From Lepidodermella squamata (taxonomy: Eukaryota > Animalia > Gastrotricha): a stretch of 64,000 nucleotides of DNA. The DNA is taken from NCBI GenBank assembly GCA_047495785.1, contig JBLDXI010000046.1, forward strand, positions 806,001 through 870,000. The letters run 5' to 3'. Each line of letters begins with the position of its first letter. Position 1 is the first letter of the stretch. The notes under the pieces are model-generated. The model was not told the origin of the DNA, ran no database searches, and worked only from the letters and a program-made list of their open reading frames with translations. A program made the position numbers and the translations under genes. This document shows positions 1 to 64,000 of this stretch, piece after piece.

Positions 1-712
1 GGTTTATTCTCTGTACTCGGGAAGTAAGGTACTAGTACAGCTTGTACAGCTTGTATCTTGTATGAATTAAACATGACAGGAAATAAGTGAAAAGTGGGGT
101 TTAGTGAAAATTGTTATACATCGTGAGATTTTGATGCCGCTTTCAAAATCAATTAACGAGGAGTCGATCGATATAAAAAATAGGTTGATATTCATCAGGG
201 TTGCAGAGAAAAATGGGTATCAACATTTCGGGGTGAAAATGTCAAATTACGAAAAATCCCTTAAAATAGTTGAGTTTTCATTATGTATATTAAAAATCCC
301 TCGCGAATATATTGCAATGTTTTTATGCGCTGTCGACAATTCTAAGAGTAATCTGTGAGGTGAGGAAACTTGCTATAATATTCAAAATTTTGCTGGGAAC
401 AAGCCAGTGTCCCTAGGACAACCTGAATCAGTGGATCCAGGCAGGGCATCTCTGATGTTTTTTTCCGTAAGGCGGAGTTTTTAAGGCGGAAGAGAGCCTC
501 CTGGAGGTCTGAAATTTGAAAATTCAAAATCCTCAAGAGTGTGAGCATATTGAATTGAAAAAATCAAGCCATCACACTTTTTGTGATTTGCTGGGAAATA
601 AAGAAAATTCGCCAGACGACACTTTTTACTGATTTCCGGTCACATCATAGTCATTAAATAAAGATAACAGCAACAGCAGTGCTCACGTCTCACTCGAACA
701 GACGAACGTCCG

Positions 713-3700
713 TTATTCATCATAAGTTTCGCAAACTCCGTATAAGACGAAGGCCGAAATTTCGAATTGACACAAATCAGAAATCATGCGAGCAAGATTC
801 TTTGCAAAAGCCGTGCACAAATTAGAATCTCTGTCGTGAAAAAACAGAGCTTGATCGAATACAAAATCTGAACCGTCCGACCATTTCTGGTCGCCAGGAG
901 AAAGACCCACGTAGCCATATGTTATTGTGCTATGGGGTAACAGGTCACCAATCAGGGCTGCATCAGAAGCCGTTTTGACTGTTGCCAAGATACCATCCAC
1001 TCCCGAGCAGGCTTCGACTGCAGCCTGATAAGAATAACCAGACGAGCCATTGCCAACCAAAATCAGAGTTTTCCGAGCGTTTTGACACTGCGATTCGCCA
1101 CTGAACATAACGTTTCTTGGAAATCGTTTCTCCGTGTTGGCGTCACATCCGACAGCGCTCGGGCGGCAGGTTACTGAACCGTCGTCAGTTCGCAGGCATC
1201 GATGGTAAGTTATCTATAAACATATAGACTCAACATGTTGTCTAGGTTTCGCATATTATGAGACAGAGCGAGATAAAAAGAGTGTGGTTTCTCCTCTGGA
1301 AAGATAATTTCTGGGTTTGCGCTCCGATTTCTGATTGAATCATTGTATGAATGATTCATATATGAACCTGAGTTCAAACACCGTATTTTATCGAATAATA
1401 AATAACCTTGGATACTATTTGTTTCCGAACTCGAGAAATACCGTCATTTGGGGTAATCTGGGTCATTGGGGCTATTCGGGCGGATGTTCATGAAAACAGG
1501 GGAATGAGCATGGCTCAAAAACTACCCGGCCGTTAGCAATGACTTTTTGCACGGAGTTAGGTGGAAAGACGACCCACATACCGTAAAAATTCTATGGCCT
1601 GAGAATAAGTGGTTGTGAATTTGTGAGTTAACCGAATGGTTTTTGATTATAGGTTAAAAAACTAACTAAACTATAACCATCGATATGCACTGCATACGAA
1701 TAATTGCAAAAGATGCCAACTTTTGTTTCGAAAAAAGTGTTTAGTGACCTGGACTGGAACACTCGTTTTGCACTTCGAACACCTACGTCCATGGGTCGGG
1801 TGCCTACTTTGAGGTCAAATATCTCGAGTTGTATTCCAAAGCCCTTCGAGAGACCTATACCATCTGATAGAGGATAGAGCACATCCCTAACTTCAATTTT
1901 TGAAAAGCGCAGCCAAAACCCTGACCCTTTATCGAAATATAACAGATTAAGTTTCGCAAAACAGAAAAATAGAAAAATAGCGGAAACGCAACCCACGTTA
2001 GGCGATATTTCGCTGATGCATTTGTTGTGGTTCAGTTGAAAGGCCTGCGATTGCGAAAACAGCTTTTCCTGTCATTGAAAAAGCCGATACAGAGGGAACA
2101 ATTACACTATGTTTTTTTCGATACCTGAGATTGATCTTGAGGGCAGGCTGCATAGCATGACAGTCGTTCGGATGAATCCGAGCATGAAACGGCATTCTGT
2201 TGAATGTTGAACAAGAGTATCAGCTAAAGGGTAAATAAAACCCATTTTTGATAGCTCACTCCTAGCATGCAAGCAGCACGGTTGATGTAGACTTTGCTCG
2301 AGTACTGCTGAGTTTCATTGCCGGCGGAGCAGCCGGGGCTTTGCGGTCGACAGTCTGTGAATTTGCCAGTTGTCGAATCAAAACAGCGGATGTGCGGCTT
2401 CTCGGTGATCGGAACAGTGACTACGAATTAAAAAGGTAATGTTCATGTTCATGTATATTCTGCGCTCGTTTTTACAATATCGGTACATAATTACTTTGTA
2501 TGATAACAATTGTTGGTTATATTCCAAATTGCTATAATGGAGATCAATAATCGCGAATGTGGAAACCAACTAATTTTACGATGCCCGATGTCATATTGGG
2601 ATAGAAAAGGTACATATATTGGCCATTCCAAATTTTCGGCCACTCATTTACGAAAAGTTGACTCACCCGTGACGTTGATGCACGAGGTTAGATCCGAGTA
2701 TAGATTCGATTCTGTGGCCTAGGAGGGAAATGCAGGGAAAGTTAACATGTCACTGCGCTAAATTTATAATGTATTCGAAGGAGTATAACAACGCGTTATA
2801 AAATGATGAAAGAGTGCTGAAATACTAATAAACGAACCCAGTTTTCAGGGCAAACGTACGAATCAGGAACGCAGGTTTTGATAACGTTGTTCGAAGTGCA
2901 ACGCCGGAATTTCAATTTCTACGATGACAAAAAAGCTAACAAAAAAGGGAAGACAACAGTTAGAAATTTCCCACATCGAAAACGGCTCGTTGCTTCTCGC
3001 ATTCGTTAAGGTTGTATTTCAAACTCAGCGTTGCATTCTGATCGTTGAACCAGAACGTCTGAAACAAACGTCAAAGTACTTTAACGATAACAAAAATATG
3101 AAATAAAATCGAGATTTTGTGCCCGATTTCAATATTTTATCATAGAGACCGTAGTGATCAGAGTGCTCTTTCACGTGGTAATGGCCACTTGTTGCCAAAA
3201 ATTACCTATCCTGGCGATTTTCCAGTGGATATCGAATCGTCCCCTATGAGGTCGCCCTCACTCACTTATTAGCAGTTATTAGTAACTACCTTTCGACTAG
3301 AATATTTCTGTTTCAGACCTATCACTCGTTTCCATTATCGGAAAAAAACGGGAGAATCTAAAGTGGCAACTGAATCTTGGGAAACTCTTACAATTTCAGG
3401 TTCCTGTTGAGGCACTGGCATAACTTGGGCTGCTGTTTTGAGCTTTCAGCTAGATTCATCACCTTCAAATACCCTAAATGACATAAAAACTGAGTGCGTG
3501 AAGTTGACATAAGTGTGTGCAGTGAAGCAAATTACGAATGTATGCCAATAATTTTGATTTTTGAGAGCGCATTTCGAAAATGTGCATTTTTGGTCGAACA
3601 ATTTGAGACTCTGTTTCTCGACAACCATGATAGCTACGAACGCCGTTCAGATATCAATTTACTCCTTGTGCCTTGATCTATACAATAACCATGACATTTC

Positions 3701-4473
3701 ACCTGGTTAAGGTTTCTGATAAGGTGGATAGCTCGTTTTTCGGTGCAGCAGGTCGCAAGTAGAATAATTCAAGATACGAACATTTCGGCATGGTGGGATT
3801 TTCAGGAAACGATAGAGCGAGAATAGATCTACGTGACGCAAATAATGAGAAAGAAATATTAAATGGCCGATATCACGAAATCGCCCCCAAAAAATCAAAT
3901 GTTGCATGTAAAAGTGCTACATTGTCCAAGGTTGTCGAAAAATTCGGCAAATAAAATTAAGGAGGGGTTTTTCATTTATTTTTTGTTTCAAAGTAGCATC
4001 GTGAGTGCGCACTCTGATCACTACGTTCTCTATGTCTTTTATTAAAAGGCTTCTAACGTACATTCATATCACCTGGGTTGTTGCATCCGATGTTTCCAGG
4101 CACGCAAAACGTGGTAAGAGCTTCGTATTTGTAGCACATCCGGCCATTCTATGTAGACAGAACAGAGCGTTACTACACAAGATAATTCAACAATTGATAA
4201 ACGGACCCCAGTGTTACAGACGCCGGTTGTTCGAAAACTTCCGCCCCACTAGTCGGAGGAAAATTCATCAACTATCACGCTTGAAAATAAATCGTGACAA
4301 ACCTGATATTCGGTGAGTGGATCACAGCCATTGGCAGCTGGGACGCAGCTGGTGAACCTGTTGCTGAACTGCGAGAAGCATCGAACCCAGTTCAGCTGCT
4401 GTGTACCCAAGACCACTTCACTTGACGCTAGTAACAGGCATAGTAGCAGGAAAGCTTTGTTATGAGCTGTCAT
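713..4473 (-). CDS. Secreted multi-exon protein with repeated C-x8/10-C-x-P-x3-G-C modules and a C-terminal C-type lectin-like domain (middle exons uncertain)
   Basis: Signal peptide MTAHNKAFLLLCLLLASSEVVLG from ATG 4473. Exons give RCFSQFSNRFTSCVPAANGC, MCYKYEALTTFCVPGNIGC, RCFDSTTGKFTDCRPQSPGC and RCLRTDDGSVTCRPSAVGC. The last exon (to 713) has the CTLD pattern A..AC...G.LATV...YVGL...KWSDGS...C...DLC...VCE. The frame through 3450-3850 could not be fully resolved. Confidence 0.55.
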
Positions 4474-5674
4474 TTCACTAGATTGATGCATATAATTCAA
4501 GCAGATGAAATCAAATTGAAATTTAATGAGAAATGAAGCGAATTGAGATAAAAATGAACGTGTTTTCAAAGCCCGGGCGATCACGTGTATTTTACGGCGC
4601 ACGCTCGAAATTATTGAAAAAATACCCTGTAAACATCACGTGATTTTGTTTTGCTAAGCAGTATTTTGCTAAAATAAAACCCGAACATTAAATGAATGAA
4701 TGATGCAGGGGCGTAACCATCTGGTTGTTTTGGTTGTTCAAACAACTACCAAAATGAAAACTCAAAACCCCCTATATCGGCCTAAATGGCTAAAATTGCT
4801 TTTAAAAAGGGGAGGAAATGTTTCGAAAGTGCCAAAAACTTTCTAGCTTCGCCCTAAATCTCGATTTATTCGATATTTGCTATTGAAAATCGGCTCTAAT
4901 CGACCTTGGTCCTTGGATTATCTCGGGTAAAATTCAAATTTCACCCAGAGATCCATAACAACCACCAAAAAAGTTTTGTTCATGTAACCAGGGTGATTCA
5001 ACGGCAAACGGCAATCGTCTAAGCACTTTGAAAAACTGAGTCAAAAAAACGAGTTTTAATCTGACCAAAATTGACCAAAATTGACCAAAATCTGACCAAA
5101 ATTAAAATTTAGGGTGGTAACTTGCCGGGAAATTCACGCCGTCGCAGATTTTTTTTTATAAAAATTAATTGCTCAGGGTGTTTTTTGGAGAAACAATTAT
5201 TCATCAGCATCTATGCTACGGACTCGATTTTTCGAATTTGATTGGAATCTATCGGCCGATCGAATTTTTGGGCCTCGAAGATGAACATCTCGGAATTCAG
5301 GGACCTGAATTTTATCAGAAACTTTCGAACAAGACCTTTTAAGGACTTCGAAATCGGTCGCGGCGATCTATAGAGCTTCAGCCACCTAGGTAAAAGCTGG
5401 TTAGTTTCGGTTAGCTTCGAAAAATGGTTTCTCCAGCCAAGTTACATCTCATCACTTCAATAGGCCATATCGGAAATAATTACATTTAAAATTAAATTAT
5501 CCAACATCCGATCGTCTCAAAGTTGAAATTTGAAGTTCCAATGTTTTCCAATCACCTAAAATTGAAGTTGGGCAAATTGAAGTTTTATTGATTTTAAAAG
5601 ACTTCGTTTGTCAATGGTTTTTCAATTAATTTCAATATTTATTCAGTAATATTTATATTTATTATGTCTATTTT

Positions 5675-7852
5675 TCACATCAAATCGTACAGAAATATTG
5701 ACGACGTTTTAGGCATAGGTTCCACGTTGAAATCTTCAAAATACGGCTCATAGCCATTTCGAACCCAGTGCACGAATCGCCGAGTTGGTACCAGGGTCAA
5801 ATGCGAAGCTGATTCCGCGAACCCACTGCGCGTTATTATCAAATAATCCATTTTCGTCAGTAAATACCAATCGACAAACGTTTTAGCCGCTTCATACCAC
5901 ATTTTTTCGTTGTTTTCAAGTTCTGCCAGCCGATTTTTGTGCGTCAGATCAAAATTATCGATATGTCGAGTTGTTAGATTGAAGCCGTGATCGGTGTTGA
6001 ATATTTTCACATTTGGCAGCTTGCCAAGTTCGGCACTCACGTTGCGCCACGCCACGTCCCAATCGGTGGTCACAAAAATTGTAACGCTAACGTTTGAACC
6101 GATAACTTGGTTAATGACCCGTGTCGTTTCGTCAACGTAATATTTGAAATGATTAGGCTGGATTCTTTCGCTTGTATTTTCGACACCTAAAAAATGAGGC
6201 AAACAATTTGCGATTGGAAAAGATTGATTTGTGAAATAATTGAAGCTTTGAAAATTTTGAACTTGGAAATTTAAATTGCCTGATCTATGCTGAAAGTGTC
6301 CCTGAGCTACTACGACAGCACCTCAACCTCGTTCGCTGTCGATAGCCGACTCGTTTCGCCTCGCCCCTTCGGCCGCACAATTGACCGACCCGAACTCGGC
6401 CCCGTGCTACGTCACCTGGACCTCGGCGAGCCCCTACCCCTGCCTAGCCGCTTTCGGCCGTTCCGGCCCGCCTGGCACGAACGACTCGAAGGACGAAGCC
6501 GGAGTATTCTACACTCCGCTGGAACTCGCTTAAAGCTGGACCTCGAACTTTAGGGTGTTCATATGGGAAACCCTTGAAATGCCGCAAGAAGATGAAATTA
6601 AAAACTCACGTTCTGTTCGAAGTTGAAGTCCAATTTTCACAGAATTCACCCATTGCTGCCGGCCAACAGTTCGATCGACAATTTCGACCAGCAATTGCTT
6701 CAATTTGTCATTCGGCCTCGCCAGCAGAGCTCTCAACGCGCCGGAAATCGCGAGTTTGTAGTCACCCAAAATCCGACCATCCAATTCGAAAATAGCCGGG
6801 ACATTTTTGAACAAATTTTTGAAAAATGCCTTATTATTCAATACGGAATCGATGCCGGTAAATCGATTGGACATGACCAGCAAATTCGCGTCATTCGCGT
6901 ATTTTTCAGTGAAATTCAAATTCCCAAGCTCGGCCTCGAATAATTGGTCCTTGATATCGCCGCGATGTAGGAACCACACAGCTTTCGCCTTCGATTTTAA
7001 CAGATTTTCGTAGTAATCGAACTCTTTGATTTTATAAAATTTCGCGTTGACTTCGAAATAATCCGAAATGTCAGATGGCATAACCCAGTCGAAGTGGAAA
7101 AGGCGATTTGTAGCCATAGCTAAGTAAAACGCCAAAACTGAGCCTCGCAGCCGGTCGCCGAATCCGAAGCATTTGTGCCGTTTCACCCAGCAGTTTGAGT
7201 TCAATTCTCGGAGAACGAAAAACAGCTTGTCGTAGCATTCTATTGTTGGAAATCGACAAGTGGCCGAGACAAATTTCAGCTTCTAAAAAGTTATTAAAAA
7301 AATTCAGCTAAAGGATTTTTGAAATTTTAAATTCAAATTTCATTTCAAAAATTGAAGTTCAAATATTTGAAAAATTTAAATTTCATTTCATTTAAATAAT
7401 AATAAATAATAAATAATAATAATATAGTAAAACAGAATTAACTACTTTTTGAAATTGAAATTTATTTTGAAAAAAATAGGAAAATAATTTTGAATTTTGA
7501 AAAACGAATCTTCAATTTTTTATCGATCAATTCAAGTTAAAAACCAATCTTGTACCTTATTTTTAGGAGGATTTCCGAAATAATTTGCTCGAATTTGATC
7601 GGCTATGAGTTGAGCTCGATTTTGCCTGCTTCTTGCCGCAACAGTTGCCAACTTCGAAATAGCTTCCCGAACCCTGGAATCCTGAGGTTCAGCTTCAAAA
7701 ATCGCCTGCCAATCATTTCGCCTGATTTGATACGACCAAAATTGCGGCGGTTTGTTGCTCGCACTATTATCCGGCTGATTTAGGGTAAAAATAACGCAAG
7801 TTAAGAAAAATGACAAAACAAAAATTTGAATAATTCTCTCGAATCGAATCAT
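5675..7852 (-). CDS. Type II membrane fucosyltransferase-like glycosyltransferase (GT-B, alpha-2/alpha-6 FucT superfamily), 3 exons: 7852-7556, 7282-6610, 6186-5675
   Basis: N-terminal TM IIQIFVLSFFLTCVIFTL. GFGDRLRG..AFYLA..TNR motif, motif I KIGLQLRT, motif II IFVTTD, motif III DWYLL...RSGF. GT-AG junctions keep the frame. Confidence 0.8.
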
Positions 7853-7972
7853 TTTTGTGGTAAAATAACGCGCGCCGTGAAAAGAAATGATGAATCGAGC
7901 CCGCACGTGCCAAGGTTTCTTCTAGAAAAAATACCTAATTTTCTTCATTTACGTTTTGATTCTCGATAAATA
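7853..7972. promoter_or_regulatory. Putative bidirectional promoter between FucT-like and GT6 genes
   Basis: Only 120 bp between the divergent ATGs at 7852 (-) and 7973 (+); promoter activity is inferred. Confidence 0.55.
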
Positions 7973-9483
7973 ATGGTCGTCTATAATATTAATTGGAGAA
8001 ATTTGGCCATTGTCGTTTTGGGATTTTTCTCGTCCCTAACGCTGTTTTTACTTGCAATTAGCCATCAATCTGGTGGGGACATTTTCCCAAGGTCGAGTCG
8101 ATTTTCGCCTGCCGAACCGCAGGAATTACCGCCGGTCGAGAAAATCGCACCTGACCTTATTCATGTTGGCATTTTTCTAACAGCCCTTGGGCAATACGTT
8201 AATTACACGAAAGGCTTCGTTGAAACGGCGAGAAAATTCTTCCTGGCCGATTTCCGCGATCGTTACAAGGTGCATTACTTCGTATTTACCGATCACCCTG
8301 AGCAAGCTGTTGAAAGTATCGATGGGGATGTGGTTCTGACTAGGCAGAAAAGGTTCGGCTGGCCGGGCGATTCGATGCTTCGAACAGAGCTTTACCTGAA
8401 TGCGACGGCGAAAAAGAAAAGGGTTGGTAATTGGTAATTCTAAAAAATGACCTAGATTCGGACATTAAAAAAGTAGTCTCCCAAATTTTGAAGAAGGACC
8501 TTGAATAGCTTTGAAAATTTGAAAATTTAATTTTTCAACTTATATCTCAAAATTTCAAAAATGACCTAGTTTTGGACATGACAAAAAATTCTTCAAATGC
8601 ATCAAATTCCAAATTTTCAAATCGAAATTTATCATTTTTTAATATTTTTGAAATTTGAAAATGTATCGAAAAATTAAAAGTGACCTAGATTTGGACATCA
8701 ATGTTGTTGTCTCCCCGATCTTGAAAAATCGTCTTAAATTTCAAAATCAAATTTTTCTAAATTTTCAAATTTTTTTAAAATTAATTCAAAATCCGTCGAA
8801 ATTAGAACGCTTAATTTTAAAAATTAAAAAATTTCAGTTTAAATAATTTCCAGGTCAAATGTTGCGACTATGCGTTTTCTTTCGATATTGACGTAATTTT
8901 CGCCGGCCACGTTGGCCCGGAAATTCTCGGCGAACTCGTTGCTATTCAACACAATGGATTTGTCGAGAAGCACAACCGATCAACGTACCCTTACGAATCG
9001 AGCCTGACGTCATCTTGCGCCTACGTAGCGCCAGATGAGGGCTATGAGTATTTCACCGGGGCTGTTTACGGCGGCCGGTGGGACCACGTCGAGGCGCTGT
9101 GGCGGTGGATGGCTGGGTGTTCTCATCGCGATTTGGACGAAGGCACGTGGCCGATTTGGCACGATGAGAGCTACCTGAATCGGTATTTGATCGACCACCC
9201 GCCGACGGTTATTCTCAGCCCGTCTTACTACTGCGGCGAAAGTAATTATCCAGCTATTACTATCAGTTAAAGGGGTACCGATTTGGTACTCAAACATTGA
9301 GGTTCCAGCCAATAAAATATAATTGTTTGATCTTTTAATTTTTTTAAATTTGAACCCAAACAATTTATCAAAATTTTTATCAACTTTTATCATTATCAAT
9401 TTTCAGATAACTGTGTGTGGCCATACGACCGGAAAATAATTTGCCTGGACAAGGACTATGGAACGATAAGAAATGACCCATGA
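7973..9483 (+). CDS. GT6 family (ABO/alpha-1,3-Gal/GalNAc transferase-like) glycosyltransferase, 3 exons: 7973-8422, 8854-~9301, ~9408-9483
   Basis: TM anchor LAIVVLGFFSSLTLFLLAI. Motifs VGIFLTALGQY, VHYFVFTD, WPGDSMLR, DXD (FDIDVIF), YFTGAVYGG, WHDESYLNRY, ILSPSYY and C-terminal KIICLDKDYGTIR. Confidence 0.9.
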
Positions 9484-10399
9484 AAGAACACTCGGTGATG
9501 ACTATGTTTGGATATTTCATGGTTTCTCTTTTTCGAGCACCTGTTTTGACTGCTTGATATACAAATAAATTGAAAAATGAAAGAACTTATTTTTTTTCAT
9601 CATTCATAAAAAGGTCGCCTCAATGATGCGTGCGCCGTGCTTTTTTCCGGTGAAGTTTTAACCCGATTGGAGCCTGTGAGAATTCATGAACAAACATGAA
9701 CGAGGAGAAATAAAATCGTAGAATAACAATCGATATCGTATCATTTCATTCATAATTATTAGAGCGTATTTTTAACCTCGAATTGTAACAAACACCCATT
9801 TTTTACCGCTCGATCAGCCTTTTTGAGAAGTATTTTTAATTTTTAATTTTAGAATCATCTAAACAGCTAATAAGCTAGCTGGTGATGAAATTTGATGATA
9901 TCAAATCTATTTTTGTAACTGAACTTTCTTCTTGCAGATCTTATGTGATTGAATCGTAACTTTAATCCTATAGTTTTCGAAATCGGGCTTGCACCCCAAG
10001 ATCGGCCAGCCGAGCCTGCTCCAAAGTCCAGATACTTTCAAACTCAAGGACTTTTAACTACCTTAAACCAACTGGCAGAAAAACAGGTCGCTGGCACGTG
10101 CCAACAAAATCGGATCTTCGCGTGCGGTAAATAAGCTGGCACGTGCGTGAGCGACTAAAATTTGGTTCGGGCCGTGCTTGCTAAAAATCTTCATTCACAG
10201 CCTGGTCAAGTCAGACGATTGATGTTCGCCATTTCGAATCAATGTCAATATGTTCTAGCACAAAATCAATTTGTGCAAAACGTTATCGAGCTATTCAAAA
10301 TTCTGCATCATTAATCGAACGCAAACTGTGCTATTATTTCATCGAATAGTTTGAAATTTGAATTATTCGATTTTTGGCCTCCAAGAAAATGATGAATCT

Positions 10400-11266
10400 T
10401 AGATTGTATCTTTCCTTGAAGTAGTCTGCACAAGGCTCGTAGTGTGCCCGTTTTTCTTTGTCAACTTCCAGGGCTTGATCTGGGCTTTTTTCGAAGCGGA
10501 TGGTAGGGTCCACGATCCACCCTTCTCTCGTGTTTTTATTGAAGGCGATAATGTCGACCCTTTTGAGGCCGTCATTTTCTGCGAGGCAGGAAACTTCCTC
10601 GTAGACTTCGAGGGTCTTGTTCTTACGCAAGGAGTCTGCGATCATAGTTCGCACTCTATGACGGCGGGCGTTGCGAAGCAGAGCACCGCGATGGCAGAAA
10701 CCAAGGACATGTGAGAGGGATTCATACTCGCAGTCACAGTGGCGACAGCGGGGTGCGGGGTCCATCAAGGGGCTCCTTCCAGGCAGTGCACGAACCGGTG
10801 TCCGTCGTCATTTTGATCGCCGTAGTCCATTCGTTGACTGAGAGACCGGACTTGTTACTGATCCACTTATTACAGGCTGGCATTTCTCGGTACAGGTGGG
10901 CACCCCGGCCCTTATTGCTTTCAGCCCATTCGTTGAACGATCTTTCTCGCAAGATCGCGCGCAGTTGTTGTCCCACTTGCTTCCGATTACTCGTCGATGG
11001 CGAGTGAGGCTAGGCAGCTCTTCATTTCTGCCTCGAAATCTTTGCAGATACTGAGGTGAGGGTGGTTGAGCCTGGCAAGTTTCATTGAGATGCAGAAGTG
11101 TTGTATAAAACATTCCCAACTTCATTAGCCCAAGACCACGCCAGCTGCGGCTCGCATACAGGTACGCGTTGGGTGTGTCTCTCGGCAGCTCCAGTGTTTG
11201 CTTGACACGAGTTGCGCACGAGGCCGTCGACATCGTTCAAGAACGAGGCTGGTAGCTTGTATCTTT
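10400..11266 (-). mobile_element. Degenerate fragment of an R2-superfamily (REL endonuclease) non-LTR retrotransposon
   Basis: Post-RT LELPRDTPNAYLYAS..GLGL, CCHC finger CRHCDCEYESLSHVLGFC, REL nuclease RVDIIAF...WIVDPTIRFE...EKRAHY. Frameshifted; absent from the second duplication unit. Confidence 0.8.
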
Positions 11267-11397
11267 ATTATTTAGAATTCAAGATTTTGATAAACTATAG
11301 CCTATTCAAGCTTTAACGCATTTGTCATCGTGCTCTAAACTTGGCATTTGAACTATGTCATTGCTGAATTAAACATGTTATGTCCTATTGTGTAGTA

Positions 11398-14300
11398 ATG
11401 TTATTTTTTGCTCTAATTGCATTCGCATGTGCCGCCTCCTGTTCAGCAGATGAAGCAGCGGAGGAACCCGATATAAATGAGGTATGCTGATGACTTCGAA
11501 CTACGAATTTACTCTTTTCTTGTTTCCTTAAAAGATCAGGAACTTTATAAACCAAGCACGGCTGAAGGGATTAGCAAAATCCTATGCTGAGGTTTGTTCA
11601 CTTCGTATTCTCAAGTTGGCTGTTGCTTGACACCCCAATGCTATTTTCCAGAGCGATGTAGATGAAACTTCCCCGGAACTTATGACATCTGGCACTGTTA
11701 CAAAATGGACTCTACCCATACGCTTTTACCTCACGGCGAAATTGGGTACTTTTTTTGAAGCTTTTCCAGCATTTTCTGTAGTAGGCTATTTCATTGCGTA
11801 GAAAGGGACGCTGTTGCCAAGGCGAATGTACTTGCCGCTATCAAAATGTGGTCTGATCCGACTTGCGTCTCGTTCGAACAAGTGTTCACGCCTCCACTAA
11901 CGGGCAATGCGTTGACTTTCACTCGAGGCACAACGTAATACAGGAAATTTCATTAATCATATTTCGAAGGTTTTGATTTGTTCTTTTAGTGGTGAATGCT
12001 GGTCACAGATTGGCATGGTTGAAGATTACGCTCAAATGGTTCTTATCACAAATGAGTGTGCACATGTTAGCTAAACTCTGGACGATTAACGTATAAGAGA
12101 ACTACTGTTTTCCAACAGGATGTCGGACTTATAGCTCATGAGATTGGTCACGCTCTTGGCTTTGTAATTGCTCATACCTTCAGCTTACACGTTTCTAAAC
12201 TTTTCTCCCACAGCCTGACGAGCACCAGCGAGGCGACCGCGATAACTTCGTCAAGATCATCTCGGAAAGAATTATACCGTAACAGCGTACATGGTTAAAT
12301 TTATCATAAAATGTATTCAAATTTCAGAGGCCGCGCAGCCGCCAGTTTCGCCATCTCACCGGATGATAAGAGGAGCGATACAACTTACGACTTTGGCTCT
12401 GTGATGCATCCGCCCTTATCCTATCTGAGCGATGATGGTTCCCGTACTATCGAACCTATCGATAAGCACTACTTGGCCACTGTCACAGCTAATAAGACGC
12501 TGACCTACATCGACATTTACCGTGTACTTATGCTGTACTGTCCAAGTAAGCCAACTAACACTATATTCTAAGATAGGAGCAATAAGGGACATTTGAAGTT
12601 TAAACAACAAGAAAATGATGCATTAGGATGGGTTTCTTTAACAAAATTTCATAGCTACATTTAAGGTACCTGTTTAGCACGGGGGAACCCCCTTCCCAGC
12701 TTGCGAGCAGGTGGAGCAACGGAATAGCACAATTCGACCTTCAGATTATTGCAGGCAAGATCCAACCAGAGAATTGTTGTTTTTTTCCTAGACGCGTGTC
12801 AATCGAGCAGTGTGAAATGCGAGCTAGGTGTATTTGATCCTAAGAACTGCGACCGTTGTAGGTGCACTGAGGGCGCAACTGGCGTAACGTGTGAAGATGG
12901 GATATTTGATAGTCCTGCTGCTTGCGGTCCAACTTACATCACGGCTACCGGGTGCGAAACAAGTTACATCAATATTCCAGGCAACATTCCGGCTGGGACG
13001 ATTTGTTACTACTGGGCGTCAGTAACTAAAGTAAGGATAATATTTTTAGCCTACCAATAGTTTATCATGCCCTTATAACCATGATAAATTTTTCACCATT
13101 CGATAGATCTCGTGTCCGGTAAACTTTGCTGAAATTCTCGTTAGAATCGGAATTTTCGATTAGAATCGTTAGAATTCGGTGTTTTTGCCAAATCGCATGC
13201 AGCATTTTCACCACCAGTTTATCTGCTCGGATCCGATTCTAACGAGAATTACAGCTAAGTTAACCGCAGACCAGATCTATCGAATGGTGAAACCCGCTTC
13301 AAAAAAATCCTCATGGTTATTGTCCGCACTTTATTTCCAGCTATGATCTAAAGAACGCGTTCATCACAATCACTATTTTAGGTGGAAGGCGGCTTAGTGT
13401 TGAGCTTCGAATCGATTCCAATGCAAACCGAATCTGGAACTGATGAGGAATGCACCGGTGGTTCGTTCAATCATTTATTTGGCGTAATTTTTTACAGTCC
13501 GTTTTTTTAATTAAGATGAGTCATGTGACAATGGCGATTTCATCGAATTCCATTACAGCATAAGCCCGAAACTATTCACCACGGGCCCAAGGTAGGGCAA
13601 AGTTGATTTTTCGCATGAATTTTAACAAATCGCCGCAGAGCTTGCCGTTGCGGAGTAACAGCAGGCCGATTTTTCAAGGAAGATATTGGTGTCGCTCTGG
13701 TGAGGCTGGTTAAAAAAACCTCAGATACGTGGAAACCGTTCAGAATCGCCGTCTTTCCAACTTGTGGTGGTGTGAGTGCCAACGCGCTCAGCGAGGAGTG
13801 CTCCTTCGTCCCGAATAACTACGACTACATTGGCAAGAATAACCGCCTTCCTACCGGGGGCAAATGCGATTTATGGACCAATCAAAACTACTCACCGAAC
13901 GACTTCCCAGAAGCATCAATCGAGGCCGTCTCGAATTATTGCCGCAATCCTCGAGCAGAAAAGGCCGCGGCATTTTGTCCGCAATCAGGGACCCTAGATT
14001 CATGTCGAGATGTAGCCGTGTGCAGTAAGCTGGAATGATGCCATCTTTCAATACTACACGATGACTTTGTTTACATGTATAGCCGCTTACACTCGATGTG
14101 TTCCTGCTGACGACTCGATCGGGTACTGCGAGCTGCCAGGCCAATGCGCAATCAACGATCCGAAAGTTGAGGTAAAGAAATCCACCAGTCTCTGTGTAGC
14201 GAATTTAGAACCCAATGTTAACCCTTTCATGGCGGAATTAGTTATAAGCGGGAGAAACAATATTTGACAGCAATTCGAGATTTTGAAATCCGATTGTCGA

Positions 14301-15473
14301 ATTTCGAATCAAAATTTCAATCTCAGGTTGACTATTTTCAAATTGCTAGTATGTCCCGAACAAGAAAGATAACGCTGTCCTAATAGTCTCAAAACCTCGT
14401 AGCCAACATCGAAAAGCAATTTTCCTTAAATGGGCGAAAATTGAATTCGTCAAATTCAATTTTCTGCGAATTTTTAAAGTCGAAATTCCGAAATCGTCTT
14501 TCACGCCGTGAAAGGGTTAATAGCTTTTTGACAACGATGATATGCGGGGTGACTACAACTCCAGGGTGTCTAAAAGAAGGCATATCTCTCCGCACTGGAA
14601 ATTCGGTGAAAACGGATAAATAATCAATGTCTCGGCGGCTTGGTGATGGATGACCTGTTATGCGGGACTGTCACCAAACTGCACGAATTTTCACCTGTGA
14701 CCTAACGGTATACATTTCTAGCTAGATCTCATCACGCTGATGAACTTTTTCTTTGAGAGCGGCTTCGTAGCTATCACGGCTCTCGAGATAACCGCTCAGG
14801 TGTGACGCCAGGTTAGGTCACGTGACAAACTTGACACTGGAATTTCACCATAACTGTATATGATAAAATTATGGGGTTTTCGAATTTTCGCTCCCAAATG
14901 TTATCTCTATCGAAATAATGCGTGTCGATAGGGAAAGAAAAATAGACGATTTTTCTCGAAATTACCTATTTTTCTAATTGCTTAGCTGCAGCCGTTCGCT
15001 CCTACCCAAACCAGACTGATTTATCCGAGCCGCAATGACTGCTTCGCTGGTGTGAGTCATTTGACTTCGTTTTCACTCGAATTCTTGATGGCCTATTGTT
15101 TTAAGGGGGCTAAATGCTGCTACTCGAAATCAACTGGCGCATATGCTTACGGTGTTGTCGAGCGAGGCTGTGCCGATGGCTTCGCGACACTGATGACTTA
15201 CTCGAGCAATACTAATTTCTTCATCAACTACCAGTATGTCATCAGAACCTGCAAAGATGGGGTGCGATTTGAATCTATAGCAATTTCAAGCTATATGTAT
15301 TAAAATGTTGATAATAGGTGGCTTTGGAGCGTTGCCGCGATTCATCAAACAGCCTCAAAACATGCGCCCTAGAATCCCAGCCTTGTCCAGATGGCCTGGT
15401 GAAGCAGTCTAATAAAGTCATCTTTCCATCTTTTGCTACCTGCGTCGATCCCGCCATAGAGCACCCGAATTAA
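11398..15473 (+). CDS. Astacin-like metalloprotease A1 (SP-astacin-EGF-CUB-kringle-Cys-rich C-terminal domain), multi-exon
   Basis: SP MLFFALIAFACAASCSA. KWTLPIRFY, MWSDPTCVSFEQ, CWSQIG, HEIGHALGF|PDEHQRGDRD, YDFGSVMHP, EGF CELGVFDPKNCDRCRC, CUB-like exons, kringle NYCRNP. Stop TAA 15471-15473. Confidence 0.85.
13075..13320. mobile_element. Foldback/MITE-like insertion in an A1 intron
   Basis: Long imperfect inverted repeat (ataaccatga/tcatggttat, tttcaccattcgatagatct/agatctatcgaatggtgaaa, aattctcgttagaatcgga/tccgattctaacgagaatt). Absent from the paralogous A2 intron. Confidence 0.75.
14222..14516. mobile_element. piggyBac-like non-autonomous element (TTAA TSD)
   Basis: TTAA|CCCTTTCA...TGAAAGGG|TTAA. 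The paralogous A2 site ('aatgttaatagct', ~23420) has a single TTAA, i.e. an empty site. One more terminus of the same family lies at ~16251-16295. Confidence 0.85.
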
Positions 15474-16020
15474 ACCGAGCCGTGGGAAAGCTCGTGTGGT
15501 TGAGCCCATTTTCGGTGGCATGAACTAATTTTGGACAAAAGAATATTATATTATGCAAGCGTCTGTGTAATCAAATACGTCAAAAATCTATTATATTGCT
15601 GCTAAAATCGAACAATAAAATCGATATCAAATAAAAACCAGTGTTCAATTTCTCAAAATTTTGAAGTAAAATTTGAAACAAGAAAACTGGCGAATATATA
15701 TCATATGACCTGAAACAATAAGTGAAAACAATAGCTCACAAACGAATTCCTTTTTTCCTCGTCGGTATGTAATTTTTTTTTCTCGGTCAAGTCGTCGAAG
15801 AAACCCTTGACGCTCTCCCAAACATCGATAATTATATCGACTTGGCTAAGCCGTCAAGCTGAATGTGTGACCTATAAATTAAGCTTTAAGGCAAAAAATG
15901 CCCTGATGCTTGCCAGCAATTAGGTCAAATATTATGACTAATGCCCGCATTTGGCCCAGAAAACATGAACGGCTTTAGCAGCCAATTATCGGCCTCTTTA
16001 GAGTAATAAATAAATGTGAT

Positions 16021-16097
16021 GGCAACATGGTGCAGTTGCTATTAAACCGGCCAGTTCAACAGGCGGACGAGGTTCGAGCCCCGTCAAAGTTGGCCAT
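16021..16097 (+). other. tRNA-derived (SINE-like) sequence
   Basis: B-box GGTTCGAGCCC, GGCAAC/GTTGGCC acceptor-like pairing, followed by a T run; no clean cloverleaf. Confidence 0.35.
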
Positions 16098-16329
16098 TTT
16101 TTTCAGTGGCCTCTTTGATCAGATATTACATACGAGGAAAAAAGAAATCAGCTTGTGAGCTGGTATGCGATTTCTTTCTGCAAAAAACTTATTGCTTATT
16201 ACCAAAAAAATTACGTCACGAGTATTTGCGCACTCCTTAAGAAATGCGCGTTAACCCTTTCACGGCGGGAAGGACGATTTCGGAATTCGGAATAAATCGA
16301 CCTTCTTATTTAAGTGAACAAGTGAACAC

Positions 16330-16921
16330 ACAATCTTGTTGCGATTTGTCGAAAATACAGAACAGTTTTCACATGGTAAGCCGAGTTTGTAGTCGCCCAA
16401 AATCCGCCACGTTAATGTACACATTTTCGAAGAAGGCCTTGTTTTTTTCAAATGGAATACAGACTGGTAAACCGATTAGACATGAACAGTAAAAATTAGC
16501 GGCATAGTGAAATTTGATTTCCCAAGCTCGAAAAAATTGTCCTTGATATTGCCGCCATGCAGTATCCACATCAATTTCGCCCGAGACTTGGCCACATTTT
16601 AGTTTTAATTGATTTCGTTAACTTTTTGTTTTAAATTTCGCATTCACGCGGCAATACTTTGAGATAGCAGCCAGTCAAAAACCGAAGATTCGATTTTTGG
16701 CCATGGCAAGGTGAAGAGCCTTGCAAACGGTCCCCAAAATTTCGAAACGAAATGATATCGATCGGTTGGATAAAAAATAGTTCTTTTTCGCACGCTTGAT
16801 GATGTTTACCTGTTGTTTCCAGGCTAAAATAATATGCAATCTGCGACACGAGTAAAAAGAAGTAAACAAACCGTGAGGCGCGTGAGGCTAATAATAATAT
16901 TAATAAAATCGATCGAGCGCA
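16330..16921 (-). pseudogene. Fucosyltransferase-like pseudogene remnant 1
   Basis: FGDRLQGS and KNKAFFENV match FGDRLRGS and NNKAFFKNL of the 5675-7852 gene. TM-like N-terminus; frameshifts. Confidence 0.6.
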
Positions 16922-17844
16922 AAGTCTTCGCTTTTATACTATATTACCCGCTCGGACTTTACTTGGCTTTTATTAGGCCGCACTTTCCGCGCAAAAAAGC
17001 TTCTGAATTACAAGCATTTTTCTACAATTTTACAGAATTTTTCCAAAAAATTTTCCTGATTTTCAGCGAAAATTCAATTTTTATATAATATTCATCGTGC
17101 ATTTAACGGCATTCGTATATCATTATTTGTTGACCGCCGTGTACTTACCCTGTTAAACACTATTTGATGGTGCCAACACGTGTATATCAGCACGAAGAAG
17201 CATATACTATTACTACAACGAAGCTTTGTGTGCAATTATACAAGCTGGAATTTTTATAATAATGACGTTTCACAGTTTTGAAAAACCACTCGCGAGACTG
17301 TATTAGGCCTATATTTCAGCATATTAACAACGCTGAAAATTGCATTGTCATCATTGCCATCTTCCAGATCCGCTGGAATTATTGTTCTCAATATTTTTCC
17401 GGGTAATAACGGGGTTAAATTAGGAAATTATAGGTTAATAAAACGGTTTTTCCAGTCATTTTTGTGTTGATTATTTTATTTTATTTTGCGAAATATCGCC
17501 GGCAAATTATAGTGCTGAGTACTTCTTTTCGGTTCATTTATCAGTTGTATTAGGAATACTCATATAAACAGGATAGGATACGTACCGCATAGCCATATTT
17601 ATACATAGGAATCTTAAGACGAGCAAAAGCTATATATTAGGACTAAGGCTGTATATTTTTTAAATTTGAAAATTTATATAAAAATGACCTCGATTTGGAC
17701 ATCAATATTGTTGTCTCCCCGATCTTAAAAAATCGTCTTAAATTTAAATTTTTTTAAAATTTATCAAAATTAATTCAAAATCCGTCGAAATTAGAACGCG
17801 TTATTTTTAACAATTTCTAATTTCTAATTTTAAATAATTTCCAG

Positions 17845-18477
17845 GTCAAATGTTGCGACTATGCGTTTTCTTTCGATGTGGACGTCATTTTCGCCGGGCA
17901 AGTTGGCCCGGAAATTCTCGGCGAGCTCGTCGCTATTCAACACAACGGATTTGTCGAGAAGCATAACCGATCAACGTACCCTTACGAATCGAGCCTGACG
18001 TCATCTTGCGCCTACGTAGCGCCAGATGAGGGCTATGAGTATTTCACCGGGGCTGTTTACGGCGGCCGGTGGGACCACGTCGAGGCGCTGTGGCGGTGGA
18101 TGGCCAGGTGTTCGCATCGCGATTTGGACGAAGGCACGTGGCCGATTTGGCACGATGAGAGCTATCTGAATCGGTATTTGATCGACCATCCGCCGACGGT
18201 TATTCTCAGCCCATCCTACTACTGCGGCGAAAGTAATTACATCGAGCTTTTATTATCAGAAAAAGGGTTCCAAGTTGGTACTCCAACATTGAGGTTCCAG
18301 GGCAAACTTTTCCTAAAATAAGATTTTTTAGCTTCGGATCCTATACAATGGAAATATGTATATAGAATGTTGGACTTTATTTTTTTTGTCATTTTCGCAG
18401 ATAACTGTGTATGGCCTTACGACCGGAAAATAATTTGCCTGGACAAGGACTACGGAACGATACGAAATGACCCATGA
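17845..18477 (+). pseudogene. Duplicated GT6 exons 2-3 lacking exon 1 (orphan 3' half, ORF and splice sites intact)
   Basis: Near-identical to 8854-9483 (DVD instead of DID, WHDESYLNRY, KIICLDKDYGTIRNDP*). The duplication breakpoint lies in intron 1. Confidence 0.75.
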
Positions 18478-20050
18478 AAGAACAATCGTTGCTAACTATT
18501 TTTCATGGTTTCTCTTTGAGAGCACCTGTTTTGACTGCTTGATGTTAAAATAAATTAAAAAATAAAAGAAAAAATGGATTTTTTTCCTCATTCATAAAAG
18601 GGCGCCTCATTGATGCGAGCGATGTTTTTCCTCGAAATTAGTGGAAATAATGATTGAAATTCGCACCGTGATTTTTCACCAGTAAAGTTTTAACCTGATT
18701 TGAACCTTTGTTGGAAAAATCAGCGAATTCATGAACAAACACGAGGAAAAATAAAATCATAGAAAAATGATCGATTTCTTATAATTTCATTCATAATTAT
18801 AAAAGCGTATTTTTTCACCTCGAATTGTATCAAACTTCCATTTTTTAGCACGCGATCAGCCTTGAGCAGTATTTTTAACTTTCAATTTTAGCAGCATCAT
18901 GTCGTAGCGTTCGACATTTCATCCATAAGACGCGACACGACTATCAGCCGGTGATTTATGATATAAAATCTATTTTTGTACCTAACCTTTCTTCTTGCAC
19001 ACGCTGTTCTCGACTTGTGTATAGCTTCAAGAATCTTACCACGAAACTTGACCAAGGCCTCATATGTTCAATAATCTACCCCTTCATTTCCATCGCCCAA
19101 TTCGCCCAATCAATATTACTTACCCTACTTCAATCCTGCCCCCGATGCCATTTTTACCCCTGAACCCTGACCCTGAACTCCTTAACCTGAACCCTTTAAC
19201 CTGGACCCTTTTATCTGAACCCTATGAATCAGGAGTAAATTATGTTGTAGTAATTTCGTCTGAAACCGAATCAGACTGAACGGACTTGAAGAATTATCGG
19301 CTAACTTTTGACCCCATGAAATATTCCAGAAAAAACTAAGATCTTCTGCGATTGAATCATAACTTTAATCCTAGAGTTTTGGACCCCAAGATCGACCAGC
19401 CGAGCATCTAGCCTGGTCCAAAGTCCAGAAACTTTCATGCTCAAGGACTTAACTCTCTTAAACCATCATGTCAACAAGTAGCTGCCAGAAAAATAGGTCG
19501 CTGCCACGCGCCAACAAAACCGCCTCTTCGCGTGCGGTAAATAAGCCGTAAATAAGCTGGCACGTGCGATGAGCAAATCAAATTGGGTGCTCACTGAAAA
19601 TCTTCATTCACAACCTGGTCAAGTAACGATTAATATGTTCGCGAATCAATGTCAGGGTTCTAGCACAAAAATGTGATCGAGCTATTCAAAAGTCTGCATC
19701 ATTTATCACACGCGATGGTTTCAAGTTGAAAAAGTAGAGGCTATATCCAAGATTACCCGAACTTACCCACTAGCTCGAGGATTCCACTTCCCAATTTCAT
19801 AAGACTTGAGGAAAATACTAAAGACCACACCATAGAGAGCATTCCCTGTGGAGAAGACTTTCATCCATTGAAATGTGCAGCCTTAAAGCCCTGCTCTTCT
19901 GAATCCTTGTAATTGTAAGCGCAACGCCATTGGATGCAAATCGAAACGCAAGTCTTTAAAATTGTAGCTTTGACGCAATTGTCATCGTGCTCTAAACTTG
20001 GGACATCGTCATTGCCGAATGAAACATTTTTATGTTCTATTGCTGTAGTA

Positions 20051-23000
20051 ATGATATTCTTTGCTATAATTGCATTCACATGTGCTGCCTCCTGTTCAGC
20101 AGATGAAGCAGTGGAGGAACTCAATATTAATGAGGTATGTTGATGAATTTCAACTATGAGTTAAATTTAATCTTGTTTCCTTAAAAGATCAGGAACTTCA
20201 TAAACCAAGCACGGCTAAAGGGTTTAGCAAAATCTAATGCCGAAGTTTGTTCTCTGCGTTTTCTCAAGTTGGATTTTGCTTGACACCAGAATGCTATTTT
20301 CTAGAGCGATGTAGATGAAACGTCCCCGGAACTTATGACATCTGGCACTGTTACAAAATGGACTCTACCTATACGCTTTTACTTCACAGCGAAATTGGGC
20401 AATTTTTGAAGCTATTTCTGCATACTCAGTAATAGTAATTTGCGTTTGTAGAAGCAGATGCTGATGTCAAGGCGAATGTACTAGCCGCCATCAAAATGTG
20501 GTCTGATCCAACTTGCGTCTCGTTCGAACAAGTGTTTACGCCTCCCGAAACGGGCAATGCTTTGACTTTCACTCGAGGCACATCGTATGAAAGAAAAATG
20601 CATTAACCATAGCAGATTTCGAAGGTTTTTATGTCTGCTATATAGTGGCGAATGCTGGTCAAAGATTGGCATGGTTGAAGATTACGCTCAAATGGTTCTT
20701 ATCACAAATGCGTGTGCATATGTTAGCTAAACTCTGGGCCACTAACGTATGAGAGAACTACTGTTTTCTAACAGGATGTCGGACTTATAGCTCATGAGAT
20801 TGGTCATGCTCTCGGCTTTGTAATATCTTATACCTTCTGCTTGTACGCTTTTCAACTTTTCTTCCACAGCCTGACGAACACCGGCGAGGCGACCGCGATA
20901 ACTTTGTGAAGATCAACTGGGAAAACGTTCAACAGTATAACACCGTAAATGGTGCAATTTATAGGAAAATATATTATTCTCATTTCAGAAGCCGCGCTGC
21001 AAGTTTTGACATCTCGCCAGATGATAAGAGGAGCGATACAACTTACGACTTTGGCTCTATGATGCATCCGCCCTTATCCTATCTGAGCAGAGATGGTTCC
21101 CGTACTATCGAACCTATCGATAAGCACTACTTGTCCACTGTCACAGCTAATAAGACGCTGAGCTACATCGACGTTTACCGCGTGCTTTCGCTGTATTGTC
21201 CAAGTAAGCCAACTAATAACCTACTAACATTATATTACAAGATGCAGTACCGATGGGGGTAATAAAGGACATATGGAGCTAAAAACAAGTTGAAAATTGA
21301 AGGTTAGATTTCCAATGGGAGAAAGGTGAACCGATACCGCCGAGGCCAGTCTATGATGACCTCTATAAGTGGATAGCGCCTGAGAAAATTTAGGTAAGTG
21401 GTGGGGAAACCTTGGCTAAATGCGGTTGAAAGGACGGAAACAAAAAATGAATCATTTTCATGGTGGATTATGACTGTTTACAAGGCAGCGTTAGGAACAG
21501 GTCCGGTCGACCGTTCCCGGTCCGTTCCCGTTCTAGGTCCGGTATCGGTCTCAAAAACGCCATCGGTAGACTGGGAAAAGTTCAAGTTTAAACTTAGCAG
21601 GGTGGGCGTGGAAAAATGGAAAAATCAGATTTTGTTGTTTTCGTGATTTTCCTGACTGTCAGCATTAGTGCGGCAGTCAAAAGTATCGAATGCGGTTGGG
21701 CTGGTTCATGACCTCCTAACATTTTACTGAGTCTTAGAAGCCTCCCTACATCCCTACTAGAAGCCTTGATCATATTTTTAGGCGAGTTGGGAAATTTTAT
21801 GCGTTTGGTGTCATGTTTTCTCTATTTTCATGCGATTTAAAAATGGCAGTTCTAAAACCGGAGTTCCCGTCCCGGTCCAGTTTGACTTCCATCGTTCGCA
21901 GGTTAGGTATATATCGATCTGCAAAACCTTACCCGTTTCCAACACTGTTTCAAGGCTCCTTTTGAATATAAATCATCCTTGGATTAGAAGAAAAGTTATT
22001 GGATCTAAGGCACCTTTAAGGTAATGGGGTATCCCCTGCCTCTGAAAAGCCGAAACCAAGACTGAGGGGACCGACATTTTTAGGCCGAAAATAACTGTAA
22101 GTACCACCCAGCCGGAGGACCCTAATTTGCACGCTGCCGGTTACTGGGTTTTTAGCAGCAAGTAAATTGAAAGCTAGGATAGCTTCAAGATGGCCAAACT
22201 AGGAAATATTTTCTTAATATTAGTAGGATCCGGGTTTCAGATTGTTGCAAGCTAGACCCAACCAGAAAAGCACGCTTTGGTTTCCGCTGTTGATTTTTCT
22301 TATAGACGCGTGTCCATCGAGCGGCGTCAGATGCCAACTGGGCGTATTCGATCCCAAGAACTGCAGCCGTTGTAGGTGCGTCGAGGGCGCAATTGGCGCA
22401 GCGTGTGACGACGGAATATATGATAGTCCTGCTGCATGTGGTCAAACTTATATCCAGGCTAGCCCGTGCGAAACAAGTTACATCAATATCCCAGGCAATA
22501 TTCCGGCTGGGACAACTTGTTTCTACTGGGCTGTAAAGGTTGTTTTCGGGCAATGATCTCATGAATAAGTTCATCAATTCACCTCGCACTTTTACAGGGT
22601 GAGGACGGCGGCTTCGTGCTCGGCTTCGATTCGATCCCAATGCAACCCGAATCTGAAGCTGATCCGGGCTGCAGCGATGGTTCGTTCAGTCATTTATTTT
22701 AAAGAATTTCTGCAGCGCGGTTTTATGAATTTAGATGAATCATGTGACAATGGCGATTACATCGAATTCCAATACAGCGTAAGCCCGAGAATATTCACCA
22801 CTGGACCAAGGTAGGAAATACTCGATTCATCGATAAATTTGAAACCTTTGTCGCAGAGCTTGCCGTTGCGGAGTAACAGCGGGACGTTTTTTTAAGGAAG
22901 ATTATATAAATGTCGCTCTGGTGAGACTGGTTAAGAAAACCGCGGATACGTGGAAACCGTTCAGAATCGCCGTCTTCCCAACATGCGGTGGCGTGAGTGT

Positions 23001-24392
23001 CAACGCGTTAAGCGAGGAATGCTCCTTCGTCCCGAATAACTACGACTACATTGGCAAAATGCACCAACTTGACTCGGGGGCTCCTTGCAATCCATGGACC
23101 AATCAAAATTACTCACCTAACGACTTCCCAGAAGCATCAATCGCAGCTGTCTCAAATTATTGCCGCAACCCTCGAGCAGATAAGGCCAGAGCATTTTGTC
23201 CGAGATCAGGTCAATTGATGTTTTGTGGACATGTAGACGAGTGCAGTAAGGCTGAATGGCATCTTTCAATGATACACGATGAATTTGATTCCATGTATAG
23301 CCGCTTATACTCGTTGTGTTCCTGCTGACGACTCAACTGGATACTGCGAGCTGCCAGGCCAATGTGCCATCAACGATCCGAAAGTCGAGGTAAAGAAATC
23401 CAGCAGTTTCTGTGCAGCGAATGTTAATAGCTATTTCGACAACCCTATGCAGGGTGACTACAACCCCAGGGTGTCTAAAAGAAGGCATATCTCCGCACAA
23501 GGGAAACTCGCGGTGAAAACGGATAAATAACCAGTGTCTCGGCGGCTTGGTGATGACCTGTTATACGGGACTGTCACCAAACTGCACTGAATCGAATTTG
23601 CACGAATTTACACCTGTGACCTAACGGAATACATTTCTAGTTAAATCTCATCGCGCTGATGAACTTATTCTTTGAGAGCGGCTTCCCAGCTATCACCGTT
23701 GTAGAGATAACCGCTCAGGTGTGACGCCAGGTTAGGTCACGTGACCAACTTTACACTGTAATTTCTCCGTAACCGTAAGTAATAAAAATATGGGGTTTTC
23801 GAATTCTCGCTCCCCATTTTTTCTCTATCGGTGTAGTGCGTGTCAATTTGTAGGTCATTTTCTCATAATTACCTGATTTTTTAATTGCTTATAGCTGCAG
23901 CCGTTCGCTCCTACCCAAACCAGATTGATTTATCCGAGCCGCGATGATTGTTTTGCTGGAGTGAGTCATTTTGACTTTGTTTTCTCGGAACCTATAATAT
24001 GGCTCATTCTTTTAAGGGGGCTAAATGCTGCTACTCGAAATCAACTGGCGCTTATGCTTACGGTGTTGTCGAGCGAAACTGTGCCAATGGCTTCGAGGCA
24101 ATGTTGTCTTACTCGAGTGATGAGAATTTCTTCGTCAACTACCAGTATATCATCAGAACCTGCAAAGATGGGGTGCGATTTAAGTACATGATATTTATTT
24201 GAATTTAATGAATTTATTTGATAGGTGGCTTTGGAGCGTTGCCGCGATTCGTCAAACAGCCTCAAAACATGCGCATTAGAATCTGAATCTTGTCCAGCTG
24301 GGCTGACGAAGCAGGCTAATAAAGTCATCTTTTCATCTTTTGCAATGTGCGTCGATCCCGCCGTAGAGCAGCCGCCTTACACCGAACCTTAG
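20051..24392 (+). CDS. Astacin-like metalloprotease A2 (long form), multi-exon
   Basis: Paralogue of A1: HEIGHALGF|PDEHRRGDRD, YDFGSMMHP, EGF, CUB, kringle NYCRNP, C-terminal Cys domain. Stop TAG 24390-24392. Confidence 0.8.
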
Positions 24393-24602
24393 AAAATCCT
24401 GTGGTCGAGGTCAATTTTCGACGGCATGAACTAATTTTGGACAAAAGAATATGATGGTCAATGTATTTATTTAAGTAAAAATATATTTTCGACTCGCGTG
24501 AAATTATATTTCTAAGCTCAAAATAAAAACTGGTCTTCAAAGTCTCAAAAAGCCAATTTTAATTTCGAGACTTTGGCCACATTTTCGTTGTAATCAATTT
24601 CG

Positions 24603-24905
24603 TTAATTTTTAAAAACTTTTGAGATATCTGCAGATATTTGAGACGATGGCAGCCTTTCAAAAGTCGAAGATTCAATTTGTGGCAAGGTAAAAAGCCATA
24701 GCAGAGCCTTGCAACCAGTCTTCAAAAATTTGAAACGAAATAAAATTGATTGCATTTTCGCACGCTTAATGATGTTTACCCGTTGTTTACCTGTTGTTCT
24801 TACGCTAAAATTAATATGCAATCTGCGACACGAGAAAAGAAGTAAACAAAGCACAAGGCACGTGAGGCTAATATTATTAATAAAATCGATCGAGCGCAAA
24901 GTCTT
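24603..24905 (-). pseudogene. Fucosyltransferase-like pseudogene remnant 2
   Basis: An alternative frame reads FEDWLQGSAMAFYLATN (cf. FGDRLRGSVLAFYLAMATN); hydrophobic N-terminus LTCLVLCLLLFSC. Confidence 0.6.
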
Positions 24906-25895
24906 CGCTTTTCTACTACATTGCCCACTTCAACTTGGCATGACTTATTAGGCCGCGTAAAAAAACTCCAGAATTACGTGCATTTTTCTACAATTTTGCA
25001 TAATTTGCTGCATTTTTTCCCGATTTTAAGCGAAAATTCTGTTTTTTGTTTAATCATTTTTTGTGCATTTAACGGCAGATTCGTGTATTATTTGTTGACC
25101 GGTGTGTACACTATTTGATGCTGGTGCCAACACGTGTATATCAGCACGAAGAAGCGTATACTATACTTGCATATACTATTACTACAACGAAGCTTGTGTG
25201 CAATTATACAAGCTGAAATTTTGTTGTAATGACGTTTCACAGTTTTGAAAAACCACTCGCGAGAAAGTATTACGCCTCTATTTTAGCATATTAACAACGC
25301 TGAAATTGCATTGTCATCATTGCCATCATCTTCAAAATCCACTGGAATTATTTTTCACATTTTACCGGGTAATAACAGCCTTAATTTAGGAAATTTAGAA
25401 CGGTTTCTCCAGCCATTTTTGCCTTGATTATTTGATTTTTTATATTTACAATAAAATTGCCGGCATATTATAGTCTTGATTACCTCTTTTTCGGTTCATT
25501 TATCAGTTGCATAGAAATACTCATATAAACAAGATAGGAAATGTACCGCAGCCTTACTTACACATATATAGAAATCATAAGAAGGGAAAGCTAAGACTAA
25601 GGACTAAGGCTGTATATGCGTGATTGTTATGATGCTGCTGTATTGTTGGGGTAAACAGCACTTCTGAAGGCATATTGGTATAATACCAGTCTTTATTGCT
25701 GCTCAGAAGCCGGCGTCTTTAGCGGCCTAATATCACCTATAGTAAATATTATTACCGAACACGCGCGTTAAATAGTATATTATTTTTGATCTTTTATTGT
25801 GTTGATGATGAATTATAAGCTGTACGGCCAAGTTTTATTACCAATTTATTTATATTTCCCGAAAATTAATAGAACCCAAACAACATTTGGCACCT

Positions 25896-26134
25896 TTTTC
25901 CTTTCCTTTCCTTTCCTTTCCTTTCCTTTCCTTTCCTTTCCTTTCTTCCTTTCCTTTCCTTTCCTTTCCTTTCCTTTCCTTTCCTTTCCTTTCCTTTCCT
26001 TTCCTTTCCTTTCCTTTCCTTTCCTTTCCTTTCCTTTCCTTTCCTTTCCTTTCCTTTCCTTTCCTTTCCTTTCCTTTCCTTTCCTTTCCTTTCCTTTCCT
26101 TTCCTTTCCTTTCCTTTCCTTTCCTTTCCTTTCC
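25896..26134. repeat. (CTTTC)n pentanucleotide microsatellite, ~240 bp
   Basis: Nearly perfect tandem CTTTC array. Confidence 0.97.
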
Positions 26135-26268
26135 GTTCCTTCCCCCCACAGCAATTATTGTCTTAGCTTTATAACCATATCCTTTGAATAGGAATTTTAA
26201 TCGAATAAATGATCTCTTAAATTTCCGCCTTTTAAAACGTCAAATAATTCAAAGCTATGTAATTGGCT

Positions 26269-27926
26269 ATGCGATATCGACGGCTATCTGTCTGCATCAT
26301 CCACAATCGATTTCGCCTAGTTACCATCTGTTCAGTCCTACTTATTTTAACCTGGTTTTACTCGCAAGATGTAACCGATTACTACCATCCTAACCCAATT
26401 TCATCGCTTTCGACCGGCCTCGATTACCTAACAGCTGAAGAAATCGAGTCGACCTGTAACCGATACTTGGCTGATTCGGGCAATAATTGCTCCAAATTAT
26501 GGTCATCAAAGCGTGACGACGGCTCTTGGAACGTTAAAACAGGAAAATCCAAACTAGATTTATCGCGGGTTATTCTAGTTGTCTATTTCAACGAGCCTCG
26601 TTATGAATCAGCGGCTAAATATTACGTGCTATACCGAAAAATCTTCAAATCGATCGTTTTCTGCGGCCCGGAGGAGGGGCAGATATTTTGGCCTAATTCC
26701 GGACACTCCAGAAAATTGAGCCCATTCGCGAGTTTGCCTGATACGACAGTCGATCCCGACATCGATTTTTTCACTTATCCAGCGCCTCGCCATGACAACG
26801 GCGAGTTGACTTATGTTTGCTTTGAGCGGGCTGTCAATCGGTTCGAGGCCGCGAAATTGGACTACGACGGCATTTTAACGACGGCCGATGATGTGGCGCT
26901 TAATTTCTGGAATTGGCCGTATACGGGCAAAGAAACAGGGAAAACTTGGCCGCAATTAGTTAGGCCGCTGGGAACTAAACTTCGCGATGTTGTCTTTCAA
27001 GTCGATTCCGTAAGTTCGAATATTCAAAATAATTCCGTGAAAATTGCAAAAAATAGAAAATTAAAATTGAAATTTTAAATTTCAAATTTTTTGAATTTTT
27101 GTAGGGTGCCGGTTGTTTGGGACAATCTGCTGATAATGATCAGGACTGTACTCTTCAAGAATCTAAAACCTCAGGAATTTCCGTTGCCTTCCGATACGCT
27201 TCCACTTTCCGCGGCGAAATGTCCGCCTTTTACGATGAACTGGAGCTGTTAGCTGGGTCGAGTCATTTTTGGCGCGATGCCAAAACGGCTATCGAGCGCG
27301 CAACCGGTGGGCCGAGACGGGTGTTGTATGCTGGCGGGGACATTTTCTACGCCTCAAAACGCCACTTCGCAGCTTTGAGACCGGTTTTAAATCTATTTTC
27401 AAAGTTAGTTTCAAATTTTTTAAATTCCAAAAAATCATATTTTTCCGGAAATTAATTAAAATTGATAAAATCAAAAATTCAATTTTTTCAAAATTCTTTT
27501 AAAATGTAATTTCACTAAATTCGCAATTTCAATTCAATTTATAAATTTTCAATTTTTTCAATATTTTTCAAATTTTCTTAATTTTTCCATTTGATTGATA
27601 GACACGGGGTATGGCTGGAATTTGCGATAGGAACAGCCATGGCCACTCTACCTCATTCCGAGCTTAGTATTTTCGACATGGCCGGGCAAGATTTTGGCAC
27701 GGCGAACCGGCTGCAACGCCTAGCCGACCGTTACCGGCCAGATTTCGACTTTTTACACCCGTTCAAGCTGAGCGGCGTGTTTCGCGAGCGCCACCCTAAC
27801 GCGCCACGCGTCAATGAATCCGCACTGCCTCTTCAAAGCCCACGTGTTGGCCTTCACGTGGCGAGCGATACGACATTCAACTGCGTCTATTGCTACGTTT
27901 TCGATTTAACGCAGAAAAACAGCTGA
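26269..27926 (+). CDS. Type II membrane STELLO-like (C-terminal-domain) putative glycosyltransferase, 3 exons
   Basis: TM LVTICSVLLILTWFY. Motifs VILVVYFN, FKSIVFCGP, YDGILTTADDVALNFWN, GDIFYASKRH, VWLEFAIGT and FLHPFKLS follow the STELLO C-terminal domain pattern. Confidence 0.7.
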
Positions 27927-28172
27927 TAGAAAGAAGCACCATCAAAAATTCGATCTGAATATTCCGCACCTATCAATTTTATTTATTGAATTTTATTGTT
28001 ATTTTTTTGCGGAAAGAATAGGTAAAAAATGTTAAGGTGGATTTTTTTTAAGTTTTACGAATATTTGAGCCTAATTTTAAAAAGCGATAAAAATTCATTT
28101 GATGCTGAAGAAAAATCAAATCATTTATTTTCACGCTTCGCATCACTGATTCATCGGTAAATCAAATAATTT

Positions 28173-29400
28173 TTACTCGAAAGTTTTCTCCAACGGAATC
28201 GTGTAGATAGCATTCGAGTTCAACCTCCAACCTTCACTCGGCTCTTGTTCCGCATCAACGCCACGTTTCGCTTTGACCGGCGTAATAAACGGCTCTTGAA
28301 CCAACAAATCGCGGCCAACGTCACGCTTGACTGGCGGCTCAATAATCGCCCTGGCTCCTGAAGACTGAGCGTCCGGCGGGTCGACTCGAATGAACGATGA
28401 CGTATTCGCTGTTTCATTGCCGCTATTTTTCGAAGGATATTTCAACCCGGCGTTACGCTTCAGTGAATTTGCCGAAGAATTCGCGCGTGATCTATTGTGA
28501 TGAGAGCCAGTTGATAAACGGCCGCAAATGCAGTAGCCACATAGGATGCCACAAGCCAGGGCGAGGATCATTGGGACAAAGACCAGAATTAGGAAAACGC
28601 CTTTCGACAACACAACTGCCGGTCCTAGAGGCTCTTCTTTTGAAATCAATCGAACCGTGACATTTTTACCATTGTCGAGAGTGATTAATTTGTCGCTAGT
28701 TCCAGTTAAGCCTAGGTCGATCTTCTTGCGGCAAAATGCGGTAATAACACGACCATTGTGATCCGCGACCAGTTCATTAGCATTGCGATGTAATTTAAAG
28801 TCGGTCATCGATTTGTGGAAAGATTTCACGGTCGAGTGATTTTCCTCGAAAACAGTGTAATTATACGCGAGAAATTTCGTCGCATTTGAACTAGACTTTG
28901 AAAAATCGAACAGCTCAGGTTGATAGTATTGACCTGAAAAAATTGAAAAATCCGCCTTAAAATTAATTTATTTTCAAATCAAAAATATAACCTGGATTTG
29001 TGCATAGGCCATTTTTGCCCGAGTAAGAACTAACGCAAGGATTTGCCGAAACATTGCGGTAGCATTCGATGGTGATGAACGGCACTTCGAGGCATTGATC
29101 GGCATCAGTGCAGTGAGGAGTGACCTCGCGCGCGCACAGGCTCACGTAAAAGCGAGATTTTGTATCGAAAAGCGACTTGAAATCGCGAATGCTTTCCAAC
29201 TTCTTGGCTACATCACTGCTAATAGATTGGTGAGAAGTTGAGTCGAAAATTGCTGAAAATAAAGCATCATCCCCAGTGACGCATTTATCAGCTGCCGATG
29301 ATTGGTGGGAAATTATGCCGAAAAAATGGCCATCCGACTTGCAATTCACCGAAACGGCTAAAAAAGCTATAACAGCCAGACTAAAAATCGGCCTTGGCAT
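28173..29400 (-). CDS. Type I membrane protein with Cys-containing ectodomain, 2 exons, unknown function
   Basis: Signal peptide MPRPIFSLAVIAFLAVSVNC, intron ~28991-28934, TM GVFLILVFVPMILALACGILCGYCI, low-complexity cytoplasmic tail. Confidence 0.75.
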
Positions 29401-29693
29401 TGCTTATAACTATAGGAGTCTATAATGATTCGAGAATCGAAATGATAAAAAAATTAGATAGGAATTATTTTATCAATCATCGTATTAAGATCGCGTGTAG
29501 AAAAATTGCGATTTTTTTCAATGGAAAACAATCAATGGCAAAAAGTCAAGATCAAGGCCAAAATAACTTTTATTCGCATGACAATAAGGTCACAATAATA
29601 ATGCGCAAATATTTGGATAATTAGCTATAATTATTCCGATATTTAAATCGAATAAATAATCTATATTATGATTAATAATGAAAGGTTTTGTTC

Positions 29694-32600
29694 TCAGGGC
29701 AGAATACATTTGGCGAAGGTGTCGTATGTAATTCCTTGAACAGGCAACTGTAAAAAAATTGAGAGAAATCAATCTTGAAATTAATAGGCAAAATAAGACG
29801 AAAATGAGTGCATACCAGGCCAGAGGGACATTGCTCAGTTGCGTTCACGCATGCTTTGATAGCATTCGCCTCATCAACGCAACGCGTTAGCGTGACCCCA
29901 TATCGGCAAATTTGTTGCACGTATTGAAAATTGACGAAAAAATTCTGATTAAAGTAGTAAGTCATCAACTGGAAAAAAATCGAAAATGTGAATCTCAATT
30001 TATTAAATTTTGACAAATAATTTTATCACCTCTTGGTAACCAGCAGCACATGGCCTTTCCGCGACGCCCCAAACATAGGTACCTGAGGCGGCGGCATAGC
30101 AGCATTTTGCCGCCTAATAATTTTCAGAACATCGAGCTATTATTTCGTACAACTTGGGCGAAGCAACGTACCCCAGTAAAGCAATCATCCCGGCTTGGAT
30201 ATCTCAAAGGGGCTTGCGTAGCTGGATCAAAAGGTTGAAGCTACAATAAATTACGCAAAATAAAAAAATTATTCAAAGCTTCAATCAAAACAAAGATGAC
30301 CGAATTTAAATTATTGTGGGACCAACTTAACCACCCACCGTCACCACCCAGGCCCAGAACCCGCCCCTTGGGGCCCAAGCGATCCCATTCCTTAAGAATT
30401 TTTCCCAGAATGAGTGGATGAGCAACTAGGATTTCGTGAGAAATCCCAGGTACCCCCCGACCCGTCTTGAAATTGCATTTCCCTTGAAACTTTCGTTTCA
30501 GCCAGCCGAGTGCCGGCGAGAAGGACAATCCTTCGAGCTTGCGATATGCCCACCGCCACAATTGCAGCAATGGGCAACACACAGGCAGAGGGCAGAGTTT
30601 CGCGTTGTGCTTTTCATTCAAATTAAAAAGTTTCGTAATTTTTAAATGGATTTCGCACCATTTCAATTTCTTCTGACGTAACGTACCACAGACATGCTTG
30701 GATCGCATTCACCAGGTCTGTTGCAGTAGCCTCGAGAGCCGTCTGATGGCAAGCATCTCACATACTCCACTAGATAATGGAGAAGAACGATGCAATCAGC
30801 AAGACGAACTCAAAATGGGACACTTACAGCAAGGGCGGATGCTGCATTCCCCAATTTCGCCGTTTGTCTCGAAGCAAAACGTCGCGTTTCTAAAGGCCCG
30901 AGGATTACGGCAATAGGCACCCGCCGCCGTGAGAGATCCCTCCGGAAATTCGTAGCCGCTTACAAGCGTCTGGTCAGTCCAATGTGCGCATCGAGCACCA
31001 GTTGCAGCTCGAATCACCGAACCCTCGTAGTCGTACTGCTTATCCGTGAAGTAACACTCTTTGTTCAACGTATTGCCAGGCTGGCCGTTGCACATGGCGT
31101 AGGCGGCGATTCTAAATGGTTCCCAGGTGTTGTTGGTTACTTTGACAAGTCTGACACCAGCACCTTCAGTCGTTGAAGTGAGCACTCGCCCGGCGCTGAT
31201 CGAGCAAGGGCATACCCTGGCGAATTAAAAACATAGATAAAAGAAATGGCGATGCTATTTTTTGCTAACCTAGTTCCAGATACGTAACCACGTGGCCAAG
31301 TGCCGTCGATGAATTCAAGATAATCCATGCCATCACACGATTCAGCTGTGCACAAAAAGATATGGCTTTAAACCTTCGTTGCATATTGCATATACTCTTG
31401 TGAGTTAATAAGATAACAGGAAGTAGGATCCTCGCGGGGAGGGGTGAGAGAGGGGGTAGTGGGGGGTAGTGGGGGTAGCAAAAGGTCCCACGCTTGGTAC
31501 CCAGCAGTATCGCAGTATCTGAAATTTGCCCGTGGGAATTACCCCTTCTTCCTAACATAATGGCAATGCTCCGCCTGAGCTTGTGATCTTTGGCCATTTC
31601 CTAAGCTCGCGAATGGTAACCCACTCAAAGGGTCTTTGATTTGCCGATTCCACGTCGAATTGCGCCAAATTCACCTTTCTATGGCTTTCGGACAAATTCC
31701 TTTACCTGTTACACTGCTGCAATCAACGCTGCCATTCATTGGAACGGTATCAAACGCAAGGACCATGCCGTTCGGTTGGTCCTATCAAAACTTCAAGTTC
31801 TCATACGAGTAATAAAATGAGATCACACTACCGTGAAAAAGAAGTAGGTGCATGTCGTTCCAGCCGGGATATTTGTAGGGATCGTTACGTACCCAGTAGT
31901 GCAAGGGCTGATCATAGTGAGCGTGGGGCCACACTTTGACTCATCGTGATAAACCGGTTGATCGCAAGCTGGCCCTGTTGCCACGTTGGCACAACGGCAT
32001 TGCTTGCAGTTGAGCGGGTTGTAAACTCCCCAGCCACAGAGCCAACCATCGCCAACGCCACAAATATCTGCAAATCAAAGTTGTCAATTTTGATAAACAC
32101 TTGCGATTACGCAGAGTTAACCCCGGGTCCAAAATGTCGGACCCAAACTCGACTCGGGCCCGACCCGACCCGGGGCCAACTCTGCGACTACGTACCTCTT
32201 AACATTTGCCGGCAATATAAAAAGTTGATGCGATTCACATCACTGTATGAAACATTTTCTCGTTGACCCATCGTGAACAGGTTGTGCTTGTCCCACGGTT
32301 CGATTGTACGACTCTTGTTGTCGGCGCTCAGGTATACCGAAGACGGGTGCATTATCGAACCGTAATCGTATGGGAAGCCCATTGAGTTGTCTTGGCTGAC
32401 AATGGCAAAGTCTTGTTGCCTCCAACTATGGACATAGCAAATTCAATCGATTTGACAGACAAACAAATTTTTGACTCACGGACTGATATTCCCTAGCATG
32501 ACCATGACAAAATCGTCTCGATCTTGGCGTTGATGTTCGTCAGGCTATAGAAAAATCATAATTACGAAAACTTCTCCCGGAATGGCACAGAACGCTCAAT

Positions 32601-33391
32601 TTCTGGTTTACGGTTCGCCTTTCGCCTTACCCAAATTCTCCAAAAAGATAAAAAATCCCTTTTTGCAATTTGCAAGTAAAAATGTTTACCAATCCGAGAG
32701 CATGGCCGATTTCATGGGCGATTTTTCCAGGGCTCTGAAAAATAGACATTTCTAAATTCACCACGTCTAATGAGGTTTGTTACAAGACAAACATCTATAC
32801 ATTCAGGCGTTAACAGAATCATCTGAGCTCCATTGCCAATCATGCCAACCTTCGACCAACACCGCCCGCTAAATGATGAAAAATTTAATTAAACGAATTA
32901 CAAATGCTTTGAGACTCACGATGTCGCAGATGCGAAAGCGATAGCGTTGCCGGAATTGGGCGGTGAGAAAACTTCCTTGAATTCGACACATGTTTCAGTA
33001 GTCCACATAGATATTGCCTTCCGAACGTTGGCTACATGAGTAGGGTTGGACTCTGGAAAATATCCGAATAACGTTATCTTATTATTTGTTGAGACATAAG
33101 CATATACTGAGGTAAGCCGACATGTAGTAACGGATAGGAAGCTTCCAAGGGGTGACTGTGTTGCCATCCTTGAGTTTCGGCGCCTCGAGTTCAGAATCGA
33201 CATCAGCCTAAATTGAACAATAAGTCACAAAATGTCTTGAACGGGTGATATAAAACCTGGCTTTGAACGGCTTTGCTTTGTGCCCGAACTGCATTATCGA
33301 GGAATTGGTGAAATAAATCGTAAATCGAGCTTTTGCCATAAGCAGAGACAAGGCAAAAGCATATGAAAAGGCTCAATGTAAATACCTTCAT
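29694..33391 (-). CDS. Astacin-like metalloprotease A3 (long form), multi-exon
   Basis: SP MKVFTLSLFICFCLVSAYG. MWTTETCVEFKE, HEIGHALGL|PDEHQRQDRD, YDYGSIMHP, kringle AYCRNP, C-terminal YQ/FQYVQQICRYG...CPSGL...FAKCILP*. Confidence 0.85.
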
Positions 33392-33883
33392 GCTTTTGGC
33401 CGTAGTAAAATAGTGAAATTATTAAAATTGACTGGTTCACTTCAATCAACAGCACGTGCCTCCTGGCGGCTTGCTATAAATCAACAGGGCGAACAAAAAT
33501 ATCAACACACGCGCGATCATGTCCTATCAAAATCGATTAATGAAACAAAAATAAAAATCTCAATGACATAGATAACACAGTTGTAAATAACGCTGGAACG
33601 TAATACGCAAAGTCCAAAGTCCAACAATTTGAAATTTTGAAAATAAAACCCCATAAATTGGATAAGAATTATTTTATTAATTAACGTAGATCGCGTGGGA
33701 AAATTGCGAATTCTTTATGGAGATCAATTTATGGCAAAAAGTCAAAACAAGGTCAAAATAACTTAAACTTTTATTCGCAAAAGGTCGTCATAATGAGTAA
33801 ATACTCGGAGCATTAAATAATTGTTAGCGATAGTTAGGTGAATCAAATAAATGGTCCATGATCCATGATCTAAGGATTTCTTC

Positions 33884-36800
33884 TCAAGGCAGAATACATT
33901 TGGCGAAGGTGTCGTAAGTAGTTCCTGCAACAGGTGTCTGCAAATAATAGACAAAATTCAATGGTAAATCGACAACCCGGTGAACCAAATAAGGAAAACA
34001 ATTTCTTACCAGGCCGGAAGGACACTGCTCAGAAGCGTTCACGCATGCTTTGATGGCATTTGACGCGTCAACGCAACGCGTTAGCGTGACCCCATATCGG
34101 CAAATTTGTTGCACGTATTGAAAATTGACGAAAAAATTTCGATCAGCGTTGTAAGTCATTAGCTGGGAAATAATTGATTTTGAGTATCAATTACAATTAG
34201 CAAGTAATTTTCTCACCTCTTGGTAACCAGCAGCACATGGCCTTTCCGCGACGCCCCAAACATAGGTACCTGAGGCGGCGAGATAGCAACATTTTGCGGC
34301 CTAAAATGTAATTCGCAAAAAAATTAGACGCAAAATTAGAGCAAATCGAATTACCCCGGAAAAGCAATCATCACGGCTTGAATACATCAACCGATCATCA
34401 CGGCTTGGCTGGCTGGATCGAACGGTTGTAGCTGTAATGGGAAAAACCAGCGTTCCAGGATTTTCCCCAGTATAATGATACTTACCTCAGACATGGTATC
34501 ACCGCATTCACCAGGGTTTACGCAGTAGCCTCGAGAGCCGTCTGGTGGCACGCATCTCACATAGGCCACTATATAAAAGATGCCATAACGATTTTGTGAG
34601 ATCAACTGAACAACGGAAACTAACTGCATTCCCGGGGCCTGCAATTTCCAATACCGCCGGATTTCTCATAGCAAAACGTGTTGTTTCTGAGGGCGCGAGG
34701 ATTGCGGCAATAGCTGCCCGCCGCCGCGAGAGATCCCTCCGGAAATTCGTAGTCACGTAAAAATGACTGGTTAGACCAGGGCGCGCACGGCGAGCCAGTT
34801 GCAGCTTTAATCTCCGTACCCTCGTAGTCATACTGCGTATCCGTGAAATAGCACTCTTTGCCCAGCGTATCACCAGGCAGGCTATTGCACATGGCGTAGG
34901 CGGCGATTCTGAATAGATTCCAGGTTTTACCCGTCACTTTAACCAGTCTGATACCAGTTGTTGCGAACGATGCCTTAAACACACGCCCAGCGCTGATCGA
35001 GCATTGGCATATTCTGAAAAATGTTAAAGAAAAATGGAAATAACACCAAGGGGCGAAGGCTTTGTTGCTAACTTAGTTCCAGTCGCATAACCACGTGGCC
35101 AATCGCCGTGGACGATTTCAAGATAATCCATGCCTTCACATGTCTCAGCTGTGGACAAAAGGACAAGGCAATTCAAATTGAATCATGACTATGGAAAAAC
35201 TGGGGTCAAAGGAAACACAAGTGTGGCAGACGATTACACATTAGTATAACAGTCTCAAGGTCACATGGGCATCGGTAGCGATCATAACAAGGAAATATCA
35301 TGATATCGCAAAAATTTAGAGGTCTTACTTCTAGCGGAGCCAAATGTAGGAATAATCGATGGGTCAAAAACCACTTTTCGAAACTTTCAACTTACAAGTT
35401 TTAAGAATAGGACGCATTCTTCAATTTAGAATTCCGATGTAGCATTAATTTCACATTTCACAGAAATATTCGAAAAGCGACCTTTTGCTTATCTAAAATC
35501 TAAAATTAGGTTCCGCAACATTTGTTTCTGTTTGTTTCTGCTAAAAGGTAATCTGAGAATTTAGTGCCTCGATGCTCATTCTTCAAGTTGGAATATAAAC
35601 TTTGATAGCGTGTATTTTATCTTAAATTCTCTACCTTAATCCCACCTTTAGGAAATTTAGTACTTATAAGAGAATTTAAAATTTGGCCATGGGAATTATC
35701 CCTTTGAAGTTTCCTAGCATATGGGCGATTCTCCGCCTGAGTTTGTGAGCTTTAGCCGTTTCCAAAGCTGTTGCATGGTGCCCCACCCAAAGGGTTCTTT
35801 GGTATGCCGATTCTACGTCGAGTTGCGCCAAATTCGCCTTACTATGGCTTTCAGAAAAGTCGCTTTACCTGTTGCACTGCTGCAATCAACGCTGGCGTCC
35901 ATTATCGGAACAGTATCGAACGCAAGGACAAAGCCATTCGGTTCGTCCTGTCACTTTCAAGTTCTCATTATAAGTACATTATAATTTATTTTCATTACCG
36001 TGAGAAAGACGTAGAGGCATGTCGTCCCAGCCGGGACATTTGTGGGGATCGTTATGTACTCAGTGGTACAAGGGCTGACAGCAGTAACCGTGGGGCCACA
36101 CTTTGACTCATCATGATAAATCGGTTGATTGCAGACTGGTCCTGTTGCCAAAGCGGCACAACGGCATTGATTACAGTTAAGCGGGTTGTAAACACCGAAG
36201 CCACAGTATTTTCTCTCACCAACTCCACAAACATCTGCAAATTTAAACGTCGCTTTCTACAGCTAATCGCGTTTAAATGCTACCTACCTCTTAAAATTTG
36301 ACGGCAGTATAAAAAGTTGATGCGATTCGCGTCGTTGTAGGAAACGGCTTCCCGCTGGCCAATTGTGAACAGGTTGTGGATGTCCTTCGGTAATATTGTT
36401 CGTTTCTTGCCGTCGGCGCTCAGATATACCGATGCTGGGTGCATAATCGAGCCGTAATCGTATGGCAAGTCCATCGAATTGTCTTGGCTGACAATGGCAA
36501 AGTCTTGTTCCTTCCATCTACGAGGACGTATAAAGAAATCAATGAAATAATACGATTAATGAAGAATAATAAAGAAATATGTTCAACTCACGGAATTATG
36601 TTCCCCATCAAAATGTTGACGAAATCGTCCCGGTCGCTGCGTTGATGCTCGTCAGGCTGTAACATGTCAGAATTAGAAAATCTCCTGGAATTTCTGTTTC
36701 GTCATTCCCAACATCGCCATTCCCTCATTCTTTACAAAATGTAAACATCTTGGTCAAATTAATTACCAAGCCGAGAGCATGGCCGATTTCATGGGCGATT

Positions 36801-37471
36801 TTTCCAGGGCTCTGAAATAATAGATATAACAAATTCTTTACGGCAGTATTGGTATTTGTCCATCACAAACATTTTGACATTCTGGCGTTATCAGAATCAT
36901 TTGAGCCACTTTGCCAACCATGCCAACTTTCGACCAACAACGCCCCCTAAATTAGAAGAAAATATATCGAAAATAAATTAACAATGGGATTTTTTGACTC
37001 ACGATGTCCCAAGTGCGAAAGTAATTGCGTTGCCAAAATTTGGCGGCGTGAAAACCTCCTTGAATTCAACACAAGTTTCAGCAGTCCACATAGCGATCGC
37101 CTTTTGAACATTGTCAGCAAATTTGGCTTGAGACTCTGGTATAAAGACTAGGTATTGTCGATTTTAATTGTTGAGAGATAAGCTAACTCAAGAAATTTGA
37201 TATGTAGTAACGGATAGGAAGCTTCCAAGGGGTGATTGTGTTGCCATCCATGAGTTTCGGCGCCTCGAGTTCAGAATCGGCATCAGCCTAACAAGCAATA
37301 AATAAGGAACATGTTATCAAATTGGTGATAGAAAACCTGGCTTTGAAAGGCTTTGCTTTGTGCCCGAACTGCGTTATCAAGGAATTTTTGGTATAAATCG
37401 TAAGTTGAGCTTTTGCCATTAGCGGGGAAAAGCCAAAAGCATACGATAAGGCTCAATGTAAATAACTTCAT
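33884..37471 (-). CDS. Astacin-like metalloprotease A4 (long form), tandem paralogue of A3
   Basis: SP MKLFTLSLIVCFWLFPANG. HEIGHALGL|PDEHQRSDRD, YDYGSIMHP, kringle SYCRNP, ends FAKCILP*. Confidence 0.85.
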
Positions 37472-38507
37472 GCTTTTGGCGATATTTAGAACTGAAATTA
37501 TTGAAAATTGGCCGGTTCAATTCAAACAACAGCGCGTGCCTTCGGGCTAGGTGCTAGAAATCAACTGGGCGACCGAAAATATAAACAGACACGCGATCGT
37601 GTCTAATCAGAATGGAATTGAACGAAAAACAAAAATCTCAATTGCGTGATTGATTTAGGTAGTTCGAAATAACACGTGAACCGCAGGCTTACAATTCAAA
37701 ATTTCGAAAATAAAACGGACAATCTAATTTTTATTGAACAGTAAATCCGAAGACGAATGATGGAGAAAATAAACTATTTTCAGGTGCTTTTAGTTTAGGG
37801 GGAGTTCGATTTGAATCGGTTAGAAAAATGACTGTTGAAGGCGTCGAAAGTAGCGTTTCTTTTTGGAAATTGGAAAATGGTCTGTTTTTTTAACCAAGAA
37901 AAGACAAGTAGATTTTAGCTAATTTCCCTCCGAGACCGATAATTGAGTCGACGATTTTCATGGAAGACAAGCGGTCGGACGAGAGATGGTTTAAAATTAG
38001 CTGAATAGCCAGCAAGTTTAGTCACCTTTAGTCCTTTTAGTCACGTTTATTTTAATGAGGTGCGAGTTCCCACTTGCTGACGTTTTCCGACGTGAAAGCT
38101 TGAAAGTAATGACAATATCAACTATTCAACTCCAATAAAGCTGAGACCTAAACGAATACCCTTGAGATGCCTTTCAACGGCATATTCATCGCATCGCCTC
38201 ATCGCTTATCTAAAAGTACTGGTTGTTATGTAAAAAGACATCAGCATTTAGTACAATTCAGTGCAATTCAGTACATTCCACAAATTAAACAGAGCTAGTA
38301 GACTTCAATATTAACCGATGATTTATTTCCGAAAATGTTATCGAATTATTTTGTAAGAGGTATCGAATTTCAAGTAAAGTGACTCGATTCAAAAATATGC
38401 TTTAAAGATCATCATAATTAGTTGTGGAATTGCTTTTCTACTGAAATAAATAATCGCACATAATGACATAATGAGTTCGCCCGGATCAGACAAGCTTTTG
38501 ACGAAAT

Positions 38508-39896
38508 TTACGAATTAGGACAAACAGGCAGAGGACCGCAAGGCACGGCCGTTCCCGATACCGGGCAGAAAGCAGAGGACATCGCTGCTTCAGGGTTGCG
38601 GCAGTAATTAGAAGCAGCCTCAAGTGAAGCTTCCGGAAATTGGATCGCGCTGTAGCTCCCTTGATTAATCCATGGCTCGCAAGTTGACCCGGTCATAGCA
38701 CTCTGCTCTGTGCCTTCGTAATCGTAGTTGTTCGGCGTGAAGGAACAGGTCTTGGGCAGCTCGTTTCCATGCTGGCCATTACACATGGCATGGACGTAGA
38801 CTTTAATGGTCGGCCATGTATCGGCAGTATTTTTCACAAGCCTCACGAAAGCGGCATTGTTACCATTCTTGAAGACGCGACCAGCTGTTATCCCGCAACG
38901 GCAAGCCCTTAGATTGCCAAAAATGAGGAGAAGCACATCATTTTATTTATTGTAACTGACCTTGGTCCAGATGTATAAAGGAGATAAGAGTCGCCACTAA
39001 TGAAATCGATGAAATCCCCGATATCGCAGGATTCAGCTGCAACATGTCGTGTGATTTATTAATTTGATTGAAACAAATCATGCAACTAACTATCACAGTC
39101 CTGGTCGGCTTTCATGGGAGGCGAATCGAAAGCCATAACAAACCCGCCTTCTTCTTGCTGGAACAACCATTACCCAGCTAATCATCCACTGGTAAAAATA
39201 ATGATTAATACATAAGTACCATAACAACCCAATAATGGCAGGTCGTCCCTGCCGGGACGTTGCCAGGGATTTCAAAGGAGCCATTCTGGCACGCGGTCAT
39301 GTAGGTGATACTTTGACCAATAGCTGGTCGCACGTCGCGCCAGACGTGCCCGGTACGCAGATGCAACGATCGCAATTTTTCGGATCAAATACGCCGTAGA
39401 TACATCTGACAGTACTTGACTGGCACGCACCTAATTCAAGAACACAGAAATATCAATTGCATCGGAAGTCGGAGTCTTGTTAAATCTAATGGTGTATCCT
39501 CAATTTTAGGTTTGCGAAAATTCAAACCCATGGGCATTAAAATTCCTCAAGTAGCTTACTTGGACAATAGAGAGAAAGCACACGGTACTTGTCGACCCAG
39601 GTCAGCGTCTTGTTCTTTTGCGTGATGGTTGACAAGTAATGCGGTTCTAGAGGTTCGATGGTGCGCTGTTCGTTTTTGCTTAGATACGTAGGGCTCGGAT
39701 GCATGATTGAGGCAAAGTCGTAACCAGTATCGCTCCTTTTATCATCCGATGAGATTGCAAAACTGGCAGCGCGACCGCTGAAAGATATCAATATATTCCA
39801 AATTAAAAAACAAATAAGCAGTGTGGGTTACGGTGCAATGTTGTCAGAATTGATCTTCACCCATTGGTAACGGTCACCTCGCTGATGTTCGTCAGG
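38508..39896 (-). pseudogene. Astacin-like A5, 5'-truncated (starts at the PDE exon), short form ending after the kringle
   Basis: PDEHQRGDRY, YDFASIMHP, EGF exon with a frameshifting deletion, kringle NYCRNPEA...CPNS*. Confidence 0.75.
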
Positions 39897-40230
39897 CTGC
39901 GAAGAGACCTCCTAAAACTGAGCCAATAACAAACGGGTTTTCCTACAACCTCTATTTTGGCGTTTTGGTTATTATAAATTGTTTATATCTGTAACGGCTT
40001 GAATACTGCTTCATAATAACCGTTGATTTATTTCCGAAAATTTGACCGAATTAATGTTCAATCGCCGTAGAATTTCAAGTCAAATGATTTGATTCACATA
40101 TAGTATATATTTAATAATCCTCACAAATGGCAGTGGAATACTTTGTTTTGCAACTGACATGTTCACATTATGATAAATATTCGCCATAATAGAATGTATT
40201 CGTCCAGGTCAGACTAGCTTTTGAGGGAAT

Positions 40231-40806
40231 TTAGGAGTTTCCACAATCAGGCATAGGACCGCAACGCCTCGCAATTTGCCCTATCGAGCAAACAGGAACG
40301 TCCGAAGCTGCTTTAGGGTTGCGGCAATAATTAGAAGCAGCCTCGAGTGAACCATCCGGAAAATCGAGCGCAGTGAAATTCGATTGGCTAGTCCATGCCT
40401 CGCAAGTATCCCCATTCGCAGCATTCTGCTGTGTGCCTTCGTAATCGTAGTAGCTCGGCGTGAAGGAACAGCTCTTGCTAAGGTTGTTACCATGCTGGCC
40501 AGTACACATGGAATGGACGAATACTTTGACGGTCGGCCACGTATCGGCCGTCCTTTTCACCAGCCTCATCAGGCTGCGGATAGAAAAATGATTATCATTC
40601 ATTTAATCAGTTGAAAAATCAATTACAAATCCGAGTGCGTGACCAATTTCATGAGCTATCAACCCAATATCCTGAAATAAAAAATGCCTAAAAAATCTAT
40701 CGATGAAAGTGCCGAAGCGAGAATCGTACATATGAACACTCTTTCGTGATCAAAACATGTTGAGCGTAATCTTCCACCATACCGATTTTTGACCAACATT
40801 CGCCGC
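40231..40806 (-). pseudogene. Astacin-like A6, 5'-truncated and internally deleted
   Basis: CWSKIG exon and DIGLIAHEIGHALGF exon (40671-40627), then acceptor + CCTGATGAG (PDE) fused out of frame to the kringle exon. Confidence 0.75.
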
Positions 40807-42032
40807 TGAAAAATGACCAGATAAGTCGAATGTTTACATATACCCCGAGGCATAGTAGTATCTACCGATTGTCAGGGCTCCATTGAAATACCAACCCCCC
40901 ACGTTGCGAAGGTTATATTTGGGAAAATAAAAGATCCAACTTGATTTTCCATCAGAAATTGAGCTTTTCGCCATTTTTGGATCAAACGCTCATTCTGTCG
41001 ATTTTCGTTTTGATTTTCACTCTCGCTTTTTTTGCCGCCAGATATTCGCGTCAGACTGGCACGCTGCTACGTTGAAGAATCGCACCACGGCTCTAGCTAT
41101 TTGAACTGTTGGCTCATCAAATCAACCTGGCGAGTGAATTTGGCTGATGTCAACTAGTTCGCCGATCTGGTCATTGTCGATCTCAAGCTTTCGGCGGTTT
41201 CGATCCTGTTCGAGGAAGCGTGTCGTCGAACCAGTTCGACCCAGGAACGAAGGCTGATGGATTGTTACGGAATACAAGACGAAAACGGCGTCGTTTTGGC
41301 AATTTCCAGGATACAAGAGGAATGCGATTTTCTCAACATTGAGCTGCTCGGATTTCGCAATTGTCCCGGTGGAGTTCTGGGTTTTATCGACATTGTGGCC
41401 GAACACTGCTCGATTTTCTCGGTAGCAGGGGTGAATGTTGCCAGATTTTCGAGCCACACCAGCTTTTCAATGAGATTGTTTGATTTTGAGTTTTAGACCG
41501 GCATCTAGGATTTTTATGCTACGGTCATACGGCAGCACGACAGAAAAGTACATTCACGACTACGGTAGAAATTGTTTTGAATTTGATGAGGACATCTTTA
41601 ATACTGCCACAGTAAGACGTCGCAAAATATCCTTTATGAACCTGTAACAATTAAGGAATCCTTAACGGTGTTGAGGGCCCGCTGAAAATGCCCTAGGCCG
41701 TAGCGAAGCGAAGCCCGAGGGTATTTTCAAGGGCTGAAATCGAGTTTATGCCGTTCCTGTTCCAACATGGTTGGTTATTTTTTAAAGAAAAACTTATTTT
41801 CCGCTCGAAAACTGGATAAAATGCCCTCACACAGTTTTAGCGTTCAAAAAAAATGACTTTTGTTAAAATGCTTTCTTTGGTTCAAATCTTTGCTTAGCTA
41901 GTCTAATGGAGCCTGGTTCGTCCAGTAAATCAGTGATTTGGATTTCAACAGAAATTAAAAATAAAAGATCCACCTTAAACGGAATCACCGGGCGGAAACT
42001 CCGGGCGGAATTAAGCAATCTTGGATGGTTCA

Positions 42033-42109
42033 GAATACAGAAACACTTTTCTTGTACGAATGACTGTATGACATACAGTCATTCGTACAAGAAAAGTGTT
42101 TCTGTATTC
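42033..42109. repeat. Perfect 38-bp inverted repeat with 1-nt spacer
   Basis: gaatacagaaacacttttcttgtacgaatgactgtatg-a-catacagtcattcgtacaagaaaagtgtttctgtattc. Confidence 0.95.
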
Positions 42110-42712
42110 GGAGTAAATTCGAGATTGCTTTTCTCCTCTGTATCTGCTAAAAACTCGGAGAAACGTAGCTAGAAAGTGCGGGGAAAAGTGATCTTGTACG
42201 CCATTTATATAGGAAAATGCTAAAATAAAAATTCCATCTTAATAAAAGTGTTTCTGTATTGTACAGGAATACAGAAACACTATTTCTGTATCGTTTTTTA
42301 GCCTCAATCATAGGAGAATCGCATTTTCCATTGAAGCAAAAAATAACCAACCATGTGGGAACTTAAAATTTCTTTCTTCCATGGATTCTAGCATGATTCT
42401 CCATGATTCTCATTCGATTCAGTAAAAAAATCTTCGATAAGTCTGTATGGTAGGGTGATAGCTGCCAAGCCGTCTCGAACTAGACGGAAAAAGTTAAAAA
42501 AGGCACCTGCGAGAAAAGTCGATAAATCAAGAATCAAGTGCAACACTTTTTATTCAACTCAAAATAGTATTAGATGTGCTGATTTACAGCTGATCGGAAG
42601 GTTCGACGGCAGGCAGAAATTTTGATCATACTCGCCTAATTATCTTTAAATTCAGATTCAGCTTAATACTTGAAAGTTCATGCATTGCATCAACACAACT
42701 TCAATCTCAAAT

Positions 42713-44821
42713 TTATCCAGTCGATGCTGAACAATTAAGAATCGCCCCAGCACACGAAATCGAATTTCCACTAGCGTCGACACAGAAAGGGCTACTACTC
42801 GACGCCTTCGGATTTCGGCAGTAGTTGCTAGCGCGTTCGATAGACCCTTCGGGAAAGTCAAACGGCTTAAATTCTGGCCTGGATGACCATGACCTACAGT
42901 CCAGCTGGGTAGCAGCCCCCTCATAGTCGTATTGATTGCTGGTGAACGCACACTCCTTGCCGAGAGATGTACCGGTTCTGCCGCCACACATGCCATAGGC
43001 GGCGAGTCGGCTTGGCATCCACGTGTCACTGGTTACTTTCACAATTTTAACCACCAGCCAGTTCCAAGTGGTTGTGCTTTTGAAAACTCGCCCCGAGCTA
43101 ACAGAACACCGGCACACTCTGCAACAAATGTGTTATAGAAAAAGCTATAGTAAGCATTCATGGCGACCAACCTTGGACCAGCAGCAAAACCTATCCGAGT
43201 ATCGTCGATGAATTCCATGTAATCGCCCGATTCACAAGAGGAAGCTATCGGATAATCGATGAATTGATGTATTAAATTGTGATCTACGGCTTACCAGAAT
43301 CGTCGCAAGGTTGGTTGTTGTTCATAGGAACTGAATCGAAACCAACAACCAGCCCACTGCCGTCGGCCTAGAGTTGAAAAATTGGTATGTAATTATTACG
43401 ATCCACAATCCTCTCACCGTGTATATCCAGCGGTAACAAGTCGTACCAGCTGGGATGTTTGTTGGAATATCGAAAAAGGCTGGCGTGCATGGGTCAACAT
43501 AGTTGTAACTTGGCCCGCAGATTGCTTCATCAGAGAAAATGGATTGGTCGCAATTTGGACCGAAGTAGCCTTCGCCGCACATGCAGTTGGCGCAATCATT
43601 AGGATTGAAAACACCAACAAGGCACGCAGGATGAGTAGGACACTTCTCTATGTTTTTTCCAAACACCATGAAATGATAAATTGTAATGCCAAAACATTGT
43701 CCCACCTTGACAATACAGCGAGATGATTCGATACTTGTCAGTGAACGACAGAGTTGGTTTAACCGCGTTGACGCTGTAGATATAGTGTGGATCTTTCGGC
43801 TCAATTGTTCGAGAACCACCATCCTTCGAACGGAAGTTCAATTTCTTGTGCATGATTGAACCGAAATCATACGGCATATCGACGCGGTTATCAGGGGTGA
43901 TGATCTCAAAGTCTGCCTCACGGCCGCTGGAAAAAATTAAACTTTTTCCATGCGAGGAATTAGTCTAGCAAAACAAAGCTCACGATTCAACACGGTCCAA
44001 TACGATGTCAACCCAGTCGTCGCGATCTGCTCTTTGATGCTCGTCGGGCTGTTACAAGTAAACTTCTTATTAGTTAGGAGGTGTGTAGGTAAATCATACC
44101 AATCCTAGAGCGTGACCGATCTCGTGAGCAATCAGGCCCGGATCCTAGGTAAAGGCAGACTATTGAGAGGATTTAAAAAATTCGAAATCATACATTAGAG
44201 CATTCTTCCGTTATCAGTATCATTTGCGCATAATTGCCAACCATGCCAATTTTCGACCAGCATTCCCAGCTAACCATTTCCGAAATGTTGGAAGATCAAT
44301 TGATTCAATTGCATAATGCTTACCCTGTCCCTAGAGCAAACGTGATAGCGTTGCCAGCAACTGGTGGCGTGAAAACCTCCTCAAATCGAACACACGTTGC
44401 GGCAGACCACATGTTAATTGCGGCAAGGACGTTAGCTGCTATCGCAGTGTCACTTTCTAGAAACAAAATTACTCAATGCGAAATATCAAGATGACCAGGC
44501 AAAATTACTCAGTTTGCTAGTCATGTAGTAGCGAATAGGCAGCGTCCATTTGACGAAAGGCGTTGAGGTTTGCAGCCGAGGCGCATCGTTACTTAGCTCG
44601 GCATCTCCCTTGAATGAATCTGCCACAAATGTAGCGGAAAATTCAGCTCTTCGCTTGATGTGATTTTGTAATATATCTTGTAGCTAAAGAAATCATTTCA
44701 ATATTCAATACAAGTTTTGAGCTAATTGAAAACAAAACCTCACCTCAACTTCAGGCGTTGAATGGACTTGGCATGTGAACATGCAAACAGACGTGAGCCA
44801 TAATAATACGATCGGTTGCAT
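42713..44821 (-). CDS. Astacin-like metalloprotease A7 (short form: SP-astacin-EGF-CUB-kringle)
   Basis: SP MQPIVLLWLTSVCMFTCQVHS. KWTLPIRYY, MWSAATCVRFEE, HEIGHALGL|PDEHQRADRD, YDFGSIMHK, EGF CLVGVFNPNDCANCMCGEGYFGPNC, kringle NYCRNP. Confidence 0.8.
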
Positions 44822-45944
44822 TTTAAACAGTAAATAAAAAATGAAAAATAAATGCGAATGATTTTTTGGAATTGGCTTTTGAAGGCACGTGTCGTGTCGC
44901 ACGATAAAGTCATGTGCTCGTCGTGAAAAACACCGGCGAAAATGTTACGTGATATTTTTTCACATGTTGTTGTGACTTGGATTTATCATTCATCACTGTT
45001 GCTTTTTGATCATCTTAAAATTTCCAAACCCCGAATACTCCAAGACCTCGAGGCTATGAAAACACAAGTATCTTGTTACCATGTAAACGCATAAATCGTA
45101 ACCTATCTTAAAAAAACAATGCCGAACATTGTAGGCCGGGTTTGCAGGGTCGAAGTCCATTTTTATTTGCTGCGTCGATGGTGTGGCGGTGGGGTGGTGA
45201 AGTTTGTTGTCGTAGTAGTTTTTGCAAATATTTTTCATTCATCTCCAGCTAAAAATCAGCTAAATCTAATCAGCTAAAAAAAACCGACCGCTCGACCACA
45301 CCACCATCACCACATAACAAGCATAGTTGTTCACCGTGGAAAACAGCTGATGTTCAAAACATCTTGTAAACAAGGCATTAAGCATAAAGCATAAAGCAAT
45401 TCGTCGCCGCCATAATTCTTTATTTTAAATCAATATTACTTCGATTAATAATTTAATCGACATTGAAGCATAGCAGGGATACGGGCCGGGTATCCCTGAT
45501 CCTGATAAGGCTGCGTCGATCAGCGTGAGCTTGGGCGGTTTTTTTCTGATTTTGACGAATTTGCATTATAATCTAAAATTAAAGCTTTGGTCCAGCGTTC
45601 AGGTTCAATAATGAATTCTTCGCTGTCCCTGATTCCAAACTTGTAGGCTGGAATCTCAATTTTTATCCGTACTTATAATATACCGCTTCGGAATGAGGAG
45701 CATTAAATATACAACTGACACTTCTGGAATGAAAGGAGAATATTTATTTATTTATTTTAAATTTCCACAAATTCATTATTTAAGACATATAAGTCAAAAT
45801 AAATCCATATATAACGGCGTGTTGATAAATCAAGAGGAAAAATAAATACGGATTTTGGCGAAGACAGTCAGTGATCCACAAAATCGCTCGCAAATTGTCA
45901 TGATTGTTTTGGCAGAATTGGCGGCCGAAATTTGTGGAGATAGT

Positions 45945-47065
45945 TTACGCGAACAACGATGGATTGATGCACTTGGCAAAAGAGGTGTATTGGGCATTTT
46001 CCGGGCTCTGTGATGGAAAAGTATGTATCAACATAATTTCGAATTGCAGAATCACTTCAACTTACCGTGCCATCCGGGCAGCCAGTCATAGCAAATTGGC
46101 ACGAATTATGTTGTTCGACGCATCAAGACAACGCACCAGTTGTACCTAACATTAGAATTTAGGCATAAATCGTTTTATCAACCCTGAAATTCACCTCATT
46201 TTTACAAATCCGGTTGATATACTGGTAGTTCGAGAAAAAATTCGGATCAACGGCGTATGTCAAAACGTGGTCGAACATTTCAGCACAGTCCCGCTCGGCA
46301 ACACCATAAGCGTAGGCATCAGTAAACTTCGAATAACAGCATTTAGCTGCCTAGAAAAAATGGCAGGCAAAATCATGGTTTCGGGGCGTTTTCGTGATTT
46401 TTACTTACACCAGAAAATCAATTGTCTCGACTTGAATACAGCAACCTGGTTTGGTTAGGATCGAAAGGTTGCAACTAAATTATATGACCATATTGAGTAG
46501 AAATTTAATATGGGATCATATATGGGAAATACCTCGGTCATTTGATCACCGCACTGATCTTTTTCTTGACAGTACCCAGGTTCAGTCGCATCGGCTGGGA
46601 TGCAGCGAGTATAGGCGGCTGGGTAAAAGTAGACAAATCATCGAAATTTGTGAGGAGCATACAACAAGCCGGGATCATTCCGCAAGGCACATTTCCGGAA
46701 ATGTGCTTCCGCAAGACACGAGGGTACCCGATACTGGGCACGAGGCGAATTCCCTCTCTGCTCTGGGGTTGCGGCAGTAATTCGCAGCTTCAGCCAAATC
46801 GTCGATACTGGCCAAATCGTGTTTTGACTGCTCCATGGTTGGCTGGGTGTCCCGTTTTCTGTGCGGTTTTCCGTGCCTTCGTAATCGTAATTAGTCGCAG
46901 TGAAGGAGCATTTTTTGCTCAACAAATTGCCATTCTGACCACCGCACATTGAATAGAAAGCTAGTTGAGTCCAGGTGTCGGAAATTTTCTTCACAAGAGT
47001 CGCGAAGGCAAGTTGATAGCCAGTTGTAATCATACGACCTGCAGTTATCCCGCATAAGCACGCCC
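45945..47065 (-). pseudogene. Astacin-like A8, 3' fragment only (CUB end, kringle, C-terminal Cys domain) with frameshifts
   Basis: ACLCGITAGR...LVKKISDTW, NYDYEG, frameshifted NYCRNP, last exon FAKCINPSLFA*. Confidence 0.7.
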
Positions 47066-47223
47066 TGTGAATATGCAAATGTCAAGGCGTATTCAAGCTG
47101 AGAGACTTTAGCAGCGACGTTGGCCCGGTTGCTAGCCAGCGATCAGCGCCATTGGCATCATGGAACCATTCAGTCCCAAATTTAAGCTGCCGAAGCAAAA
47201 GATTCAAGGCAATACAATCTTTT

Positions 47224-47299
47224 GTAGGATACGGGTACCGATCTCGTTGCCTCTCGCATGTTGAGCGAGCGCTATTTTGAGCTATTTGAGCTAATCCCC
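47224..47299 (-). pseudogene. tRNA-Ala(AGC)-derived pseudogene
   Basis: Reverse complement GGGGATTAGCTCAAAT...GCGCTCGCTCAACATGCGAGAGG...ATCGGTACCCGTATCCT, with a duplicated D-arm segment and a mutated anticodon loop. Confidence 0.7.
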
Positions 47300-47375
47300 A
47301 TGAAGTTGAGTCAATATTTATTTAACAAAGGCATTCTCAACAAGAACGTAAAACTAGCAGTAAAATGTTGAAACC

Positions 47376-47460
47376 TGGCGTCCTTCGGGAGACTCGAACC
47401 TCAGAAACTGCGATAAACTGCTCACGGGAGATCAGGGTTCGATTCCCTGCCAAGGAGCCA
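47376..47460. pseudogene. Two back-to-back tRNA 3'-half fragments, each ending in encoded CCA (right one tRNA-Asp-like)
   Basis: Minus strand GGTTCGAGTCTCCCGAAGGACGCCA; plus strand CACGGGAGATCAGGGTTCGATTCCCTGCCAAGGAGCCA followed by a T run. Confidence 0.5.
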
Positions 47461-47514
47461 GCTTTTTCCTTCATCTTAAAGCTGTGCTCTGTGTATTCGC
47501 CAAAAATGTACAAC

Positions 47515-47587
47515 CGCCCGATGTGGGGCTCGAACCCACGACCCTGGGATTAAGAGTCCCATGCTCTACCGACTGAGCTAACCGGGC
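47515..47587 (-). tRNA. tRNA-Lys(CTT)
   Basis: GCCCGGTTAGCTCAGTCGGTAGAGCATGGGACTCTTAATCCCAGGGTCGTGGGTTCGAGCCCCACATCGGGCG, 73 nt, canonical cloverleaf, T5 terminator ~10 nt downstream. Confidence 0.97.
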
Positions 47588-48082
47588 TGAGACTGCAGCA
47601 TTTTATATTTCCTCACTGGTATTACTTCACTGGTAAAAGCAATCGCAGAAAAAATTAATGGTCCGTGTTACGTGCTATTTGAACCAACCAATCACAGACT
47701 AGAAACCACCCGACCAATCAAATAATTGTGGATTCACTGGTTCCACTAAGAAGCGCTGGAGTGTCATGTTGAGGAATTCAGCATCGAACGCGAGCGCCAA
47801 ACCTTGCATATTCTGAAATGAGACGACAAAAAGTCCAAGTCTGCTACAGAAAATGCTGGCTAACAGGAAAAAAATGAGATAAATGTTAAATAGTTTTTTA
47901 CTACCGAGGCTTGAATACTAGCTTTTCGAGTCATGCCAAGCAAAAATAATGAGGCAAAATAACTTTTCCATTATATTTAGCATAAGATTTTACATTAAAT
48001 TCGGTAAGTGATGCATTATAGTTAAGTATAGTTCGTAGACCATCTTTCTTCATCGCCACTTCAGACAGGTTTGTGAGGCAAT

Positions 48083-49947
48083 TTAGCCCGGGCGGCATAG
48101 AGGAATTTGATTGCACTGCCTTGCGATTCCACCTATCGGGCAAAAAGCAGCCTCAAGCGCTGCTTCAGGGTTGCGGCAATAATTAGAAGCGGCCTCTAGC
48201 GACGCTTCTGGAAGTTGGAGGGCGGTAAAATTTGATTGACTTGTCCACTGCTCGCAAGGTGCCCCGTTCCTAGCGCGATTTTCTGTGCCCTCGTAGTCGT
48301 AGTTGCTCTCCGTGAAGGCACAGCTCTTGGGAAGGTCATTACCATGCTGGCCATCACACATGGCGCGGATGAAAACTTTGACTGCAGGCCATGTATCGGC
48401 GGTTTTCTTGACTAACCTCACGATGGCGAGTCGATAACCATTCTTGAAAAAGCGGCCAGCTGTGACCCCGCAACGGCAAGCCCTTATTGATAAAAATTGA
48501 GTTGGAATAAACGAATTAATTCAAAGCTTCTAACCTTGGCCCAGTTGAATACATCAGCTCACCGCCATCAATGAAATCGATGAAATCAACGTCCTCGCAT
48601 GACGATCCCGCTAAAAACGATTTGAGATTAAAATTGAGATAACACAAGCTATTAAAAACTAACTATTATTACAGTTCTGGTCGGCTTTCATCGGCGGCGA
48701 GTCGAACGCCATAGCAAATCCGCCGGTGCCTTGCTGCGGAAAAGAGGTTGTTACAGATTATCAATCACCCGAGCAAAAGTGTTCTATTCAAACCGAAACA
48801 ATCCAATAATGACATATCGTCCCAGCCGGTACGTTGCCAGGAATTTCAAAGGAAGAAGTATCGCACGACGGGACATTTCTGAAACTTTCACCACAAACAG
48901 GGTCGTTTACATTTAGAACTTGGTCACACGCCGCGCCAGCCGTAGCCGCGATGCAGATGCAACGATCGCAGTTGTTCGGATCAAATATGCCATATATGCA
49001 TTCCACAGTTCTCGACGGGCATCCATCTAAATTAGGAAAGCATAAGTACTAATAGGTGACATTCACATTCAATAGACTCAGAACCGAGGAAATAATCGAA
49101 ACAACTTAGAATTTCAGATAAGTAGAGGAGTCGAACTGATACAATCAAGTTCAAGATAACGCTAAATCCGAGCTATTCAACAACGCTGACGATATGGATG
49201 AGAGAGCGAAGTACGGCTAGGGATGCTGGGGATCATTCCTACCATTTCAATCGGCACGCAAGGTTAACTCAGAAAAAGACCAAGGGTAGACCCTTTAAGG
49301 TGATTTTCTCATCCTAACTATTTCTGCTGTCCTAATTCGTCCTCTGATGGATAGAGCCAACATTGCTGTGGGGGTACGGAGCTTTCGTTCTTTAAGTTAA
49401 ATTGCTTACTTGGGCAATACATCGCAGTTATACGGGCTCTGTCGTCGAAAGTCAGCGTCTTGTTTCGAGTGATTGTTGACAAGTAATGCAGGTCGACAGG
49501 TTCAATGGTGCACTTTCCGTTTTTGCTTAGATACGTGGCGCTCGGATGCATGATAGAGGCAAAGTCGTAATAGCTATTGATCCTCTTATCATCTGGCGAG
49601 ATGGCGAAATCGGCAGAGCGGCCGCTGAAATAAGCATTTTCAGATTTCACATTGACTACAACAATAAATAGCCGTTACGGTTTAATGTTTTCTGTATTGA
49701 TCTTAACCCATCTGTCACGGTCACCTCGCTGGTGCTCGTCAGGCTGTGAGGAAAAATTTCAATTTTTAATGCAATTATCGTTAATAATAAATTACAAGAC
49801 CAAGAGCGTGGCCAATTTCATGAGCTATCAACCCAACATCCTGCGATCAAAAAAAAAAGTTGAGCCCTAGAATTCAATATCATCACATCTTACATTTGCG
49901 CACTCATCCGTGATAAGAACAAGCTGAGCGTAATCTTCGACCATGCC
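48083..49947 (-). pseudogene. Astacin-like A9 (short form), 5' part replaced at the LTR junction
   Basis: Exon GMVEDYAQLVLITDECAN is cut at 49947. HEIGHALGL|PDEHQRGDRD, YDFASIMHP, EGF, CUB and kringle exons are otherwise open. Confidence 0.8.
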
Positions 49948-50782
49948 TGTAAGCAAACAACGACACCCTTAAGGCAACATTGATGTTTATTAAAACAAGG
50001 AAATAACCAGAATAAAGATCCATGGTACAAACGCGCGCTTATAACGCCAATGATTATCAATCAACGACTGCGCAATAGAAGCGTACCATAATAACGAGAA
50101 CAATATCGAAATATCACAAGTGTTATATACTGTTACACTATACCCTCCTTCAGGGTGAGCGTCGCTTCGAGAACGTGCGACATGGGCCCGGCTTCCTGGG
50201 ATACGAAAACTGTGTTCCGCGGTCACTGATGGTATCCTCCGGCAGGCCATGGAGACGAAAAACTTGATCCAAAACAGCTTGCGCCGTTTGCTCAGCAGTC
50301 GGTAGTCCCGGAAATGCAATAAAATGAACCATTTTAGTTAAACGGTCAACAACATTTAAAATACAGGTCATACCGTTGGATGGCGGAAGTTCAACAACAA
50401 AATCCATCGAAATCGACGACCAAGGTCGGGTCGGCGTCGGTAACGCCTGGAGGAGACCGTAGGGTTTGTGACGGTGATTCTTGACACTCCTGGGCTTCGC
50501 GAATGCGGTCATGCCACGGGTTTTTCGAGTAAACAAACGAGCGAAGAGCCATGATCTTCAGATTTTTCGATTGGAAAACAAATTCAGGTTCGGTTATAGC
50601 GACGGAGGACCGATGTTCCGATTTCCTTGAGAGTGCGTCGGCCTTACCGCCCTGTGAACCAGGCCGAAACTTGATGACGAAGTCGAACCTTGCAAAGAGC
50701 ATCGCCCATCTTGCTTGCCGTTGGTTCAGAACCTTCACCTTCGATTCGAAGAACTCCAAATTCCGATGATCAGTGTAAACTG

Positions 50783-51287
50783 AGGGGTTTTTTTTATTCG
50801 CAACAAAGAATACAGCTACAGCTACAGTTTTTTGCATTCGAAAATTCGCTACAGAAATATTGTATTTCTCCTGTATTTTCCACGGATTCGAAAAAAAAAT
50901 ACAGAAAATACAGCCCTATTTTTCCAACAAGAAATACAGCCAGAAAAAGTGTGCAAAGTGTAGAAATGGGGCTGCTTGTGCGCATAAAAAGTGCCGGGGC
51001 GAAAATTAGAAGAAAAAAAGGGCTTGACCCCACGAGGAGTCGAACCATCCAAATCGATTTCGCCCATTAAACAAAGTCGCATTTGCGGTTGACTTGCACG
51101 GTTCTGTTTTTTGTACAGATTCAAAAATCATGTGCTGGAAAAATATACTTTGTACTGTATAAAATATAGCGAATTTATGAATGCGTAGATAATTATTGCA
51201 TTTTTTGCAGAAAGTGCCATTTTCGAACGACAATACACAAAATACAGTATGTACTGTTCGAAGTGTTGCGAATAAAAAAAAACCCCT
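50783..51287. mobile_element. PIF/Harbinger-like MITE inserted in the RNase H region of the outer element
   Basis: TIR AGGGGT8-9ATTCGCAACA at both ends; 3-bp CTG TSD (50780-50782, 51288-51290). Removal restores HQIT-VYTDH. Confidence 0.85.
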
Positions 51288-53983
51288 CTGTTATTTGATG
51301 GCGGGCGCCTTCAAGGTAGTGACGCCATTGTTCAAACGCGACCTTGATAGCCAGCAGTTCCTTGTCATGTACGCCGTACCGCTGTTCAGCCGCTGTGAGG
51401 CTTCGAGAGTAGAACGCACAAGGATGAAGATGACCATCTGCCGCCACTTGAGAGAGAATGCAACCAACTGCATAATTGGACGCATCGGTTTCGACAGTGA
51501 ATGGCTTCCTTTGATCAGGGTGAATCAACACGGGCGCTTGCGTGAATCGTTTCTTCAATTCCATGAAGGCTTCTTCAGCTTGACGGCTCCAGACAAAGAC
51601 CGAGTATTTGCGCATCAATCGGGTCAGCGGTTTTGTTATCGAGGCAAAATCTCTAATAAATCGACGATAAAAGTTAGCAAAGCCTAAAAAAGTTTGAACT
51701 TCCCTGAGGTTGGTCGGGCTTTTCCAGCTTCAACCTTCGCTGGCGACATGGTGATCCCATCCGTGCCGACAAGAAATCCAAGAAACTCCACTTTCTCAAC
51801 TTCGAACTCGCATTTTGTGAGCTTAGCGAACAACTTGTTTTCTCGAAGCCGTTGTAGCACCATTTTGACGTGAATTTCATGCTCGGCCAGCGAATTTGAG
51901 AAGATCAAAATGTCATCTAAATAGACGATGACAAAAATGTCGATCATGTCGCGAAAGATATCGTTCATAAAATGCTGGAATGCCGCCGGGGCCCCGGACA
52001 ATCCAAAGGGCATAACCAAATATTCGGATATCGTACCTTCTTACTTACTCGATTTAGACCACGATAATCAACAACTGGGCGTAAACTGCCATCTTTTTTC
52101 GTCACGAACATGATTGGGGATGATGCCGATGATTTGGACGGACGGATAAAACCCTTTGCCAAGTTATCTTTGAGGTAGTTTCGAAGCACTTCAAGCTCGG
52201 TTTCGGAGAGGCTGTAGATAGGGCCGAACGGCGGAGTTTTACCAGGTTCAATGTCGATACAGCAATCGTAAGAACGACGGGGCGGAAGCTTGTCAGCTTC
52301 TTTTTCATCGAAGACGTCGCTGAATTCGCGGTATTTCTCAGGCAAATGCTGGGCAGTTGAAGCGTTTCCAGTGCTCTTCGGAAGTTCTTCGCGAATGCTG
52401 CCCAAGAGTAATCGACCAGCAGCCGTATTTTCTTGGCCATCACATTGGCAGTGATGTTTACAGTAATTCGACGTGTAATGAATAATGTTCTCGTCCCAGT
52501 TGATGTACGGATTGTGAAGCTTCAACCAAGGCATGCCGAGAATCACGTTGTAATGCGGGCTCTCGATAACATCAAATTTGATCAGCTCTTTGTGGCCGGC
52601 AACTTCGAAGTTCAGCGACGCCAGTGCCAAGCGGCCGACCGTCAATGCCTTCGACGCGCGGCGGCCTTGCTTTCGGGACCAGCGGAATGCCTCGTTGGCG
52701 GGCGAATTTGGCATCGATGAAGTTCCCTTCGGCGCCACAATCAACCATCGCGAGAGCAAATGTGCCTTGGTCAGTCAGCGGTTCAACGATCATACCTTGA
52801 ATTACAAAAAGCTCAACTGAATAACAATCATCATCTTCAATTTTATTGTAATCATCACTTAGCTTTTTCGTGTTGACATTGTTAAAAATTCGAACTGGCC
52901 TTCGACGGCCGGACGCGTTCGGGCATCGAGCACACAAGTGATCAGCAGAGCCACAATAGAAGCAAAGACCCAGACGCCGGCGTCGTTCCTTTTCCGCGTT
53001 GCTTAGAGGCGCCCTAGCAACTCTACCGATCTCCATCGGAGCAGGTTCAGCATCGCTGGTGTTCGTTGAAGTTGAAACTTGATTCGCAGACGGCTCCATT
53101 GTAGAAGCGCGGTAAGAAATTGCTGGTCGACGAGTCGGTTCACGTTGCTTTTCGGCACGCCGCTCGGACAGCCTGATATCGATTCGATTGGCCTGGTCGG
53201 TCAACGCCTTCAGAGTAGTGCATGGTTCGCTGTAAGCCAACACATCCTTAATTTCGTCATTCAAACCAAGTCGAAATTGGTGACGCAAAGCCGCATCATT
53301 AAAATCCAGATCCACGCTGATTTGATTGAATTCGGATGCGTAGACCGATACTGGCCGATTGCCTTGAACCAGTTTTTCCAACCGATACAGAGCCGTAGCC
53401 TTCCGATCAGGATCATCGAAGGCCGCAGCAAAACGAATTTTGAAGGTTTTCCAATCATCCAGAAAATCTTCCTTTTTCTCGCCGGGCCAGAAAGAAGTGA
53501 CAAAACCAGGCCGACACAGAGCGGTGCAGTTGAGTAAATTGTCGGATTCATTTTTAAATAGACTTCGCACTGGTTCATGAAGCTTCGAAAAGATTTTCGG
53601 TCGCCATCGCTGGTTTGGAGCCACGTCGTGGTTCGAAACTTGCCTTGGTGCCCTGAAGTTCCTTGAGCTGAACAGTTACAGCCGCAAGTTTGTAGTGGTA
53701 ATACAAAAGGCGTATTTATGAATTAGCTGTTTATTGAGCCAAATAGTAGACGTAAAACGGTTGCTTATAAATGGTGAGTTTGGCGGGAAGGGTTTCCTGG
53801 CACGCGACTGTGAGGCTACTAGAAAGTTCTAATGAATGACGTTGATCGCGTGCCAGGCCGCACTACAACACTTCCCCCTTTTAAAAGAATAGGCAGTTAC
53901 AAATATTAAAGCAAACAACAAAATGGTATTTAAACAAAATTTTTAAGCAGCAAACAACAAACGAGTGAGAAGGCTACATCAGC

Positions 53984-56900
53984 TTAAAATACCACAGCTA
54001 AAAACGCCAGGACCATAAAACATAGACAGAAAAATAAAACAATTGAAAAAGCGAGAATAAAAATAACAATAGTAGATTCTGGCGAAGGGCGCTGGAATGC
54101 TTCAGAGAGGCGGTTGAAGAGCTGAGAACTGTTGTCGAGGACGCGGCGAACCTTTGGTGACCAGGTCGCGTCTGACGCCGAACTCAACGTCGATGGCGAC
54201 GGCGGAGCCTCGATTTGGCTTGAAGGGACAACGGTGCCGTACCGGTCGGGTTCGCGGCGTTCACGAGCAGGGCGTTGTGGTTTTTGCGGTGTGTCCGGCG
54301 GCTGGATCGCTGGCGCCTGGGCGGAGGCGGGTGGCTGTTCCGGCGCAGCAGACTTCGGAGCAGGCGGCAGCATCCACTCTTCCATCTGGGCGGCGGGTTT
54401 CAACCGGTCGACATTGACAACAAACGGGGGGTCTGAGTCGGATCGCCGAATTCGGTAATTGACGCCGTTCGGTAGGCAATCGACAACGGTGTATGGCCCA
54501 GTGAAGCGAGGTGAAAGTTTCGGGCGACGCGGTGGCGATTTCAGCCAGACAAGGTCGCCGACTTCGAAGCGAGACGTAGCAGTGAATCGGTCGTAGTACG
54601 CTTTCTGGCGGCGGTGGGCTTCATCCATATTGGCTGCGGCCTCGTCCCAAACTTGACGCAACAACCTCCGTAACGCGGAAACGTGCGGCCTGTGGCGTAG
54701 CCGCGTGAAGACGACCTCGCCGACGAGCAGATGACCAGGCAGGACGGGCAACCGACCGTACAGCATCTCGTAGGGCGAGAAACCAGTGGACGCCTGAGTA
54801 GCGGACCTGTAGGCAAACAACAACGGCGACAGGTAGAGGTCCCAGTTCGACTCCGCATCTGCGAAACATCGTAACATAGTTAACAAAATTCGGTTAAAAC
54901 GCTCGCAAAACCCATCTGTTTTGGGATGATAACCCGCGGTCCTTATCTTCTTCAGCGCCAGGTTCTGGTACAGCCGGCTGGTCAGCTCTGATTCGAATTG
55001 CCCGCCCTGGTCAGTCAGCAAGCTCGACGGGATGCCGTAGCGACAGACGAAGTCGACGATGCGTGGAGCGACAGAGGCGGCAGACTGATCGCGAAGCGGG
55101 TAAACCTCAGCCCATTTCGTGAAAACGTCGGTCACAACGAGGACGGCGTTGTATCCTCGGTTGGTCGGCGGTAACTTCAGAATATCCATTGCCACGACTT
55201 CGAAAGGGTAGCTCGCCGTGACTCGTTGAAGCGGCGCGGTGGTCTTGCGGTTCGACGCTTTGGCGCGACAACACGGCTCGCATGCCAGACAGAATCGGCG
55301 GATGTCGTCACCCATACCTGGCCAGTAGAAGGCGGCACGAACGCGGTCTGTCGTAGTCTTGATCCCAAGGTGGCCGGCGGTCGGTGAGCTATGCAAAACA
55401 AATAGAATCTCGGAGCTTAATGCTCCGGGAAGCAACAGCAATCTTTTTCCGCCAACAATGAAATAAAATATACCGTTGAGCTCGACGATGCGGTGCCAAC
55501 TGTTGCTGAAGGCCCGTGATCGTCGAGTGCAGCCGGTAACTCGCGGTCGGCGATGCGGATCGGCGGCCAAAGCGCGCAGCGTAGGTCCCATGACGGGGTC
55601 ATCGAGTTGAAGCTGGCGCACAGTCTCGACCTCCAACTTGTAGTCGGCGGTGAGGTCAATGGCGCGAACGATCGGCGGAAAGGCGTACTCGTCAATCACA
55701 TCGTCGCAGGGCGAGGAGGTCGGCGCACGAGAAAGGGCGTCGGCGACGAGCTGCAGTTTCCCAGGGACATACTCGATAGCGAAGTTGAATTGGCTTAACC
55801 AGATGATCCACCTTTGCAGTCTTCGCGACGGTTCACGCACTGTTTGAAGGAAAGAGAGCGGCTTGTGGTCCGATAGCAACGCCACATGCTGGCCGCAGAT
55901 GTAGGAACGCCACTGCTGAGTCGCCCAGACCAATGCGAGGCATTCCTTCTCGGTCGTCGGGTACCGAGTCTCAGCGGGCGTCATCTTGCGGCTAGCGAAG
56001 GCTACAGGGCAGTCGTTGCCGTCGTCGTCGAGTTGTGACAACATGGCGCCAAGAGCGAAATCGGACGCGTCAGCCGAGATGCGGAACGGGCGGTCGAAAC
56101 GTGGGCTCTGCAACACCGTTTCGGCGGCGATCGCTTTCTTCAGAGCCGTGAAACTCGCCTGGTGTCGATCGTTCCACTGGAACACGTCCGCGTTCAGCAG
56201 CTCGGTGAGGTCGTTCGAGATCGCGGCGAAGTGCGGCACGAAGGACCGCAAGTAGCTGGCCATGCCGTAGAAGCGGCGAAGCTCGGAGGCGTCCATCGGC
56301 GGCGGGAAGTTGACGATAGCCGAAACCTTGGCAGGATCGGCGGAAACAGCGCCACTACGGCCTAGAATGCGCCCTAAAAAGCGGACAGAGGAGCAAAACA
56401 GATTAGTCTTCTTAGGGTGTAATTTCAGACCGGATTTCCTGAGACGATTCAAAACTTCGCGAAGGACCTGAAGATGTTCGTCGAAAGTCCTCGCGAAGAT
56501 AATGACATCGTCCAGGTAGGCGATGACGTTCCGGTAGAGCAAATCCGGGCCGATGACCTGCTCCATTAGACGCTGGAAAGTCGCCGGGGCGTTGCACAGG
56601 CCAAATGGGAGCATACGGAACTGGAACAGGCCTCGATGTGACGTGAACGCTGTCTTCGGACGGTCTTCATCGGCGACCGGACACTGCCAGTAGCCCGACT
56701 TCAGGTCGATGACCGAGTAGAAGTTGCATCCGGCGAAGAAGTCGAATATCTCCGACTGCAACGGCAACGGGTTGACATCCTTCTTGGTGACGGCGTTGAG
56801 CCAGCGGTAGTCGATGGCGAAGCGCTTGGTGCCATCAGCCTTGTCGGTAAGGCAGATCTGAGACGACCAGGCGCTGTTACTCGGCTCGATAATGCCAGCG

Positions 56901-57634
56901 GCTAGCATCTCGTCAATCTGGCGGTTGATCTCGGCCAGCTCGAGCGGGCTGAAATGGCGGCGATAGGCCTTCACTGGTGCTGCGTTACCAGTTTCGATCC
57001 GATGAGCAACCAGGTTCGTGCGACCAATCGTGCCGTCAAACAAGTCGGCGAAATCGGCGAGGAGCTGATCGCGTGATGTGGCCTGATCGGGCGTAAGATC
57101 AGAGTGAACGGCCTGGAAAGAAGCGGCGCGTAACTTCTCGGCAAGTTCGAACAGTGGTCGTGACCGGCGTGGGGCAGGCTGAATAATCGGAGCGCAGCGG
57201 CCTTCCAGATACAGGCATTGGTGCTGGCAGTCAATCAGCACGGAGTGGCGCGCGAGGAAGTCGTAACCAAGAATGACGTCAGGCGAAAATTCGGAAACAG
57301 AAAGAAAGTCGTGTGTAAACGGTAAGCCAGCAATATTGAAAGTTAAATTGACCTTACCGTTTACAGGGACGACGGAGCCGTCGACGGTGGCGATGAAAGG
57401 TGACTGAGATGGCGAACTGGACAAGTGTAACGAGTCGATAAGTTGGGAAGAAACTGTCGAAGTGGTGGCACCGGTATCAATAAGAGCAAGGAACGGGACG
57501 CCAGCGATGGTGATCTTGACGCGGCAGTCGTAAAGCTGGCGTGCCAATGTTGAGGGCCCATCGACTGCCTTCGCCCCCAGGAACTCGATCGGCTGGGGCA
57601 GGGGCGTCATTGCCGCCAGCCGCCCCCATTTGGG
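53984..57634 (-). CDS. pol: Pol (PR-RT-RNase H-IN) of the inner element, reached by -1 frameshift
   Basis: LIDTGA, MLPFGLCNAP, YLDD, ADAS/EKECLA, HSSPTAGH...CEPC, MDIL/TDQG/ERFN, GPY. ~1200 aa uninterrupted. Confidence 0.95.
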   Translation of the reverse strand, partial: PKWGRLAAMTPLPQPIEFLGAKAVDGPSTLARQLYDCRVKITIAGVPFLALIDTGATTSTVSSQLIDSLHLSSSPSQSPFIATVDGSVVPVNGKVNLTFNIAGLPFTHDFLSVSEFSPDVILGYDFLARHSVLIDCQHQCLYLEGRCAPIIQPAPRRSRPLFELAEKLRAASFQAVHSDLTPDQATSRDQLLADFADLFDGTIGRTNLVAHRIETGNAAPVKAYRRHFSPLELAEINRQIDEMLAAGIIEPSNSAWSSQICLTDKADGTKRFAIDYRWLNAVTKKDVNPLPLQSEIFDFFAGCNFYSVIDLKSGYWQCPVADEDRPKTAFTSHRGLFQFRMLPFGLCNAPATFQRLMEQVIGPDLLYRNVIAYLDDVIIFARTFDEHLQVLREVLNRLRKSGLKLHPKKTNLFCSSVRFLGRILGRSGAVSADPAKVSAIVNFPPPMDASELRRFYGMASYLRSFVPHFAAISNDLTELLNADVFQWNDRHQASFTALKKAIAAETVLQSPRFDRPFRISADASDFALGAMLSQLDDDGNDCPVAFASRKMTPAETRYPTTEKECLALVWATQQWRSYICGQHVALLSDHKPLSFLQTVREPSRRLQRWIIWLSQFNFAIEYVPGKLQLVADALSRAPTSSPCDDVIDEYAFPPIVRAIDLTADYKLEVETVRQLQLDDPVMGPTLRALAADPHRRPRVTGCTRRSRAFSNSWHRIVELNGIFYFIVGGKRLLLLPGALSSEILFVLHSSPTAGHLGIKTTTDRVRAAFYWPGMGDDIRRFCLACEPCCRAKASNRKTTAPLQRVTASYPFEVVAMDILKLPPTNRGYNAVLVVTDVFTKWAEVYPLRDQSAASVAPRIVDFVCRYGIPSSLLTDQGGQFESELTSRLYQNLALKKIRTAGYHPKTDGFCERFNRILLTMLRCFADAESNWDLYLSPLLFAYRSATQASTGFSPYEMLYGRLPVLPGHLLVGEVVFTRLRHRPHVSALRRLLRQVWDEAAANMDEAHRRQKAYYDRFTATSRFEVGDLVWLKSPPRRPKLSPRFTGPYTVVDCLPNGVNYRIRRSDSDPPFVVNVDRLKPAAQMEEWMLPPAPKSAAPEQPPASAQAPAIQPPDTPQKPQRPARERREPDRYGTVVPSSQIEAPPSPSTLSSASDATWSPKVRRVLDNSSQLFNRLSEAFQRPSPESTIVIFILAFSIVLFFCLCFMVLAFLAVVF

Positions 57635-58938
57635 CAGCTGCGGGCGTAGTGACCAGTGAGTCCACATCGGTAGCAAGCATTGTAGTCGGGCCGGCGACCA
57701 GATCGATCGACACCGTAGTTGTACCGGGAGCCGGGACGGCCGCCTCGTTGCGGGTCGGATCGGCGATTGGGCGCGGCTGAATCGTGGGCGGCGTGATCAG
57801 GCGGTTGATAGCCGTTGCGTGGCGCGTGAGAAGAATAATCGTTATTATGATGGCAACACGAATGGCTACAAGGCACATACCTGCCCCGGGAGCCGTACGC
57901 GGGCGCCATACCGCGACGACCCCGGGAACCCTGGCCTCGACCGTTGCGGCCGTGGCCAAAGGCGCGGACTTGTTGATGGGACTCGCCATTAGCAACCGGC
58001 GGTGCAGCGACAGACGTCGTCGAAGCCGTCGGGACCAGGGTAGCCGTCGAAGTCGAAGACGACGCAGGCGGAGCGGCAACAGTGACCGGTGTCGGGGCAA
58101 CAACGGGCGTAACGACAGGCGCGGCAGCGAGCACGGGTAGGACGGCTTGGCTCGGCCCCAAGGCGGCAGCGGCGAGAGCGTCAGTTTCGTGACGGGCAAT
58201 TGTCACGGCCTCAGGCAACGAGGCAGGTCGCTGACGGTGCAACTGCACACGAACTGTTCCGTCTGACAGGCCGTCGAGGAACTGCTCCAGAACATGCTGG
58301 CGACGAACAGGACTGGTCTGATCGGGGAATGCCAGCTCAGCCTTCTCCTCAAGCGCCATGACGTAGGCTGGGATTGATTGACCAGGTTGCTGAACCATGC
58401 GACGAAAGTGGGCGCGCTCGATGGCAGCTTGACGGACAAGGCCCAGATCCACCAGGGCCTGATGGCAGAGACGACGGAGAGTGATGGCATGCTCATGCCG
58501 GTAAATAGAATCGAGGACTCGGAAGGTCGGCGGATCAACAGCTGTCAAGAGTTCGTCGATCTTGCGAGCATCATCGGCGCCATAGACGGAGGTCGCCCAG
58601 CATCGAAATTGGTCGAAGTACAACTTCAGATCAGTGCCGGGCTGGAACTTCGGCGGCTTCCGCAGGCGGACCGGCGCGGCCGCAGCAGCGGCAACAGGCG
58701 CGGCCAGGGGCTCAACAACAGCAACGACGCCAGCCTCAAGCGGGTCCGCAGCAACAGGCGGGTGCCCAGCAGCCAGACCAGCAGCAGCAGCGGCGGCACG
58801 GCGACCGCGGCGAACGGGCGGCGGCGGTGGGCCAGCGGCGACCGGGGCCACAACGGCATCAGGGTCAACGGGAGCAGCCGCGACAACTGGGGCACGGCGC
58901 CCCCTACCCCTACCAGCGGCAACGCGACGGGTAACCAT
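57607..58938 (-). CDS. gag: Gag of the inner element
   Basis: 443 aa ORF; QQPGQSIPAY...EQFLDGL capsid-like region; CCHC knuckle CYRCGLTGHYARSC. Confidence 0.92.
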   Translation of the reverse strand: MVTRRVAAGRGRGRRAPVVAAAPVDPDAVVAPVAAGPPPPPVRRGRRAAAAAAGLAAGHPPVAADPLEAGVVAVVEPLAAPVAAAAAAPVRLRKPPKFQPGTDLKLYFDQFRCWATSVYGADDARKIDELLTAVDPPTFRVLDSIYRHEHAITLRRLCHQALVDLGLVRQAAIERAHFRRMVQQPGQSIPAYVMALEEKAELAFPDQTSPVRRQHVLEQFLDGLSDGTVRVQLHRQRPASLPEAVTIARHETDALAAAALGPSQAVLPVLAAAPVVTPVVAPTPVTVAAPPASSSTSTATLVPTASTTSVAAPPVANGESHQQVRAFGHGRNGRGQGSRGRRGMAPAYGSRGRYVPCSHSCCHHNNDYSSHAPRNGYQPPDHAAHDSAAPNRRSDPQRGGRPGSRYNYGVDRSGRRPDYNACYRCGLTGHYARSCPNGGGWRQ

Positions 58939-59486
58939 CGGAGGAGAGAAAAAGCAACAACAAGAAACAACAAGAGTAAAAAAAAGAAGCAGAGTTCAGG
59001 CCAGTGGCCACCAAAATGTAGTGGTAATACAAAAGGCGTATTTATGAATTAGCTGTTTATTGAGCCAAATAGTAGACGTAAAACGGTTGCTTATAAATGG
59101 TGAGTTTGGCGGGAAGGGTTTCCTGGCACGCGACTGTGAGGCTACTAGAAAGTTCTAATGAATGACGTTGATCGCGTGCCAGGCCGCACTACAAGTTGGC
59201 TGGCGAGAGCTTCGACTTGCTCAGTCGTAGGTGCAGGCATCGACATCGCACACCAATGTTGGGTAGGGCCAAAGACGATGAATTGATTCTGGTTATTTTG
59301 TAAGCAAACAACGACACCCTTAAGGCAACATTGATGTTTATTAAAACAAGGAAATAACCAGAATAAAGATCCATGGTACAAACGCGTGCTTATAACGCCA
59401 ATGATTATCAATCAACGACTGCGCAATAGAAGCGTACCATAATAACGAGAACAATATCGAAATATCACAAGTGTTATACTGTTACA

Positions 59487-61155
59487 ATGCCTGGAAGTCG
59501 GCCAACAATCGTACGCATGGCCACCCTTACTCGACAAGTTTCTTCCTTCTTAAATACACTGTTCTTTCCCTCCAAGCCATTGTCGGTGGTGCACAAAGGC
59601 GTCCAACCTTCGTACCATCCCCTTAACGTTCCGTCCTGATACATTCGTTTGAAATGCACCAAGAAGTCACCCATGTAGGGTTTCTTGGACCATTTGGCGT
59701 GAAACAACTTGCACACCCTGTCGAATTCAACCGAATCCTTTGCAAGTTGAAACTGTTGTAGGTCCTTTTTCACCTGGCGCCAAAGACCCTTTCTTCGCAG
59801 TGCGATAATTCTGGTCTTGCAGACTTTTTGAACATGGAACCAGCACATAGACCGACGAGCACGCGGGAATTCAGCTTCGGCCGCAGCAGTGATTCCCGGG
59901 CAACCGTCGCCCAGGACGAATCTGACGATATCTTCAAGCTCTTCAGGATCTTCGCGCGTTCGAACGAGCTGATAACCCTCTGCAAAAGCAATGAATCGAT
60001 GAAATGCTGGTATAAGGATTATAAATTCGATTAAAAAACCTTTCAAAGCTTGAAAAAGGGCCTGATAGCACTCCTTCTCCTCCCCACTAGCAATGGCAAA
60101 CATTACGGTATGAAACTTTCTCTTTTGATCTGAAACACCGGCAACCAAAAGCGGAACGTTGTCCGGATCCCGGATTATCTTGAAGGTCGCATCGGTTTGC
60201 AAATTTTTCGAAAATCTGTTCAGAAACTTTTAATCTCACAAGGCTGATGCTTTCAGATTTAAAATACCTCAATTTGTTGAGCATTTTCCTGGACGAATAA
60301 CAAATCGCGAAAGGCGCAGGATCTTCTTCACCAATCCAGCGCTTGACAATGAAAGCTTTGTCTTCTTCTTCTGGCCCAGGTACTTGGGAATACGGTTCGG
60401 TGATTTCCATTAGTTCGACAGAATCGGGAGTACCCACTGCTGTGACCTTCTGGCCATTGATCGTTTTTCGCCGGTAAACCAGTGCGTTGTTGATCTGAAC
60501 TGTCTCCATCGCTGGCAACTTGCCTTCATGCAGCTTCTCCTTCACCGTCTTGGCTGACCAGCCGTTTCTCGCTGCTTCCATGAGCAAGTTGTGTACTGCT
60601 GGCTGGAATCGGAAAGTTTCGTTCTCAGGATTAATCAGCTGGTGATCGTGTTCAATGGCTTCATTCTCGGGCACTTCGTTCTCTTCATCGCTTGAATCGT
60701 CATCGGAAGCTGAATCATGCTGCCTGTTCTTGTTTACATAGCAAACAGCCTGTCCGGGTTCGTCGAAATCTTGGAGTAACACGATTTTCCCACGTCGCCA
60801 GCACGGGTGATAGTTTTCCTTGTTGGCGTAGGAGCATTTCAAGAAATAGGAAGGGTGTCTTACATTGCCTAGAAGAAAAAATGTTTGAAAAATGGGGAAT
60901 TATATAAAGTAATTTGAAATAACCTTTGGCCAAGAAGCTATCGATTTCTTTGACTTTGGCATAAGCATCTTCAATATTGAGGACGTCAAACCTGCTGTGC
61001 TCAACGTACACCTCTTTGGGTCCGCGCTTCTTGTTGCTCTCGATCATAGGAAACTCATCATCGTCGATCTCGCCGAAAACCTCTCCGGATGAAGCCGAAT
61101 TGCCGAAATCCTCGAATGCAACTTCTGAGCCCGCCGATGAATCAGAATCAGACAT
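59487..61155 (-). mobile_element. Mutator-like (MULE) transposase gene with introns, 3'-truncated at the outer LTR
   Basis: QTDATFK...LLVAGVSDQKRKFH...VLGDG...MCWFHV...TDNGLEGKN matches the MULE DDE domain; acidic N-terminus from ATG 61155. Confidence 0.85.
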
Positions 61156-61447
61156 ATTCGAAAAGGATATAATAAACCTATAACCCATGTGATTTATTGG
61201 TACACAAGACGTAATTGATGTTATACAAAAGTGATGCCAAGTACCAAAAATATTAAATAATCAGCTGATAAACAGCGAACATTCTTTGAAATGGATAAAA
61301 GAAAATTGACGTTGAAAAACTTGAGAAACACCATCTGCTCACGCGCAAACTGAAGTGGACGCGTGTCTATGGGTCAAGGTTCACCTATTACGACTCAAGT
61401 GCTTCGAAAAATATGAATAGCAAGTAGCCACAATGCTCAAGGCGATT

Positions 61448-61620
61448 AGGTACTGATTTAAATGAGTTTTGGTACAGAATTAAATAGATTTGGTACTAAA
61501 TTCAATGATTTTAGGTTTGGTAAGAAATTCAGCATTTTGGTAATGAATTAAATGATTTGGTACTGAAATAAAAATAAATGTTTTAGTACGAAATTAAATG
61601 AAATAGGTATTGAATTAAGA
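61448..61620. repeat. Degenerate ~21-bp tandem repeat (ttttggtac.gaattaaatga)
   Basis: About eight diverged units between the MULE gene and A10. Confidence 0.6.
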
Positions 61621-61636
61621 CCATCCACAGGTGAAA

Positions 61637-63300
61637 TCAATGATCAATACATACCATGTAAACCCAATAATGGCAGGTAGTCCCTGCCGGGATGTCGCCA
61701 GGAATTTCAAAGGAGCCAGTTGTGCACGGGGCCATGGCGATGAGACTTTGACCGCAAACGGAATCATTCACGTATAATGAATTCTCACATGCGCTGCCAT
61801 TGGTGCCCGGTACGCAGATGCAACGATCGCAATTTTTCGGAGCGAATATGCCGAATTGGCATGTCACGCTACTCGACTTGCACGCATCTAATTTAAGAAA
61901 ACAAATACATCACTACCGTAGCCTCAGGTCTCTGGTCTTTTTAGCAAAAACAGAAAAACAGAAAAAATCTACAGAGGGGCCTTAAATGTTATGTATATTC
62001 CGTGGGGCCCAAAATAACAAAATGCGTCAAAAATGTAGAAGATATTGAAAGATTTCACAACTTTTCATATGATGGATAATAAGACTCGATTTTGGTAAAA
62101 ACCTCGATCGTAATAGAAAATACGGTAAATTTCACGCCAGCAGAAGTTTCAGTCTTGAAAGCTTAATCTAGCACTGTATCCTGTATCCTCGAGTTTAGTT
62201 TTGAGAAAATTCAAATCGGTAGGAGTAATCCGAATATATGAATACCAAAAAGGATGAATTTTATTTTTCCTCACCAGGGTTTGACCGGGTCTCACCGTTT
62301 TTACCCGGTCGACGCCCCTGAAATTCAAATGAATACTATGGTCGGATGGTGACGCGTGGTGGTGAGGCTTTTCTTATTTGATTACCATTATCAGTTGCTT
62401 ACTTCGACAATACAGGGAAAGCACGCGGTACTTGTCGACCCAGGTCAGCGTTTTGTTTCGGTGTATAATAGTTGACAAGTAGTGTGGGTCGAGAGGTTCG
62501 ATTGTTCGATTGTTATTAGAAGTAAATTAATAACAAATCCAAGTGCGTGACCAATTTCATTAGCTATCAACCCGACATCCTGTAATGATATGTAAAAAAT
62601 TTAAAAGTTTTGATGAAAAGTACCGAAATTAGTGCCTTACTTTTGCGCACGCATCCGTGATCAAAACAAGTTGAGCGTAATCTTCCACCATGCTAATTTT
62701 CGACCAACAATCGCCGCTGAAAAACATGAAAAATACGAATCGGTCACTCCGCGACGTCTCTTAATGAATAAACGTGTGAAAAGTCGAAAATTCGAAAATA
62801 TAACGGCATAGTACCTTGTGCCTCTTGTGAAGGTCAATGCATTGCCATCCAGTGGAGGCGTGTAGACTTGTTCGAACGTGACACAAATCGGATCAGACCA
62901 CATTTTCAGGGCGGCGAGAACATTCCCATTGGCAGCAGAATCATTTTCTATGATAAAAAATAACAACCAGTAAAGATTAGGAACACGCGGATTATGTACA
63001 ATAATTTACCTAATTTCGCTGTAATGTAAAACCTTATTGGCAGTGTCCATTTTGTAGCGATGCCGGATGACTTCAAGTTGGGAACTTCGTCGTTGTATTG
63101 CTGAACACAAAAAATCCAGTGTTAGAGTATAGGCAACACCAGAAAAATTTAAGCAACTAACCTTTGCGAGCCACTTCTCCCTAAGTTTTTAAGCTGGTCA
63201 CAAGGCAAGTGAGTGAGTTTTCATAATTTCTAGTCATTAAATCTTATACCTCGGTATCATCAGGCTTCTCATCCGCCACGCATTTGCCAGCGCCTACAAG
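61637..63300 (-). pseudogene. Astacin-like A10 pseudogene (5' exons to EGF exon)
   Basis: KWTLPIRFY, MWSDPICVTFEQ, first zinc His mutated (NEIGHALGF). PDE exon and Met-turn deleted; EGF exon present, 3' exons missing. Confidence 0.75.
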
Positions 63301-64000
63301 GAAAATTAACGGCAATAGCCACATTTCCTAGAGAGTAACAGCTTCAGAATGTTGTTACAAGTGCTAGAATGGGATATTTCAAATCTCAGAGCTATTAGGT
63401 TATAACCGAGGTCAATACGTCTTATTGTCTGTGTTCTGATTCTGATACATCGAAAATCGAGAAATACATAGCAAGAGAAACCGAGGTGCAATGAAAACAA
63501 AGACAATAAAATAAATCAGTCATGAAGCCATTCAGGCATGAAACCCGAGGGTGAATTGAGGCCAAGTATTCATTAACGGTAAAAATAAAACTTTCACAAA
63601 AAAGTAAAATCAAATGGTTTGAATGAAACGAATCTTTGCTTTTAAAAAATTTTGCTGATAAAATCGCGTGACTTGAAACGCGTGTTGTAGAAGTACGTGA
63701 AACACGTTTTTGAAAATATGAATGGAGCGTTTCAAGAGATGGTCTACTTCTGATCGAACTGGCCTAGAACACATGCTTTTCTATTTAGTCTCTAGTTATT
63801 TATTTATTTAGTCGTTTAATTAAAGGCTGTGACGGCAGCTTGAAATGGTTTAGGAAAAGTAACGTTTCGTCGTGTAATCACCATCCGAAAGTGAAATCAC
63901 CATCCGAAATCGAAATTCAAATTTTTACCGTTCTTGACTCAGTTTTTCGCGCTAGTCAATAATCTGAAACATGAATAATTAAATTCGTCCGGACTCATAT

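Follow-up and report, generated by a model that had tools for sequence, protein, structure and literature searches.

Introduction

The vertebrate ABO pathway comprises a GT11 fucosyltransferase, FUT1 or FUT2, followed by a GT6 A/B transferase, and the genes for FUT1/FUT2 and for ABO sit on different chromosomes. The characterised bacterial members of GT6 require a 2′-fucosyl acceptor, and the enzyme from Bacteroides ovatus (BoGT6a) is ca. 46 residues shorter than mammalian catalytic domains (PMC3516806). The GT6 of Parachlamydia, a bacterial enzyme of the DXD type, uses the H-antigen trisaccharide or 2′-fucosyllactose and shows no activity with LacNAc (PMC3516806). Among plant enzymes, Arabidopsis FUT1 (AtFUT1, family GT37) transfers fucose from GDP-fucose onto galactose (PMC9201394). 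In molluscs, N-glycans with A-type termini and cloned alpha-1,2-fucosyltransferases are reported in the available portions of PMC8724618 and PMC11522050, which do not describe an oyster enzyme adding alpha-GalNAc; the term 'N-acetylgalactosaminyltransferase' does not occur in PMC11522050. In 2014, invertebrates were stated to have yielded no GT6 genes (PMC3961637), and another paper of that year noted that many invertebrate species lack them (PMC5377540).

Here we describe a GT6 gene lying head-to-head with a gene for a fucosyltransferase-like (FucT-like) protein in the window, that is, the whole 64,000-nt stretch of Lepidodermella squamata DNA analysed. An intact, spliced and membrane-anchored invertebrate GT6, accompanied by a fucosyltransferase that is not of the GT11 type, would matter in view of these 2014 statements, provided that the two enzymes do form a pathway.

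Organization of the locus

The FucT-like gene (minus strand, 7852–5675) and the GT6 gene (plus strand, 7973–9483) are divergent and intact, with exactly 120 bp between their ATG codons (Table 1), well inside the limit of 1 kb between head-to-head starts by which bidirectional-promoter pairs are defined. Unrelated genes can also show short head-to-head gaps. Both genes have open frames, canonical splice sites and polyadenylation signals, and each product begins with a charged tail followed by one hydrophobic segment of 19 residues, in the layout of a signal anchor. The exon coordinates and these segments bear out the first-pass annotation, which had proposed a pair of intron-containing genes for type II membrane proteins, with starts 120 bp apart.

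The product of the three-exon FucT-like gene is a type II membrane protein, ca. 494 aa long, whose hydrophobic segment spans residues 7–25 (Kyte-Doolittle mean 2.23) and whose stem motif '..IRANYF' corresponds to the pre-domain helix of its homologues (alignment A1). Its introns, of 273 and 423 bp, are of the GT..AG type (donors GTACAA and GTGAGT; acceptors TTTTTAG in both), their phases are consistent with homologue alignments A1 and A5, and an AATAAA signal lies shortly downstream of exon 3. The GT6 introns measure 431 and 165 bp, and the hydrophobic segment of this protein follows a short charged tail (Kyte-Doolittle mean 2.61).

The surrounding window is repeat-rich and gene-poor, a patchwork of duplications and transposons. 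An astacin/kringle gene adjoins the pair. The non-vertebrate setting that had been assumed from the beginning was upheld by this neighbour and by the Cys-loop receptor, trypsin and PDZ genes present in related contigs. None of the contigs resembled human sequence.

Table 1. Coordinates of the exons, the intergenic region and the duplicated copies within the window
Feature	Coordinates	Strand	Description
FucT-like exon 1	7556–7852	−	99 codons; start codon 7852–7850; tail MIRFER, transmembrane anchor, stem
FucT-like exon 2	6610–7282	−	N-terminal Rossmann half; C-x-G-x-G-D-R-x-x-G loop (family-invariant) and Arg of 'QLR'
FucT-like exon 3	5675–6186	−	C-terminal half; DW..LT.MD.LI..RSGF.E.A motif; stop codon 5677–5675
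Inter-ATG region	7853–7972		Candidate shared bidirectional promoter
Palindrome GCACGTGC	7903–7910		Within the 120-bp inter-ATG region
GT6 exon 1	7973–8422	+	Tail, transmembrane anchor, short stem, compact N-terminal half of catalytic domain
GT6 exon 2	8854–9241	+	DXD (D-I-D), His-Asn-Gly acceptor loop, Thr-Gly-Ala donor motif, WHDE
GT6 exon 3	9407–9483	+	C-terminal lid with Lys and Arg (..CLDKDYGTIRN..); stop codon 9481–9483
FucT-like exon 2 remnant	16311–16734	−	Decayed, frame-shifted; tblastn 31% identity, over two frames
Second GT6 exons 2 and 3	17845–18477 (17845–18232, 18401–18477)	+	Arose by tandem duplication of 9 kb; lacks its own exon 1

The GT6 gene

All searches, for both genes, were made exon by exon. 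Against Pfam PF03414 (cut-off 25), GT6 exon 2 scored 96.5 bits (1.7e-27) and exon 1 scored 29.7 bits (3.7e-7), and the gene also matched human ABO chains (6e-22). The best solved relative of exon 1 is BoGT6a (2.9e-7), with residues 64–144 aligned onto residues 2–82 of the bacterial enzyme; with ABO the alignment of this exon is partial, and the extra N-terminal stretch of vertebrate catalytic domains is lacking. The D-I-D and WHDE motifs correspond to D211-V-D213 and W300-E303 in human ABO, and in exon 3 (profile match 0.0059) residues K15 and R21 are invariant with respect to bacterial GT6 (alignment A6). Judging from its sequence, the product is a compact, metal-dependent (DXD) GT6 enzyme that most likely adds alpha-1,3 Gal or GalNAc. 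An origin as a bacterial contaminant or a fresh bacterial import is ruled out by two spliceosomal introns, the membrane anchor and a duplicated paralogue.

Two positions of the acceptor site differ from human ABO. Pro occupies the position of Thr245 in the exon 2 alignment, and Gly (followed by Glu) that of Asp326 in an alignment of exons 2 and 3 made by eye, Asp326 being what we take to be an acceptor contact. The BoGT6a equivalent of Thr245, Thr134, contacts the acceptor (PMC3516806). Use of a 2′-fucosyl acceptor by GTA/GTB and BoGT6a goes with His122/233, with Gly124/235 (a position that also admits Ser) and with a small residue three positions before Lys, each of these three positions being Gln or Trp in alpha-3GalT (PMC3516806). 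The window GT6 has His and Gly there in the human ABO alignment (exon 2) and Cys in A6 (exon 3), the set of the H-antigen-type enzymes. Its residues 266–268 are TGA, which is tabulated among the dual A/B donor motifs (PMC5377540). The original description of the enzyme as ABO-like and acting on an H acceptor fits the His/Gly/small-residue set and the PF03414 matches, but not the positions of Thr245 and Asp326.

The duplicated GT6 exons 2 and 3 are 97.7% and 100% identical to those of the intact gene (tblastn). The copies differ by 16–17 synonymous versus 3–4 non-synonymous changes, and the second one is, from its sequence, evidently under purifying selection despite the missing exon 1; a further GT6 ORF resembling exon 1 was not found within the window. 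The remnant of FucT-like exon 2 retains a 67% nucleotide match between positions 6808–7051 and 16416–16647.

The FucT-like gene

An exhaustive HMMER search with exon 2 yielded 29 relatives (best 8.6e-39), and exon 3 gave a profile match of 1.6e-50. The gene retains every invariant column in exon 2 (C38, G40, G42, D43, R44, G47, G218 and R222; A1) and 14 of the 14 in exon 3 (A5); R222 and the likewise family-invariant D105, R119, S120 and E124 are candidates for the Arg that follows the first Rossmann half and for the C-terminal acidic/Ser motif in the GDP-fucose fucosyltransferase superfamily. Two cysteines found in most relatives are missing from the window protein (A5).

Pfam returned no match to the FucT-like exons, including none to GT37 or GT11, and therefore the gene cannot be filed under GT37, GT11 or GT23 by sequence. 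Among the homologues, PF03254 (GT37) reached 12–14 bits, below its cut-off of 23.4, and PF01531 (GT11) matched neither these nor the window exons, the GT11 signal for this gene being one language-model lead (0.91). Its nucleotide-loop motif is GFGDR, the gene fits no curated family model, and a sequence search of the PDB with exon 2 produced chance matches only.

For the fold, a confident model of a homologue (P0005; pLDDT 86) stood in for the window protein. The top 43 solved matches of this model are all fucosyltransferases, after which Z drops to 10, and all those above Z 14 use GDP-fucose. The best is AtFUT1 (Z 21.9; 302 residues aligned, rmsd 3.6), whose variant GT-B fold was also matched by Foldseek (E 2.9e-12), followed closely by FUT8 (GT23; Z 19.9) and NodZ (Z 18.2); together with POFUT1/2, these latter two fall at Z 15–20. 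The fucose linkage cannot be read from the fold because FUT8 and NodZ, which are alpha-1,6 enzymes, score close to AtFUT1. From the homologue model, the FucT-like protein is predicted to have a GT-B fold and to fall within the GDP-fucose fucosyltransferase superfamily, in a sparse, unnamed eukaryotic family whose nearest relative in predicted fold is plant GT37. The fucosyltransferase label that the gene first received holds at the level of the superfamily, through the fold of the homologue, but not as a Pfam family match of the exons.

Recurrence of the pairing

The related loci are environmental homologues and represent a weak test of the pairing. In one case (L002/L003), a FucT-like relative is followed, 133 bp on, by a probable degenerate GT6-like gene; this neighbour is weakly GT6-like with an independent profile (23.6 bits on L002) and gave no GT6 lead in the Atlas search. 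The pairing is absent from contigs L005–L008 and L011–L024, a metagenome scan with alignment A5 found GT6 at 0 of 14 loci, and the bacterial GT6 loci L009 and L010 have no adjoining FucT-like relative. Conservation of the pair at other loci, a check on the first reading, was thus seen once at best, and weakly.

FucT-like relatives of 645–802 aa carry N-terminal domains that are co-linear with the GT6 profile (hhalign P 8e-4, at a probability of only 24%), and these longer proteins could possibly be fusions with GT6. A phmmer search with the GT6 exons against all FucT-like relatives gave no match, and in the AlphaFold model of the 802-aa relative (P0002) the N-terminal 330 residues have pLDDT <50, unusable for assessing a GT6 fold.

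A candidate two-step pathway and its alternatives

The FucT-like enzyme would place fucose onto a terminal galactose, and GT6 would then cap the fucosylated galactose with Gal or GalNAc, the product being an A/B-like terminal epitope; the shared 120-bp gap would drive both genes. That the genes share a promoter, which enzyme acts first, how the fucose is linked and what is made are all inferred, and we hold this sequential scheme, the likeliest of those considered, only tentatively, at a little short of an even chance. This pathway, as first proposed for the locus, keeps in its favour two intact enzymes, the GT6 residues and AtFUT1 as the best fold match, and is weakened by the two differing acceptor contacts and by a pairing that is mostly absent elsewhere.

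Somewhat less probable, yet a serious competitor, is that both enzymes are active on different glycans and became neighbours through local family expansion or because short divergent gaps are tolerated, any fucosylated acceptor required by GT6 being supplied by another fucosyltransferase. Most related contigs lack the pairing, a patchwork of duplications and transposons can bring genes together, and the fold does not fix which linkage the FucT-like enzyme makes, all of which agree with this explanation. Nevertheless, a 120-bp gap is unusually tight for so repeat-rich and gene-poor a window, and L002/L003 present a second case of linkage between these families, with possible fusions in the longer relatives.

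It is improbable that GDP-fucose is not the donor of the FucT-like enzyme, or that its fucose goes to protein or to a sugar other than galactose, as with POFUT and FUT8, in which case no H-like intermediate would be formed. The presence of POFUT1/2, FUT8 and NodZ among the fold matches, the GFGDR loop and the lack of a fitting curated family model would be compatible with such an activity; however, GDP-fucose is the donor of every solved match above Z 14, and galactose is the acceptor of the top one, AtFUT1. Finally, we consider it very unlikely that one gene is recently dead or non-catalytic, leaving no two-step pathway at the locus, since, although decayed copies lie nearby (the FucT-like remnant and the GT6 copy without exon 1) and the FucT-like protein lacks two cysteines kept by most relatives, neither reading frame is interrupted, the splice sites are canonical, polyadenylation signals are in place, and all family-invariant and catalytic residues are retained.

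Returning to the sequential action of both enzymes, if it is true, the locus would provide a second enzyme combination for A/B/H-like termini in animals, an enzyme type that could be named as candidate maker of the A-like glycans reported from other invertebrates, and a compact two-gene unit for studying the origin of glycan 'identity' epitopes. A broader version, which we regard as speculative and rather unlikely, would have one invertebrate lineage building a blood-group-like route of its own, with parts unlike those of vertebrates, from a GT37-like fucosyltransferase and a compact, bacterial-looking DXD GT6, repeatedly coupled as pairs, in tandem or as fusions, with GT6 exon 1 at this locus served by two alternative, duplicated sets of 3′ exons. 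If the enzymes are functionally unrelated, the locus would be an ordinary divergent gene pair from two expanded families.

Comparison with known systems

The mollusc A/H glycans likewise belong to non-vertebrate animals, and there the glycans themselves have been reported. Arabidopsis FUT1, a xyloglucan alpha-1,2-fucosyltransferase located in the Golgi, resembles the FucT-like enzyme in the fold of the family model and in being a type II enzyme; identity is only 12–14%, however, and the model covers only residues 170–553 of AtFUT1.

With the bacterial mimicry genes, such as the GT6 B-transferase in the O-antigen cluster of E. coli O86, BoGT6a and the Parachlamydia GT6, the window shares a compact GT6 domain and the proximity of glycosyltransferase genes, and its exon 2 is 42–49% identical to 225-aa DXD-type GT6 proteins from polysaccharide clusters. 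In contrast, the window GT6 belongs to an animal genome, has introns and encodes a protein with a membrane anchor and a stem; it stands in a divergent pair rather than in an operon, and in the bacterial clusters L009/L010 GT6 has no FucT-like relative beside it.

The locus departs from the vertebrate ABO pathway in its fucosyltransferase, which is of an unnamed GT37-like family and not of GT11, and in a GT6 without the ca. 46-residue N-terminal catalytic extension, with a first half closest to BoGT6a and with Pro and Gly at the positions of Thr245 and Asp326. Both systems nonetheless join a fucosyltransferase to a DXD-type, type II GT6, and the window GT6 has the equivalents of His233, Gly235, Tyr264, Trp300, Glu303, Lys346 and Arg352 of the human enzyme.

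Structure of the divergent gene pair

Reading of positions 5000–10200, with the list of open reading frames (ORFs) and their translations, identified two genes of three exons each that run in opposite directions from starts situated 120 bp apart. The introns of the minus-strand, fucosyltransferase-like (FucT-like) gene (273 and 423 bp) and of the plus-strand GT6 gene (431 and 165 bp) all have GT..AG ends and T-rich acceptors, and an AATAAA signal lies downstream of the stop codon in both genes. Intron 2 of the FucT-like gene, otherwise A+T-rich, holds a G+C-rich stretch of ca. 270 bp (6287–6553), with no further copy within the window. Both deduced proteins begin with a short charged tail followed by a single 19-residue hydrophobic segment, as is typical of type II glycosyltransferases of the Golgi. 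The first-pass annotation was thus correct in every part of its description of the pair (position, opposite strands, introns, type II layout and 120-bp spacing). From the 120-bp gap alone we infer, as it did, that the genes may share a promoter. One copy of the palindrome GCACGTGC is located in this gap; the window contains five, against 0.75 expected by shuffling, and at least five were found in 1 of 100 shuffles.

Features identified in the window (positions from its first nucleotide)
Feature	Position	Strand	Evidence or remarks
FucT-like exon 1	7852–7556	-	ORFs, translation
FucT-like exon 2	7282–6610	-	ORFs, translation
FucT-like exon 3	6186–5675	-	ORFs, translation
GT6 exon 1	7973–8422	+	ORFs, translation
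GT6 exon 2	8854–9241	+	ORFs, translation
GT6 exon 3	9407–9483	+	ORFs, translation
GCACGTGC copies	7903–7910, 10094, 10139, 19560, 33452
FucT-like exon 2 remnant, frame-shifted	16311–16734	-	31% amino acid identity; 67% nucleotide identity to 6808–7051
Second copy of GT6 exons 2–3	17845–18477	+
Second tandem duplication, ~4 kb	29451–37642 (29451–33564 vs 33655–37642)		~75–80% identity
Single tRNA gene	47515–47587	-	Rfam RF00005, 69.8 bits
Ty3/gypsy-type LTR retrotransposon region	52575–58938		Open 1230-codon pol frame; gag and zinc-knuckle ORFs
ORF with MULE transposase domain	59477–60202		1.8e-10

The plus-strand gene encodes a GT6 enzyme

All searches were run with single exons. GT6 exons 2 and 1 matched the Pfam GT6 family (PF03414) at 1.7e-27 and 3.7e-7, respectively, and exon 2 aligned to human ABO transferase chains (6e-22), Bacteroides ovatus GT6a (BoGT6a; 5e-18) and bovine alpha-1,3-galactosyltransferase (6e-14). 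Exon 1 aligned best, over its residues 64–144, to the compact bacterial enzyme BoGT6a. The nearest short database proteins were 225-aa DXD-type bacterial GT6 enzymes in polysaccharide gene clusters (42–49% identity), a ranking that says little on origin because the length filter leaves out full-length animal GT6. Aligned to human ABO, exon 2 has D-I-D at the DXD position, W-H-D-E at 300–303, His-Asn-Gly at 233–235, Tyr at 264 and Thr-Gly-Ala at 266–268; the conserved C-terminal Lys and Arg are present in an alignment of exon 3 with bacterial GT6. The enzyme looks, from its residues, catalytically complete and metal-dependent.

Three positions allow GTA/GTB and BoGT6a to accept 2'-fucosylated galactose, each being Gln or Trp in alpha-3GalT: His122/233, Gly124/235 and, three residues ahead of the conserved Lys, Ile228/Ala343 (vs Trp356 in alpha-3GalT) (PMC3516806). 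The window GT6 has His, Gly and Cys there. The DXD-type enzyme from Parachlamydia is reported to be active on H-trisaccharide or 2'-fucosyllactose and inactive on LacNAc (PMC3516806). Two residues argue against a fucosylated acceptor, namely Pro at the Thr245 position (human ABO alignment) and Gly at the Asp326 position (exon 2/3 alignment by eye). Since TGA at 266–268 is among the dual A/B motifs of a published code table (PMC5377540), the donor may be UDP-Gal, UDP-GalNAc or both. All these substrate predictions are read from residues.

The minus-strand gene has relatives with a fucosyltransferase fold

None of the FucT-like exons matched Pfam, and a word-index protein search with exon 2 gave no match, a blank that is uninformative owing to length filtering. 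An exhaustive HMMER search with exon 2 against 1.84 billion representatives retrieved only 29 relatives, none of them a named protein, the best with 40% and 39% identity. The relatives share their metagenomic contigs with genes of animal type (Cys-loop receptors, ANF receptor, trypsin, PDZ), and more distant ones lie on other contigs; the one checked of these, L018, carries a Cas1-type acyltransferase split over two ORFs and looks eukaryotic. Two family alignments (A1 and A5) revealed the conserved motifs C-x-G-G-F-G-D-R-x-R-G, K-I-G-V-Q-I-R and D-W..L-T.M-D.L-I-S-R-S-G-F-G-E, and the window protein retains all their invariant columns. In exon 3 (5678–6184), both cysteines common to most relatives are absent ('CF.E' being replaced by YYVDE and 'CPF' by EPYF), a joint absence that would be consistent with one lost disulfide pair.

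The fold was tested on a model (pLDDT 86) of a single-domain relative, P0005, which is 27% (exon 2) and 39% (exon 3) identical to the window protein. Foldseek placed Arabidopsis FUT1 (AtFUT1, of family GT37) first (2.9e-12), followed by NodZ, FUT8 and POFUT1/2. A second structural aligner gave Z-scores of 21.9 for AtFUT1, 19.9 for FUT8, 18.2 for NodZ and ca. 15.5 for POFUT, falling to 10 at heptosyltransferases; the two-unit lead of AtFUT1 cannot fix the linkage. An Atlas fold search found FUT8, xyloglucan-fucosyltransferase and NodZ clusters. On these matches, the designation fucosyltransferase-like is well supported at the fold level, and the gene is predicted to encode an enzyme of the fucosyltransferase superfamily from an unnamed family. 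AtFUT1 transfers fucose to galactose (PMC9201394), which fits the fucosylated acceptor of the first-pass annotation.

A second GT6 copy lies in a tandem duplication

Self-comparison revealed a tandem duplication of ca. 9 kb (8642–17656 vs 17653–25617; ~80% identity, 75–86% in blocks), whose left breakpoint falls within GT6 intron 1. Both units contain GT6 exons 2–3 and a same-strand, multi-exon astacin/kringle gene. The first also includes ORFs (10334–11233) that by eye look like a LINE remnant and had no Pfam match. The two GT6 copies differ at 20 coding positions, 16–17 synonymous and 3–4 non-synonymous (99 synonymous and 360 non-synonymous sites; ratio ~0.06), including I>V in DXD, H>Q and G>R, and their intron 2 is only 78% identical, indicating from this comparison that the second copy is still under purifying selection. 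No exon 1 for it was found anywhere in the window; the simplest in-window explanation for its conservation is that the single exon 1 may splice to either 3' exon set.

Other elements in the window

The pol frame of the retrotransposon region encodes protease, RT, RNase H and integrase, and the region has 55–59% G+C vs ~40% elsewhere. Near-identical repeats of 178–190 bp occur at 49948–50137/59299–59486 and 53691–53868/59017–59194. ORFs of the ~4-kb duplication had no Pfam match. A stretch with an astacin exon (11309–12558) is 68–83% identical to copies near 39.5–40.8, 48.1–49.9 and 61.6–63.1 kb; it belongs either to a dispersed family of genes or to a repeat.

Pairing of the two families and a possible pathway

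Further traces of both families in the window are limited to the second GT6 copy and the FucT-like remnant, the latter pointing to a formerly present FucT-like copy, of greater age, downstream of the astacin gene. Relatives gave a mixed picture of the pairing. In the environmental animal contigs L002/L003 (L002 10001–11869), the gene for P0005 is followed after 133 bp by a same-strand gene for a 222-aa type II protein, whose sequence is GT6-like around the DXD strand, with S-S-E at the motif itself and no WHDE. An independent profile scored it at 23.6 bits and an Atlas search gave no GT6 lead; it is probably a dead, degenerate GT6-like gene. No GT6 was found within reach of the FucT-like relatives in contigs L005–L008 or in 14 metagenome loci (L011–L024). 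Six relatives (P0002, P0003, P0006, P0007, P0009 and P0015) are 645–802 aa long, with a C-terminal FucT domain and a shared F-S-S-x-F-F-G-G-S motif in their N-terminal 250–330 residues. Against the GT6 profile, these N-terminal domains give a co-linear alignment (hhalign P 8e-4, probability 24%), and they may represent degenerate GT6 domains in fusion with the fucosyltransferase. For one of the six, the AlphaFold model is too poor in this part to decide on a GT6 fold.

In the pathway proposed by the first-pass annotation, leading to an A/B-like epitope, the fucosyltransferase-like enzyme would first add fucose and GT6 would then cap the fucosylated product. This interpretation is supported in part: the sequence of reactions agrees with what the two enzymes are and with several predictions from single residues, and the patchy pairing in relatives speaks against it. 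We advance it tentatively, as something short of probable; that the two enzymes have independent functions is a somewhat less probable alternative. With respect to known systems, the pair is new in joining GT6 to a GT37-like rather than a GT11 fucosyltransferase, in an invertebrate and with a divergent arrangement.

What the first reader, a model, noticed from the sequence alone, without database searches (positions are those of the whole stretch)
11398..49947. Expanded astacin subfamily with an Asp third zinc ligand (HExxHxxGxxD) and no Met-turn tyrosine
Seen: eight copies (A1-A7, A9) have CC[TC]-GA[CT]-GA[AG] (P-D-E) opening the exon after HEIGHALG[F/L], e.g. GAC at 12217-12219. This gives HEIGHALG[FL]PDEH[QR]RxDR. 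The register is fixed by the downstream ExxRxDR signature, so a mis-called splice cannot restore His. The Met-turn reads SVMHP/SMMHP/SIMHP/SIMHK in the seven copies that retain it. Established: astacins (M12A) use HExxHxxGxxHE..RxDRD and SxMHY, with the Tyr acting as 'tyrosine switch'. Asp as third ligand is known from bacterial metzincins such as snapalysin (M7) and immune inhibitor A (M6, GLPD), and Pro at that Met-turn position is MMP/ADAM-like. Inference: the catalytic Glu and both first His are conserved across clearly diverged paralogues, so this looks like a selected, re-engineered active site rather than decay. It may be an undescribed astacin class.
Basis: partly seen in the sequence, partly recalled or inferred. 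Interest (0 to 1): 0.88.

Follow-up and report, generated by a model that had tools for sequence, protein, structure and literature searches.

The report
Astacin proteases with an aspartate zinc ligand
A tandem family of secreted astacin-type zinc proteases in an unannotated animal genome has swapped one of its three zinc-holding histidines for aspartate and lost the usual helper tyrosine, yet is transcribed and kept by selection, so it probably still binds zinc; whether it cuts protein is untested.

Summary
Seven exon pairs encode HEIGHALG[FL] | intron | PDEH[QR]RxDR. An eighth "PDE" exon opening, at 40573, is a deletion remnant.

Alignment to solved astacins puts the Asp on zinc ligand His102. 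It also puts SxMH[P/K] on SxMHY.

- **Gene model:** A1 is a 16-exon, 671-aa gene with signal peptide, propeptide, astacin, EGF/CUB-like, kringle-like and Cys-rich parts.
- **Transcription:** Spliced contigs of a transcriptome-like run support eight A1 introns. They leave the key intron uncovered and cover the PDEH exon.
- **Copy state:** A1-A4 look intact. A6 is intact up to the kringle. A5, A7 and A8 are broken.
- **Selection:** Catalytic-domain dN/dS is 0.19-0.34. The zinc block is the longest invariant stretch of the domain.
- **Relatives:** None of the 150 closest representative proteins pairs an intact HExxH with Asp.
- **Recurrence:** A DNA-pattern scan found about six other unannotated astacin lineages with that pairing, in metagenomes and one Archangium genome. 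Most also lack the tyrosine.

The open-access papers I searched do not describe such an astacin. My verdict is a new variant of a known kind, not unique to this genome. It probably has a snapalysin-like His2-Asp zinc site. Catalysis is untested. Another note of this scan (s1-430966) reports a similar pair elsewhere in this genome.

The parts
11398..15473 (+). A1, a complete 16-exon gene of 671 aa. Order of parts: signal peptide, short propeptide, astacin-like catalytic domain, EGF/CUB-like region, kringle-like domain, Cys-rich tail.
   Evidence: Hand-built model reproduced by my spliced aligner. All introns are GT-AG. Contigs of run X1 join 11934>11990, 12065>12119, 12545>12792, 13030>13637 (one search sets that exon start at 13639), 14024>14083, 14169>14984, 15051>15106 and 15260>15317.
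12119..12163 (+). A1 exon 6, encoding DVGLIAHEIGHALGF. It holds the first two zinc-binding His, the catalytic Glu and the Gly turn.
   Evidence: A GTAATT donor follows directly.
12214..12278 (+). A1 exon 7, encoding PDEHQRGDRDNFVKIISERII. The Asp codon GAC at 12217-12219 is in the place of the third zinc-binding His. The family-specific Glu and RxDRD follow it.
   Evidence: The PDB alignment puts the Glu on astacin Glu103. X1 depth is 0 at 12173 and 12197 inside the intron, and 31.5 at 12225 in the exon.
12398..12412 (+). A1 Met-turn, SVMHP. Pro stands where astacins have the zinc-binding 'switch' Tyr.
   Evidence: Exon 8 matches Pfam Astacin above its cut-off. It aligns to SLMHY of 3lqb.
20051..24374 (+). 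A2, an intact paralogue of about 669 aa with the same 16-exon layout. It reads HEIGHALGF|PDEHRRGDRD and SMMHP.
   Evidence: Spliced alignment, no stops. It is 88% identical to A1 in the catalytic domain.
29697..33391 (-). A3, an apparently intact paralogue. It reads HEIGHALGL|PDEHQRQDRD and SIMHP.
   Evidence: The two micro-exons the aligner placed are artefacts. One junction that I checked by hand has a simple GT-AG solution, 32196/32067.
34004..37471 (-). A4, an apparently intact paralogue. It reads HEIGHALGL|PDEHQRSDRD and SIMHP. Its signal-peptide exon is 37471-37337.
40565..40807 (-). A5a, a remnant made of exon 5, exon 6 (HEIGHALGF) and the first 9 nt of exon 7 (P-D-E at 40573-40565), joined to the middle of a kringle exon.
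   Evidence: The 730-nt gap after exon 6 matches kringle exons at 38845-38303 and 48420-48118 at 73-75% identity.
38520..39896 (-). A5b, a partial copy that starts at exon 7. It reads PDEHQRGDRYQW and SIMHP. Stops appear in the CUB-like part of the forced model, and no N-terminal exons were found.
42728..44626 (-). A6, a paralogue that is open from the propeptide to the kringle. It reads HEIGHALGL|PDEHQRADRD and SIMHK. The first exon and the C-terminal tail were not found.
46107..49947 (-). A7, a 5'-truncated copy. It reads HEIGHALGL|PDEHQRGDRD and SIMHP. It is cut inside exon 5 at 49947/49948 and has an in-frame stop in the Cys-rich tail.
   Evidence: A 180-nt direct repeat (49948-50127 = 59299-59478, 99%) begins at the break.
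62356..63514 (-). It reads NEIGHALGF, has in-frame stops, lacks a PDEH exon and keeps only part of exon 8.

Best explanation
The window holds a birth-and-death tandem array of one lineage-specific clade of secreted, multidomain astacin-family (M12A) proteins. Their parts, in order, are a signal peptide, a short propeptide with an Asp-switch-like motif, the catalytic domain, an EGF/CUB-like region, a kringle-like domain and a Cys-rich tail.

In the common ancestor of the clade the third zinc-binding His (His102 in astacin numbering) became Asp. The fifth ligand, the 'switch' Tyr of the Met-turn, was also lost and is now Pro or Lys. All other parts of the metal and catalytic apparatus were kept.

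**Shown here**
- The substitutions and their register.
- Monophyly of the clade.
- Purifying selection on the catalytic domain.
- Transcription and splicing of A1.

**Inferred**
- The domain still binds zinc through His-His-Asp plus a water activated by the HExxH Glu. This would be a four-coordinate site like that of snapalysin-type metzincins, which use the same HExxHxxGxxD spacing.
- The proteins act as latent, propeptide-controlled endopeptidases, with kinetics or metal and pH preferences that probably differ from canonical astacins.
For: - **Family:** Pfam Astacin matches exon 8 in 7 of 7 copies.
- **Register:** It is fixed by alignment to 1ast and 3lqb.
- **Clade:** The copies form one clade (SH-aLRT 100) on a long stem of 0.7-0.84 changes per site.
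- **Selection:** dN/dS in the catalytic domain is 0.34 (A1/A2), 0.24 (A3/A4), 0.29 (A5/A7) and 0.19 (A1/A5). dS is saturated between subclades, so the Asp has been held for a long time.
- **Synonymous change:** Codons of HEIGHALG.PDEH differ synonymously between copies.
- **Conservation:** 72 of 192 columns are invariant. All 15 metal, catalytic and structural positions that I listed are among them: H, E, H, G, D, E, R, D, R, M, H and four Cys. That is about 4e-7 if columns were independent.
- **Propeptide:** It keeps an aspartate-switch-like motif (AESDV, QADV, YADA, FKGDA) that would be pointless without a metal (the canonical motif is described in PMC9848320).
- **Expression:** A1 is spliced and expressed.
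- **Chemistry:** HEXXHXXGXXD is an established zinc site (PMC3890501).
- **Recurrence:** Asp at this position with an intact HExxH recurs in other astacin domains, namely L004, L009, L010, L020, L040 and L066. This suggests the fold tolerates it.
Against: - No biochemical or structural evidence exists. I could not model the catalytic domain, because a spliced protein has no single reference.
- The switch Tyr matters for catalysis in canonical astacins, and its loss lowers the expected activity.
- According to other notes of this scan, which I did not check, the same genome carries many catalytically dead astacin arrays. Loss of function is therefore common in this lineage.
- The nearest database relatives by exon 8 include many dead Strongyloides and Parastrongyloides astacins.
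- The long stem branch could reflect a change of function.
- Three of the eight copies are broken.
- Direct junction reads across the key intron were not among the joints listed.
Confidence: 0.6

Rival explanations
1. These are pseudoproteases. The His-to-Asp change and the loss of Tyr abolished catalysis. The domain is kept by selection as a binding, decoy or scaffold module, with or without a bound metal, and is targeted by its CUB/kringle/Cys-rich parts.
For: - Purifying selection is equally expected for a non-catalytic binding protein.
- Dead astacin arrays are reported elsewhere in this genome (unchecked notes).
- Among the closest 150 representatives, every protein that lacks the third His also lacks the Tyr, and nearly all of them are clearly dead.
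- The clade sits on a long stem branch.
Against: - Dead astacins among the hits have lost the HExxH His or Glu as well. Here H, E, H, G, D, E, the RxDR residues, M and an Asp-switch-like propeptide motif are all invariant although dS is saturated.
- Asp is a competent zinc ligand at exactly this spacing (PMC3890501).
- The same pairing of Asp with an intact HExxH recurs independently.
Confidence: 0.3
2. This is a decaying family. The Asp is one of many degenerative changes in pseudogenes that are not under selection.
For: A5a and A5b are fragments, A7 is truncated by an insertion and has a stop, and A8 is degenerate.
Against: - A1-A4 have open full-length models with GT-AG introns.
- dN/dS is well below 1.
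- A1 is transcribed and spliced.
- The active-site block is the most conserved part of the domain.
Confidence: 0.03
3. It is a gene-model artefact. A different splice or a hidden micro-exon supplies a His, so the mature protein has the canonical HExxHxxGxxH.
For: The motif is split by an intron in every copy. The junction itself was not among the joints printed.
Against: - The Asp codon directly precedes the Glu codon with no AG in between, so any exon that contains ExxRxDR also contains the Asp.
- The intron lengths differ (50, 50, 145, 110, 51 and 52 nt) while both exon ends are conserved.
- X1 depth is zero at both intron places that one search lists (12173 and 12197). The mean depth of the 12166-12301 bin (14.7) fits coverage of the 65-nt exon alone.
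Confidence: 0.02

Closest known systems
Canonical astacins (MEROPS M12A, Pfam PF01400), e.g. crayfish astacin 1AST and zebrafish hatching enzyme 3LQB
   Same: Both have the Pfam Astacin domain. Both have HExxHxxG, the family-specific Glu, RxDRD, the Met-turn Met-His, four conserved Cys, a signal peptide, a propeptide with an Asp-switch-like motif, and EGF/CUB-type C-terminal modules.
   Different: The third zinc ligand is Asp instead of His. The Met-turn Tyr is replaced by Pro or Lys. A kringle-like domain and a Cys-rich tail are added. The clade sits on a long stem branch with no close relative among 1.84 billion representative proteins.
Metzincins with an Asp third ligand: snapalysin (M7) and immune inhibitor A (M6)
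   Same: They share the metal-binding spacing HExxHxxGxxD (PMC3890501). From memory, they also share the local G-L-P-D sequence.
   Different: There is no sequence homology beyond the motif. The window proteins match only Pfam Astacin and keep astacin-specific features (E-xx-RxDRD, SxMH). The resemblance is a convergence of the site, not membership.
Catalytically degenerate nematode astacins (expansions in Strongyloides and Parastrongyloides, e.g. P0028, P0017, P0002)
   Same: They are the best-scoring relatives of exon 8. They have similar Met-turn surroundings (MH-PL-YL-S/T..G..T.EP), have lost the Tyr, and have a non-His residue at the third-ligand position. P0017 and P0021 even have Asp there.
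   Different: Those proteins have also lost the HExxH His and/or Glu. The window clade keeps them all. They do not group with the window clade on the tree.
Unannotated astacin domains with HExxHxxGxxDE from metagenomes (L004, L009, L010, L020, L040) and an Archangium sp. MAG (L066)
   Same: They have an intact HExxH, Asp at the third-ligand position, and Glu-xx-RxDR. Pfam Astacin scores are 41-144 bits. Four of six lineages also lack the Tyr: SIMQH, SIMHT, SVMTH and SIMHV.
   Different: They are at most about 40% identical to anything in the tree and lie far from the window clade. They have different domain contexts, some are bacterial, and none forms a known expanded array.

Membership tests
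Astacin family (MEROPS M12A / Pfam PF01400) | Significant match to the Astacin domain profile | tested here: met
   Exon 8 alone scores 25.8 bits against a cut-off of 22.5. All 7 copies match, best E-value 3e-13. PDB matches are to astacins only.
Astacin family (MEROPS M12A / Pfam PF01400) | Three-histidine zinc motif HExxHxxGxxH | tested here: not met
   The first two His, the Glu and the Gly are present. The third His is Asp (GAC) in all seven copies, aligned to His102 of 1ast.
Astacin family (MEROPS M12A / Pfam PF01400) | Family-specific Glu after the third ligand, followed by xxRxDRD | tested here: met
   The sequence is D-E-H-[QR]-R-x-D-R-D in six copies. A5b has RGDRY.
Astacin family (MEROPS M12A / Pfam PF01400) | Met-turn SxMHY, whose Tyr is the fifth zinc ligand and 'tyrosine switch' | tested here: not met
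   Ser, Met and His are kept. The Tyr position is Pro in six copies and Lys in A6.
Astacin family (MEROPS M12A / Pfam PF01400) | Four conserved Cys of the two catalytic-domain disulfides | tested here: met
   The Cys in TCV, xCW, ECx and LYC are invariant wherever the exon is present. Disulfide pairing is inferred from the alignment with canonical astacins.
Astacin family (MEROPS M12A / Pfam PF01400) | Secreted zymogen with an aspartate-switch propeptide (FxGD) | tested here: inconclusive
   Hydrophobic N-terminal exons are present in A1-A4. AESDV, QADV, YADA and FKGDA lie 17-18 residues before the conserved Trp. The resemblance is by motif only.
Astacin family (MEROPS M12A / Pfam PF01400) | Zinc-dependent endopeptidase activity | not testable with these tools
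   This needs recombinant protein.
Asp-zincin-type metal site (snapalysin M7 / InhA M6) | HExxHxxGxxD zinc-binding motif | tested here: met
   HEIGHALG[FL]PD is present in seven exon pairs. The motif definition is taken from PMC3890501.
Asp-zincin-type metal site (snapalysin M7 / InhA M6) | Sequence homology of the domain to M7 or M6 | tested here: not met
   Only Pfam Astacin and astacin PDB chains are matched.
Catalytically dead astacin homologues (pseudoproteases) | Loss of the HExxH histidines and/or the catalytic Glu | tested here: not met
   H, E and H are invariant in seven copies. Only the degenerate A8 reads NEIGH.

The most novel reading that the evidence does not exclude
Replacing the third His with Asp and dropping the Met-turn Tyr may be a coupled, repeatedly evolved way of rebuilding the astacin metal site. 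One anionic ligand would replace another, turning a five-coordinate His3-Tyr-water site into a four-coordinate His2-Asp-water site. The result would be active proteases with a changed metal preference, pH optimum or inhibitor sensitivity. This genome would hold the first expanded animal family of that type.
Probability: 0.3. Interest if true: 0.7.

Novelty: new variant of a known kind. Interest (0 to 1): 0.5.

Why it matters
Astacins are defined by a three-histidine plus tyrosine zinc site. Surveys and annotation pipelines keep only sequences with that motif and class the rest as non-peptidase homologues (the review PMC9848320 applies exactly this filter).

Here a selected, expressed and expanded clade combines an otherwise complete catalytic apparatus with an Asp ligand. 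The same pairing also appears sporadically in bacteria and in environmental contigs that look eukaryotic. Together these suggest that the astacin fold can run on a snapalysin-like His2-Asp site.

If that is confirmed, three things follow:
- The definition of the family would widen.
- The census of "dead" astacins in helminths and other invertebrates would change.
- There would be a natural system for studying how metzincin metal sites evolve.

If the proteins prove inactive, they would be a well-conserved example of a metal-site-retaining pseudoprotease.

Tried and rejected
- **Search for close relatives.** The profile search of exon 8 against 1.84 billion representatives gave no close relative. 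The best real hit scores 82 bits, and P0001 is a repeat artefact. Two word-index searches with the A2 exon7-intron-exon8 open frame found nothing. Their length filter (61-270 aa) excludes full-length relatives, so this blank is weak.
- **Scaffolded alignment.** I tried to build a full-length query by aligning the separate exons to a canonical astacin. MAFFT misaligned the fragments, so I dropped it.
- **Structure prediction.** AlphaFold of the kringle exon gave pLDDT 35 and was unusable. I did not model the catalytic domain, because a spliced protein has no single reference and I did not type long sequences.
- **Organism.** The Ty3/gypsy pol search gave at most 57% identity, to unnamed environmental contigs. 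The organism remains unidentified. I rejected "nematode" as a firm call. It rests only on the best astacin hits being nematode proteins, and those dominate the databases.
- **Literature.** Five searches and five papers gave no description of an astacin with HExxHxxGxxD. Subscription papers are not covered.
- **Pattern-scan noise.** Most of the 72 DNA-pattern hits are chance frames in GC-rich DNA, or M6-like GLPDEY proteins. I discarded them.
- **Compensating Tyr.** I rejected the idea that the Tyr 4-5 residues after the Met-turn (PxxSY) compensates for the lost switch Tyr. It aligns with the canonical A-F-S position.
Full report
**What is in the sequence**

The window is eukaryotic DNA with short GT-AG introns of about 50-60 nt. 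A six-frame scan finds HEIGHALG[FL] seven times, each followed directly by a GT donor. It also finds PDEH[QR]RxDR seven times, each preceded directly by an AG acceptor.

The codon pattern CC[TC]GA[CT]GA[AG] occurs behind an acceptor at eight places. The eighth site, at 40573, reads PDEAGEK. The DNA after its first 9 nt matches the middle of kringle exons of neighbouring copies at 73-75% identity. It is therefore the scar of an internal deletion in a dead copy.

The Met-turns read SVMHP, SMMHP, SIMHP (four copies) and SIMHK.

**Register**

The Asp codon directly precedes the Glu codon of ExxRxDR, with no AG between them. Any exon that carries the astacin signature Glu therefore also carries the Asp.

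I also aligned the A2 open frame that runs through intron 7 to the solved structures. The Glu falls on Glu103 of crayfish astacin (1ast) and on the equivalent residue of hatching enzymes. SMMHP falls on SLMHY of 3lqb. The Asp thus occupies the place of the third zinc ligand, His102, and the Pro occupies the place of the switch Tyr.

**Gene models and transcription**

I built A1 by hand and reproduced it with a spliced aligner that I wrote. Extended with transcript evidence, it is a 16-exon gene of 671 aa.

- Its parts, in order, are a signal peptide, a short propeptide, the catalytic domain, a Cys-rich EGF/CUB-like region, a kringle-like domain and a Cys-rich tail.
- Pfam Kringle matches the exon-12 piece in 7 of 7 copies, best E-value 1e-8, though below the gathering score in A1.
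- Pfam Astacin matches exon 8 in all seven copies.

Contigs of run X1 behave like transcripts.

- They skip eight A1 introns at GT..AG: 11934>11990, 12065>12119, 12545>12792, 13030>13637, 14024>14083, 14169>14984, 15051>15106 and 15260>15317. The 12545>12792 and 13030>13637 joins are read from a single contig (record 3); one search places that exon start at 13639.
- They have depth 0 at 12173 and 12197, inside the key intron, and depth 31.5 at 12225, in the PDEH exon.
- The mean depth of the 12166-12301 bin (14.7) is what coverage of the 65-nt exon alone would give.

The exon 6/7 joint itself was not among the joints printed, so its support is indirect.

**State of the copies**

- A1, A2, A3 and A4 have open full-length models with signal-peptide exons.
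- A6 is open from the propeptide to the kringle.
- What I first called A5 is two fragments. A5a has exons 5 and 6 plus the 9-nt remnant. A5b starts at exon 7.
- A7 is cut inside exon 5 at 49947/49948. A 180-nt direct repeat begins there, and its partner lies 9.35 kb away. A7 also has an in-frame stop further on.
- A8 (62.3-63.5 kb) is degenerate and reads NEIGHALGF.

The array is therefore a birth-and-death family. It has four or five apparently working genes and three or four wrecks, interspersed with transposons.

**Selection**

Nei-Gojobori dN/dS in the catalytic domain is 0.34 (A1/A2), 0.24 (A3/A4), 0.29 (A5/A7) and 0.19-0.29 (A1 or A2 against A5 or A7). Between the three subclades dS is saturated.

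The codons of HEIGHALG.PDEH differ synonymously between copies: CAT/CAC, GAG/GAA, ATT/ATC, GGT/GGC/GGA and CTT/CTC/CTA. Catalytic domains are 50-88% identical. Of 192 columns, 72 are invariant, and IAHEIGHALG-PDEH is the longest invariant block.

All 15 positions that I listed in advance as metal-binding, catalytic or structural are invariant. These are H, E, H, G, D, E, R, D, R, M, H and four Cys. The chance of this is about 4e-7 if columns were independent.

The propeptides keep a motif that resembles the astacin aspartate switch. They read AESDV, QADV, YADA and FKGDA, against the canonical FxGD described in PMC9848320.

**Relatives**

On a tree with the best-covered astacin domains of the database hits, the seven copies form one clade (SH-aLRT 100) on a stem of 0.7-0.84 changes per site. 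They have no close sister.

The profile of exon 8, searched against 1.84 billion representative proteins, gave at best 82 bits.

- The top hits are nematode astacins from Parastrongyloides, Strongyloides, Plectus and Panagrolaimus, plus some unnamed environmental proteins.
- None of the 150 listed proteins combines an intact HExxH with Asp.
- The two with Asp at that position have lost HExxH.

The organism is not identified.

**Is the motif known or common?**

In the open-access library I found no paper that describes an astacin with HExxHxxGxxD. The main review explicitly kept only sequences with the intact motif.

The variant does exist elsewhere, however. I scanned two collections with a DNA pattern for HExxHxxGxxDExxRxDR.

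- In 241 million metagenome records it gave 44 loci. Seven of these have an astacin-type motif, and Pfam confirmed the six I scanned as Astacin domains (41-144 bits).
- Among them is L004, a complete 347-aa secreted protein with an EGDI switch, HELMHALGFFDEHNRPDRD and the Met-turn SIMQH.
- In 185,579 prokaryotic genomes it gave one clear case, in an Archangium sp. MAG. That protein reads HELMHALGFYDERQRPDRD with SIMHV and scores 100 bits.

These sequences are far from the window clade on the tree. The Asp therefore arose more than once. The reconstruction gives at least four changes of state, but support among the long branches is weak.

Four of six such lineages also lack the Met-turn Tyr, against 1 of about 57 canonical rows. 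Fisher's p is 1e-4, but the rows are not phylogenetically independent. This hints that the two changes are coupled.

**How it most likely works**

- **Shown:** this is an expressed, selected astacin clade with Asp in the third-ligand position and no switch Tyr.
- **Inferred:** the domain binds zinc through His, His and Asp, plus a water polarised by the HExxH Glu. HEXXHXXGXXD metallopeptidases of the snapalysin type do the same (PMC3890501). The proteins would be secreted as latent zymogens and would cleave extracellular substrates selected by the CUB/kringle/Cys-rich modules.

I give about 0.6 to a metal-binding enzyme that is probably active. I give about 0.3 to a conserved non-catalytic module. 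A few percent remain for decay or a model artefact.

Three points argue against activity:
- The Tyr contributes to catalysis in canonical astacins (my own knowledge).
- By unchecked notes of this scan, this genome is rich in dead astacins.
- I have no structural model.

**Comparison and novelty**

The proteins are homologous to astacins, but they fail two of the family's defining sequence features. They work like Asp-ligand metzincins, if they work at all, without being related to them.

I class this as a new variant of a known kind. It is undescribed in the literature I could search, and it is not unique to this genome. Another note of this scan (s1-430966) reports a further Asp-ligand astacin pair on another piece of the same genome. 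I could not inspect it.

For the broken copies I describe only where they are broken.

Noticed in passing
window 53691-59194: A Ty3/gypsy-type LTR retrotransposon with two 178-nt LTRs that are 100% identical (53691-53868 and 59017-59194). It has an open 1230-aa protease-RT-RNaseH-integrase frame (53984-57676, - strand) and a gag-like frame with a zinc knuckle (57607-58938). It explains the GC jump to 52-57% and looks like a recent insertion.
   Followed up: partly
window 49948-50127 and 59299-59478: A 180-190-nt direct repeat (98-99% identical) lies 9.35 kb apart and brackets the TE-rich block. The left copy starts exactly where astacin copy A7 is truncated inside exon 5. I did not settle whether it is an outer LTR pair or a segmental duplication.
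   Followed up: partly
window 59474-60842: Two overlapping open frames on the - strand. The first (59474-60202) matches the MULE transposase domain (Pfam PF10551, E 2e-10); the second (60087-60842) has no Pfam match. This is probably a DNA-transposon remnant.
   Followed up: no
window 14172-14985 (A1 intron 13): The 814-nt intron is filled with very high-copy short repeats. DNA-run depth there reaches 4,000-11,700, against about 100 on the flanks, and many rearranged joints appear. This suggests MITE-like elements.
   Followed up: no
L004:49-1089 (- strand), a JGI metagenome contig: A complete 347-aa secreted astacin (Pfam 144 bits) with an EGDI aspartate switch, HELMHALGFFDEHNRPDRD and the Met-turn SIMQH. 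A His stands where the Tyr normally is. It is the best available natural, intron-free Asp-ligand astacin for modelling or expression.
   Followed up: partly
L066:319-954 (- strand), Archangium sp. MAG: A myxobacterial astacin domain (Pfam 100 bits) with HELMHALGFYDERQRPDRD and the Met-turn SIMHV. It shows the same double change (Asp ligand, no Tyr) in a bacterium.
   Followed up: partly
window 15106-15261 and equivalents in A2-A4 and A7: The Cys-rich tail after the kringle gives a faint match to the snake three-finger toxin fold (Pfam PF21947, 14 bits, below the cut-off). It may be a Ly6/uPAR-like module and was not examined further.
   Followed up: no
P0060 (JGI metagenome protein, 825 aa): An environmental astacin with EGF, a clear kringle (NYCRNPDAD) and CUB, whose first zinc-binding His is Val (VEIGH) and whose Met-turn is SIMHF. 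It groups weakly next to the window clade and shares the rare astacin-kringle architecture.
   Followed up: no
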